Part shown: positions 1 to 64,000 of the stretch, one piece after another
Position numbering within the stretch: the stretch's first letter is position 1
How the letters are laid out: each line of letters starts with the position of its first letter
Assembly: GCA_026770705.1 (NCBI GenBank)
Contig: JANJGN010000071.1
Coordinates: 1,116,001-1,180,000, forward strand
Direction of reading: 5' to 3'
Length of the DNA stretch: 64,000 nt
Source: Isurus oxyrinchus
Lineage: Eukaryota
Made by a program: the position numbers and the translations under genes
The notes under the pieces: model-generated
Seen by the model: only the letters and a program-made list of their open reading frames with translations
What the model was told of the DNA's origin: nothing
Database searches by the model: none

Positions 1-129
1 GTGTCACTCTGACCTATACTTCTGTTCTGACCCTGATCCCATCACTCAAACACCACGGACACACTCTCAGCTGCAGAGTGAGATATCCATCTGTTTCATC
101 GGAGCGGACCCTCGTACTAACTGTACAAG
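1..129 (+). CDS. Gene A (activating-type Siglec-like): 3' part of C2-set Ig exon, truncated by window edge
   Basis: Reads VTLTYTSVLTLIPSLKHHGHTLSCRVRYPSVSSERTLVLTVQ; phase-1 donor CAAG|GTAAGA; first ~105 nt identical to 16001-16105. Confidence 0.85.
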
Positions 130-453
130 GTAAGAATGGACACCCTTCATTCTACATCAGCACTCCCTCAGCGCTGACCCTCTGACAGTGCAGCCCGTTC
201 TCAGTATCCACATTCTCAGACCTCTCAAAGTGCTTCACAGTCGATAGAAGTTAATTGATATTTATTTGATTATTGCTGAATGAAGAGACAAGCTGTCTAA
301 AGTTTTCATCTCACAGACAGTATTCTCCATGGCAACACCTCCACCTATCAGAGACCACTTGCCAACCAATCAGCACTCTCTTCCCATTAAGTATAAATTG
401 TTGTTCACTTTCTGTTGGTTATCGTGCGAACGGGCTTCTTGATTCCTGCCCTG

Positions 454-603
454 AGATCTTAATGTCCCAAAATTCAGAACAAGTTCCAACAATGAGCTGT
501 GGTTGGTGATTCCTCACGTTACATCCAGGGACATGGACACTATCAATGTGTTCAGAGAATGAACATGGAGCAGTGGAGGGGTTCATAACCATCACTGTGG
601 AAC
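454..603 (+). pseudogene. Gene A: 5'-truncated, frameshifted half of an Ig C2 exon (paralog of 20652/21870 exons)
   Basis: Matches the 3' half of 21870-22151 but has two 1-nt deletions (gacatgga vs gacactgga; tgtgttcag vs tgtgtggcag); 5' half and acceptor absent; donor AAC|GTGAGT kept. Confidence 0.8.
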
Positions 604-2278
604 GTGAGTGTACACAGACTTCAACATCTCTCTCAGATTCGAACACTACACAAACGCCCTCAAACATACAGACCTAAATAGACACGTGTAGACACACATA
701 TATGACCACACACAAAGACACACTCACAAACAAACACACTAGCACAAGACTCCCTCATGGGTTACCTGACCTCCCTCAGTACTGCACTGGAGAGTGGGCT
801 GCATTCTGGGATTTGTGTTCCCATTCGTATTTATGGAAGAATATGGAAATTACTCGTACAAACACTCAGATGCATAGAGGCACTCGTAGATACTATCTGC
901 TTCTCCAACTCTCTCTCTCTCCCTTTAAGGAGCTACCTGAAACCTAACCCTTTGACGAAGAACTAGTCCCAACTCCTCCTTATCTGATTCTGTGATTTCT
1001 TTTGTGTATCTGAGAGTAAAAGAGAGGTGAAGAGGTTTAGTACGAGAATTCTTGCTGGTGAAAAGCTTACATCTTGTTCTCATTATTTCCGTGCACATAT
1101 TTCCCAGTATGTCCAATGCCCCTGTTTATAATGATGACTGCCTATGTAAACGTCACGCTGTAGTTACAGCCTCCCACCAGTGGTGGCATTGTAGCACTTA
1201 ATCCTTGTGTTTCCCAGCTTTTCAAGCAACTCCACTTCCCAGTTTGCTACACAAGCTGTGAGTTCATCAGAATTAAATTATTTCTCAAACAGTAGATTTG
1301 ATAACTCATTTTATTGAAAACTTCCTCAGTGCCTCCCTGAAGGGTTTACACTCTCCGGGAAGCAGGAATAGGCTGGATGTTGGGGAGTTCATCTTTTCCC
1401 AGAGAGTAGGGATCCTCAGGAATGTGCTGTCAGTGGGTGTGGTGGTTGCTGATTCTCTGTCACCTTCAAGAGGGATCTGGAGTGGTTACTGACTGGGGGA
1501 GAGATCATGGAAGCGGAGAATGATACAGCACAGGAGGAGGCCATTCAGCCCATTGTGCCTGTGCCAGATCTTTCAATGATCTATCCAATCAGATCCACTA
1601 ACCACCACTCCACCTTGCCCCCATCTTCCTCCTTCAAGTGTTTATCCAATTTCCCTTTCGAAAGTTCCTATTGAATCTGCTTCCACCGCCCTTTCAGGCA
1701 GCACCTTCCAGATCACAACAACTCGCTCTGTCAAAACAAATTCTCCTCATCTCCCCCTCCGGTTCATCAATCTGTTTCCCTCTGGTTACCGACCCTCCTG
1801 CCCCTTAAATACATCAATACTATTCACCTCAACCACTCCCAGTGGGAGCGAGTTCCACATTCTCCCCTCTCTCTGGGTAAAGATTGGAACTGTTTATTAA
1901 GCGGGGGGTGTAAGTCCATGGGGGAGTCCATCTCGATCCTGCCCGATTCGCACACGCGTCCGAGATGGATTTCCACCCTGCACTAAACGTTTCCAGAATT
2001 TTCTACAGCACAATCCTGTACACAGCGATGGAGAGAAACACTGGACAGGGAGTCCAACAGCACAATGATCCATTCTCACCAATGTTCCACGCTAAGGGGA
2101 AAGTTCCGATTGTCCACTCTTAGAGTGTTTCCAATGAAAACATTCATTCCACATTGAATCCCAGTGGATGGGTCAATATTACAGCAAATGTTGCAGTGAT
2201 ATGAAGCTTGATTGTTCAGCCAGAGTGAGAGATTGAAAGCGGAGAGTCAGTGATGATTTCTTTCTGTGTGTTCTCTAG

Positions 2279-2418
2279 ACAGTGGAGGAGAGATTCTGCA
2301 CGTGATCCTGATCCTGGGAATACGAGCTGTGATATTCCTTGTGGCTGTGTTTATCACTATCACTGGAGTCTGTGTCTGGGAGAGACAAACAGTGAAAGGA
2401 AGTCGACAGACTGTTTGA
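2279..2418 (+). CDS. Gene A terminal exon: TM helix with intramembrane Arg and short tail
   Basis: Acceptor tttctgtgtgttctctag|AC (phase 1); SGGEILHVILILGIRAVIFLVAVFITITGVCVWERQTVKGSRQTV*; Arg codon 2323-2325; frame preserved in inverted copy 60676-60815; AATAAA at 3496. Confidence 0.8.
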
Positions 2419-2544
2419 AGCTTTGTACAGCAACAATCTGGTCAGTCAGTGCGGACAAATAACGTGTGATGTTGGGTTAAGTTGTAATGAAACTGATCAG
2501 TGTCCTGGTTAGAATCACCTTCGTATCAGAGAGGCATTCCAGCA

Positions 2545-3135
2545 CAGTGGGAGCCCATTCAGCCCATTGAGTCCATGCTGCCTCTCTGTAGAGCAATCCA
2601 CTCAGTCCCATTCCCCCGCTCTATCCCTGTATCTCTTCAAGTTTATTTCCCCTCAAGTGTCCGTCCAATTTCCTTTTGAAATTGTTCATCGTCTCCGCTT
2701 CCACCATCCTCGTAGGCAGCGAGTTCCAGCTCATTACCACTCGCTGTGTAAAAAAGTTCCTCCTCACATCCCCCCTCTGTCCAAAACCTTCAATCTGTGT
2801 CCCCCAGTCCTTGTCCCATCAGCTAATGGCAACAGCTTCTCTTTGTCTACCTTATCTAAACCCATCATCATCTTGTACACCTCGATCAGATCCCCCCTCA
2901 ATCTCCTTTGCTCCAAGGAGAACAACCCCAGCTTCTCCAACCCAACCTTGTAGCTAAAATCCCTCATCCCTGGACCCATTCTGCTCAATCTCCTCCCTAA
3001 CCTCTCAAGGACCCTCACTTCCTTCCCAAAGTGAGGAGACCAGAACTGGACACAATACTCTAGTTGTGACCTAACCAGAGCTTTATAAATGTTCAGCATA
3101 ACCTCCCTGTGTTTGTACTCAATCCCTCGATTTAT
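2545..3135 (-). mobile_element. CR1-type LINE 3' fragment
   Basis: ORF 2764-3234 contains the CR1 ORF2 C-terminus motifs LEYCVQFWSPH and LFSLEQRRLRGDLIEVYK. Confidence 0.85.
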
Positions 3136-3834
3136 GAAAAGCTTATTCTTTCCATCAGCACAAACAGCAATTTCCAAGCGGACTCCCATCAGCAGACAGA
3201 GTGCAATGAAACATCGGCATGCCTGCTTCTTCATGTACGGAGAGAAACCTGCAACGAGAGATTCTCCTTCTTCTCCTCAGCAAGCTGAAACTTTTCCTTA
3301 TACCTGGTGCTCCCCAGTCCTGCTGTGTGGACACATCATAACCACGGCATTGTCTGGCTGTGTGCAGCCAACATGGTCGAATAGGAATGAACAGAAATGT
3401 GACGTTGCTAAACTCTGTTCTCTGATTGGAATGTGCTTTCTGAATGCTGCACCTTTTTCATGCTGCGATAGATTGTAAGAAGCATTTGGGTTATGAATAA
3501 AATTACATTGATTTACTCAAGTGATTAAAATGCTCAGCCTTTTCTGTAGATATTTATAGATTAAAATTCTTATTTTGCTGCCAAATTTTTGGCTCAAAGA
3601 CATTACTTCATGTTGTCACATTTTCTCTATCATATGAATTCCTGTGCCCATCTTTATAATAGAAATTTCCCATGTAAACATGTCACATTGTAGTTGCACA
3701 CTCCTGCCAGTGGTGGTGACATTCCAAAGCTGTCTTGCTGCACCGACACAGTGAGAAATATTCTCGACGTGTACATGATGTTGTTGTTACACGGACATCA
3801 GGCGGAACCTTGGGCAGTGCCTAGAATGCACTTA

Positions 3835-4945
3835 GGACAGTGCAGACCACGCTCAGAACTGACAGTGCAGCGTTTCCTCAGTGCTGACCCTCCGTCAGTG
3901 CAGCGCTCCCTCATTACTGTCCCTCTGACAGTGCTGCACTACCTCATTATTGACCCTTTTCAAGTGCAGCACCCCGTCAGCACTGACCTTCTGACAGTGC
4001 AGCACTCCCTCATGGATGACAATCTGACAGTGCAGCACTCCCTCAGTCCTCACCCACCCACAGTGCAGCATTCCCTCAGTACTGTTCCTCTGATACTGTA
4101 TCCCTCCCTCACTACTGACCTTCCGACAGTTCGGCACTCCCTCGGTACACACCTTCTCACTGTGCAGCACTCCCACAGTGTTGACAAACTGACAGTGCAG
4201 CATTCCCTCAGTACTGACACTCCGACACTGTATCCCTCCCTCACTACTGACCTTCCGACAATTCAGCACTCCCTCAGTATTGACGCTCCCACAGTGCAGC
4301 ACTCCCTCAATTCTCACCCTCCCACAGTGCAGCCCTACCTCAGTACTCACTCTCCCAAAGTGCTGTGCGAGTTGTTTCAATCAAGACTGATGCCCAAAGA
4401 GGGAGGTTTCATTGCTAAATCATTGAAATCCGTGAAAATTATTTTTAGGCTTACGGGAACAAGACTTAGTTCCTCAAATCCTTTCTTTTGCAATAACACA
4501 CAGTACAAGAATCTCTGTTTAAATAAATTCCAGTTAAACTTTGCCATGAAAGGATATCTCCTCACGCTCCGCTGTACCTCAGTACTAACCCTCCCACAGT
4601 CCGGCACCACCTCAATACTGACCCTCCAACTGTGCGGAACTCACTCAGTACAGACCCTCTGACAGTGCAGCCCTCCCACATTACTGACCCTCTGACAGTG
4701 CAGCACTCCCTCATTACTGACCATCTGACAGTGCAGACCTCCCACATTACTGACCCTCTGACAGTGCAGCCCTCCCACATTATTGACCCTCTGACAGTGC
4801 AGCCCTCCCACATTACTGACCCTCTGACAGTGCAGCACTCCCTCATTACTGACCCTCTGACAGTGCAGCCCTCCCACATTACTGACCCTCTGATAGTGCA
4901 GCCCTCCCACAGTACAGTCCCACTGACAGTGCAGCATTCCCTGCG
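3835..4945. repeat. 33-bp minisatellite arrays (SINE-derived unit ctgacagtgcagcactccctcagtactgaccct)
   Basis: Two tandem blocks (3835-4355, 4560-4945); source of the TVQHSLSTDPL repeat ORFs. Confidence 0.9.
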
Positions 4946-5169
4946 TAATATAACAGGGATCGTTGAAATGAATCATAAGGCCAGAGACCTGCATTGGGAA
5001 CTCTTATCGCCTGAGTTTCAGCCTCCGAAGTGAGGGGCAGGAGTCTAATCCCACGGAGCCAATGGAGAAGCTTCATGACTACAGCTGCCCAAATATGAGC
5101 TGACAGATCATCACATGGTAAACGTTTTGCTGAGAGCCCAAAACATCCTCGATCTTCTCACTGGTTACC

Positions 5170-5310
5170 CACTTCCTCATTTTGTCTCACAGTGACACAT
5201 CCACCCTTTCTAATTAAACACACAGAGGGAGCAGCACAGGAAGAGGTCATTCAGCCCAAGCAGAGCGTGTGGGCAGTTCCTCCCCAGGCGAGCAGTCGGA
5301 CAGGTCCTGG
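5170..5310 (+). promoter_or_regulatory. Putative promoter and non-coding first exon of gene B, with PU.1/Ets-like site
   Basis: CACTTCCTCATT at 5170 (rc AATGAGGAAGTG); strong donor TGG|GTAAGT at 5310/5311; next acceptor ctttcag at 5718 precedes the leader ATG. Confidence 0.4.
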
Positions 5311-5760
5311 GTAAGTAACGGAACGATTGGAATTCACTTCCACCACCAACACCGTCCTTTGTTGATGTTGTGACTTTATAAAGACAGATTCCAATGATTG
5401 ATGCCTTTGAAAGATTTCTACTGGTTATTGAGATCTGGGTGTGAGACTCAAGTCTGTTGTACGGAACATCTTTCTAGCTCAAGGGATGAGGGAAGTGCAG
5501 AGACATGAGCTTTGGGACGTCTTGAGGTGGTGAAAGGTGCTATAGAAATGCAAATCCTTCAATGTTTTTCTTTCTTAAAGCCTTGTAACTCTCTGCAGAG
5601 CACCTATCATCCCACAGAAAATCAAATTAGTCTGTCAAGACATTGTCCAAAAACAGTTCTGATCTCTTGAGAGCTGTCGGACAAGAGGTGAGGTCTCATT
5701 AACTCCTTTCTCTTTCAGAGTTTGCGAGTCAGAAGCTTATGAAATATCTGGGAGTGGACA

Positions 5761-5800
5761 ATGATCGGGAAATCCTACTTCCTCCTGTCACTGCTCCAAG
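5761..5800 (+). CDS. Gene B leader (signal peptide) exon
   Basis: MIGKSYFLLSLLQ with phase-1 donor CAAG|GTAATA; splices in frame to either V exon; same LLQ|G ending as the gene C leader. Confidence 0.75.
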
Positions 5801-6799
5801 GTAATAACATCGTCAGCTTGGACAGGTTTATGGCTAATAGTCTTTGTAAAAGATCATTCTTATGGAGCTGTGATTGGGAACCGAGTCAGCAGTAAGCCAG
5901 TGTACAAACTCACACCAAGTCCCATTCACCCATCACCCCTGTGCTCACTGATATACACTGACTCCCTGTCTGACAGCAGAATTGGAGGAGTGCAGAGATC
6001 ACAGAGGGTTTTAGGGTTGGAGGAGGTTACAGGGATTGGGAGTGTAGAGGGGGGATGGTGGGGTAAGAAATCGATGATGAGAATTTGAAATTTGAGTCAT
6101 TGCTGGACTGGGAGCCAGTGTAGTTCAGCCAGTGACAGGGGAGCGATCGGCTGAATAGAGAATCAGGAATACCAACTGGGGGATGAAGTCTATCCTGATG
6201 CTGGGACTCGGATAACAATGCCCTGAAATTTTGTGTCTTTTGCTGATTTTGTCAGAATTTCCTATGAAGACAGCACAGCAGCTCCTAGAATAGACAGGCT
6301 GTTCAGTGTCACACTTCCTGTCCATTCTCACCATGCTAGATACTTCAATAAGGGAGCAAGATAACTGAAAGAGAGAAGGAAGGTAAAGCTGTCTGTGTGT
6401 AAAACTGTCAAATATTCTGAGTTATCATGATTGTCTCTGATCTGCTGCAGAGTTTAAAGTTCTCAGAACATTAGCACTTTGCAGCTCAGAGAGAGACCAT
6501 TGACTCACTGCCTGAAAGGGCGGTGGAAGCAGATTCAACAGGAACTTTCAGAAGGGGAACTAGATAAATACTTGAAGGGGACATTTTGCAGAGATGTGGT
6601 GGAGAGAGCAGAGGTTAGAGTGGGACTAATTGGACAGATCTTTCAAAGGCCCAGCACAGGCTCGATGGGCCAAATGGCATCCTTCAGTTCCGGATCATTC
6701 TACAATCTGATAAATTAAGCCCCACATCAGTAACTCTTCAGGCTCCTGCTGCAGGGATGGATCTTTGAGAAGGACAGGGAACAAGAGGTTCCTGGTATC

Positions 6800-8975
6800 A
6801 TTTTCATATTTCTTGACAATTACATAAGTGTATAGATCTGTTGAATATTTGAGTCTCTAAAGCGTAGAGGTAATCTGCTGTTATGTCGAGATCTTGTGGT
6901 GGCAAAATTGTCTGGAGGTTTCTTTAATTGCTCACATTGATCTGTGGGATTGTCATTCTTTGATGTTGTCCCTGGTTTCAATTGACATTACACCCTGGAT
7001 GCAATTGAGGAGGCTTTAAACTAATATGGCAGGGGATGGGATCCTGAGAGGAGGTTCAACAGAGAGAGATGCACAGCCAAAATTAGAAGAGAGCAAATGA
7101 ACCTGGAAGGCATAGAAATTATTGGCCATTTAAGGCTCAAGATAGCGTGGCAAAGTTGGACAGTATTAATTTTAATGCATGGAGTCTGACAGACTTGCAT
7201 TCTCCTGCAGGTGTAATGTTGCAGCTCCCTTGAAACTGCCAATATTGTTGAATCTTTCTGCATATTTCAATGTTATGTCATGAACCGAGTTTATGGGATA
7301 GTTTCTGAGACTGGGACAGACATAAATCCATTGGCTTTCAGCCGGACCGGACAATCTTGGAAATGGGTGGGGCCAGAAAATCCCACCCCTATGGGAACAT
7401 TTTCAGTTTACTTGATGTGCCCAGAGAGATCAATAAAGACCACAATCCACAATTTATTGGCAAGCCATGTCAGGATATGTGTGAGAGGTGGAATATCGAT
7501 CACCACTCCTAGACTCGTCGTGTACATCATTGCCATTTCCTGGTTTGTCAGTCACCACATGTATATGTTCCTGATGGGATAGCGGATGGTCATTCTTATT
7601 GCTTGAAGTTTCCCCGTTGTGCAGGGTTTGTTTGGATCAGCGCACGGCTCTTTGTAGCTGCATCAGCCTTTGCTCTAGTGCCCTGCCGCTGTCAATGGCC
7701 CTTTCTGCCACAAGCCTTGCAGGATTGGTGGAAAGCTGGGCATTTCCTTGGTTCCTGCAGAAGGCCACACCTTCCACACGTCTCACTAGGTTTGGATGTT
7801 CTAGTGAGTGTGTCAACAATTGATGTAGTACTGAGGACCTGTAAGCTTCGTTGACCTGCGAGGATCACTTCGTATTTATGTCCATCCTTGAGTAACTCTT
7901 CAATGCTATAGGTTTTGGTCTTATCTAGCAGATCTTTCTGGAAGGCTTCCATGGGAGTGGATGTGATCACCAACTCAACAACTCTGTCTGCAGGCTCTGT
8001 GTTTGAAATCACAGTGCGTACCCTTTTCTCTACATCGGCTGATGAAGTGGTCTATGGATTGTGTAGGCTGATGAAATGACATAAACTCTAGTTGATGAAT
8101 ATGGAGTTTCACCTGATTCTGAACCTGTCTTCCAATATCATCCATATCTATTGGGGACCCTTTCACTCTTCTGCTGTTAATCCTGACGTGTTCAGCCTGT
8201 GTAGACCTTCATTCCCAATCACGAGGTGGATTTTTATGGCTTGCTCGTCTGGTTCAGTCACACCTGAATCAGGAAACCAGAGCTCCGTACGTTGTTTAAA
8301 CATTCTGAATTCAGATAGTCGGTCAGCTACATCCCAGTTCAAACTGGGGAATTTCGTGGACATTCTGACAATATTCCTTTGACCTTCCTTTTCCTACAGG
8401 ACCTGGGATGAGTGTTACTTTAGCCCCTTTCGTGTGCTTTTCCGAAGCTCTGCCCACAGAGACGGGTTGTGGCAGGAACATACCACGGAGTAAAGGAGTC
8501 TTTGTTTTTTATTCAATTTGCTGTTCAGCAATCTCGAAGCCGCCCGTTATAATCACTAACTTCTCTGGGCTGATTTTTATAATGGTTTTTGTGTGTTTGA
8601 CTCTCCCTCGCTCACTATCGATCCAGCCCACACCCTGGTCACTCGCCTTCCCTGACTGAGCTAACCCGCTGCTGGTCCTGGCGATACACACTGTCCCACT
8701 CACTGACCTACAGGCCGTGTGCTGTAATCTCACCACGAGGGATCCGTCTGCTCCCCAGCTCTTTACTTGAGCTCTTTCCCGTCACTGTGTCTTCAAAGGA
8801 TTCCTGAGCAGTCAGTACACTGCGATTTCAACCCTCTCTGATGCTGTGTCTCTGTTGTGGTCTGACCAAAGCGTCGAGGGTCGTCTCATGTCATGTAGCT
8901 CGATCTCAGGCTGTTCACCACGTCATACCTGTACTGAATCTTGCTGCCAGAATGTTTGGCCACCACTGATCACCA
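6800..8975 (-). mobile_element. Degenerate Gypsy LTR retrotransposon internal region (gag with zinc knuckle)
   Basis: Gag-like ORFs 8163-8363 and 7692-8012 (CPAFHQSCKACGRKGH); PBS-like TGGTGATCAGTGG next to the LTR; left boundary approximate. Confidence 0.7.
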
Positions 8976-10461
8976 TGTTGTGTTTTTGTAATGATATAAA
9001 GGCACCAGCCACTGATACGGAATTGGGTAAATACATTGTGGGTTCAGTTATTTAGAATAGGGACATAAGAACAGATATACAAGGATAGAAAGCTGGGAGA
9101 CACCTGCGGCCAAACTGTGTGAGCTGTGTTCTGCTCACAGGCCAAAGTGAGACTTGGACTGGATGGTGTTACCATCCCAGCTGATGTTACTACTGGGCAA
9201 GTCAGATCCCAGGGTGGAACTCAGCTTGATAGGTCCTAACTTTTATTTTTTATTTAGGAATGTGGAGTGCGGCTACTGAACAGAGTCACAGGAGTCATCT
9301 GATGAACTTCTAACAAAAGAATAAAACATTTATTAAACTAGGAAAGACAAACTATATGACATTACTGATTCACCCAGATCTATCCCTTTACAGATTCATA
9401 AGTAGAACACAAGTTACTGTAACTATCTTATACTCTCATGTTCACACTAAGTACACAGTCGATGTAAACCAATAGACGACCTGTGGTCAGGGATGCCACA
9501 TTCTGAAAGCAAGTGGCAGAGCCCACTTGAAACAAATTCTATGTCTCATTTGTCCCCAGACGCTTGTTACACTGTGAGCCAACCAGTCTCACTGAAAAGC
9601 TTCTTTCATATGAGAGTTTCCAATCTCCACTCTCCAAGAACTCACTTTGGAGTCTCCTCCAACATGACACTTTCACTCAGACACCTTCCACAAGGGTCCA
9701 CTTTCACTATTTCAAACTCTCCTTCCCATGTTCCTGCCCCCTGGATCGCCACGTGCATTCAGCCTTCCTTCCACGCCCTGTCTCTCCAATGCTCAGCCGT
9801 GTCAATGGAACACCATGGCTTCACATGGCCGTAGTAATGAGTCACCAACCTGTGGTGTCTCCCAGGATCTTCTGGCTTCTCGCAAGCCTATTTTGCTTTA
9901 GGCCTGTGTCCTGCTGCTTTCTCCCTTTATGCTTGAAGCCTTCTTCTGCTCCTCATTCTTAACTTCACTTAACAGGGCCTTTTCCAGACTTGACTAGAAG
10001 GTTTTCTTGGGCCCTTTCTCCTGTCAAACTCTATAGTTTTGGCTTCTTCTTTACTTTGGGACTGACTATCTGTCCCGCTCCTTTGCTGCTTCTCCTGGCA
10101 ACTCCTTTCAACAGAACAGAAAGTACTTTTCTGTTTTTCTCTCTCTCTGTGAGTCCTACCCTCTGCATCACTGTTGCTAGGCAACAGCACAGTTTCTTAC
10201 ACCTTGTATTTGTTTTGACTTCCCTTCAACAGTCATTAAACCTCAATGGAATGCTGGCTTCTTTTTAACACAAGTTCACCCTTTTCTCAACACCCAAATA
10301 CAGAAATACAAACTAAACTTGAACTTAAAGATAGACCTTTTGCCTAATGCACACAAATACACATAGAACTTACTTAAGCGAACACCAGTTCCTAAAAATC
10401 ACATGACACACTTCCCCTCGAGTGATGTCATGCTGCTGTCCCTGAAAGGCATATTACAACA
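8976..10461 (-). mobile_element. LTR (TGTTGT...ACAACA) interrupted by a nested LTR-like insertion (~9167-10398)
   Basis: Inverted terminal hexamers; inner element starts TGTTAC; another LTR-like piece starts at 10463. Confidence 0.55.
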
Positions 10462-11083
10462 GTGTTATCACTTGGCAGGTGATGTGTGCCAGGCAGACCA
10501 AGTCCTTGAGAGAAACCTGGTCACACTATCATAATGATTTTGCAATTTGTATTTATTATGAGATGTGTGCACTTAATTCAGAAGCAATAACTCCACCAAT
10601 ACCTTTAGAGATTTAAAACAATAAATTAACATATTTGTCATCAAAATAAAAGATTTCAAGCACATACATAACTACAATTACTGCTATCATAACTCCTAAA
10701 ATTCCTAATTAACCTGACTCCCAGTCACACTCCCTTTAAGGCAACAGACCAAAAATAAATGTTGGATTTAAAACAAAATCAGCAAGTTAACCCAATGCCC
10801 CGGACAGTGGAATTCCAAATGCATTGTCCCCAACTTCAGTTCTGTTGGAGAACAGGCTTCTGTACAAACAGGGTCCTGAGGACCATGAACCAATGTAGAA
10901 TGAACTTTTCCGCTTTTGTGTCCAGGATTCTCTTCCATCTGGTGTGATACCTTGTGGAGTTCATTGTGTGTCCTATAGATGGTCCACACTGCAGCCACTG
11001 TGCCCGAGTGATGGAGGAGGTGGATATCGAGTCTAGTGGATCAACAAAACATCCAGATTAAATATTGATATTTCTCTCCCCAG

Positions 11084-11461
11084 TTGGATTGTCACAAGAG
11101 TGGAAAGGTGACACTCCACGAGAGGTGACAGCGCAGGAAGGTTCGTGTGTACAGATTCCATGTCATTACAGTTATCCATCAGATTTGGTAAAGAAACCAC
11201 AGGTCGGAATCTGGAAAATGAGAAGATACATACGGAACAAATGGTCTAAATGGTCTATAGCCTTTCACTCCAAGGGTCACAGTCGCGAGTTATCACAGTT
11301 CCACCATCGGACCCGGCTGTCTGGAGACCTGAAAGATGGCGACTGTTCCCTGATTATAAACAACATCAGATGGGAAGATGCAGGACCTTATTTTTTCACG
11401 ATAAAATTTGGCAATCGTCCGAGCCATAACTATTACCCTGAAACCCAGCTTCACGTTTCTG
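11084..11461 (+). CDS. Gene B V-set exon 1 (Siglec-type; essential Arg replaced by Thr)
   Basis: ccccag| acceptor and G|GTAAGT donor, phase 1/1, open frame; motifs GSCVQIPC and GDLKDGDCSLII; F strand YFFTIK (ACG at 11398). Confidence 0.85.
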
Positions 11462-11629
11462 GTAAGTGCTGTGTTATAATTACTCAACAATTCACATCCA
11501 ACACTCAATGGGAAATAATAGTGTTTGATTTGCTTGTTTTTTGGCCGTGTTAACCAGCGTCACTATTTTTAATGATTTGCCTATTTCTGCTCCCAGATCC
11601 ATGAGCTTATTGTGTCTGATTGAATCCAC

Positions 11630-12700
11630 ATCATAGCTGTAACGTAAACCGAGCTGAGGGGTGATGACACCTCCCACCTGAGTGAAGTATCTCCTCCTCA
11701 CTACACCTTCCACCCCTCACACTGCCTGTGTAATCTCCCGTCCCATCTCCAGCCTCTCTTTCCCCTCCAAAGTCCTTGAACGTGTTTCCATCTCCCGAAT
11801 CCGTTCCCATCTTTCCCGGAACTCCATGTTTGAATCCCTCCAATCAGGTTCCCACCCCAGCCACTGTGCTGAAACAGCTCTTATCAAGGTCACAAATGGC
11901 ATCCTGTGTGACTGTGACAAAGGTCAACTTTCCCTCCTCGTCCTTCTCGATCTGTCTGCAGCCTTTGACACGCTCGACCACACCATCCTCCTCCAACACC
12001 TCTCCACTGTCGTCCAGCTGGGTGGGACTGCTCTCCCCTGGCTCCATTCTTATCCATCTCATCGTAGCCAGAGAATCACTTGCAATGGCTTTGCAGCATC
12101 ATCTGAACAGTGTTAGTTTTCACCTGTCCACTGAGGATCCCCAGCTCTACCTCACCACCACCTCTCTCGACTCCTCCACTGCTGCTAAATTATCAGGCTG
12201 CTTATCCGACATCCAGTACTGGATGGGCAGAAATTCCCTCCAATTAAATATTGGAAAGACTGAAGCCATTGTCTTCATTCCCCACTCCAAACTCTGTTCC
12301 CTCGCTACCAACTCCATTCCTCTCCCTGGCAGCTCTCTGAGATTGAAGCCAATCTGTTCACAGCTTTGTTGTCCCATTTGATCCTGAGATGACCTTCCGG
12401 CCTCAATTTTGCGCCCTCACTAACACCGAGTATTTCCACCTCCGTAACATCGCATGACATCACCCTGTCTCAGCTCATCTGCTGCTGAAACCCTCATCCA
12501 CGCCTTCATTACCTCCAGACTCGACTGTTCCAACACACGCTCTACACTCCATAAACTTGAGGCCATCCAAAACTGCTGACCACGTCCTTACTCACACCAA
12601 GTCCCGTTCCCTTATCATCCGCTCTGCTCGATGACCGAGACTGGCCCCTGGTCAAGCAAAGTCTCAATGTCCAAATTTTTGAATATTTTTCCTCCCTATT
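11630..12700 (+). mobile_element. L2-type LINE reverse transcriptase fragment
   Basis: HCAETALIKV, LLVLLDLSAAFDTLDH, DPQLY and LQLNIGKTE motifs across frameshifted ORFs. Confidence 0.85.
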
Positions 12701-12739
12701 ACAGTAATCTCCTCCTTTATTTTCATCCACGGCAACATT

Positions 12740-13690
12740 CCCTATCTCAGGAGCCTCCTCCAGTCCCTACAACCCTCTCTATCTCAGGAGCCTCCTCCAG
12801 TCCCTACAACCCTCCCTATCTCAGGAGCCTCCTCCAGTCCCTACAACCCTCCCTATCTCAGGAGACTCCTCCAGTCCCTACAACCCTCCTATCTCAGTAC
12901 CCTCTTCCAATCCCGAAAACCATTCCTATCACTGCAAACTCCTCTGGACCCAACACCCCTCCCTATCTCTTTAACCTCCTCAAGCCCCGATAACCCTCGC
13001 GATATTTGTAGCCTCCTCCAGTCCTAACAACCTCCCCTATCTCTGCAACCTCCTCCAGACCGAATACCTCTCCCTATCTCTGTCAGCTGGTCCATCTCTT
13101 ACAACCCATCATATTTCTGTAACCTCCTCCAGCCCACTACAACCCTCCCTATCTCTGTAACCTCCTCCAGTCCCTAAGAGTTTCCTTTATCTCTGTAACC
13201 TCCTCCAGCCATTATAACCCTCCCTATCTCTGTAGCCTCCCTCAGCCCCAGCCACACTCCATATCTATGTAACCTCGTCCTGCCCCTACAAACCTCCCTA
13301 TTTCTGTAACCCCATCCTGCCCCAAAAACTCCCCCATCTCTGTAAACTCCTCCAGTCCCTGCAACCTTCCCTACCTCTGGAACCTCCACCAGCCTTTCCA
13401 ACCCTCCCTACCTCTGCAATCCGTCCAGCCCCTACAACTCTTCCTATCCCTGTAAACTCCTCCTGCCCCTAAAACCCTCTCTGCCCTTGCAGCCTCCTCC
13501 AGTCCCTACACGCTCCCCATCTCCATAAACTCCTCAAATCCCTATAGCCCTCCCTATCTCTGCAACCTCCTCCAGGTCCTACCACCCTCCCTATCTGCGT
13601 AACCTCCTCCAGTATCTACAGCCCTCCCTATCTCTGTAACCTCCTCCAGCCCCCACAAACCTCCCTATCTGTGTAACCTCCTCCAGCCCC
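12740..13690. repeat. 37-bp minisatellite (ccctacaaccctccctatctctgtaacctcctccagc)
   Basis: Degenerate tandem array directly after the L2 fragment. Confidence 0.9.
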
Positions 13691-13764
13691 TGATGGAAGG
13701 TGGGTCGAGCGGGTCAGTCACTTGCATGTTTATTCTGCAGCTTTAATATTTTAAGATGGTAAGA

Positions 13765-14535
13765 ATGTAGGAACATAAGAAATAGGGACAGGAGCAGGCC
13801 ATTCGGCCCCTCCAGCCTGCTCTACTGATCTGGTTGTGGCCTTAACTCCATTTTCCTGCCTGTTCCCCAAACCCTTGACTCCCTTGTCGATCAAAAACCT
13901 GCCTCACTCAGCCTTGAGTCTATTCAATGGCCCAGACTCCACTGCTCTCTGGGGAAGAGAATTCCACAGGCTAGCGCCCCTCTGAGAGAGGAAATTCCTC
14001 CTCATCTCAGTCTTGAATGGGAGAGCCCTCATTCCGAAACTGTGCTCCCTGGTTCTAGATTCCCCCACGAGGGGGAAACATCCTCCCAGCATCCACCCTG
14101 TCAAGCCCCCTCGGAATCAGATATGTTTCAATAAGGTCACCCCTCATTCTTCTAAACTCCAATGGATACAGGCCCAACCTGCTCAACATTTCCTCACAGG
14201 ACAAACCCTTTAATCCCAGGAATCAGCCCAGTGAAGCTTCTCTGTACTGCCTTCAATGCAACTCTATCCCTCCCTAAGTAAGGAGACCAGAACTGTACAC
14301 ACTGCTCCTGATACAATCTCACCCTGTGCAGCTGTTGCAAGTCTTCCCTCCTTTTATACTCCATCCCTTTGCAATAAAGGCCAACATTCCACTTGCCTTC
14401 CTCATTCCGTGGTGTTCCTGAATGCTGACTTTCTGTGATTCATGTACAAGGACACCCAGATCCCTCTGTACTGCATTCTGCAGCCTGTCTCCATTTAAAT
14501 AATATCCTGTTTTTCTATTCTTCCTGCCAAAATAA
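13765..14535 (-). mobile_element. CR1-type LINE 3' fragment
   Basis: RDLGVLVHES, KASGMLAFI, LWNSLPQRAVE on the minus strand. Confidence 0.8.
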
Positions 14536-14650
14536 TTTGTTGCCATTTTCCTCAGTATTGACCATCCCCCCAATTCAGCCTCATCTGTAAATTTGAGTCT
14601 AGTGGATCCACAAACCATCCAGAGTTAAATATTGATATTTCTCTCCCCAG

Positions 14651-15019
14651 CTGAACCCTCACAAGAGTGGAAAGGTGACACTCCACGAGAGGTGACAGCG
14701 CAGGAAGGTTCGTGTGTACAGATTCCATGTCATTACAGTTATCCATCGTGTCTGGAAAACCAAACGCGAGGTGGAGTCTGGTTTAATAATGAGGAACAGA
14801 TTCCCTGGGCTCCCATTGCCTTTCACTCCAAGGATCACAGTCACGAGTTACCACGGTTCCACCATCGGACCCGGCTGTCTGGAGACCTGAAAGATGGCGA
14901 CTGTTCCCTGATTATAAACAACATCAGACGGGAAGATGCAGGACCTTATTATTTCAGGATAGAATTTGGCAATGGTCCGAGCCATAACTATTACCCTGTA
15001 ACCCAGCTTCACGTTTCTG
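14651..15019 (+). CDS. Gene B V-set exon 2 (Siglec-type; essential Arg retained)
   Basis: Phase 1/1 splice sites; GSCVQIPCHYSYP...GDCSLIINNIRREDAGPYYFRIEF; Arg codon AGG at 14956-14958. Confidence 0.9.
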
Positions 15020-15832
15020 GTAAGTGCTGTGTTATAATTACTCAACAATTCACATCCAACACTCAATGGGAAATAACACAAACTGTGACGTTTACATATT
15101 AACACAAAACACAGCTTATTATAACACACTGTCTGATTCTCAATAACCTGCTAATAGCTTCCAGTTCAGTCCTAAAACAACCTCTAATACTCACTTTAAT
15201 ATCAATGATTAAATGTATTGACTGTGTCCATCAATGTTATCAGGTTATCCACTTACATCAATCTCCCTAATCCTGTTTAAAATTCTTACATATCAACAAA
15301 AGAAAGATTTGCATTTCTATAGCGCCTTTCACCACCTCTGGACGTCGCAAATGGATTCACAACCATTGAAATAATTCTTGAAATGTAGCCCTTGTTGTAA
15401 TATAGGAAACACAGCAGCCAATTTGTGCACAGGAAGCTCCCAGAAACAGCAATGTGATCAATAACCTGATCGTCTGCTTTAAATGCCTGTTCAGTGATTG
15501 GTTCAAATGGTTTCTCTCCTGGTGGCGACAGGATAGAATTTAAATCTGGCAGATTTCAGAGAAAGTAACAAGCCAGTGTGTCAGGAACTGTGAGCTGCTC
15601 CCCCGCCCTCACCTGGGATTGTCAATTCAATTGTCTCAAAGTGGAAGTGAATTCATCTGAGAGACAGAAAGTCCACTAAGTCTGAAAATAGGAAATTCTC
15701 TCCTGATCATTGTAACCTCTCAGATCTGATATCATCCTTGTAAAAGTGCTTTCTCTTGTGGGACTGTGATTTCTATTTGAACTGATGCTTCACGTTATAT
15801 TTCTCTAAAAGGATCCATTCCCTGTCTGTTAG

Positions 15833-16129
15833 ATTTCACAGATAAACCCACGATATTGCCTGCTGAAATTATTGCAGGAAAGCGTGTGGATGTAAGCTGC
15901 ACCTTCAACACAACGTGCAATGGAACAGCAGCACCTGTCTTAACCTGGGACACTCCCACTGACGTACCTGGATCAGTCTCAAACACTGTAACTCAGCATG
16001 GTGTCACTCTGACCTATACTTCTGTTCTGACCCTGATCCCATCACTCAAACACCACGGACACACTCTCAGCTGCAGAGTGAGATATCCATCTGTTTCATC
16101 GGAGCAGACCCTTATGCTAACTGTAAAAT
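15833..16129 (+). CDS. Gene B C2-set domain (Siglec domain-2 type)
   Basis: FTDKPTILPAEIIAGKRVDVSCTFNTTCNGTAAPVLTW...LSCRVRY; extra Cys typical of the Siglec V-C2 interdomain disulfide; ag/gt phase 1/1. Confidence 0.9.
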
Positions 16130-16489
16130 GTAAGTATGGATTCCCTTCATTCTATATTAGCTGTAATAGGATACAATGTGCAGAGCAAGATCCCACAAAC
16201 ATCACTTGAAGACAAAACATGTCCTTTTTTATTAGTGATATTGACCAGGGAGAGCTCTTCCTGTATTGAGCCTTGGGATTGTTTATGCCTACCTGATAGT
16301 GCAGAGGGGGCCAAGGTTGAACTTAAAAGACAATATAGGATAATATAAATATTGTCTTCATTGACGTCAAAGATTTTGGGGGAGATGTAGTATAAAAGTT
16401 TTATATTAACAATGTAAATAGATAGTATTTATCATCAGTTACTCAAGGTCACATGAGAATAGAACACGGAGAGAGATAGTTCTATAGAT

Positions 16490-18560
16490 ACCTAGGTACA
16501 TAGAAACTAGGAGCAGGATTAGGACATTCAGCCCTTCAAGCCTTCTCCGCCATTCAATATGATCAAGGCTGACCCTCTATCTCAAAGCCTTATTCCCGCT
16601 TTCTCTCCGTACCCTTTGATGCCCCTAATATCAAAATATTTATCAGTTTCTTTCTTGAATACACTCAGTGACCCGGCCTCCACAGCCTCTGTGATGGAGA
16701 ATTCCACAGATTGACCACCCTCTGAGTGAAGAAATGTTTCCCTATCTCAGTCCAAAATGGCCTGCCCTGTATCCTGAGATTGTCGCCCTTGGTTTTAGAC
16801 TCCCCAACCAGGGGATGCATCCTCCCTCCATCCAGTCTGTCTATCTCTGTTAGAATTTCTTACGTTTATTCAGGTCTCCTCTCATTCTTCTAAACTCTAG
16901 TGAATACAGACCCAGTCGTACCAATTCTCCTCATACGACAGTCCTGCCGCCCCTGGTATCAGCCTAGAGAACCTTCTCTGCACTCTCTCGACGGCAAGTC
17001 TATCCTTTTTTAGGGAGGGAGACCAAAACGGCACATAGTACCCCATGTGCAGTCTCACCAAGACCTTGTATAACTGCAGTGAGACATCCCTACTCCTGAA
17101 CACAAATCCTCTTGCAATGAAGGCCAACATACCATTTGCCTTCCGAATTACTTGCTGCACCTGCCTGTTTACTTTCATTGGCTAGTGCACAAGGACACCC
17201 AGATCCCTTTGTACATCCACATTTCGCAATATATCACCATTTAAATAATACTCTGCCTTTCTATTTTTCACACCAAAGCCTACAATGTCACATTCATCCA
17301 CATCATCTGCCATGTGTTTGCCCACACACACAACTTGTCTAAATCGCCTTGAAGCCTCTTTGCATCCTTCTCACAGCTCACACCCTTACCCAGCGTTGTG
17401 TCATCAGAAAACCTGGAAATATTGCACTTGGCTCCCTCACCCAAGTCATTTAAATATATCGTGAATCGTTAGGTCCCAAGCACGGATCCCTGTGGTATAC
17501 CACTAGTCACCGCCTGCCACTCAGATAAAGACTAATTTATTCTGACCCTCTGTTTCCTGTCTATCAACCAATTCTCAATCCATGCCAGTAAATTACCCCC
17601 AATCCCATGGGCTTTAATGTTGCCCACTAGCCTCTTATGTGGGACCTTATCAAAAGCCTTCTTGAAATCTAAAAACACCACATCCACTGGTTATCCCTTA
17701 TCTATTCCACAAGTTACATCCTCAAAATCTCCAGTAGATTAGTTAAGCATGATTTTCCTTTCATTAACCCATGCTGACTTTGTCTAATCCCATTAATGCT
17801 TTCCAAGCGTTCCGTTAGCACACCTTATATAATAGGCTCTAGCGTTTTCCCCATGTTAGACTAACTGGTCTGTAATTCCCAGTTTTTTTCTCTCCCTTCT
17901 ATTTTAAATAGTGGGGTTACAATTGCCACCCTCCAATCTATAGGAACTGCTCCAGAGCCTATAGAATTTTGGAGGATGACCACCAGTGCTTCCAATATTT
18001 CCAGGGTCACTTCCGTTAGTCTCTGGGATGTAGATTTTCAGGCCCTGGGGACTGTTCAACCTTTAACCCATTAATTTCTCCAGCTCCATTTTTTAAAACT
18101 AATCCTGATTATCTTCAATTCCTCCCTCTCACTAGACACTTGGTTCCCTAACATTCCTGGGAAATTATTTGTGTCCTCTTTTGTGAAGACAGAACCAAAA
18201 TATATGTTCAGTTCTTCTGCCATTTCTTTGTTTCTCATTAGAATTTCCCCCATTTCTGACTGCAAGGAACCTACATCGGTCACTGCTAATCTTTCTCTCT
18301 TCACATATTTATAGAAGCTTTTACAGTCGGTTTTTACGTTCCCTGCAAGTTTACTCCCATGTTCCATTTTCCCCTTCTTGATCAATCTTTTTGTCCACTT
18401 TTGCTGAATTCTAAACTGCTCCCAATCCTCAGCATTGCTGCTTCCCCTGGCAATTTTATGTCTCCTCTCTGGATCTAATACTATCCCTAATTTCTTTTGT
18501 AAGCCCTGGTTGAGCACCATTTCCTGACTTATTTTTACGCCAGACAGAAATGGATAATTG
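16490..18560 (-). mobile_element. CR1-type LINE ORF2 fragment
   Basis: ORFs 18071-18520 (KSFYKYVKR, MAEELNIYFGSVFTKE) and 16897-17178 (LYKVLVRLHMGY). Confidence 0.85.
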
Positions 18561-18684
18561 TTGTAGCAAATGCTTCAGCCTTATCTTTTGCCCTGATGTG
18601 CTGGGCTCCCCGTTCATTGAGGATGGGGATATTTGTGGATTCCCCTCCTCCAGTGAGCTAATTGTCCGTTACCATTGGATACGA

Positions 18685-19680
18685 GCATTAGTGGACTGTG
18701 TTAGACCATTATCGAAAATGAAAGCCGGACTCCAGTATGGCCTCACTATGATGGATATGACAACTCGATTTCCAGAGACCATCCCTTTAGGAACAATTAC
18801 AGCTAAAGTAGTAATAGGGAAGTTAACCCAATTTTTTACCCATTATGGATTACCGCTGGAGATCCAGTCAGATCAAGGTTCCATCTCTATGTCTTAAAAT
18901 TTTCCGAACATAATGAGTAATTTGGGTATAAAACAGTTAAAGTCCACAGCATATCATCCATAGACACGGGGATCTTTAGAGAGGGACCAACAAACCCTCA
19001 AAACAATGATTGAAGCTATTGTCATGAACTCCCCATGACTGGGACAAAGGACTGGATTTTCTTGCATTTCCCACACGAGATTCACCAACTGAATCGGCAG
19101 GTTTTAGTCTTTTTGGAATAACTTATGGACACGAGATAAGAGGCTGTCTGAAATTCATCAAAGAAAGATATTCCGGACAGAGGGATGAATCCTCTATTTC
19201 AGATGATGTGTCCATGTTTCAGGAACGGCTCATGGGAGCCTCCAAAGTGGCACAAGAACATCTTATAGTTTCTCAAACAGAGATGAAGGAATGGGGTAGA
19301 CAGGCAAGCTGTGACCCGAACATCTCAACCAGGGGGATGACGTGTTAGTATCATTGCCTTGGCAGGGGGAGCCTCTGAAAGCGCGGTTCAGTGGTCCCCA
19401 CAAGGTAATTAGGAGGGTTGGTCAAGTAAATTATTTGATAGACACCCCAGATTGTAGAATAAAGAATCGGCTGTGACACATCAATATGTTAAAACGATAC
19501 CATCGTAGGGAGGGAGGTAAAAAGGAGCAGGTATTTCATTTCCAACCAGATTCTGCATACATTACAGAAAGGTTAATGCAGCAATAAAACCAGATTCCTA
19601 CCCAATCCCCCGTTTAGAAGATGGTATTGATGGGGTTGGCAGTGCCATGTTCCTTACTGAGATAAATTTGTTGGCAGTGG
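18685..19680 (+). mobile_element. Gypsy integrase fragment (degenerate)
   Basis: TTRFPETIPL...YGLPLEIQSDQGS; downstream GPY/F-like GPHKVIRRVGQVNYLI; stops and frameshifts. Confidence 0.75.
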
Positions 19681-20651
19681 GGGGTGTTCGTGACCATCAG
19701 TGTGGAAGGGTTAGGTTTACAGGTTACACAGACCACACACGCACCAACAGACACACACACACATGNNNNNNNNNNNNNNNNNNNNNNNNNNNNNNNNNNN
19801 NNNNNNNNNNNNNNNNNNNNNNNNNNNNNNNNNNNNNNNNNNNNNNNNNNNNNNNNNNNNNNNNNNNNNNNNNNNNNNNNNNNNNNNNNNNNNNNNNNNN
19901 NNNNNNNNNNNNNNNNNNNNNNNNNNNNNNNNNNNNNCACATGCACACGCGCACACAGACAACACACACGCACACACAACNNNNNNNNNNNNNNNNNNNN
20001 NNNNNNNNNNNNNNNNNNNNNNNNNNNNNNNNNNNNNNNNNNNNNNNNNNNNNNNNNNNNNNNNNNNNNNNNNNNNNNNNNNNNNNNNNNNNNNNNNNNN
20101 NNNNNNNNNNNNNNNNNNNNNNNNNNNNNNNNNNNNNNNNNNNNNNNNNNNNNNNNNNNNNNNNNNNNNNNNNNNNNNNNNNNNNNNNNNNNNNNNNNNN
20201 NNNNNNNNNNNNNNNNNNNNNNNNNNNNNNNNNNNNNNNNTCAGTGCTGCACTGGAGTCTCGGTGTCAGCTCCGATTCTGTGCTGAAGGAAGGTAAACTC
20301 CAGATCAACAAGACCCTGAATTGGATGAGCAAAATCCTTAACAGAGAATTGTAGATTTACCCCTCAGTGCTCCATCGATTAAATATAATTCATTGCCTGT
20401 CAAGCCCTTGGGGACATCCTGAGGATGTGAAAGGGAGTTTCTTTAAATCCGGATGGGCAGGGTCTCTGGTGGGAGAATGCTCCTGCAGTGTGACAGTTTA
20501 CATAGGCAGTGCCCATTGTAAATGTGACATAGGAACTTATCTTGAGGGAAGGTGCCTAGAAATGCACACAGGCATCAGATACAGAGACATGATGCATGGA
20601 GTCTTGCTGTGCACAGTGCTTGCTCACATTAAATACTTGATTTGTTCTTAG

Positions 20652-20933
20652 ATGCTCCACAGAATCTCTCATTTACTTCTCTTGATATGATTAACGCTTC
20701 ATCGGTCAATATAATTGAGGGGAATTCTGCAGTGATAATCTGCTCTGTCGAGAGCTTCCCAGCTTCTAACCTGACGTGGCGACATCTTAATGTCCCAATG
20801 AACAGAACAAGTTCCAACAATGAGCTGTGGTTGGTGATTCCTCACGTTACATCCAGGGACACTGGAGACTATCTGTGTGTGGCAGAGAATGAACATGGAG
20901 CAGTGGAGGGGTTCATAACCATCACTGTGGAAC
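20652..20933 (+). CDS. Gene B Ig C2 exon (copy a of tandem pair)
   Basis: APQNLSF...CSVESFPASNLTW...DTGDYLCVAENEHG; 282 nt, phase 1/1. Confidence 0.9.
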
Positions 20934-21869
20934 GTGANNNNNNNNNNNNNNNNNNNNNNNNNNNNNNNNNNNNNNNNNNNNNNNNNNNNNNNNNNNNNNN
21001 NNNNNNNNNNNNNNNNNNNNNNNNNNNNNNNNNNNNNNNNNNNNNNNNNNNNNNNNNNNNNNNNNNNNNNNNNNNNNNNNNNNNNCCTGTCTCAGTGCTG
21101 CACTCGAGTCTCGGTAGCAGCTCTGATTCTGTGTTGAAGGAAGGTAAACTCCAGATCATCAAGACACTGAATTGGATGGAGCAACCTCCTGAACAGTGAA
21201 TTGTAGGTTTATCACCCAATACCCCATTATTCCAAAGCAATTCCTCCATGGTGAAATCTCCGTGAACATCCTGATCATGTGAAAGACACTTTCTTTTCTT
21301 CTAGCCTGACAGTGTCTCCTCTGGTGGAAGGCTGTAATTACAGCGTGACAGTTTACATATCCACACGCAGCAAGAGCTGAATAACACTCAGCTTGGGCTG
21401 AGAAATGACAAGTAATGTTCACACCACACAAGCACCAGGCAGTGATCATCTCCAACAAGAGAGAATCTAACCATCTCTCCTTGATATTCAATGACTTTCC
21501 CATCGCTGAATCCCCCACAATCCACATCCTGGGGGATGTTACCCAAACAACTAACTGGACCGGCCATAAATACTGTGGCTACAGGAGCCGGTCAGAGGCT
21601 GGGAATCCTCTGGAGGTGAAAAACTCACCACCACCTCCTCAAGGGCAATTAGGGATGGGTAATAAATGCTGGTCTAGATAGATACATCCACTTCCCATGA
21701 ATATGCAAAAAGGAACACACTGGCAGTGAATGTTACAAATGGTGACAGAGAAAATTATAATGGGGAAAGAAGCCTTGACATGCACATAGACACCAGATGG
21801 AGAGAGATGATACCTGGAGTCTTGCTGTGCACTGTGTTTGCTCACAATGAAACCTTTATTTGTATTTAG

Positions 21870-22151
21870 ATGCACCACGGAACCCATCAATTACTTCTCT
21901 TGATATGATTAACGCTTCATCGATCAATATAATTGAGGGGAATTCTGCAGTGATAATCTGCTCTGTCGAGAGCTTCCCAGCTTCTAACCTGACGTGGCGA
22001 CATCTTAATGTCCCAATGAACAGAACAAGTTCCAACAATGAGCTGTGGTTGGTGATTCCTCACGTTACATCCAGGGACACTGGAGACTATCAGTGTGTGG
22101 CAGAGAATGAACATGGAGCAGTGGAGGGGTTCATAACCATCACTGTGGAAT
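21870..22151 (+). CDS. Gene B Ig C2 exon (copy b of tandem pair)
   Basis: APRNPSI...DTGDYQCVAENEHG; 282 nt, phase 1/1; near-identical to 20652-20933. Confidence 0.9.
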
Positions 22152-22199
22152 GTGAGTGTGGAGATACATTTGTTTGTTTGTTGTCTCCGTGGTCTCCGT

Positions 22200-22480
22200 G
22201 GAGCCATTGGGATCGTGTTGTTTTTAATCCAGTTTTCTTCAATCCTCGCTCAGTCCACGTTATCCACACACCCAATTTTTCCTCTCCCTTTCTGTTTTTG
22301 CTCTCAGTTTCTCCTTCAATGGTTGTGAGGACAAGGCTGTCAGGTCTTCGTTTCCAATCTCCGTACTTGATGAACTTTCTCTCTCTAACTGTCCTGAACA
22401 ACCCTTTTAATTGCTGAACGTCTCCTCTTGATCTAAGCCACTCATTGGTCTTTCTGTCCATCCAGCTGATTCTGAGCATC
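22200..22480 (-). mobile_element. RTE-like LINE 3' fragment
   Basis: MLRISWMDRKTNEWL motif on the minus strand. Confidence 0.55.
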
Positions 22481-23700
22481 TGGCAGCATCTGTGGAGAGA
22501 AAGACAGGGTTAGCGTTTGGAGTCCGTAAGACTCCTCTTCAGAGCTAAAGGGAAGTAGACATGTGGTGAAATATATCCTGTCTAAGGGGGGGCGATGGGA
22601 CAGGTGGAGCTGGATAGAAAACCAGCGATAGGTGGAGGCAATGGAGAGATTGTGGAAGATGTCATAAACAAAAGGTCAAAGGGTTGTTAACAGTGGTGGT
22701 ATTGGATAAAGGAGGTGCTAATGGTGACATTAAGCAGAGTGTGATAATGGGCGGACCAGGGTAAGCACTCTGGAAAGAGACAGATGGCCCTCGTGGGGGT
22801 GTGGCAGGGGGAGGGGACAGTGGAGGGAATAAAGATCAAAAATAGACTAAAATCTGTGGATAAAACAATCAATAAAAATGGAAATGAATTTCAAGTAATA
22901 ATAACAAAAATAAGTGGAAAAAAATTAACAAATAAAACAATTAAAATGTATATATTAAAAAATCGGGTCAAAAAGCAGTGAAGATCGAGGAGAGAGTTCA
23001 TGATCTGAAATTGTTGAACTCAATATTCAGTCGGGAAGGCTGTAAAGTGCCAGGTCGGAAGATGAGGTGTTGTTCCTCCAGTTTGTGTTGGGCTTCACTG
23101 GAACAATGCAGCAGGCCAAGGACGGACATGTGGGCATGAGAGCAGGGTGGGGTGTTAAAATGGCAAGCGACAGGGAGGTCTGGGTCGTTCTTGCAGACAG
23201 ACTGAAGGTATTCTGAAAAGTGGTCACCCAGTCTGTGTTTGGTGTCTCCAATGTAGAGGAAACCGCACTGGGAGCAGTGAATGCAGTAGATTAAATTGAA
23301 GGAAGTCTGCATGAAGCGCTGCTTCACCTGGAAGGAGTGTTTGGGTCATTGGACAGTGAGGGGGGAGGAAGTAAAGGGGCAGGTGTTGCACCTTCTGTAA
23401 ATACATGGGAAGATGTCATCGGAGAGGGTTGAGGTGCTAGGGGTGATGGAGGAGTGGACCAGGATGACCTCGAGGGAATGATCCCTATGGAATGCCAACA
23501 TGGGGGAGGTGGGGGGGGGCGGATGTGGTGAAGGGAAGATGTGTTTGGTGGTGGCATCATGCTGGAGTTGGCGGAAATGGCGGAGAATGATCCTTTGAAT
23601 GAGGAGGCTGGTGGGGTGAAAAGTGAAGACAGGAGGGACCCTTACATTGCTCTGGGAGGGAGAGGAATTTGCAAGGGGGGATGCACGGGAGATACACAAT
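22480..23700 (-). mobile_element. Penelope-like element fragment (GIY-YIG endonuclease)
   Basis: NLIYCIHCSQCGFLYIGDTKHRL...PVACHFN; degenerate hammerhead-like core (rc CTGAAGA-GGAGTC...GACTCC-AAAC) near 22515-22542. Confidence 0.8.
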
Positions 23701-24021
23701 CTCCAACTCTTTCTCAACCATTAAGATGCTCCTTAAAACCATTAAGACACACCGTTAAAACCTCCTGCTTTCAGCGAGCTTTTGCTCACCTCTCCTAATA
23801 TCTCCTAATGTGACTCGGGGTCAGATTTTGTCCGAAGGAGGTGAGAAATGATGGAGGGAATTCCAGAGGTTAGGGTCCAGGCAGCTTAAGGCACGGCCGC
23901 CAATGGTGGAGAGATGGGAATGGGAGAATGTGCAAGGGGTCGGAATTGGAGGAGCACAGAGATTTCGGAGAGCTGTGGGGTGTGGGGATTATCTGCTGAT
24001 TGTTCTCTGTCTTTGTTCCAG

Positions 24022-24297
24022 ATCCCCCACAGGAGACGATGGTGTCCATCAGCAGATCCTCAGGTGGGATAAGAGAGGGAAGCAATATCACATTAACCTG
24101 CTCCAGTGAAAGTGTCCCACCGATATCTCATTACACCTGGTTCAGGATCGAGGGGAACACCAGCACCCAGTTAAATACAAGTAGCCGCACTCTCTCCTTC
24201 ACTCCTGTAACACGGGAGAATGATGCAGGTTTCTACTGCACAGCGAGGAACCCAATGGGTAACAGCACCTCCAACATCACACACCTGAACGTACAAT
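24022..24297 (+). CDS. Gene B Ig C2 exon
   Basis: PPQETMVSI...EGSNITLTCSSESVPPISHYTWF...DAGFYCTARNPMG; phase 1/1. Confidence 0.9.
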
Positions 24298-24649
24298 GTA
24301 AGCATTTTACTCCCCCTGTCTCTGCTTAAAACTCAAACACTTTCTGTCTGAGGGCAGCTTCCTTGCTGTTGTTTAGCATAACTAGCATCACCTCCCTGCT
24401 TTTTTCACCCTGCGCCTCTCCGAGATACATAAGGAGATATTAGAACAGGGACTGAAAGCTCAGAGAAAGAGGCCAGATTTTAAGGAGTGTCTGAAATGAG
24501 GAGAGAGATAGACATGGAGAGGTTTACGGTGGGAATTCTAGTACTCGGGGCCCAGGCAGCTGAAGGCACGGCCGCCAATGGTGGAGCGATAGGAATCGGG
24601 GGATGGTCAAGAGGCCGGAATTGGAGGAACGCAGAGACCTCGGAGGGAT

Positions 24650-25020
24650 GTAGATGCTGGAGGAGGTTACAGAGATAGGGAGGGTTGTGGGGTCTGGAGG
24701 AGGTTACAGAGATAGGGAGGGTTGTGATGGCTGGAGGAGGTAACAGAGATAGGGAGGGTTATAGGGGCTGGAGGAGGTAACAGAGATAGGGAGGGTTGTG
24801 ATGGCTGGAGGAGGTAACAGAGATAGGGAGGGTTATAGGGGCTGGAGGAGGTAACAGAGATAGGGAGGGTTGTAGATGCTGGAGGAGGTAACAGAGATAG
24901 GGAGGGTTGTGGGGTCTGGAGGAGGTTACAGAGATAGGGAGGGTTGAAGGGGCTGGAGGAGGTTACAGAGATAGGGAGGGTTGTAGATGCTGGAGGAGGT
25001 AACAGAGATAGGGAGGGAGT
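24650..25020. repeat. 37-bp minisatellite inside an L2-like fragment (reverse orientation)
   Basis: Tandem gctggaggaggttacagagatagggagggttgtaggg units. Confidence 0.9.
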
Positions 25021-50316: not shown

Positions 50317-51590
50317 GTAGGTGGAAATTCATTCCTTATTTTAAGGTTTCTCCCTGCTCGTTTCTTCCACAGAAAGTTTTCTGATTTCAAGCTGATTTCA
50401 GTGGCAGTCTGTCTCGGTTATACTCAGGAGGCATGTTTGAAATCGAGCCCCCCCCCCCACCCTTTTTTTGCAAAGCTGGGAAGAGACAATTCCAAGGAAG
50501 TGAACATATCCCCACAGGAATTTTAAATGTAACCCACGCCGGGAATAGTGAGAGGGAGACTGATCCAGCCTGGGAGTGGGTTAAAGAGAGGCTGGGAGTC
50601 GAGAGTCGGAGAGAGGGATGGAATGGGGGAGGGAGGGATTGGAAGAGAGAGACACAGAGTGGGACGGGGAGGGGTGAAAGGGAAAGAACATAGGTGGGAG
50701 AGAGTGACAGAGGGAGAAATTAAAGAAGAGATGCAGAGTGAGGGAAAGTGAAAAGGGAAGAGAGATTGTCCAAGAGAGAGAAATTAACAGGGAAGGGAGA
50801 GTTACAGAGTGAGCGAAAGGTACAAAAATAGTGTGAGAGAGAGGGAGAGATACAGAGTGGGAGAAGGAGACAGGGGAGAGAGAGGGAGAGAGACAGGAAA
50901 AGGGAGAGAGGAGAGAAAGATTGGGAGAGAGGGCAATTGAGAGGAAGAGTAGGAGAGAGAGAGACAGGGAGAGGAGGAGTGGAAGAGAGGAAGAGAGAGA
51001 GAGATATGGAGCAGGAGAACACCTTCTCCGGTCCCGATGTTCCTCCAAAATCTCTGACATTACTGCATCTCCCGGGACCCCCTGATTCCCATCGCTCCAC
51101 CATTGGTGGCCGTGCCTTCATCTGCCTGGGGCCCTGAGCTCCGGAATACCCTCCCTTAACCTCTCTGCCTCTCTCTCTCTCTCTCCTTTAAGACGCTCCT
51201 TAAAAACTGACATCTTTGACCAAGCTTTTGGTCACCTATCCCTAATATCTCCATATGTGACTCCGTGTTAGACTTCTCTCTGATTTACGCTCCGGTAATG
51301 TGGGCTGGGACATTTTGCAATGTCAGAGGCGCTGTGTAAATGCAAGTTGTGAGTGTTATGTGGAAGGGAGACCCCAGGCGGCAGTCAGTGCCAGAGACTG
51401 GAGTCATTGTGCGCAGACCGTATCTAATCTCTCCGAATGCACAATCGGTTTGACTGTCAGCCAAAGCACTTTTGATATTTGATCCTTCTACCTGTTTATA
51501 ACCAGGCCTACATCATACACCGAGAGGCTGGTTAATCAACAGACACCTTAGAGGATCGAGTGAAAGACAAACAGGACTTGCATTTCTCTA

Positions 51591-51739
51591 TAAAAACAAA
51601 GAAAACTGCGGATGCTGGAAATCCAAAACAAAAACAGAATTACCTGAAAAAACTCAGCAGGTCTGGCAGCATCGGCGGAGAAGAAAAGAGTTGACGTTTC
51701 GAGTCCTCAGAAGGGTCATGAGGACTCGAAACGTCAACT
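51591..51739. mobile_element. Short Penelope-derived insertion with hairpin and target-site duplication
   Basis: cttgcatttctcta at 51577-51590 and 51740-51753; 24-bp perfect inverted repeat 51686-51709/51719-51742; related copies ~58665, ~42600, ~22480. Confidence 0.7.
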
Positions 51740-52714
51740 CTTGCATTTCTCTAGCGCTTTCCAACACATCATGACGTCCCAAACTGTTTCGCGGACAATC
51801 AAGTGCTTTTTTTCTTTCATGTGAGGTCACTGATGTACTGTGGGAAAAGAATCAGCCATTGGCGCACTGTAAGATCCCACAGACAGCAGCATGATAATAA
51901 CCAGCGCACTCCCAGTACTTGCACTGCAAGTGTCAGTTCAGGGTGTCTGCTCGATTCTCTGCAACTCTCAGCTCTGAGTTAAAAGGACCACCAGGCGTAA
52001 TTGAGAAATTACCGAGCTGTCGGAGGGTCAGTACCGGCGGGGGGGCAGGACAGTCGGAGGGTCAGTACTGAGGGGGTGCTGCATTGTCAGACGGTCAGTT
52101 TTGGAGTGCTGCACTGCCAGAGGGTCAGTACCGGCAGGGGACTGCACAGTCGGAGGGTCAGTACTGAGGGGGTGCTGCATTGTCAGACGGTCAGTACTGA
52201 GGGAGTGCTGCACAGTCGGAGGGTCAGTACTGAGGGGGTGCTGCACTGTTGAAGGCGCTGTCTTTCAGATGAGATGTTAAACTGAGACAACATCTGCCCT
52301 CTCAGATGGATGTAGAGGATTCCATGGCCACAATTTAAATGAAGTGTTTCAGGAGTTGGGTGTATGTGTGGAGGGGGTGGTGCGGGGTGGATGGGATGCA
52401 GTTATGTCCGCTTTCCTGGGGCAAACATTTATCCCTCAACTGACTTTGGTAAAAAACTGAAAATCGGGGCCATTATCACATTTCTGTTTGTGGGATCTTG
52501 CTGTGCGTGAATTGCCTGCTGCGTTTCCTACATTACAGCGGTGAGCTCACTTCAGAAAAAGTCCTTCCTTCAGCTGTGGAACACTTTGGGCCATCCTGAG
52601 GAGGGGAAAGGCGCTATAGAAATGCGCCATCCTCCTTCCAATGACGCGCCTGATTGAAATGATGCCTTCTTTCTTTCCGGAATGTTCTCACCTATTGTCC
52701 TCCTGCTTTTCCAG

Positions 52715-52831
52715 GGCTCCTTGCTGCAGCGCCAGAAGAGAATGGGCAGACAGCAGCTCTGCATATTCTGCTGTAACTGCTGTAATTGGAGAGAACCAAA
52801 TGAGACTTGTGGTCTCTGCTGTAGATATTAG
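52715..52831 (+). CDS. HAMP: Hepcidin-like gene exon 3 (furin site and mature 8-Cys peptide)
   Basis: Acceptor cctgcttttccag|; GSLLQRQKR-MGRQQLCIFCCNCCNWREPNETCGLCCRY*; C-x2-CC-x-CC-xn-C-G-x-CC hepcidin pattern; AATAAA at 53669. Confidence 0.88.
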   Translation, partial: GSLLQRQKRMGRQQLCIFCCNCCNWREPNETCGLCCRY

Positions 52832-53278
52832 ACCCTGGCCTCATTCACGCAAGGTCATCCTGCACCATGCCACAGCCTCTCCCCTCCTTATCTACTGCTT
52901 AGCAATCTATTTCACACAGGCCCTGTTCATTAATTCCAACTGAAACTTTACCTGCGTTTTACAGCAGGGAAAGAAGCCATTCGGCCCATCTGCTCCATGC
53001 TGGTGTTTCTGCTCCACACGAGTCTCCGCCCACCCCTTCTCCATCTCACCCCATCACCATATCCTTCTATTCATTTGTCCCTCGTGTGTTTATCCAGCTT
53101 CCCCTTAAATACATCGACACTATTCACCTCACGTGACTGTGTTTGTGTCTGTCTTTATGAGCGTGTGTGTGTGACTGTCAATATGTGTGTGTCAATGTGA
53201 ATGTGTGTGATTGTGTCAGCGTGTGTGTGTGTATGTGTGACTGTCAGTGCGTGTCAATGTGAATGTGTGTGATTGTGT

Positions 53279-53320
<42 letters not shown>

Positions 53321-55309
53321 CTGTGTCAGTGTGTGTCAATGTGAATGAGTGAGTGTGTCAGTGTGTCTGTGTGGGTGTGTGTGACTGTGTCAGTGTGTGT
53401 CAATGTGAATGAGTGAGTGTGTCAGTGTGTCTGTGTGGGTGTGGGTGTGTGAGTGTGCAAGTGAATGTGTGAGGAATCTTATGACTAAGTCATTTGAATG
53501 GATGTTACTGGGGTTAATGATAGTTAAAATTCAGAGAGATGTAAAGCGGGCTCCTGATTTTGCTGCTTTATGCTCCCGGGCACAGATTCACCCCGACAAT
53601 GTGTTCATGATTCACCATTATCTTGTCGGGACTTTAATTGTAAAGATTATGATTTGTGAAAAAAAATGAATAAACAACTTTTGTCTTCACAAAGTGTCTG
53701 GCTTGGTATTTCAGGCTACTTGTCTCTCCCTCACCCTCCCCCCCCCACCATGCCCCCCACACCAGGGAACAATTGTCCCCCCTTCCTCTGAAGTTCTGGG
53801 TAAAGATCAGCTTTGTTCAATGCAAGCTGTTCCGACATCGAGAACGTTGTTACAAATATCTCACAAAGGGCACACGCCATGATAGCCCACTTTCAACAGA
53901 TTTTACCAGTTGACCAGGTTGAAAACCTTTTCATAAACCACAACGTAGGTGTTCAATTCTTGCTGCTGTTTGCTTAATGTTCTCATAACTGCTATAACCT
54001 CTCTAGTTCCACTACATAACAACACCAACATAAATAAACAGAAGCAGGAGTAGGCCTTTTGGCCCCCCAAGCCAGCTTGTCCATTCAATTTGAACCTGGC
54101 TCCTGCTGAAAGTTATTTAAGTTGAAGCGATAAAGCCATCAGGTGCAGGGATTAAAATGTAAGCAAAGGAAAAATAATACTTAGACATGAGATTTAAAAT
54201 CAGTTTCTGTGAAGAATCATACTGAGGCCATTGCTCTGGATTCCTTCTTTCCAGAGTGAAGGGTTTAAAACTAGGAGTCACATTCAGCAGCTGCGTTGTC
54301 TTCTCTAGTTGACTATTTGGAGGTTGCCTGTAGATGTGAATCAGCAGGACAGCAGCTTTGGGGAGTGAGTGAAGGTCCCTTTTATTTACAGGATCTGCCA
54401 CAGGGTGTGCAGGAATATTCCTGCTGAATTCTCCATCCTTGCATTCATGAAGGGTTTGAAACTGGAAGTCATATTCAGCAGCTGCAATGGCCTCTGTAGC
54501 CAACTGTCTGGAGGTTGCCTGTACCGGTGGACTCAGCAGGTCAACAGCTTTGTAGGGTGGGGGACACGGGTAGTGAAGGTCCCTTTTCTTTAAAGGCTCT
54601 GCCAGTGCAACACTTGATGATCCTGGGTCAAAATCATGTATCACCTTCCCCAAAAGCACTGTGGGTGTGACCTATGGAGGGTCCTTGGCTTCGACAAGCA
54701 GCCTACCAGTTCTGCTCTCAATTCCTCTTCGCACTTGCTTCCTTCCTCCTCTGGTCTTTACTTTGTTATAGTATATGTGTCCGCTCTGCCTTTTTTGTTG
54801 CTTTCCCAATTCTTCCCACCAACTCTCTCTGGCTTGATCCTTCTCTGTGCTCATCTCATTGGTTTGGGTTTCTATCCGTTCATTGACCTGGTGTAATCTG
54901 AAACTGGTGCAATCAGGTAGGGGTGGGGGGGTTGGCGCTGGCCGTGGGTGGTGATACACGGCTACCTTTTTACCAAAATTCTTTCACGGGATGTGGACAG
55001 CGTTTGTTACCTGTTCCTGACTGACCCCTGGAGAAGGGGGTGCTGAGCTGCCTTTTCGAAGTGCTGCAGTTCGCCTGGTTTGACTGGTCTGTGGCGGGTT
55101 TTGATATAACTCAGTAGCTTGCTCGGCCATTTCAGGGGCCAGTTAAGAGTCAACCACATTGCTGTGGGTCAGGAGTCACACGTAGGCCAGAATGGGTAAG
55201 GACGGCAGGTTTCCTTCCCCAAAGGGCATTAGTGACCCAGATGGGTTTTTGCAACAATTGGCCTTAGTTTCATGGTCACCATTACAGAGACTAGCTTCGC
55301 ATTCCAGAT

Positions 55310-57270
55310 GTCACATCCAGTCGTGGACAATTAAACAACTCACTGGAGGAGGAGGCTCCACAAATATCCCCATCCTCAATGATGGAGGAGCCCAGCACAT
55401 CGGTGCAAAAGACAAGACTGAAGCATGCGCAACAATCTTCAGCCAGAAGTGCTGAGTGGCTGATCCATCTCGGCCTCCTCCGGAGGTCCCCAGCATCACA
55501 GATGCCAATCTTTAGCCAATTCGATTAATTCCACGTGACATCAAGAAAGGGCTGAAGGCACTGGATATTGCAAAGGCTCCAGGCCCTGACAATATTCTGG
55601 CAATAGTACTGAAGACTTGTGCTCCAGAACTTGCTGCGCCCCTAGCCAAGCTTTTCTGGAATTTTCTAGTACAGCTGCAACACTGGCAACTACCCGGCTA
55701 TGGGGTACGTCCTGTACACAAAAAGCAGGACAAATCCAACCCAGCCAATTCCCCAGCAGTCTATTCTTGATCATTACTAAAGTGATGGAAGGGGTCATCA
55801 ACAGCGCTTGCAAGCAGCACCTGCTTACCAAGAACCTGCTCACTGACGCTCAGTTTGTGTTCCACCAGGATCATTCAGCTCCTGGCCTCATTACAGCCTT
55901 GGTTCAAACATGCACAAATGAGCTGAACTCCAGAGGTGAGAGGGACTGCCCTTGACATCAAGGCAGCATTTGACTGAGTGTGGCAAAACAAGGAGCCCGA
56001 GCAAAACTGGAGTCAATGGGAATCGGGGGAAAACTCTCCGCTGCTTGGAGTCATACCCAGCACAAAGGACGATGGTTGTGATTATTGGGGGTCAATCATC
56101 TCAGTTCCAGGACATCACTGCAGGAGTTACTCAGGGTAGTGTCCTAGGCTCAAACATCGTCAACTGCTTCATCAATGACCTTCCTTCCATCATAAGGTCA
56201 GAAGTGGGGATGTTTGCTGATATTTGCACAATGTTCAGCACCATTCACAGCTCCTCAGATACTGAAGCAAGTTATGTCCAAATGCAGCAAGACCTGGACA
56301 ACATCCAGGCTTGGGCTGACAGGTGACAAGTAACATTCATGCCACACAAGTACCAGGCAATGACCAGCTCCAACAAGAGAGAATCTAATTGAAGGTGCAG
56401 AAAATTTGGATTTATGTTCAAGAGCCAGCCAGGACCAGCAGCTAGGGCGCCAAAGCGTACACATCCTTACGTGAAAACTTAAAAACCTGTACTAAGGGCT
56501 CAGTTGGAAATTTGCAATGAGGAAATGGGAGACACACACACAAGGACACTGGGTGACTCAATCAAGAAATGGGGAAGGTTATTTCACACCGTCCGATGGC
56601 CTTGAACCACATCCAGTCAGCCTCCGGAAACCTTTTGTATTGAACAAACATAGATTCTTTGCTGTCTCAAAAGGACAATAGCCAGTCTCTGCCCTGTAAT
56701 TACTGAACAAGAACACAATTATCAGCCCACCGGAGGATCATTGTGCTGTGGCCTTTGTCTAACTAATACCATTACCTTGTAACTGAGAGTAAAAATATAT
56801 AAACTGTGCTCATTTGAACCTCGGTGGAGAAGCACCTGGACTGCCCAGCGTTTGCTCCCCACATGCGTAATAAAGGAACCACTTGAATATTGCATCTGGA
56901 GTCCGAGTGTTGAAATTTTGTACCAGAATATTCCACAGACCATTCATAACCATCTCCCCTTGACATTCAATGGCATTACCATCAATAAATCCCCCAATAT
57001 CAACATCCTGGGAGTTACCATTGAGCAGAAACTGAACTGGACCAGCCATATAAACACTGTGGCTGCAAGAGCAGGTCAGAGGCTGGGAACCCTGCAGACA
57101 GTAACTCACCTCCTGACTCCCCAAAGCCTGTCCACCATCTACAACGCACAAGTCAGGAGTGTGATGGAATACTCTCCACATGCCTGGATGAGTGCAGCTC
57201 CAACAACACTCAAGAAGCTCGACACCATCCAGGACAAAGCAGCCCGATTGATTGGCTCCCCTTCCACAGA
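55310..57270 (+). mobile_element. LINE RT fragment (CR1-like)
   Basis: AGVTQGSVLG, FINDL, MFAD, YNAQVRSVMEYS motifs; frameshifted. Confidence 0.85.
56390..56946 (+). mobile_element. Solo LTR nested in the LINE
   Basis: TGAA...TTCA ends; TAAT/TAAC 4-bp TSD; internal TATATAAA and AATAAA; splits gagaatctaaccatc. Confidence 0.75.
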
Positions 57271-58761
57271 GCTAGATAGATTCTTGATTAACAAGGGGGT
57301 GAAAGGTCATTGGGGGTAGACAGGAATGTGAGGTTGAGGTGACAATCAGATCAGCCATGATCTTACTGAATGGCGGAGCAGGTTCGAGGGACTGAGTGAC
57401 CTACTCCTGATCCTAACTCAGATATCCAGATGTTCTCAAAGGCAATTGGGGATGGGCAACAAATACTGGCCTAGTCAGCGACACCAACATCTCTGAAATG
57501 AATAAGAAAAAAATGTATCAATCAATTAAATTTATTGATTAATCGAATTGAAATTCCTCCAGCTGCCGTGGTGGGATTTGAACCCGTGCCTTCAAAGCAT
57601 TCACCTGGGCCTCTGGATCACTGGCCTAGTGCCATTCCCATTGTGCGACTGTCTGCTATCATCATGGCTCTTTCACATCGATGTGGAAGTCCTGATAACA
57701 GAAGCATTGGATGAGGTACAGAAAGGTGACAAATCAGGAGCTCCATTGCTCAATATGAACGGATAATAAAGATAAATGAACATAAACCTTCCAGTCGCTA
57801 ATTAGGGAGTCACTGTGGAGCCCATTAGTCCCTCGCAGCGCTATTGTAACCTTCTGGATCCCCAGTAGGGGACTCGGGGTGCAGCTGTGTCTTCCTCATC
57901 ATTTGGAAAAGCCGGAATTGTTCGGGTGCCCCTTCAAACAGGCCGAAGATGCAGTGGGTGATGTCTCCCACAGGCCCTGGGAGACCTCCCCTGCCAATTT
58001 GTTTTGTAGCTTATTCTTCAACTGCGACATTGGATCAGCTTGAAAAAGGGTGAGGCTGAGGCAATACCACCAGGTAAGCGTCTATCCCCACACACGTCAC
58101 CCCCCCCACCCCCGTAACCATCACAGTCCCTCCCATCGTGCTGGAGGAGCATAATGTGCACATTCCCCTCCTTCCAATCAGTCTCCTCCCTTCCTCTCTA
58201 ATCCTTGATCTTATTGTGTTCGGGGTTGACATCCCAGTCCTCCTCCCTAGACTGTCTGATGTTGACATCCCAATGCCCCATGTAGACCTGACCTCTCTCC
58301 AACTAGAGGCCCATTGTACTGTGACTTACAGAGACCACCGGCCCCCCTCGATTCCCACCCCCACCCCTACCCTCTATATTACCTGCTCCCCACTGACAGG
58401 CTGCAGATGCCTCCCCTGACTGGGATTGTGCCACCTGCGGCCTAGTATCAAGCCACCCACCCCCAGGATGGACGTGTGTGAGGGACTGACCACGTCACTC
58501 ACACCATGCTGGGCACCACCAACCCAGGACTGCCAGGCTGTCCCCACCACACTGGACTGGGACTAGAATAGGCGTGCCAAGCACAGCTCTCTAAATCGTG
58601 GCGCAGATCCACAGCACTCGCAATGTTTTGTGGCCCGAATCCTTGCTGAGGAACTGCCCAGCACTAAAAGCAAAAAAACTGCAGATGCTGGAAATCCAAA
58701 ACAGAAACAGAAACAGAAATACCTGGAAAAACTCAGCAGGTCTGGCAGCATCGGCGGAGAA

Positions 58762-59345
58762 GTACTGAGGTAGTGCGGCACTGTCGGAGGTTCAGTACTG
58801 AGGGAGTGCTGCACTGTCGGAGGTTCAGTCCTGAGGGAGTGCTGCACTGTCGGAGGGTCTGAACTGAGGGAGTGCTGCACTGTCGGAGGCTCTGAACTGA
58901 GGGAGTGCTGCACTGTCGGAGGCTCTGAAATGAGGGAGTGCTGCACTGTCGGAGGGTTTGAACTGAGGGAGTGCTGCACTGTCGGAGGGTCTGAACTGAA
59001 GGAGTGCTGCACTGTCGGAGGGTCTGAACTGAGGGAGTGCTGCACTGTTGGAGGGTCTGAAATGAGGGAGTGCTGCACTGATGGAGGGTCTGAACTGAGA
59101 GAGTGCTGCACTGTCGGAGGTTCTGAACTGAGGGAGTGCTGCACTGTCTGAGGGTTTGGACTGAGGGAGTGCTGCACAGTCGGAGGGTCTGAACTGAGGG
59201 AGTGCTGCACTGTCAGAGGGTTTGAACTGAGGGAGTGCTGCATTGTCGGAGGGTCTGATCTGAAGGAGTGCTGCACTGTAGGAGGGTCTGAACTGAGGGA
59301 GTGCTGCGCTGTTGGAGGGTCAGTACTGAGGGAGTGCTGCGCTGT
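58762..59345. repeat. 33-bp minisatellite
   Basis: gggtctgaactgagggagtgctgcactgtcgga units. Confidence 0.9.
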
Positions 59346-60675
59346 CTAAAGAACATTGTACAAATTGCACAAAATTGCATCTGATGCCTGTGTCTCATGC
59401 TAACATGAAGTTCATGCACACAACAGGAATATTTCTCGCTGTTTCTCGACAGCAAGACAGCTTTGATATCACACCAGCCACTGGCAAGTTTGTGCAGCTA
59501 CAATGTGACATGTTTACATTGGAAATTTCTATTATAAAGATGGACAGAGGAATTCATCTGATTGGAAAACGTGACAACATGAAGTAATGTCTTTGAGCCA
59601 AGTATTTTGCAGCAAAACAAGAATTTTAATCTTTAAATATCTACAGAACAGCCTGAACATTTTAATCACTTGAGTTAATCAATGTAATTTTATTCATAAC
59701 CCAAATGCTTCTTACAATCTATTGCAGCATGAAAAAGGTGCAGCATTCAGAAAGCACATTCCAATCAGAGAACAGAGTTTAGCAACGTCACATTTCTGTT
59801 CATTCCTATTCGACCATGTTGGCTGCACACAGCCAGACAATGCCGTGGTTATGATGTGTCCACACAGCAGGACTGGGGAGCACCAGGTATAAGGAAAAGT
59901 TTCAGCTTGCTGAGGAGAAGAAGGACAATCTCTCGTTGCAGGTTTCTCTCCGTACATTAAGAAGCAGGCATGTCGATGTTTCATTGTACTCTGTCTGCTG
60001 ATGGGAGTCCGCTTGGAAATTGTTGTTTGTGCTGATGGAAAGAATAAGCTTTTCATAAATGGAGGGATTGAGAACAAACACAGGGAGGTTACGCTGAACA
60101 TTTATAAAGCTCTGGTTAGGTCACAACTAGAGTATTGTGTCCAGTTCTGGTCTCCTCACTTTGGGAAGGAAGTGAGGGTCCTTGAGAGGGTGGGGAGGAG
60201 ATTGAGCAGAATGGGTCCAGGGATGAGGGATTTTAGCTACAAGGTTGGGTTGGAGAAGCTGGGGTTGTTCTGCTTGGAGCAAAGGAGATTGAGGGGGGAT
60301 CTGATCGAGGTGTACAAGATGATGATGGGTTTAGATCAGGTAGACAAAGAGAAGCTGTTGCCATTAGCTGATGGGACAAGGACTGGGGGACACAGATTGA
60401 AGGTTTTGGGCAGAGGGGGATTTGAGGAGGAACTTTTTTACACAGTGAGTGGTAATGAGCTGGAACTCACTGCCTACAAGGATGGTGGAAGCGGAGACGA
60501 TGAACGATTTCAAAAGGAAATTGGACGGACACTTGAGGGGAAATAAACTTGAAGGGATACAGGGATAGAGCGGGGGAATGGGACTGAGTGGATTGCTCTA
60601 CAGAGAGGCAGCATGGAGTCAATGGGCCGAATGCCGTTCTTCTGTTTCATGATGAGATTGTTGCTGTACAAATCT

Positions 60676-60815
60676 TTAAACAGTCTGTCGACTTCCTTTC
60701 ACTGTTTGTCTCTCCCAGACACAGACTCCAGCGATAGTGATAACCACAGCCACAAGGAATATCACAGCTCGTATTCCCAGGATCAGGATCACGTGCAGAA
60801 TCTCTCCTCCACTGT
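60676..60815 (-). pseudogene. Gene D terminal TM-Arg exon (exon intact, gene disabled upstream)
   Basis: SGGEILHVILILGIRAVIFLVAVVITIAGVCVWERQTVKGSRQTV*; acceptor ttgtctag|. Confidence 0.75.
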
Positions 60816-62478
60816 CTAGACAACACACAGAAAGAAATCATCACTGACTCTCCGCTTTCAATCTCTCACTCTGGCTGAACAATCAAGCTTCATATCACTG
60901 CAACATTTGCTGTAATATTGACCCATCCACTGGGATTCAATGTGGAATGAATGTTTTCATTGTAAACACTCTAAGAGTGGACAATCGGAACTTTCCCCTT
61001 AGCGTGGAACATTGGTGAGAATGGATCATTGTGCTGTTGGACTCCCTGTCCAATGTTTCTCTCCATCGCTGTGTACAGGATTGTGCTGTAGAAAATTCTG
61101 GAAACGTTTAGTGCAGGGTGGAAATCCATCTCGGACGTGTGTGCGAATCGGGCAGGATCGAGATGGACTCCCCCACGGACATACACCCCCCGCTTAATAA
61201 ACAGTTCCAATCTTTACCCAGAGAGAGGGGAGAATGTGGAACTCGCTCCCACAGGGAGTGTGTGATGTGAACACTATCGATGTATTTAAGGGGCGGGAGG
61301 GTCGGTAACCAGAGGGACACAGATTGACGAACCGGAGGGGGAGATGAGGAGAATTTGTTTTGACAGAGCGAGTTGTTGTGATCTGGAAGGTGCTGCCTGA
61401 AAGGGCGGTGGAAGCAGATTCAATAGGAACTTTCAAAAGGGAAATTGGATAAACACTTGAAGGAAGAAGAAGGGGGCAAAGTGGTGTGGTGGTTAGTGGA
61501 TCTGATTGGATAGAACATTGAAAGACCTGGCACAGGCACAATGGGCTGAATGGCCTCCTCCTGTGCTGTATCATTCTCCGTTTCCATGATCTCTCCCCCA
61601 GTCAGTAACCACTCCAGATCCCTCTTGAAGGTGACAGAGAGACAGCAACCACCACACCCACTGACAGCACATTCCCGAGGATCCCTACTCTCTGGGAAAA
61701 GATGAAGTCCCCAACATCCAGCCTAATCCTGCTTCCCGGAGAGTGTAAACACTTCAGGGAGGCGTTGAGGAAGTTTTCAATAAAATGAATTATCAAATCT
61801 ACCGTTTGAGAAATAATTGAATTCCGATGAACTCCCAGCTTGTGTAGCAAACTGGGAAGTAGATTTGCTTGAAAAGCTGGGAAACACAAGGATTAAGTGC
61901 TACAATGCCACCACTGGTGGGAGGCTGTAACTACAGTGTGACGTTTACATAGGCAGTCATCACTATAAACAGGGGCTTTGGACATAATGGGCACGGAAAT
62001 AGTGAGAACAGGATGTAAGCTTTTCATCAGCAGGAATTCTCTTACTAAACCTCTCCACCTCTCTCTTACTCTCAGATTCACAAAAAATTCACAGAATCAG
62101 ATAAAGAGGAGTTGGGACTAGTTATTCGTCAACGGGTTAGGATTCAGGTAGCTCCTTGAAGGGAGAGAGAGAGTTGGAGAAGCAGAGAGTATCTATGAGT
62201 GCCTCTATGCATCTGAGTGTTTGTATGAGTAATTTCCATATTCTTCTATAAATATGAATGGGAACACAAATCCCAGAATTCAGCCCACGCTCCAGTGTAG
62301 TACTGAGGGAGGTCAGGTAACCCATGAGGGAGTCTTGTGCTAGTGTGTTTGTTTGTGAGTGTGTCTTTGTGTGTGGTCATATATGTGTGTCTGCACGTGT
62401 CTATTTAGGTCTGTACGTTTGAGGGTGTTTGTGTAGTATTCGAATCTGAGAGAGATGTTGATGTCTGTGTACACTCAC

Positions 62479-62630
62479 ATTCCACAGTAATGGTTATGAA
62501 CCCCTCCACTGCTCCATGTTCATTCTCTGCCACACACTGATAGTCGCCAGTGTCCCTGGATGTAACGTGAGGAATCACCAACCACAGCTCATTGTTGGAA
62601 CTTCTTCTGTTCATTGGGACATTAAGATGT
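62479..62630 (-). pseudogene. Gene D 5'-truncated half Ig exon
   Basis: LNVPMNRRSSNNELWLVIP...DTGDYQCVAENEHG; same 5' breakpoint as 454-603 but without the frameshifts. Confidence 0.8.
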
Positions 62631-63154
62631 CAAGGAGGGAATCAAGAACCCCGTATGCACAATTACCAACAGAAAGTGAACAACAATTTATACTTAATGG
62701 GAAGACAGTGCTGATTGGTTGGCAAGTGGTCTCTGATAGGTGGAGGTGTTGCCGTGGAGAATGGTGTGTGCGAGATGTAAAGTTTAGACAGCTTGTCTCT
62801 TCATTCAGCAATAATCAAATAAAGATCAATTAACTTCTATCGACTGTGAAGCATTTTGAGAGGCCTTAGAATGTGGATACTGAGAATGAGCTGCACTGTC
62901 AGAGGGTCAGCGCTGAGGGAGTGCTGATGTAGAATGAAAGATGTCGGTACAGTTAATGCTTTTCATCATTGATATTAAAGTGATTTTTAGAGGGTGCTTT
63001 AGGACTGAACTGGAAGCTATCACCAGGTTATTGAGAATCAGACAGTGTGTTATAATAAGCTGTGTTTTGTGTTATTATGTAAACGTCACAGTTTGTGTTA
63101 TTTCCCATTGAGTGTTGGATGTGAATTGTTGAGTAATTATAACACAGCACTTAC

Positions 63155-63528
63155 CAGAAACGTGAAGCTGGGTTACAGGATAGTAGCTGTAACTATTCCT
63201 GCTGTCAAACTCTATTCTGAAAAAATAAGGTCCTGCATCTTCCCGTCTGATGTTGTTTATAATCAGGGAACAGTCGCCATCTTTCAGGTCTCCAGACAGC
63301 CGGGTACGATGGCGGAATCTTTGATCCCTGTGATTGTGACCCTCGGAGTGAAAGGCTATAGACCATTTAGGCTGTGGGTTCCCATCTATTCCTTTCAACC
63401 AGATTCTGCACGTGATCTCCCTACGAAATTTGATAAGTAACTGTAATGACATGGAATCTGTACACATGAACCTTCCTGTGCTGTCACCTCTCATGGAGTG
63501 TCACCTTTCCACTCTTGTGACAGTCCAA
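63155..63528 (-). pseudogene. Gene D Siglec-type V-set exon with nonsense and frameshift mutations
   Basis: CGA>TGA at 63491-63493; 1-nt deletion before the C-strand Trp; retains YFFRIEF and both splice sites. Confidence 0.85.
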
Positions 63529-64000
63529 CTGGGGAGAGAAATATCAATATTTGACTCTGGATGGTTTGTAGATCCACTAGACTCGATATCCACCCCCTCC
63601 ATCACTGGGGCACAGTGGCTGCAGTGTGGACCATCTACAGGACACACAAGGAACTCCCCAAGGTTTCACAACAGATAGAAGAGAATCCTGGACACAGGAG
63701 TGGACAAGTTCATTCTACATTGGCTCATGGTCCTCAGGACCCTGTTTAGTGAAGCCAGTCTTCCATCCAACACAGTGTCTACAAGATACACAGGGAAACT
63801 GTGTAAATATCTCATCTCTCAACACTGAATGGGCTGAGCTTCAGTTTAACTTTCAGTATTTTTAAATTTCCATACTGTGGTTGCTATGGTGAAACTGTGC
63901 AGGAAGTGTGAGGGCTGGACTCTCTGTCTATTCTCACTGCAGCTGTGATGTGGTCGTGGTGATTCTCAGTAAAATGAAACCCTCTGATCTCCTCCATCGC

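Follow-up and report, generated by a model that had tools for sequence, protein, structure and literature searches.

Siglec-like receptor genes of inhibitory and activating type around a hepcidin-family gene in the lamniform shark Isurus oxyrinchus: a candidate paired-receptor cluster

Reviews regard the CD33-related Siglecs, which evolve rapidly and bear ITIMs, together with the activating partners of these receptors as a mammalian feature. The human pairs SIGLEC5/SIGLEC14 and SIGLEC11/SIGLEC16 are neighbouring genes whose Siglec V-set and C2 ectodomains stay alike within a lineage; tail tyrosines of the ITIM/ITSM type are present in one partner, and the other combines a short tail with a basic transmembrane (TM) residue, which is Arg in Siglec-14 (PMC4042635, PMC13358205). 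According to a study of teleosts, fish genomes are without CD33-related Siglecs (PMC7226832). In mammals, HAMP, USF2, and MAG are located near FFAR2 (PMC4453067).

The DNA analysed here is a window of 64,000 nt of one strand (positions 1–63,528 are shown) from Isurus oxyrinchus (GCA_026770705.1, JANJGN010000071.1:1116001-1180000). It is probably a piece of a large, recently reshuffled cluster of Siglec-like receptor genes of this lamniform shark with a hepcidin-family gene inside, in which gene B is of the inhibitory type, gene A is of the activating type, gene D is a decayed copy, and gene C is a stump (Table 1). The initial annotation had read the locus in a similar way. Its TM-Arg exons, the neutral TM and ITIM/ITSM exons of gene B, the hepcidin gene, and the interpretation as a cartilaginous-fish cluster with inhibitory-type and activating-type members were borne out, whereas gene D as a working activating gene and the near-identity of the ectodomains had to be given up.

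The closest relatives of the Siglec-like genes of the window are RefSeq models from sharks and rays, the great white shark being the nearest (90–100% aa identity per exon). These Gnomon models, such as XP_041037190.1 of Carcharodon carcharias and XP_072325011.1 of Scyliorhinus torazame, are named ‘myeloid cell surface antigen CD33-like’ or ‘sialic acid-binding Ig-like lectin 7/8/10/12/13/14’ and belong to the same family, with the same exon types, TM-Arg, and ITSM tails. The names are automatic only, and their numbers imply no orthology to mammalian genes. A literature search found no paper describing these shark and ray Siglec-like genes. Since RefSeq already contains the genes under such names, the gain lies in description and interpretation and not in the discovery of an unknown sequence.

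The plan of the locus is that of the human paired Siglecs, namely linked genes with an ITIM/ITSM-type tail in gene B and TM-Arg with a short tail in gene A. The shark genes differ in the elasmobranch lineage, the much larger family, the presence of a third, tyrosine-rich tail type, and the two V exons and repeated C2 exons of one gene (B); in addition, the similarity of genes A and B is 93% nt over the part of gene A in the window, and not above 99%. The likeness to the mammalian 19q13.4 cluster is one of plan, and orthology is not implied. Like human and chimpanzee Siglec-12, which has two V-set domains, gene B contains two in-frame tandem V-set exons, and V–V relatives have been modelled (P0003, P0153–P0155); however, the predicted V–V arrangement of the shark gene is an independent duplication.

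Table 1. Features of the Siglec-like genes and the hepcidin-family gene in the window
Feature	Position	Strand	Remarks
Gene A, first C2-set exon (C2a), 3′ part	3–129	+	Window begins inside the exon; frame open, GT donor next
Gene A, relic of C2b exon, 3′ half	453–611	+	Stops and frameshift; skipped in RNA
Gene A, TM-Arg exon	2279–2440	+	Coding to TGA 2415–2417, then 3′UTR, GT donor
Gene A, probable 3′UTR exon	3159–3603	+	Loose RNA end after 2440 matches 3159; contigs over 3154–3603 in all runs
Small exon 5′ of gene B leader	5226–5310	+	Joint 5310|5719 with GT..AG ends in contigs of X4 and X5
Gene B, leader exon	5719–5800	+	ATG at 5761; signal peptide MIGKSYFLLSLLQ
Gene B, V-set exon 1 (V1)	11084–11461	+	Pfam V-set 3.3e-12; splice sites and phase intact
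Gene B, V-set exon 2 (V2)	14651–15019	+	Arg kept (YYFRIEF); Pfam V-set and Ig_CD22 match
Gene B, C2a exon	15833–16129	+	Pfam C2-set_2 3.4e-9; PDB matches include domain 2 of MAG and CD33; phase 1-1
Gene B, C2b exon, copy 1	20652–20933	+	Pfam Ig_3 and I-set; GT donor present
Gene B, C2b exon, copy 2	21870–22151	+	93.8% aa identical to copy 1
Gene B, C2c exon	24022–24297	+	Domain profile and splice/phase map
Gene B, membrane-proximal C2d exon	25328–25621	+	60–75% identical to shark models; phase 1-1
Gene B, neutral TM exon	26506–26602	+	Hydropathy scan, DNA sequence; phase 1 to 2
Gene B, tail cassette 1	27309–28724	+	Exons 27309–27390 and 28476–28724; FLYANP, TEYAQI, stop
Gene B, tail cassette 2	29864–31683	+	Exons 29864–29945 and 31435–31683; LLYANI, TEYAQI, stop
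Gene C, lone diverged Siglec-type V exon	43290–43586	+	Gln at the Arg position; retroelement cuts the exon there
Hepcidin-family gene, exon 1 (signal peptide)	48140–48231	+	Hydrophobic leader; donor AG|GTTAAG
Hepcidin-family gene, last exon (exon 3)	52715–52831	+	Pfam PF06446, 31.5 bits (cut-off 27)
Gene D, TM-Arg exon, intact	60678–60815	-	98.6% nt identical to A; acceptor intact; 3′UTR donor lost
Gene D, relic of C2b exon, 3′ half	62471–62631	-	98.1% nt identical to gene B copy 2; stops upstream
Gene D, V exon, dead	63078–63529	-	CGA>TGA stop; net -4 nt relative to V1 (frameshift)

In gene B (5.7–31.7 kb, + strand), the leader is followed by two V-set exons and five C2 exons, and then by a neutral TM exon and a tandem of two tail cassettes. 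All 13 coding exons, counting one tail cassette, have AG/GT sites and agree in phase, as do the two exons of the second cassette. The signal peptide is identical to the N-termini of the P0003, P0013, and P0155 models, and a loose end of an RNA-like contig at the leader continues into the start of a V exon. The small exon upstream of the leader is homologous to a cytoplasmic exon of the third, tyrosine-rich tail type (81% identity to residues 268–294 of P0013). Tail cassette 1 is 80.8% identical to the tail of the great white shark P0014 model, and cassette 2 is 85.9% identical to the tail of the basking shark P0003 model. In cassette 2, LLYANI is a canonical ITIM and TEYAQI an ITSM, so that the membrane-proximal ITIM and the distal ITIM-like/ITSM motif of CD33-related Siglec tails are both found in it; cassette 1 has only TEYAQI and a YxN site, without a canonical ITIM. 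The neutral TM followed by ITIM/ITSM tail exons, as first annotated, is present. Judging by its exons, gene B is an intact inhibitory-type Siglec-like gene. Its product would be a long receptor with a signal peptide, a V1 domain without and a V2 domain with the sialic-acid arginine, five C2 domains, and a neutral TM; the tail would come from one of the two tandem cassettes, and its ITIM/ITSM-type tyrosines would recruit phosphatases. Assembly gaps at 19766–19937 and 19981–20240 fall in the intron that precedes C2b copy 1, and the gap at 20938–21085 begins 3 nt past the GT donor of that exon, so no coding frame of gene B is broken. Extra C2b copies may have been collapsed at the gaps. The remaining four gaps (35.3–38.0 kb) are in exon-free DNA between genes B and C.

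The V exons are of the Siglec type, and placement among non-Siglec families of the Ig superfamily, the outcome chosen beforehand as a refutation of the initial annotation, was not obtained. The best PDB matches of V2 are Siglec-5 (5.5e-15) and MAG (6.1e-15), followed by Siglec-7 (6.3e-14), Siglec-8, and CD33, and the top 17 sequences are all Siglecs (5.5e-15 to 8.3e-12). The scores are 58.8 bits for MAG and 58.9 bits for the CD33-related Siglec-5, versus 25.7 bits for CD22. The YYFRIEF motif of V2 aligns with YFFRVE of Siglec-5, which includes the F-strand arginine that contacts the carboxylate of sialic acid in Siglecs. Siglecs also have a characteristic cysteine pattern, with CxxxPC in strand B paired with a cysteine in strand E and three cysteines in domain 2; SCVQIPC and GDCSL of V2 align with Siglec-5, and C2a has three cysteines. 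V2 may, by these features, bind sialic acid. The arginine is missing from V1, where the alignment indicates one G>C substitution that turns AGG into ACG (Thr, YFFTIKF), and from gene C, which has Gln. The V exons in the window are 86–89% nt identical overall and are mosaic, with flanks of 92–96% identity (83–95% in the 3′ flank) around an 85-column core of 49–67% identity with indels. The statement that the ectodomain exons are near-identical was thus too strong, also for the C2a exons of genes A and B, which are 93.2% identical at the nt level and 88.7% at the aa level over the 127 nt inside the window. The divergence of the V core between copies and the loss of the arginine in gene B V1 and gene C would also suit a family with the shape of Siglecs that does not, or does not any longer, sense sialic acid, i.e., fast-evolving polymorphic receptors with a hypervariable V core for other ligands, such as pathogen proteins, in which the activating/inhibitory logic is kept. 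We consider this unlikely, given that V2 retains the arginine in the YxFRxE context, most relatives retain it as well, and the Siglec-specific cysteines align with those of Siglec-5.

The other alternative concerns the activating side of the cluster. The leader and V exons of gene A fall outside the window, and the likeness of genes A and B seen here is that of the C2a part alone, in which 42/42 residues match the RefSeq model P0230. The C2b relic is 93% nt identical to the C2b exons of gene B in the 3′ half only. The TM-Arg exon has an AG acceptor and phase 1, a buried Arg within the ILGIRAV segment, and a tyrosine-free tail of 13 residues terminating in KGSRQTV-stop; it shares 77–96% identity with the C-terminal ends of shark models in RefSeq and is closely linked to gene B, being located 2.8 kb upstream of its first exon. 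An intramembrane Arg with a short tyrosine-free tail had been described for both A (2279–2417) and D (60815–60678, minus strand), and this holds for both exons. The joint 129|2279 with GT..AG ends was found in 4/4 runs (three studies, two organism labels), its ends coinciding with the exon borders predicted, in public assembled contigs with 95–99% identity to the window; the runs are presumed to be RNA, and the contigs are referred to as RNA-like. A transcript joining an Ig exon to the TM-Arg exon, whose absence had been set beforehand as a refutation, is thus seen in RNA-like contigs, and the reading stands. The contigs of runs X4 and X5 have TAA and an extra T, unlike gene A, and because the genome has many paralogues, the spliced contigs may derive from a sister copy and not from this locus. 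If all of them came from paralogues elsewhere, the TM-Arg exons here could be leftovers, with gene B as the sole working gene in the window; the plain decay of gene D, the dead C2b exon of gene A, and the divergence of the joint contigs from gene A by up to 3% agree with this. Such an explanation is nevertheless very improbable: the C2a end, donor, acceptor, frame, and stop of gene A are all intact, a contig of run X1 is 99.4% identical across its intron/exon border (1978–2287), and the TM-Arg exon is clearly constrained across orders. With gene A taken as a gene in its own right, it combines the basic TM residue and short tyrosine-less tail of an activating partner with an RNA-like transcript (in contigs possibly from paralogues). 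It would encode a short activating-type receptor, the first C2 exon being spliced past the dead C2 exon onto the TM-Arg exon, and would signal only with the help of a separate ITAM-bearing adaptor, a chain of the type of DAP12 or FcR-gamma. Receptors A and B would then signal in opposite directions on shared ligands.

The V–C2–TM-Arg build is found in RefSeq models of the great white shark (P0157), small-spotted catshark (P0156 and P0158), cloudy catshark (P0084 and P0006), and bamboo shark (P0025). All of these share the VILILGIRA core, and their full-length tails end at or near KGSRQTV; a comparable TM with an Arg is seen in a stingray model (P0173). As far as the models indicate, three shark orders have conserved the TM-Arg tail, and their separation is estimated at well over 100 million years. 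In the C2a tree, sequences group by lineage and the tail types are mixed. Forcing the Arg forms into a single clade costs 58.8 lnL and is rejected by the AU test (p-AU 0.00075). The Arg form P0154 and the ITSM form P0191 are indistinguishable over the 97 C2a columns retained (each has an end branch of 0); these two probably lie on the same contig (646,030 bases). The lineage-wise grouping and the rejected single Arg clade fit homogenised ectodomains placed on opposite signalling ends, and the conserved TM-Arg tail together with the C2 domains grouping by lineage apparently constitutes a paired-receptor signature at the family level. The elasmobranch family appears to include the third, tyrosine-rich tail type beside the ITIM/ITSM and TM-Arg types. 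In the C2a tree, the sequences from sharks and rays all fall into a single clade, separate from those of tree shrew CD33 and two turtles. This separation from three tetrapod sequences goes only part of the way towards deciding between an ancestral and an independently expanded system, both of which had been proposed.

The hepcidin-like gene noted within the cluster is confirmed by its last exon, which exceeds the Pfam cut-off and contains an RQKR cleavage site, eight cysteines, and an 8-residue loop, and by exon 1, which has a TATAAGAG box (TATA box) about 75 nt upstream. Exon 2 was not located; there is one weak candidate at 51972–52026. The furin-type RQKR site and the eight cysteines in the CIFCC..CC..C..CC order are shared with HAMP (PF06446), whereas the inner loop has 8 residues versus 4 and the mature N-terminus is unlike the mammalian DTHFPI. 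A hepcidin gene adjoins Siglec genes also in the mammalian MAG/CD22–HAMP–USF2 region, which in humans is located on chromosome 19q13.1 and has MAG adjacent to HAMP. In contrast to that region, the V domain here matches MAG no better than the CD33-related Siglecs and is far from CD22, and neither USF2 nor an FFAR gene turned up in the window.

Sharks evidently own a large family on the plan of CD33-related Siglecs, in which the Arg-anchored activating form has been retained. It is conceivable, if rather doubtful, that a hepcidin-linked Siglec module with three tails (the ITIM/ITSM tail, the TM-Arg anchor, and the tyrosine-rich tail) and ectodomains in concerted evolution is at least as old as the elasmobranch ancestor, and it may be the ancestral state of the MAG/CD22–HAMP region of jawed vertebrates. 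In that case, the paired sensing of sialic acid would be an ancient vertebrate trait and not one that arose in mammals, and the CD33-related Siglecs of mammals would descend from it. The shark family offers an independent system for studying why paired sialic-acid sensors arise and how gene conversion keeps ectodomains alike, and it allows one to ask whether the hepcidin link is mere synteny or co-amplified defence.

The two remaining genes are incomplete. The V exon of gene C has sialoadhesin, Siglec-5, and MAG as its best PDB matches; its frame stops at YYTQF, gag-like ORFs come next, and no further gene C exons were found in the window. It is a V-exon stump. Gene D had been taken for a second activating gene, but a stop and a frameshift interrupt its V exon, it lacks the first C2 exon, only half of the second C2 exon is left as a relic, and the TM-Arg exon alone is whole. 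Probably, it is an inverted, recombined copy, in which a V exon was fused to the 3′ half of gene A and which has decayed. The V exon of gene D retains the sialic-acid arginine though dead, and the TM-Arg exons of genes A and D end at the same codon, with the TGA and TAA stops, respectively.

The exons were mapped by six-frame translation, by tblastn with two query sets (exons of the window itself and 150 relatives), by hydropathy and by checks of splice phase; database searches were run one exon at a time or with database proteins as queries. The tblastn search with the 150 relatives found no Ig exons in the window beyond those mapped. Gene B, for which the initial annotation had proposed a neutral transmembrane (TM) segment and an ITIM/ITSM tail, indeed possesses both. 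The splice-phase check found AG/GT borders at all of its exons, and the phases are compatible: the Ig exons are 1-1, the TM exon passes from 1 to 2, and the tail exons pass from 2 to 0 and then from 0 to the stop. The pair of tail exons is tandemly duplicated (26711-28732 and 29252-31691, 82-92% nucleotide identity), and each copy, or cassette, has its own stop. Cassette 2 encodes LLYANI, a canonical ITIM, and TEYAQI, an ITSM. Cassette 1 also encodes TEYAQI; its FLYANP is a YxN site, and it has no canonical ITIM. The two cassette types terminate distinct RefSeq models of other lamniform sharks (type 1 in P0014, type 2 in P0003 and P0163), and the duplication is therefore old. Both V exons of gene B are in frame, and V-V tandems are also modelled in relatives, an arrangement resembling primate Siglec-12 with its two V-set domains. 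The Thr of V1 arises by a single G>C change at the arginine position.

Coordinates of the Siglec-like genes, the hepcidin-family gene and the sequence gaps
Feature	Position	Strand	Remarks
Gene A C2a, last 127 nt	3-129	+	window start truncates gene A
Gene A C2b relic, 3' half	453-611	+	stops and frameshift
Gene A TM exon	2279-2440	+	coding part extends to TGA at 2415-2417
Gene B leader exon	5719-5800	+	signal peptide the same as in models of great white and basking shark
Gene B V1	11084-11461	+	Thr in place of the sialic-acid arginine
Gene B V2	14651-15019	+	essential arginine kept
Gene B C2a	15833-16129	+	
Gene B C2b, two copies	20652-20933, 21870-22151	+	
Gene B C2c	24022-24297	+	
Gene B C2d	25328-25621	+	
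Gene B neutral TM exon	26506-26602	+	
Gene B tail cassette 1	27309-27390, 28476-28724	+	
Gene B tail cassette 2	29864-29945, 31435-31683	+	
Gene C V exon	43290-43586		single diverged Siglec-type V exon; best solved relatives sialoadhesin, Siglec-5 and MAG
Hepcidin exon 1	48140-48231		TATA box, signal peptide, sound donor
Hepcidin last exon	52715-52831		good acceptor, RQKR site, eight cysteines, above the Pfam Hepcidin cut-off
Gaps	19766-19937, 19981-20240		intron ahead of the first C2b exon of gene B; microsatellites adjoin
Gap	20938-21085		starts 3 nt past the GT donor of the C2b exon 20652-20933
Gaps	35.3-38.0 kb		DNA without a detected exon (tblastn, 150 relatives)

In the product of the gene A TM exon, a hydrophobic segment whose Arg lies about one third of the way in is followed by WERQTVKGSRQTV and a stop. 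The same exon type (TM-Arg) is the only whole exon of gene D; the two copies are 98.6% identical and stop at the same codon, so the TM exon with an Arg and without a tyrosine motif was correctly described in both genes. Within the TM, gene A has Phe and Thr against Val and Ala in gene D. Gene D is an inverted copy, in which 62945-58811 matches 139-4363 of gene A at 88-95% identity. On this minus-strand copy the C2a exon is missing, the C2b relic is without its 5' half, and the V exon with about 130 nt of V intron is fused right after the point of the A-like half where C2a ends. This fusion is a recombination that deleted C2a. In the V exon itself, CGA is changed to a TGA stop and there is a net loss of 4 nt. 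A reading of gene D as a second activating gene was rejected on account of these V-exon lesions and the missing C2a; as assembled, it is a pseudogene, unless it is rescued by exons past the window. The V exon of gene C ends at the Arg position, exactly where gag-like retroelement ORFs with a CHHC zinc knuckle start (43648-44650, at the gene C breakpoint).

A profile search with V2 retrieved 1316 relatives. The named ones are RefSeq models of sharks and rays, which bear the automatic names 'CD33-like' or 'sialic acid-binding Ig-like lectin N'. The closest named relatives belong to the great white shark (90-97% amino-acid identity per exon), and the P0230 model matches window positions 3-128 in 42 of 42 residues. 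The cartilaginous fish suspected by the initial annotation is borne out, the source being a lamniform shark. Among solved structures, V2 is most similar to Siglec-5 (58.9 bits) and MAG (58.8), followed by Siglec-7, Siglec-8, CD33, Siglec-10 and sialoadhesin, and scores far lower against Siglec-15 (35.5) and CD22 (25.7). V2 aligns with Siglecs at the essential arginine and at the cysteines typical of the family, and by these comparisons the V domain is assigned to the Siglecs at the domain level. The hepcidin neighbour suggested that gene B could be an orthologue of CD22 or MAG. This idea was rejected, given the CD22 score and a MAG score no better than that of Siglec-5, and we do not claim 1:1 orthology of gene B to either gene on these similarities. 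Literature searches found no descriptive paper on shark or chondrichthyan Siglecs; in a study of teleost Siglecs, fish genomes are said to lack CD33-related Siglecs (PMC7226832).

The ectodomain exons had been described as near-identical, which is too strong for this window. The C2a exons of genes A and B share 93.2% of nucleotides, and the C2b relic of gene D is 98.1% identical to gene B at the nucleotide level. The V exons are mosaics, with 5' flanks 92-96% identical, 3' flanks 83-95% identical, and an 85-column core (11180-11260, 14745-14815 and 63440-63360) of 49-67% identity with indels; the 24 nt of upstream intron are 100% identical among the copies. Such mosaicism suggests diversifying selection or patchy conversion. 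Judging by its position, the core would coincide with the loops by which Siglec specificity is determined.

Across the family, the TM-Arg tail hardly varies among the models of three shark orders, Lamniformes, Carcharhiniformes and Orectolobiformes: each of these models contains the VILILGIRA core, and KGSRQTV stands at or close to the end of the full-length tails. The stingray model P0173 (Hypanus sabinus) has a terminal TM segment with Arg (ISLAVRGVLFLL) and a short tail, suggesting that the Arg anchor predates the split of sharks and rays. On the tree of 53 C2a domains, the sequences are grouped by lineage, and Arg, ITSM and tyrosine-rich tails are mixed within each clade. Forcing the seven Arg forms into one clade, which was chosen from the hypothesis and constrained once the tree had been seen, made the likelihood 58.8 log units worse (p-AU 0.00075). 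One Arg form and one ITSM form show zero differences over the 97 retained C2a columns, both end branches being 0; they are probably located on the same contig (a longest contig of 646,030 bases is listed for both). This combination, of old, conserved signalling ends with ectodomains homogenised by lineage, characterises paired receptors that undergo gene conversion or exon shuffling.

The initial annotation had staked its reading on a transcript in which an Ig exon is spliced onto TM-Arg. Public contigs from four runs, which belong to three studies and carry two organism labels, were aligned to positions 1-6000, and a 129|2279 joint with GT..AG ends was found in all four. Its ends coincide exactly with the donor predicted for C2a and the acceptor predicted for the TM exon; the joint bypasses the dead C2b exon of gene A and preserves the frame (...LVLTVQ-DSGGEIL...), which matches the great white model P0157. 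A further intron, 2441-3158, lies in the 3'UTR, 23 nt past the stop. The runs are presumed, not known, to be RNA, and the canonical splice favours RNA. The contigs are 95-99% identical to the locus and some are surely derived from paralogues; those of two runs, X4 and X5, resemble D-like copies in having a TAA stop and an additional T. The transcript joint is thus supported for the family at the very least, and it probably also occurs at this locus.

The origin of a small exon at 5226-5310 can be explained in several ways. It is homologous to a cytoplasmic exon found in the tyrosine-rich tail type (models P0013 and P0230), and in RNA-like contigs it is spliced to the leader exon of gene B. The 12 letters before it in these contigs agree with the end of an ECVRK-type TM exon; in the window, both the neutral TM exon of this type (ending ECVRK) and the tyrosine-rich tail are absent. 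The exon may be a recruited 5'UTR exon, part of a read-through product, or part of a paralogue's transcript.

Roles for genes A and B can be proposed by analogy with what is known of Siglec-5/14-type pairs (PMC4042635, PMC13358205). V2 of gene B would take a sialylated or other ligand, and phosphatases docked on the tail tyrosines would damp the cell. A-type receptors would bind similar ligands and, having no tail, would activate the cell through an ITAM adaptor, an acidic residue of which would pair with the buried Arg. As a guess, an Arg in the middle of the membrane would suit DAP12 better than FcR-gamma. The literature offered nothing usable on DAP12 in cartilaginous fish.

The proposed hepcidin-like gene, which lies between genes C and D, is borne out by its last exon. 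The loop of this hepcidin has 8 residues instead of 4. Searches with the exon 3 query yielded no candidate among 5.8 billion proteins and no match among PDB sequences. Exon 2 could not be located; scanning for splice sites and phase left just two candidates, both weak, of which one falls within a repeat. A 55-nt candidate at 51972-52026 is compatible in phase but weak. Since mammalian HAMP is located with USF2 and MAG near FFAR2 (PMC4453067), the Siglec-hepcidin neighbourhood is taken as old synteny.

The window contains seven N gaps. The gap at 20938-21085 opens beyond the GT donor, so none of the reading frames is interrupted by a gap. A unit of about 1.2 kb, comprising intron and C2b exon, forms the tandem repeat in gene B, and as many as eight C2b domains occur in relatives. 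The gaps may thus conceal collapsed copies, which makes two a lower bound for the C2b exons of gene B. The DNA is of vertebrate character: the CpG observed/expected ratio is 0.31, and satellites and LINE fragments are abundant. Arrays of a 33-bp satellite (3859-4942, 27976-28330, 31095-31370, 40349-40668, 49568-49868, 52000-52260 and 58761-59346) yield long spurious ORFs (LSTDPLTVQHS...); this satellite repeatedly adjoins gene ends and also lies directly upstream of the last hepcidin exon. Another satellite, with a unit of about 37 bp, forms three arrays (12733-13690, 24642-25017 and 48425-49511), of which one is inside gene B and one in the intron 3' of hepcidin exon 1. A long internal tandem repeat with copies 74-86% identical occupies 40737-42154.

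Follow-up and report, generated by a model that had tools for sequence, protein, structure and literature searches.

Activating receptors carry an arginine or a lysine in the membrane helix and signal through adaptors that bear tyrosine signalling motifs (PMC4701786). The combination of a basic helix residue with a short, motif-free tail is the accepted mark of adaptor-coupled activating receptors (PMC4701786; PMC13107469), and each basic residue binds an acidic pair of a dimeric signalling module (PMC13107469). An arginine in the upper half of the helix goes with zeta-zeta or zeta-gamma dimers, as in TCR-alpha, CD89, NKp30 and NKp46; the partners of DAP12 have a central lysine, and NKG2D has a central arginine and assembles with DAP10 (PMC13107469). 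In the human Siglec-14/Siglec-5 pair, the Siglec V-set and C2 ectodomain of Siglec-14 is nearly identical to that of the neighbouring inhibitory gene, and Siglec-14 possesses a basic helix residue, a short tail devoid of motifs and a separate adaptor, DAP12 (PMC4042635). Bony fish have been reported to lack CD33-related Siglecs (PMC7226832), so the Siglec-like genes of sharks are probably an independent expansion. For shark genomes, a survey of 2014 reported no FcR-gamma homologue and no LRC-type receptors (PMC4016189).

The window analysed here, a stretch of 64,000 nucleotides from the shark Isurus oxyrinchus, has the make-up of vertebrate DNA and contains long tandem repeats and LINE fragments, besides a large inverted duplication. 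Runs of N within 19766-38025 were left out of the analysis. The exon at 2279-2440 (+) closes the coding part of a Siglec-like type I shark receptor gene, referred to as gene A, and a neighbouring gene of the same cluster is referred to as gene B. Gene A begins upstream of the window, where its leader, its V-set exon and the first part of its C2 exon lie. The 3' part of the C2-set exon, cut by the window start, is composed of positions 1-129 (+); it reads ...VTLTYTSVLTLIPSLKHHGHTLSCRVRYPSVSSERTLVLTVQ, ends on the first base of a split codon (G129) and is followed by a GT donor at 130-131. The Pfam domain C2-set_2 is matched on 3-182 (E = 1.6e-4), and positions 1-161 share 93% identity with the matching exon of gene B at 16001-16161. 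Further downstream, at 458-603 (+), lies the remnant of an I-set-like Ig exon with a GT donor at 604-605. Only the second half of this exon is left, with two 1-nt deletions relative to its inverted copy; the tblastn match is split across two frames, the RNA contigs that cover the remnant have one additional base in each of two places, a C after 533 and a G after 551, and most of the spliced contigs skip it.

The two V-set exons of gene B, recognized by Pfam, are arranged in tandem at 11084-11466 and 14656-15024 (+). The second of these matches the solved structures of Siglec-5 (E = 5.3e-15) and MAG (E = 5.9e-15), from which it is equidistant, as well as those of Siglec-7, Siglec-8 and CD33 (E values of 5e-15 to 1e-12 over these five structures) and of sialoadhesin, and its YYFRIE segment aligns with the YFFRVE strand of Siglec-5. 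On the strength of these Siglec-type V-set matches, the locus is assigned as a cluster of Siglec-like genes. At 11084, the first V exon reads YFFTIK, with a threonine at the place of the sialic-acid-binding arginine of Siglecs, and the divergence between the two V exons of gene B is concentrated in the loops between conserved strands. A further, weak V-set-like match to the Siglec V exon at 43431-43574 (+) (31% identity, E = 6e-4) may represent an exon of a more distant Ig receptor.

Gene B additionally comprises a leader near 5762, a C2 exon ending near 16129 and Ig repeats at 20.8 and 22.0 kb. The leader exon at 5762-5800 (+), MIGKSYFLLSLLQ, is probably the first exon of this gene, and its first 13 residues are identical to the signal peptide of the Siglec-13 model of Scyliorhinus canicula (P0012). 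The membrane helix, encoded by 26535-26597, contains no charged residue, and the tail ends in ...LLYANINF...TEYAQIRFQKN, within which LLYANI and TEYAQI are ITIM-like motifs. With the C2 exon at 93% identity, the uncharged helix and the LLYANI/TEYAQI tail, gene B provides an inhibitory counterpart with an ectodomain closely similar to that of gene A. From these sequences we infer that gene A may be the activating partner of the inhibitory-type gene B.

The membrane exon of gene A (2279-2440, +) encodes a stalk, (D)SGGE, an Arg-bearing helix and a 12-residue tail, and continues beyond the stop codon with 22 nt of 3'UTR up to the donor 2440|2441. Upstream, a pyrimidine tract (2260-2278) ends in the acceptor AG at 2277-2278. 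The exon is in phase 1, its first two bases finishing the codon opened by the preceding exon, and from 2281 the frame reads SGGE-ILHVILILGIRAVIFLVAVFITITGVCVW-ERQTVKGSRQTV-stop (translation of 2281-2421: SGGEILHVILILGIRAVIFLVAVFITITGVCVWERQTVKGSRQTV, then stop). The arginine is encoded by CGA at 2323-2325 (+), within the invariant block ILGIRAxIF, and the in-frame stop is a TGA at 2416-2418 (+), with TAA at the matching site of the inverted copy. The helix has a mean Kyte-Doolittle hydropathy of 2.86 over 21 residues, among the top values in the window, where equal or higher values were reached only by translations of simple repeats and by the inverted copy. The cytoplasmic tail, ERQTVKGSRQTV, comprises 12 residues after the tryptophan and contains no ITIM, no ITAM and no tyrosine at all. 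The spliced joint, the hydropathy and the full-length models of homologues establish a type I layout, with a single membrane helix joined to an Ig ectodomain.

A preliminary description of this DNA had proposed a hidden membrane exon with an intramembrane arginine and a tyrosine-free tail, and both the translation and the splice joints bear this out. It was also right in placing the exon outside the track of open reading frames: the bacterial-style ORF in this frame spans just 50 aa from a GTG start, too short for the usual cut-off of 60 aa, hence its absence from the track. Two details are amended, namely the tail length, given as 11 residues and actually 12 after the tryptophan, and the exon end, placed at 2418 and located by the spliced contigs at the donor 2440|2441. 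Read past the stop at 2416-2418, the frame remains open for 105 more codons across the splice 2440|3159 (2419-2440 and 3159-3475, +). This extension contains neither an ITIM nor an ITAM and is related only to the 3'UTR paralog; it is read as chance or as a relic.

Contigs covering part of window 1-2480 were found in 19 runs, all of them Logan contigs that are only presumed to be RNA. Four of the runs (X1, X5, X6 and X8), each from a separate study, were aligned on window 1-2600, and the RNA origin of their contigs is argued only by the GT..AG joints that they contain. The joint 129|2279 is present in one contig each of X1, X5 and X6; it skips 2149 nt with GT..AG ends, and G129 together with the following AC forms an Asp codon. 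In X8, a single contig of 674 nt carries the joint 603|2279, likewise with GT..AG ends and with 255 nt on its shorter side. The acceptor at 2278/2279, whose use in transcripts the preliminary description had made the point to be checked, is therefore in use, with GT..AG-spliced contigs running onto 2279 in four runs of four studies. The membrane exon is real, is spliced, and is the anchor of a shark Siglec-like immune receptor. Very deep contig coverage with many odd joints was seen in all four runs at 349-435 and 1480-1914 (+), which are dispersed repeats rather than exons.

The 3' boundary of the exon was defined by the same contigs. In record 15 of X5 (240 nt), 56 nt from the C2 exon are followed by 2279-2440 and then by 19 nt from the exon at 3159. 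Loose contig ends past 2440 in X1 and X5 read CACAAACAGCAATTTCC..., which matches 3159-3188 exactly, directly after an AG, and differs from the inverted copy at one position. Because these ends continue into 3159, the membrane exon is internal (2279-2440), and the transcript runs on into a 3'UTR exon. The donor, ctg|gtcagt, stands 22 nt after the stop; read-through contigs spanning 2411-2600 are also present. The 3'UTR exon occupies 3159-3520 (+), with an acceptor AG at 3157-3158 and an AATAAA at 3496-3501, its start being taken from the RNA contigs and its end inferred. In the intron that separates the membrane exon from the 3'UTR exon, a LINE reverse transcriptase fragment (...LEYCVQFWSPHFGKEVRVLERL...) lies antisense at 2767-3130 (-), and the inverted copy contains this fragment as well, at 59914-60543 (+).

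At several positions of the membrane exon, the contigs are not identical to the window. All four runs have T>G at 2350; A>G changes are found at 2362 and, with R>G in the tail, at 2383; X5 and X6 share T>A at 2309, an L>Q replacement; and the X8 contig lacks one nucleotide at 2307. In view of these differences, some of the contigs may derive from alleles or from close paralogs; where a contig has the donor at 2440 and the variant at 3159, it belongs to the plus-copy type. No variant of the Arg codon or of the stop is among the mismatches listed for the contigs, and in the X5 and X6 contigs, where one mismatch is of unlisted position, the Arg codon is very likely unchanged.

Over 156 nt, the 3' part of the 3'UTR exon of gene A shares 81% identity (E = 2.7e-29) with 31709-31864, the 3'UTR just downstream of gene B's last coding exon, which suggests that the terminal exons of the two genes have a common origin. 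Given this shared 3'UTR, gene A has the appearance of an inhibitory-type gene that lost its tail to a stop-bearing cassette. Truncation of the tail is the usual origin of activating partners. A derivation of the membrane exon itself from the membrane exon of gene B was considered and discarded, since the two helices are unrelated in sequence.

The arms of the large inverted duplication bring a second copy of the membrane exon into the window. One pair of arms aligns 139-2439 with 62945-60655 at 94.6% identity, and a second pair aligns 2556-3700 with 60633-59491 at 96.5% identity. A core of 57 nt occurs exactly twice in the window, at 2293-2349 (+) and 60745-60801 (-), with 0 occurrences expected by chance. 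The coding part of the inverted membrane exon lies at 60676-60815 (-); Val and Ala replace Phe and Thr, the stop is TAA, and there is no equivalent of the donor at 2440. Earlier, this paralog had been described as keeping the frame, the arginine and the position of the stop, with only the F>V and T>A changes. All of these features are present, with the exception of the word only: along 60815-60676, the differences from the plus copy are at 2350 (F>V), at 2362 (T>A) and at a third position inside the stop codon, TGA against TAA, with the consequence that both copies still stop.

Other parts of the inverted copy are in poorer condition. Its Siglec-type V-set exon (63155-63528, -; Pfam V-set, E = 1.9e-8) is broken: when it is aligned with its two intact paralogs at 11084 and 14656, it shows an in-frame TGA at 63493-63491, where both of them have CGA, and a 1-nt deletion near 63409. 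The remnant of its Ig half-exon (62479-62629, -; Pfam I-set, E = 1.8e-6) is in frame, and the copy is without a C2 exon. The inverted copy looks like a pseudogene, and its membrane exon is nonetheless intact. The low divergence of the exon between the two copies was tried as proof of constraint and rejected, given that the copies differ at 3 of 140 nt and that 15% of the windows taken from introns are equally clean; as this copy-against-copy divergence is not significant, evidence of constraint has to come from other species.

The state of the inverted copy raises the question of whether gene A is itself a decaying duplicate, with an exon that is transcribed and spliced and yields no working receptor. 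Such decay would account for the half-deleted and frameshifted Ig exon at 458-603, the antisense LINE fragment in the 2441-3158 intron, the stop and frameshift in the V-set exon of the inverted twin and the 1-nt deletion at 2307 in one X8 contig, and the leader and V exon of gene A lie outside the window. It is nevertheless very unlikely, considering that the path from the C2 exon to the membrane exon is open and in phase, with the dead remnant skipped in three studies; that the V-C2-membrane architecture is modelled as proteins of 272-273 aa in S. canicula; and that the stop has changed between TGA and TAA from copy to copy and has never been lost. The membrane exon of gene A is also found in other sharks.

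The exon peptide (45 aa) was searched with phmmer against 1.84 billion representatives. There were 8 real matches, in shark proteins only, and each aligned at the extreme C-terminus of the protein. Together with two word-based searches confined to that region, these give 12 RefSeq/GenBank models, distributed over six shark species: Scyliorhinus torazame, S. canicula, Chiloscyllium punctatum, Hemiscyllium ocellatum, Rhincodon typus and Mustelus asterias. The cassette stands at the C-terminus of CD33-like (XP_072325011.1), Siglec-12 and one SLAM-like model in S. torazame; of Siglec-13, CD22-like, 'CEACAM5-like' and sialoadhesin-like models in C. punctatum; of a CD22-like model in H. ocellatum; and of a SLAM-like model (XP_078073575.1, SLAMF9-like) in M. 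asterias. In S. canicula, Siglec-13 and Siglec-14 X2 (272 and 273 aa) are composed of a signal peptide, V, C2 and the cassette, and in R. typus, a protein of 171 aa (XP_048476508.1) consists of a V-set domain and the cassette only. All of these homologue models are automatic annotations. The identity of the cassette to the window exon is 68-80% (phmmer, P0001-P0009). The ectodomains of the homologues differ, as judged by Pfam; a C2-set domain is present also on P0001, P0012 and P0003, and in P0001 and P0012 the sequence ...VQ-D-SGGE... reproduces exactly the RNA joint 129|2279.

Across 14 of 14 sequences, the arginine and its surroundings, ILGIRA.IF (positions -4 to +1 and +3 to +4), are invariant, as are a valine 8 residues after the arginine and a Cys-Val pair near the cytoplasmic end. 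The tails measure 4-12 aa, and none of the 14 contains a tyrosine. The residues before ILGIR are polar in several homologues (D, H, S, Q). A single contact face for the invariant positions was considered and rejected, for around the helix they are not concentrated on one side (mean resultant 0.06). The six species belong to two shark orders, Carcharhiniformes and Orectolobiformes. Occurrence in two shark orders and on several receptor families indicates that the cassette is old and has moved between receptor families.

This conservation also bears on the role of the arginine. Just 4-5 residues into the conserved core, the side chain could feasibly snorkel to the outer membrane surface, in which case the arginine would have no adaptor role and the short-tailed protein would be a non-signalling decoy, a co-receptor or a helper to some other partner in the membrane. 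We regard this as most improbable: 8 of the 9 residues around the arginine are invariant over four ectodomain families and two shark orders, while the remaining helix varies. Invariance beyond the needs of anchoring points instead to a specific helix-helix partner. The cassette as such is already known in the sense that it is contained in automatic RefSeq models of other sharks; a search of the literature on shark Siglecs and on shark activating receptors with charged helices found no paper on the cassette, on its reuse across families or on its adaptor.

Gene A is probably an adaptor-coupled activating Siglec-like receptor, whose last coding exon supplies the Arg helix and the short tail and which is paired with the inhibitory gene B. 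The preliminary description had read the arginine in the helix together with the short motif-free tail as the signature of receptors that pair with ITAM adaptors, and by analogy the published rule and the shark homologues support that reading. Within the membrane, the arginine would tie the receptor to a disulfide-linked signalling dimer by way of the dimer's paired aspartates, and the complex would be exposed at the surface only once assembled. Binding of a ligand by the Ig head would then produce a signal via the tyrosine motifs of the adaptor.

The identity of the adaptor is a separate matter, on which the position of the arginine has the most direct bearing. The hydrophobic core that is conserved across homologues comprises 23 residues (ILGIR...CVW), in which the arginine is at position 5, approximately 18 residues from the cytoplasmic boundary. 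This position favours a partner of the zeta/gamma type. By analogy with the known receptors, an adaptor of the zeta/FcR-gamma type may be preferred to one of the DAP12/DAP10 type, with slightly less than even confidence. The LGIR of the cassette resembles the IGFR and LGLR around the arginines of TCR-alpha and TCR-delta, a likeness that we treat as a lead only. Should the reported absence of FcR-gamma from sharks still be valid, only CD3-zeta would remain within the zeta/gamma family.

With the exon and the type of receptor unchanged, the partner could alternatively be a DAP12-like or DAP10-like chain, as for mammalian Siglec-14, -15, -16 and -H. The basic membrane residue of human Siglec-14 is an arginine. 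As that arginine pairs with DAP12, arginine alone does not exclude DAP12. Mammalian activating Siglecs do use these adaptors (PMC7226832; PMC4042635), the NKG2D-DAP10 complex assembles around an arginine (PMC13107469), and the failure to find FcR-gamma in sharks in 2014 (PMC4016189) would fit such a partner as well. Moreover, if the helix is counted from I5 of the exon peptide, it forms a hydrophobic run of 29 residues with the arginine at 11, which can be read as central. The polar residues that precede ILGIR in homologues argue against this count, as they make the core start at ILGIR and leave the arginine near the outer end, and the partners of DAP12 have a lysine, in a central position (PMC13107469). 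A DAP12-like or DAP10-like partner is accordingly considered rather unlikely, and what is left of the probability, beyond this and the favoured zeta/FcR-gamma type, goes to another adaptor or to none.

A broader reading of the ILGIRAxIF exon, offered tentatively and as a doubtful one, is that of a portable adaptor-docking cassette, shuffled onto at least four Ig receptor families (CD33/Siglec-, CD22-, sialoadhesin- and SLAM-like) and almost unchanged over two shark orders, whose partner in a lineage reported to be without FcR-gamma might be CD3-zeta serving innate receptors or an undescribed adaptor. If this were true, the modular pairing of activating and inhibitory receptors would date to the base of jawed vertebrates. 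Apart from this broader reading, the locus displays the full logic of paired receptors in a shark, with a Siglec-type head common to an inhibitory-type and a probably activating gene, the latter transcribed and spliced, and with a membrane cassette reused over several receptor families. In practical terms, the cassette, with its one helix and one arginine, could serve as a short bait for the signalling chain of innate activating receptors in cartilaginous fish. For annotation, an exon of 46 codons without an ATG decides whether a gene is read as activating or as inhibitory.

Among the described systems, those coupled to DAP12, namely KIR2DS, TREM2, NKp44 and Siglec-15, are likewise Ig receptors with one basic helix residue and a short tail. 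However, their basic residue is a lysine in mid-membrane, in contrast to the arginine near the top of the helix in the shark cassette (PMC13107469; PMC7226832 for the conserved lysine of Siglec-15). In CD89 (Fc-alpha-RI), NKp46, NKp30 and TCR-alpha, the arginine is high in the helix, the tail is short and the arginine meets an aspartate pair of the adaptor (PMC13107469), and the height of the arginine and the short tail are found also in the shark cassette. The ectodomain families differ, and a search of the Protein Data Bank revealed no significant similarity to any solved chain, the membrane exon having no match there at E values up to 10. Orthology to Siglec-14, -15 or -16 was not found either, the exon matching only shark proteins among 1.84 billion representatives and none in the Protein Data Bank.

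The closest parallel in layout is that with Siglec-14 and Siglec-5. As in that pair, the window contains two genes with C2 exons 93% identical, one with an arginine in its helix and the other with an uncharged helix followed by ITIM-like motifs. Relative to Siglec-14, the membrane exon shows no detectable sequence relation, the partner of Siglec-14 is DAP12, and the arginine of the shark protein is nearer to the outer end of the helix. By analogy, gene A would work with gene B in the way that Siglec-14 works with Siglec-5, and within the membrane it would work like LILRA, CD89 and NKp46.

What the first reader, a model, noticed from the sequence alone, without database searches (positions are those of the whole stretch)
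11084..15019. One leader, two V-set exons: with and without the sialic-acid-binding arginine
Both exons are open with intact phase-1 splice sites, and I see no leader between them. V1 has YFFTIK (Arg>Thr); V2 has YYFRIE. Compared with single-V gene D, V1 keeps the original upstream intron and V2 the original downstream intron. This indicates an internal duplication of ~0.5 kb. Canonical Siglecs have one V domain (Siglec-12 has two). Outcomes could be alternative ligand-binding heads or a V-V tandem.
Basis: partly seen in the sequence, partly recalled or inferred. Interest (0 to 1): 0.8.

Follow-up and report, generated by a model that had tools for sequence, protein, structure and literature searches.

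The report
Shark Siglec gene with two V-exons
A shark immune-receptor gene of the sialic-acid-lectin (Siglec) type carries two intact copies of its sugar-binding exon, and the outer copy has lost the arginine that normally grips sialic acid; the layout is real but belongs to an old, already auto-annotated shark and ray family, and I could not show that the outer exon is used.

Summary
Exons 11084-11461 (V1, ...YFFTIKF) and 14651-15019 (V2, ...YYFRIEF) are both open, phase 1-1, with identical splice signals. They lie in a ~490-bp repeat unit split by 3.2 kb of transposon DNA and a minisatellite. No second leader lies between them.

The interpretation needs revision.
- Gene D's V exon is broken (stop plus frameshift) and reads as a V1/V2 hybrid, so it is a poor ancestor.
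- V1's centre, with a 4-residue insert, matches the first V of two-V proteins of Carcharodon and Cetorhinus. V2's centre and extra cysteine match their second V. The pair is therefore probably old, and its edges look homogenised.
- RefSeq models with 2-6 V domains exist in many sharks and rays.
- Earlier notes of this scan report the same outer-V-without-Arg pattern elsewhere in this genome.

Most likely the gene makes an ITIM-type receptor with a V1-V2 head: V2 is the lectin and V1 cannot bind sialic acid the canonical way. This is the reverse polarity of chimpanzee Siglec-12.

I obtained no RNA evidence for V1. No indexed run holds its unique part, and the contigs laid showed only V2-type-to-C2 joints from paralogs. 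Alternative heads, or a silent V1, remain open.

The parts
5761..5800 (+). Leader exon (coding part): ATG, MIGKSYFLLSLLQ plus 1 base, then a GT donor. It is the only leader copy in the window.
   Evidence: Read. The same leader begins the homologous proteins P0002, P0158 and P0165. No second copy was found.
11029..11518 (+). Repeat unit copy 1: 55 nt of intron, the V1 exon, then 57 nt of intron.
   Evidence: blastn gives 88.7% over 495 columns against 14595-15076; alignment A1.
11084..11461 (+). V1 exon, a V-set domain of 378 nt in phase 1-1. It has a V1-type centre (VGIWKMRRYIRNKWSKWSIAFHS). Thr (ACG, 11398-11400) stands at the essential-Arg site.
   Evidence: It groups with the first V of lamniform two-V proteins (SH-aLRT 93).
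11462..14650 (+). Intron of 3.19 kb between V1 and V2. It holds a reverse-transcriptase fragment (11682-12113), a 37-bp minisatellite (12739-13691, 25.8 copies) and other repeats. It has no leader-like exon.
   Evidence: RVT_1 E 9.8e-09; TRF; very high contig depth, typical of repeats.
14595..15076 (+). Repeat unit copy 2.
14651..15019 (+). V2 exon, a V-set domain of 369 nt in phase 1-1. It begins (A)EPSQEWKG, carries the extra Cys in YPSCLENQ, and keeps the essential Arg (AGG) in YYFRIEF.
   Evidence: Its Arg aligns with the FR motif of Siglec-5 (GSYFFRVE) and MAG (GKYYFRGD) in solved structures. It is 94-96% identical to the second V of P0173.
15833..16129 (+). First C2-set exon (297 nt, phase 1-1), DFTDKPTILPAE...VSCTFNTTC...
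   Evidence: Pfam C2-set_2 E 1.3e-09. A V2-type-to-C2 joint at 15018/15832 is seen in contigs of runs X6 and X10.
20652..25626 (+). Four further Ig exons of the same gene: about 20652-20933, 21870-22151, 24022-24297 and about 25327-25626.
   Evidence: I corrected the exon ends by 1 nt so that they meet GT donors.
26505..31680 (+). TM exon (about 26505-26603) and two duplicated cytoplasmic cassettes. These end in FLYANP...TEYAQI (to 28721) and LLYANI...TEYAQI (to 31680), which are ITIM/ITSM-like motifs.
   Evidence: tblastn with P0158 and P0169; translation and motif scan.
63155..63528 (-). V exon of neighbouring gene D. It is broken (TGA at codon 12 plus a frameshift, 374 nt). Its 5' part and centre are V1-like; its 3' part and downstream intron are V2-like.

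Best explanation
The region is the head of one inhibitory-type (ITIM/ITSM-like tail) Siglec-like receptor gene of a lamniform shark. Its exon order is leader, V1, V2, C2, four Ig exons, TM and tail.

V1 and V2 are not a private new duplicate. They are the two members of an older outer-V/inner-V pair found in many paralogs and in other sharks. Their edges and flanking intron look homogenised, probably by gene conversion (inferred), while the C-C' centre stays type-specific.

Both exons have identical splice signals, are symmetrical (phase 1-1) and have lengths divisible by 3. The default mRNA should therefore include both and give a V1-V2-C2 head (inferred, not shown).

V2 keeps the essential arginine and is the likely sialic-acid lectin domain. 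V1, the membrane-distal domain, has Thr at that site through a single AGG>ACG change. It therefore cannot make the canonical salt bridge with the sialic-acid carboxylate (established Siglec knowledge). V1 would act as a non-lectin cap or spacer, or as a domain with another ligand.
For: Shown here:
- Both exons are open with the same acceptor and donor and are V-set/Ig_CD22 domains.
- There is one leader and no other leader-like exon.
- The downstream C2, Ig, TM and ITIM-like exons are collinear with homologous proteins.
- V2's Arg aligns with the FR motif of solved Siglec-5 and MAG structures.

Family context:
- A phmmer search with V1 found 894 proteins at E<=1e-3. The 7 best of the 150 listed have 2-4 V stretches.
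- These are RefSeq models from Scyliorhinus, Cetorhinus, Mustelus, Hypanus and Chiloscyllium.
- Of the 280 proteins fetched up to then, plus the two window exons scored alongside, 18 rows had two V domains, 6 three, 4 four and 1 six.

Outer and inner types:
- winV1 falls in a 7-row group with first-V domains of Carcharodon and Cetorhinus proteins (SH-aLRT 93), and winV2 falls among second-V domains.
- The 4-residue insert is present in 4 of 4 V1-type sequences that cover it and absent in 9 of 9 V2-type sequences.
- A Cys at V2's YPSC site occurs in 36 of 47 non-first V domains against 2 of 166 first or single ones. Both exceptions are N-terminally truncated models.

Sign that V1 is translated:
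- In the 3' 61 codons plus 57 nt of intron, V1 and V2 differ at 9 nonsynonymous and 0 silent positions (Fisher p 0.008). Neutral decay does not predict this.

Leads only, not tested here: earlier notes of this scan report the same outer-V-without-Arg layout (s1-869923) and V-to-V splicing in RNA (s1-871168) elsewhere in this genome.
Against: - I have no RNA evidence for V1 of this gene. No run held more than 0.38 of V1's sampled words, and 0.29 of V1's 31-mers are already shared inside the window.
- In the two probable RNA runs laid (X6, X10), depth is 0 over 11262-11442. No V1-to-V2 or V1-to-C2 joint was among the 15 joints shown; 1672 more were not shown.
- The contigs that do show splicing are V2-type-to-C2 (X6 record 27) and a single-V leader-V-C2 transcript of a paralog (X10 record 2).
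- A word search with V1 found 3 proteins, none carrying V1's sequence.
- The AU tests do not reject V1 and V2 as sisters: whole domain p 0.41, centre p 0.14, flanks p 0.31.
- The Cys-position link is not significant once relatedness is allowed for: 4 supported independent pairs, median p 1.
- V1 differs from all 16 lamniform relatives compared at Gly65, Ser71 and Thr106, and broken gene D shares the Gly codon. It also has a long end branch, 0.20 against 0.044 for V2. Both would also fit relaxed constraint.
- Several related gene models start inside a V1-type exon (P0156, P0171, P0173), and one skips all V exons (P0194).
- RefSeq multi-V models are automatic predictions.
Confidence: 0.55

Rival explanations
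1. Alternative heads. Regulated skipping gives leader-V1-C2 and leader-V2-C2 isoforms, one receptor without and one with the sialic-acid-binding arginine. All skip products stay in frame.
For: Both exons are symmetrical (phase 1-1) with lengths of 378 and 369 nt, so either or both can be skipped in frame. The junction codons read G+TT, G+CT and G+AT. Related models include a leader-to-C2 form with no V (P0194). A single-V transcript of a paralog was seen (X10 record 2).
Against: Nothing enforces exclusivity. The splice sites are identical GT-AG sites, the intron is 3.2 kb, and double inclusion keeps the frame. A V domain with V2's extra Cys follows a leader directly in none of the intact models: the only 2 first or single domains with it, of 166, are N-terminally truncated models. 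No junction data for this gene could be obtained.
Confidence: 0.2
2. V1 is an unused or decaying exon copy. It is still open by chance or youth, and the gene in effect makes a single-V (V2) receptor. The Arg>Thr change is drift.
For: No run or protein in the collections holds V1's unique part. The probable RNA contigs leave 11262-11442 uncovered while V2 and C2 are covered by near-identical contigs. V1 has substitutions at positions invariant in 16 relatives (G65, S71, T106) and a long branch. Neighbouring D has a broken V1-like exon, and three related models start inside V1-type exons.
Against: V1 has no stop or frameshift, and its splice signals are identical to V2's. All Ig-core residues are kept: the two Cys of the C..IPC motif, DCSL, the Trp, and DAGPY. 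The 3' block shows 9 nonsynonymous against 0 silent differences from V2 (p 0.008), which is the opposite of neutral decay. Contigs show presence, not absence, and the contigs that cover V2 differ from the window by about 1-2%, so they may come from paralogs rather than this gene.
Confidence: 0.2
3. A recent ~0.5-kb internal tandem duplication, private to this gene, arose from a single-V ancestor like gene D and was followed by transposon insertion between the copies.
For: The homology boundaries are exactly as described, and D carries V1's upstream and V2's downstream intron. The flanks of V1 and V2 are nearly identical: 0 differences in 57 nt downstream. The AU tests do not reject V1 and V2 as sisters.
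Against: The centres differ strongly (dS 0.72, with a 4-codon indel). Each centre matches a different domain class that is also present in Cetorhinus maximus and Carcharodon carcharias proteins, in the same outer/inner order. D switches from V1-like to V2-like near 11277-11285, as expected for an unequal-crossover product. D itself is broken.
Confidence: 0.15

Closest known systems
Primate Siglec-12 / human Siglec-XII
   Same: It is a CD33-related-type inhibitory Siglec with two N-terminal V-set domains, of which only one has a working arginine in chimpanzee. The human protein has lost sialic-acid binding through an Arg mutation yet still signals (passages of PMC7876704, and PMC6288428).
   Different: The polarity is reversed. 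In chimpanzee Siglec-12 the terminal (outer) V binds through its Arg, and the critical Arg of the second V is mutated in human (PMC7876704 passage). Here the outer V1 lacks the Arg and the inner V2 keeps it. The two arose independently, since the shark V1/V2 types group with elasmobranch domains. The mutation here is Arg>Thr, not Arg>Cys.
RefSeq multi-V Siglec models of sharks and rays, for example Cetorhinus maximus 'sialic acid-binding Ig-like lectin 12 isoform X3' (XP_078389734, P0002) and Carcharodon carcharias 'lectin 10, partial' (P0165)
   Same: They share the leader (MIGKSYFLLSLLQ), the V1-type then V2-type order, the same C2 exon and ITIM-type tails. P0002 is 73% identical to V1 over both of its V stretches, and V2 is 94-96% identical to the second V of P0173.
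   Different: In the 7 lamniform V1-type domains compared, the Arg site is R in 6 and K in 1, and never T. These are automatic models. I found no paper describing them.
Arg-mutated CD33-related Siglecs of great apes (Siglec-5/-14)
   Same: The essential arginine is lost in an otherwise intact V-set domain of a signalling-competent receptor (PMC6288428 passages).
   Different: Those are single-V receptors that lose all binding. Here a second V domain with an intact Arg remains in the same gene.
Batoid four-V Siglec models (Hypanus sabinus P0003/P0155, Mobula hypostoma P0162)
   Same: They have several V-set domains in a row with a mixed state at the Arg site.
   Different: There the first V keeps R and the later ones carry K, S/R and K. 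That is the opposite polarity to this gene.

Membership tests
Siglec (I-type sialic-acid lectin) family | N-terminal V-set Ig domain of the Siglec type | tested here: met
   Pfam V-set and Ig_CD22 hit both exons. The 17 best PDB sequence hits are all Siglecs: Siglec-5, MAG, Siglec-7, -8, CD33, -10 and sialoadhesin, at E 5.7e-15 to 1e-11.
Siglec (I-type sialic-acid lectin) family | Essential arginine on the F strand (the ..Y.FR.. motif) | tested here: met
   This row is for V2. YYFRIE aligns with YFFRVE of Siglec-5 and YYFRGD of MAG. That this Arg is MAG R118 is recalled knowledge, combined with the alignment offset.
Siglec (I-type sialic-acid lectin) family | Essential arginine on the F strand (the ..Y.FR.. 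motif) | tested here: not met
   This row is for V1. Thr (ACG) stands in the homologous column. Among 223 V domains of relatives the column is R in 194 and T in 1 (Leucoraja P0248).
Siglec (I-type sialic-acid lectin) family | Siglec cysteine pattern: B- and E-strand Cys plus a further Cys that links to the next domain | tested here: met
   The Cys of the C..IPC motif and of DCSL are present in V1 and V2. The C2 exon has VSCTFNTTC. The disulfide partners themselves are inferred from Siglec structures by recall; no coordinates were available.
Siglec (I-type sialic-acid lectin) family | C2-set domains, a TM segment and a tyrosine-motif tail after the V domain | tested here: met
   C2-set_2 E 1.3e-09. 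The exons are collinear with P0158 and P0013. LLYANI and TEYAQI motifs are present.
Siglec (I-type sialic-acid lectin) family | Binding of sialylated glycans | not testable with these tools
   This needs recombinant V1, V2 and V1-V2 proteins on glycan arrays.
Two-V (Siglec-12-like / elasmobranch multi-V) Siglecs | Two or more V-set exons between one leader and the first C2 exon, all in frame | tested here: met
Two-V (Siglec-12-like / elasmobranch multi-V) Siglecs | Both V exons present in one mRNA or protein | tested here: inconclusive
   No run holds V1's unique part. The contigs laid show only V2-type-to-C2 joints and a one-V paralog transcript. Related two-V proteins are automatic models.

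The most novel reading that the evidence does not exclude
Shark and ray Siglec-like receptors have an old two-module head: an outer V1-type domain and an inner V2-type domain. The inner domain carries an extra cysteine that tethers it to the outer one. The inner domain is the sialic-acid lectin, while the outer domain is free to lose the arginine, as it has here and, by earlier notes, in other genes of this genome, and to take on another ligand or a gating role. Gene conversion keeps silent sites alike while selection keeps the amino-acid differences.
Probability: 0.25. Interest if true: 0.6.

Novelty: new member of a known kind. Interest (0 to 1): 0.4.

Why it matters
Textbook Siglecs have one lectin domain, and primate Siglec-12 is treated as the single exception (PMC7876704 passage). 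This gene adds a clear case to an elasmobranch-wide family with stacked V domains. I found that family only in automatic annotation, not in any paper.

The polarity here is reversed relative to Siglec-12: the outer domain lacks the arginine and the inner one keeps it. If both domains reach one protein, the gene offers a natural experiment on how a lectin receptor works with a non-binding cap. It would also show how gene conversion and selection shape paired binding domains.

In itself it is one more member of a pattern that this scan has already met elsewhere in the same genome.

Tried and rejected
- RNA support for V1. The look-up of sequencing runs with the V1 exon gave no holder above 0.38 of the sampled words, close to the 0.29 that V1 shares with other parts of the window. 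Read laying (4 of the 23 listed runs, X19, X20, X6 and X10, min_likeness 90) returned mostly transposon matches. X19 and X20 behave like DNA, with depth in all 30 bins. X6 and X10 showed V2-type-to-C2 joints from sequences 1-2.5% different from the window, and nothing on V1's unique 3' part.
No DNA of orthologous loci could be compared, so no dN/dS against orthologs and no dating of the R>T change was possible.
- Short protein fragments carrying V1. The search returned 3 hits, none with V1's sequence.
- Phylogenetic proof that V1 and V2 are old. The topology agrees, but the AU tests are not significant.
- The link between the extra Cys and domain position. The raw counts are strong, but the independent-pairs test is underpowered (4 pairs, median p 1), so I do not claim an inter-V disulfide as shown.
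- A structure prediction was considered and dropped, because the tool returns no coordinates and Cys-Cys distances could not be read.
- Rejected readings. An assembly artefact is unlikely: the copies differ by 11%, and each centre matches a different known class. A separate leader or promoter between the exons was also rejected.
- Literature. Six searches found no paper on shark or ray Siglecs with several V domains. In one search only 15 of 325 listed papers were seen, by title and abstract. Subscription journals are not covered, and supplements were closed. Supplementary files 8-9 of the whale-shark paper PMC8455134 might list such genes.
Full report
OBSERVATION.

The two exons are as described. 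V1 (11084-11461, 378 nt) and V2 (14651-15019, 369 nt) are each open only in the frame that starts at the third base. Both are preceded by the same 20 nt ending in CCCCAG and followed by the same GTAAGTGCTGTG. Both translations hit Pfam V-set (E 2.8e-12 and 7.2e-12) and Ig_CD22. V1 reads DAGPYFFTIKFGN and V2 reads DAGPYYFRIEFGN; the codons are ACG and AGG.

In the PDB sequence search, V2's FR motif aligns with YFFRVE of Siglec-5 and YYFRGD of MAG. That this is the essential arginine, MAG R118, is recalled knowledge and is consistent with the alignment offset.

The leader (ATG at 5761, MIGKSYFLLSLLQ plus one base, GT donor after 5800) is the only copy in the window. No leader-like mini-exon lies between V1 and V2: 0 candidates.

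THE REPEAT.

The unit is 11029-11518 against 14595-15076, 88.7% identical over 495 columns. The minus-strand copy D continues V1's upstream intron and V2's downstream intron.

The 3.19 kb between the copies holds a reverse-transcriptase fragment (RVT_1, E 9.8e-09), a 37-bp minisatellite of 25.8 copies and other repeats.

Divergence between V1 and V2 is a mosaic.
- The first 30 codons are nearly identical.
- Codons 31-65 are very different (dS 0.72) and include a 4-codon indel.
- The last 61 codons differ at 9 nonsynonymous and 0 synonymous positions, and the 57 nt of intron after the donor are identical.
- Counting 97.7 silent against 142.3 nonsynonymous sites in that last block, Fisher p is 0.008.

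GENE D.

D's V exon is not an intact single V. It has CGA>TGA at codon 12 and a frame change. By my reading the exon is 63528..63155, 374 nt.

At the 51 sites where V1 and V2 differ inside the unit, D follows V1 up to about 11276. From 11285 on it follows V2 at 7 of 9 sites (V1 at 1, neither at 1). This fits a V1/V2 unequal-crossover product at least as well as an ancestral state.

THE GENE.

tblastn with related proteins, and direct reading, place the following after V2:
- a C2-set exon (15833-16129; C2-set_2 E 1.3e-09);
- four further Ig exons;
- a TM exon;
- two duplicated cytoplasmic cassettes ending in FLYANP...TEYAQI and LLYANI...TEYAQI.

It is therefore an inhibitory-type Siglec-like receptor gene.

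RELATIVES.

phmmer with V1 against the representative library gave 894 proteins at E<=1e-3. The 7 best of the 150 listed have 2-4 V stretches. They are RefSeq models named sialic acid-binding Ig-like lectin 8, 12 or 13 from Scyliorhinus canicula and S. torazame, Cetorhinus maximus, Mustelus asterias and Hypanus sabinus, plus a Chiloscyllium protein.

Two word searches (114 and 117 proteins) added Carcharodon carcharias, Rhincodon, Hemiscyllium, Mobula and others. With an HMM of V1 and V2, the 280 proteins fetched up to then, plus the two window exons scored alongside, gave 18 rows with two V domains, 6 with three, 4 with four and 1 with six.

The nearest named proteins are from Carcharodon carcharias and Cetorhinus maximus, so the window is from a lamniform shark.

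OUTER AND INNER TYPES.

In a tree of 80 V domains, winV1 sits in a 7-row group (SH-aLRT 93) with the first V of the two-V proteins P0158, P0002/P0161 (Cetorhinus), P0165 (Carcharodon) and P0171, and with the single V of P0170. winV2 sits among second V domains.

The V1-type centre (VGIW.MRR...W..WS.AFHS) has a 4-residue insert in 4 of 4 sequences that cover it. The V2-type centre (SCLENQPRGGVWFNNEKQIPWAPIAFHS) lacks the insert in 9 of 9. Split trees show the mosaic: V1's centre is nearest to V1-type domains and its flanks are nearest to V2-type domains.

Against this, AU tests do not reject V1 and V2 as sisters: p 0.41 for the whole domain, 0.14 for the centre and 0.31 for the flanks. The old age of the pair therefore rests on the shared insert and motifs and on the topology, not on a significant test.

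THE ARGININE SITE AND THE EXTRA CYSTEINE.

Across 223 V domains of relatives the Arg column is R in 194. By position this is 126 of 140 single, 29 of 32 first, 14 of 19 middle and 25 of 32 last. T occurs once, in Leucoraja erinacea P0248.

Among the 7 lamniform V1-type domains compared the column is R in 6 and K in 1, so Thr is private to this exon in that set. V1 also differs at two further positions invariant in the 16 lamniform relatives compared, G65 and S71. G65 is shared with D at the DNA level.

Batoid four-V models keep R in the first V and carry K, S/R and K in the later ones, which is the opposite polarity.

V2's Cys in YPSC occurs in 36 of 47 non-first V domains against 2 of 166 first or single ones. 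The two exceptions, P0197 and P0152, are N-terminally truncated models. Allowing for relatedness, only 4 supported independent pairs exist and the sign test is uninformative. An inter-V disulfide is therefore a hypothesis.

RNA.

No indexed run holds more than 0.38 of V1's sampled 31-mers, and 0.29 of V1's 31-mers recur elsewhere in the window. I laid the contigs of 4 of the 23 listed runs on 10900-16300 at 90% likeness.
- X19 and X20 cover all 30 bins, introns included, and look like DNA.
- X6 and X10 (RNA by guess) have depth 0 over 11262-11442.
- X6 record 27 joins 15018 to 15832, with 4 differences in 320 nt.
- X6 record 26 covers V2's centre with 5 differences in 252 nt.
- X10 record 2 (972 nt) is a leader, single V, C2 transcript. 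It has 12, 4 and 7 differences in its three pieces, so it comes from a paralog.
- No V1-to-V2 or V1-to-C2 joint is among the 15 joints shown. 1672 more, mostly transposon noise, were not shown.

A word search with V1 found 3 proteins of 139-178 aa, none with V1's sequence. The use of V1 is thus untested rather than refuted, because contigs show presence only.

READING.

Most likely (0.55) this gene makes a V1-V2-C2 head. The arguments are:
- identical splice signals;
- symmetry of both exons;
- the family-wide outer/inner order;
- V2's position-linked cysteine;
- the excess of nonsynonymous over silent differences, which argues that V1 is seen by selection.

V2 would bind sialic acid. V1 cannot do so in the canonical way.

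Rivals are regulated alternative heads (0.2), a silent or decaying V1 (0.2) and, for the history, a recent private duplication from a D-like ancestor (0.15).

KNOWN THINGS.

Primate Siglec-12 is the closest described case. [quoted passage not shown] Chimpanzee Siglec-12 binds through the terminal V, and the human protein is mutated at the critical arginines (passages of PMC7876704; PMC6288428). Here the polarity is reversed.

I found no paper on multi-V Siglecs of cartilaginous fish. In the whale-shark genome paper I saw only passages that mention Siglecs once. Supplements were closed.

Earlier notes of this scan report the same layout on other DNA of this genome:
- two or three V exons with the outer one lacking Arg (s1-869923);
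- six and seven V exons (s1-871168, s1-865389), with V-to-V splicing claimed from RNA for one of them.

I did not test those claims and use them as leads only.

VERDICT.

The function is inferred. It is a new member of a kind already recorded by automatic annotation and by this scan. Interest is 0.4.

Noticed in passing
window 63155-63528 (-), with 60679-60816 (-): Gene D's V exon is broken (TGA at codon 12 and a frameshift) and reads as a V1/V2 hybrid. The same gene has an exon 96% identical to the arginine-bearing TM tail of P0173, so D looks like a dying activating-type partner.
   Followed up: partly
window 20652-20933 and 21870-22151: Two nearly identical Ig exons lie 1.2 kb apart. The first ends 4 nt before an N run (20938-21085). 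This could be a real tandem duplicate or an assembly problem. I did not look into the N runs.
   Followed up: no
window 14758-14766 (V2): V2 reads ENQTRGG where all 9 V2-type relatives read ENQPRGG. This creates an N-Q-T glycosylation sequon in the C-C' region that is private to this exon. Contigs of X19, X20 and X6 carry C at 14764, the P version.
   Followed up: partly
V domains of fetched proteins; window 14746-14748: A cysteine at the YPSC site is almost confined to V domains that follow another V (36 of 47 against 2 of 166). It lies a few residues after the IPC cysteine, much as the linking cysteine of the C2 exon (VSCTFNTTC) follows its B-strand Cys. It may be an inter-V disulfide. The test that allows for relatedness was underpowered.
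   Followed up: partly
window 12739-13691: A 37-bp minisatellite (25.8 copies, 73% matches) lies in the V1-V2 intron, next to a reverse-transcriptase fragment (11682-12113). Contig depth is extremely high in all four runs, so the repeat families are abundant.
   Followed up: partly
protein P0194: A related gene model splices the leader directly to the C2 exon, with no V domain at all. If real, V-less isoforms exist in this family.
   Followed up: no
window 43329-43574 (+): A further V-set exon on the plus strand, only about 30% identical to V1 and V2, belongs to a different Ig gene between this cluster and the hepcidin copy noted earlier.
   Followed up: no
window 27289-28721 and 29844-31680: The cytoplasmic cassette is duplicated. 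Only the second copy has a canonical LxYxxI motif (LLYANI); the first reads FLYANP. Both keep TEYAQI.
   Followed up: partly

Follow-up and report, generated by a model that had tools for sequence, protein, structure and literature searches.

What does a short, cysteine-rich reading frame in a shark genome encode and, if it belongs to a hepcidin gene, is its product the iron hormone or a different secreted peptide? The frame lies on the plus strand at 52715–52831 of the 64-kb stretch of DNA that we analyzed (hereafter the window), where a reading made from the sequence alone had proposed an atypical hepcidin-like peptide. Translated from 52715, it gives GSLLQRQKR, then MGRQQLCIFCCNCCNWREPNETCGLCCRY, and then a stop codon at 52829–52831 (complete plus-strand reading, GSLLQRQKRMGRQQLCIFCCNCCNWREPNETCGLCCRY), and it is preceded by a polypyrimidine tract and the splice acceptor ttttccag. 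Within it are the furin site RQKR (52730–52741), a mature peptide of 29 amino acids with eight cysteines spaced C-x2-CC-x-CC-x8-C-x2-CC (52742–52828; computed mass 3448 Da when reduced) and an NET sequon (52799–52807), all on the plus strand. Both the peptide that follows RQKR and the sequon are exactly as the sequence-only reading described them, although in a peptide with four Asn the sequon is not remarkable and is insignificant by itself.

Comparison with profiles and solved structures identifies the family. The Pfam Hepcidin profile (PF06446) matches the 38-amino-acid product of this exon with a score of 31.5 bits (E = 2.2e-7), above the curated gathering score of 27, and the match spans residues 5–37 (33 residues), which correspond to profile positions 24–52 of 53 (29 positions). 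The family assignment that had been made from the letters alone, and the profile search that had been proposed as its check, thus both come out in favor of hepcidin. The only solved structures that match the exon product are human hepcidin-25 and hepcidin-20 and bass hepcidin. In the alignment to human hepcidin (1m4f), all eight cysteines are in register and a gap of four residues lies opposite NWREPNET; the alignment to bass hepcidin (1s6w) also has 8/8 cysteines in register, with a loop gap of similar size. The four extra loop residues bear out the earlier observation that the turn has eight residues rather than four, and we refer to genes and peptides of this kind as the long-loop type. The match to hepcidin lies far beyond chance, and across the six frames of the 64-kb window the cysteine pattern occurs once.

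Two protein searches returned nothing of use. When the peptide of exon 3 was compared exhaustively with 1.84 billion representative proteins by phmmer, only three repetitive junk proteins were found, a 38-amino-acid query being too short to reach significance in a collection of such size. A word-indexed search (frame 52658–52828, residues 18–57, against proteins of 31–100 amino acids) found no candidate with three shared 5-mers, a result that has little bearing on distant hepcidins. Similarly, AlphaFold2, when run on the 38-amino-acid exon product without an alignment, predicted helices with a pLDDT of 65, an implausible fold for a disulfide hairpin.

Could this be a chance cysteine-rich frame in non-coding DNA? 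The surrounding region is repeat-rich and the in-frame ORF is short. Because this ORF extends for only 49 amino acids from its first ATG, the exon is absent from an ORF list drawn at 60 amino acids, which accounts for the remark in the sequence-only reading that the peptide is invisible to the ORF track. These features would fit a chance frame, but the Pfam score exceeds the curated cut-off, the acceptor, furin site and stop codon are all correctly placed, and there are RNA contigs that are spliced and polyadenylated (described below). The Pfam Hepcidin match and the spliced, polyadenylated RNA together refute a chance, non-gene reading, to which we assign only a vanishingly small probability. 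Based on its sequence, the Pfam match, the structural alignments and the RNA joint, the segment at 52715–52831, which comprises the end of a pro-region, RQKR, the mature peptide and the stop codon, is the final exon of a real hepcidin-family gene with three exons.

We read and searched the model of this gene exon by exon. A TATA box (TATAAG, 48063–48068) is followed by a jump in RNA contig depth between the bins 47900–48095 and 48096–48291, which fits a transcription start near 48090–48100. The coding part of exon 1 (48140–48232; 31 codons, phase 0; MGSSQMKWRLVLFTLTLLLSLQLSHFFSLSR), which is defined by its translation and an RNA joint, begins at an ATG at 48140 in a good Kozak context (gcagagATGG), and its translation contains the hydrophobic signal-peptide core WRLVLFTLTLLLSL. 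Exon 2 (50260–50316; 19 codons; VDTASGSSTIEKSVDSPDT) encodes pro-region and has RNA joints on both sides. Counted by exon, the prepropeptide has 31 + 19 + 38 = 88 residues, a normal size for hepcidin. The 3′ UTR (52832–53693), which is delimited by sequence and RNA contigs, contains a TG-rich microsatellite (53138–53457) and the signal AATAAA (53669–53674). The TATA box, exons, UTR and AATAAA are all on the plus strand. A self-BLAST of the promoter and of each exon against the 64-kb window revealed no second copy or fragment.

Repeats make up much of the intervening sequence. Intron 1 contains a tandem array of 29 copies of a 37-bp unit (CTCCCTATCTCTGTAACCTCCTCCAGCCCCTACAACC) at 48434–49511, which fills half of the intron, and SINE-like repeats of 33/98 bp are found after this array (49574–49846) and at 52017–52249.

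To identify transcripts, we searched public runs with 52700–53700 and placed the contig sets X1, X2, X3 and X5 on 47900–53750. Four small contig sets from one sample of organism A contain 60–84% of the sampled 31-mers of 52700–53700. As X1 contains 84% of these 31-mers, which is nearly everything outside the microsatellite, the exact long-loop coding sequence is therefore present in RNA contigs. X1–X3 come from one sample of one study, so that they count as a single independent observation, and X5, which belongs to a different study, barely covers the hepcidin exons. The designation of the X1–X3 runs as RNA was an automated guess, and we take them to be RNA because they contain splice joints and poly(A) and because their depth differs between exons and introns. 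Word depth is 1e5–7e5 in the exon bins and 1e1–1e3 in most intron bins, such that exon bins are 100–1000 times deeper, and it stays high to 53750 except across the microsatellite.

The contigs also define the ends of the exons. The splice from 50316 to 52715 that had been predicted from the sequence is present in X1 and X2 as a joint of 50315→52714 (with the cut at +1, 50316→52715) with GT..AG borders. Exons 1 and 2 are joined as 48231→50259 with one ambiguous letter, which is equivalent to 48232→50260, and this RNA joint gives an open frame across the three exons. At the 3′ end, an X2 contig has a loose end of 12 A after 53693, 19 nt past AATAAA. These data show that, in one public sample, the long-loop type of hepcidin gene gives rise to a spliced, polyadenylated and abundant message. 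By its Pfam match, the order of its cysteines, the layout of its prepropeptide and its three exons spliced in RNA, the gene is a hepcidin gene.

Several further features of the transcripts were observed. A second form of the exon 2–exon 3 joint, which is equally deep, has T for C at 50315 (joint 50314→52714, with 'T' between). Position 50315 is part of a CpG, and the codon concerned, the last of exon 2, is either ACG (Thr) or ATG (Met); the two forms may represent alleles or a difference between copies. A minor cassette exon of 155 nt (51506–51660, plus strand; joints 50315→51505 and 51657→52712, both GT..AG) lies in a repeat in intron 2; it reaches a few percent of the depth of the main joint and would break the frame. 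The segment 51428–51819 is deeply covered in all runs, and since this includes a run without hepcidin, it is a repeat that is also transcribed elsewhere. Finally, large DNA run sets from organism B contain 36–38% of the 31-mers sampled from exon 3 and the UTR, which implies that organism B is a close relative whose locus is nearly identical.

Is this locus the only source of the message? Variants in the RNA contigs directly show that the hepcidin gene has sister copies. At the exon 1–exon 2 joint, AGG is changed to CGG or TGG; a variant exon 2 appears as a loose end at 50275 with GCGGTT for GCTTCA; and UTR contigs diverge from the window at 52950 and 53080. One of the variants concerns the mature peptide itself. 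An X1 contig tracks the window through AAGAGAATG (52744) and then diverges as AGCCACCTCTCGATCTGCATGTACTGCTGT, reading AGC CAC CTC TCG ATC TGC ATG TAC TGC TGT, which gives KR followed by M-SHLSICMYCC. This peptide shares its xSHLSxC N terminus, in which the third residue is His, with the conventional hepcidins of fish and amphibians. The conventional-type paralogue is read from the 38-letter loose end of this one contig, and there is also an X2 contig that joins 52744→52828, the letters between not being known. We regard this as thin evidence that the animal that expresses the long-loop type also expresses a conventional-type hepcidin, which the window does not encode. The presence of two types of mature peptide between near-identical pro-region and 3′ flanks suggests either that the peptide segment has diversified like a cassette or that the flanks have undergone gene conversion.

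If sister copies are transcribed, does the copy in the window contribute? Its intron 1 begins with TT (48233–48234, plus strand) instead of a GT donor, as is apparent from both the sequence and the RNA joint. The boundary of exon 1 and intron 1 reads tcgagg/TTAAGC where GTAAGC is expected, and the exon 1–exon 2 joint was recorded as 'GT..CA, both 1', which is equivalent to TT..AG. The acceptor of intron 1 is strong (ttctttctttttgcag/G at 50260), and because an ungapped contig at 50035–50271 (record 18) confirms the acceptor side letter for letter, the discrepancy lies at the donor. Use of a neighboring donor, GAG/GTTAAG at 48231 (GT at 48232–48233), together with the acceptor at 50260 was considered and rejected, as exon 1 would then end in phase 2 and exon 3 would be out of the hepcidin frame. 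The RNA joint carries one more G than this shifted-GT model, which places the end of exon 1 at 48232 (phase 0), and with this end all three exons are in frame.

If the G-to-T change is real, transcription of this copy would be expected to result in a read-through product of 33 amino acids or, via the shifted GT, in a frameshift. Contigs placed at ≥95% identity are not assignable to one hepcidin copy and, since the first donor in the window reads TT, the RNA joint may stem from sister copies. We consider it probable that this copy is unproductive because of its TT donor; none of its transcripts would then be spliced correctly, and the RNA would come from intact sister copies.

An alternative, for which the odds are clearly lower, is that the T at 48233 arose as an error of sequencing or assembly or represents a rare allele, in which case the copy would be intact and productive and the locus would contribute to the abundant mRNA. 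Its TATA box, Kozak ATG, three open exons, intron 1 acceptor, both intron 2 splice sites and AATAAA are all sound. In addition, intron-containing contigs match the window without a difference (for example, X2 record 16, at 52479–52743, and X3 records 22 and 23), but such perfectly matching contigs may derive from identical duplicates. The shifted-GT joint, 48231→50260, is absent among the best-supported joints listed, as an intact donor would predict; however, the difference is a base substitution, and assembly errors of this kind are rarer than slips in homopolymer length. We continue to favor an unproductive copy.

Whichever copies are productive, how does the long-loop type compare with known hepcidins? 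As in vertebrate HAMP (PF06446; human hepcidin-25, 1m4f/6wbv), there are three exons with the mature peptide on exon 3, and the precursor consists of a signal peptide, a pro-region and an RX(K/R)R motif directly before the mature peptide. The eight cysteines are in register, six residues precede the first Cys, the C-I-F-C-C core is the same, and the gene adjoins Siglec genes of the MAG/CD22 type. The differences are concentrated in the mature peptide. From the second CC pair to the sixth Cys, the loop has eight residues (NWREPNET) where human hepcidin has four (HRSK), and across known hepcidins the hairpin loop has 4–5 residues. Unlike vertebrate HAMP, the long-loop peptide has an N-E-T sequon in this loop, and the long-loop gene is multi-copy in this genome. 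Its N terminus is MGRQQL, whereas that of human hepcidin is DTHFPI, and it has neither His3 nor Phe4, in agreement with the statement in the sequence-only reading that the hormone-type N terminus is missing.

The genomic neighborhood is also reminiscent of HAMP. Pfam identifies V-set/Ig_CD22-like exons, which encode the N-terminal domain of Siglecs, at 11065–11550 and 14632–15099 (both plus strand) and at 63075–63491 (minus strand), such that the hepcidin copy is flanked on both sides by Siglec-type genes in opposite orientations. In humans, the gene order is USF2-HAMP-MAG-CD22, and the V-set/Ig_CD22 flanks recall this mammalian HAMP-MAG-CD22 neighborhood. Remains of retroelements also lie between the genes, as fragments of reverse transcriptase (RVT_1) are present at 32800–33420 and 55952–56323, both on the plus strand.

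Is the long-loop peptide an iron hormone? The N-terminal residues that matter for hormone action are known from general work on hepcidin and partly also from PMC8235187. Iron hormones begin with DTHFPI or QSHLSL, in which residue 3 is His and residue 4 is aromatic or hydrophobic. MGRQQL fails to conform to this pattern: R3-Q4-Q5 stand in for H-F-P or H-L-S, followed by L6-C7-I8-F9, which are kept. When hepcidin is bound to ferroportin, its N and C termini are buried, and its loop, which varies, is extracellular (PMC8235187). Because of this arrangement, the long loop is only weak evidence concerning ferroportin, and the divergent N terminus is the relevant change.

Since L6-C7-I8-F9 of the binding segment are retained, it is conceivable that the long-loop peptide still binds ferroportin and regulates iron, either as the shark form of the hormone or as one of several, with the N-terminal change tolerated. 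The peptide has six residues before its first Cys, as do the human and teleost hormones; its gene is placed as mammalian HAMP is, beside MAG/CD22-type Siglec genes; its transcripts are abundant; and the loop that sets it apart is of the part that varies and lies outside the complex (PMC8235187). However, R-Q-Q at positions 3–5 leaves the peptide without an X-X-His metal site and without an aromatic residue at position 4, and a conventional SHLSIC-type message is found in the same animal. We consider it unlikely that the long-loop type retains activity on ferroportin.

The promoter adds little to the case for a hormone. A motif scan identified GGCGCCAGAC, a hexamer like a BMP-responsive element plus AGAC, at 47921–47930 on the plus strand, ∼170 bp upstream of the likely transcription start. 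We assume that it recalls the BMP-responsive element and SMAD box of HAMP promoters, and its presence would fit iron regulation. However, it contains the single GGCGCC in the 840 bp scanned, for which ∼0.2 are expected by chance, or about one per five such regions. As a putative promoter element, this single match is a weak lead that could easily be due to chance.

Another possibility is that the peptide corresponds to the HAMP2 type. In teleosts, HAMP2 designates second hepcidin genes, which are often multi-copy, are regarded as antimicrobial and usually encode cationic peptides. As with HAMP2, there is a diverged type beside a conventional, QSHLS-like type, the hormone N terminus has been lost, there are several copies, and it is chiefly the mature peptide that varies, the flanks being conserved. 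The long-loop type differs from HAMP2 in that its loop is much longer and its peptide is nearly neutral, with a computed charge of +0.4 at pH 7 and a pI of 7.5. This near-neutral charge argues against a classical cationic, membrane-active peptide, to which the long-loop peptide would bear little resemblance. Thus, of the earlier suggestion of a HAMP2-like antimicrobial variant, the idea of a second type is in keeping with the xSHLSxC transcript in the same animal, and the antimicrobial part is disfavored by the charge and pI. For the origin of the long-loop type, we consider independent duplication in cartilaginous fish more likely than orthology with HAMP2.

Because the long-loop type lacks the hormone N terminus and a conventional-type message coexists with it, we favor a sister peptide over the iron hormone, and the coexisting conventional type in particular favors a HAMP2-like sister role. 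By this account, the stretch at 52715–52831 is exon 3, which encodes the peptide, in one copy of a multi-copy gene of the hepcidin family that has three exons and is located among Siglec genes of the CD22/MAG type. Exon 1 would supply the signal peptide, and exon 2 and the start of exon 3 would supply a short pro-region. By analogy with other members of the family, the signal peptide would be removed co-translationally, a furin-type protease would cleave after RQKR, four disulfides would form the hairpin, and the 29-mer would be secreted. The long-loop type would thus be a secreted sister peptide, HAMP2-like, that functions in defense or in another role that does not involve ferroportin. We think a non-ferroportin role of this kind, in defense or otherwise, somewhat better supported than not. 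To the explanation as a whole, in which the long-loop gene encodes a secreted sister peptide and the copy in the window is unproductive, we give a probability of roughly 0.6.

A more speculative scheme is raised by the report of a second ferroportin without an equivalent of the C326 cysteine (PMC8235187). Cartilaginous fish could have two hepcidin-ferroportin pairs, with the SHLSIC type acting on the ferroportin that carries the C326 thiol and the MGRQQL family on the ferroportin that lacks this cysteine. We consider this very improbable. If true, it would represent a second peptide-controlled axis of metal export at the root of the jawed vertebrates.

The papers that we could search describe neither a hepcidin family in sharks nor an eight-residue loop or these peptide motifs. 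Those that touch on hepcidin in sharks or cartilaginous fish consisted of a remark on ferroportin C326 in a review and a plasma proteome of the nurse shark in which hepcidin is listed, and the hepcidin families of cartilaginous fish are almost undescribed in this searchable literature. The long-loop gene is a real and moderately interesting variant of a known family. The copy in the window contributes a caveat about splice sites and no new principle; it is the picture at the level of the family that merits study. Our analysis holds two lessons for annotation, as ORF-based tracks miss genes of this kind and splice sites need to be checked copy by copy before the copies are counted as functional. 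The interleaving of this hepcidin family with Siglec genes raises the possibility that a hormone gene was recruited into a rapidly duplicating cluster of immune genes. Finally, one shark that has both a conventional hepcidin and an abundant, multi-copy long-loop type would provide a natural experiment on which parts of the peptide are needed for the control of iron.
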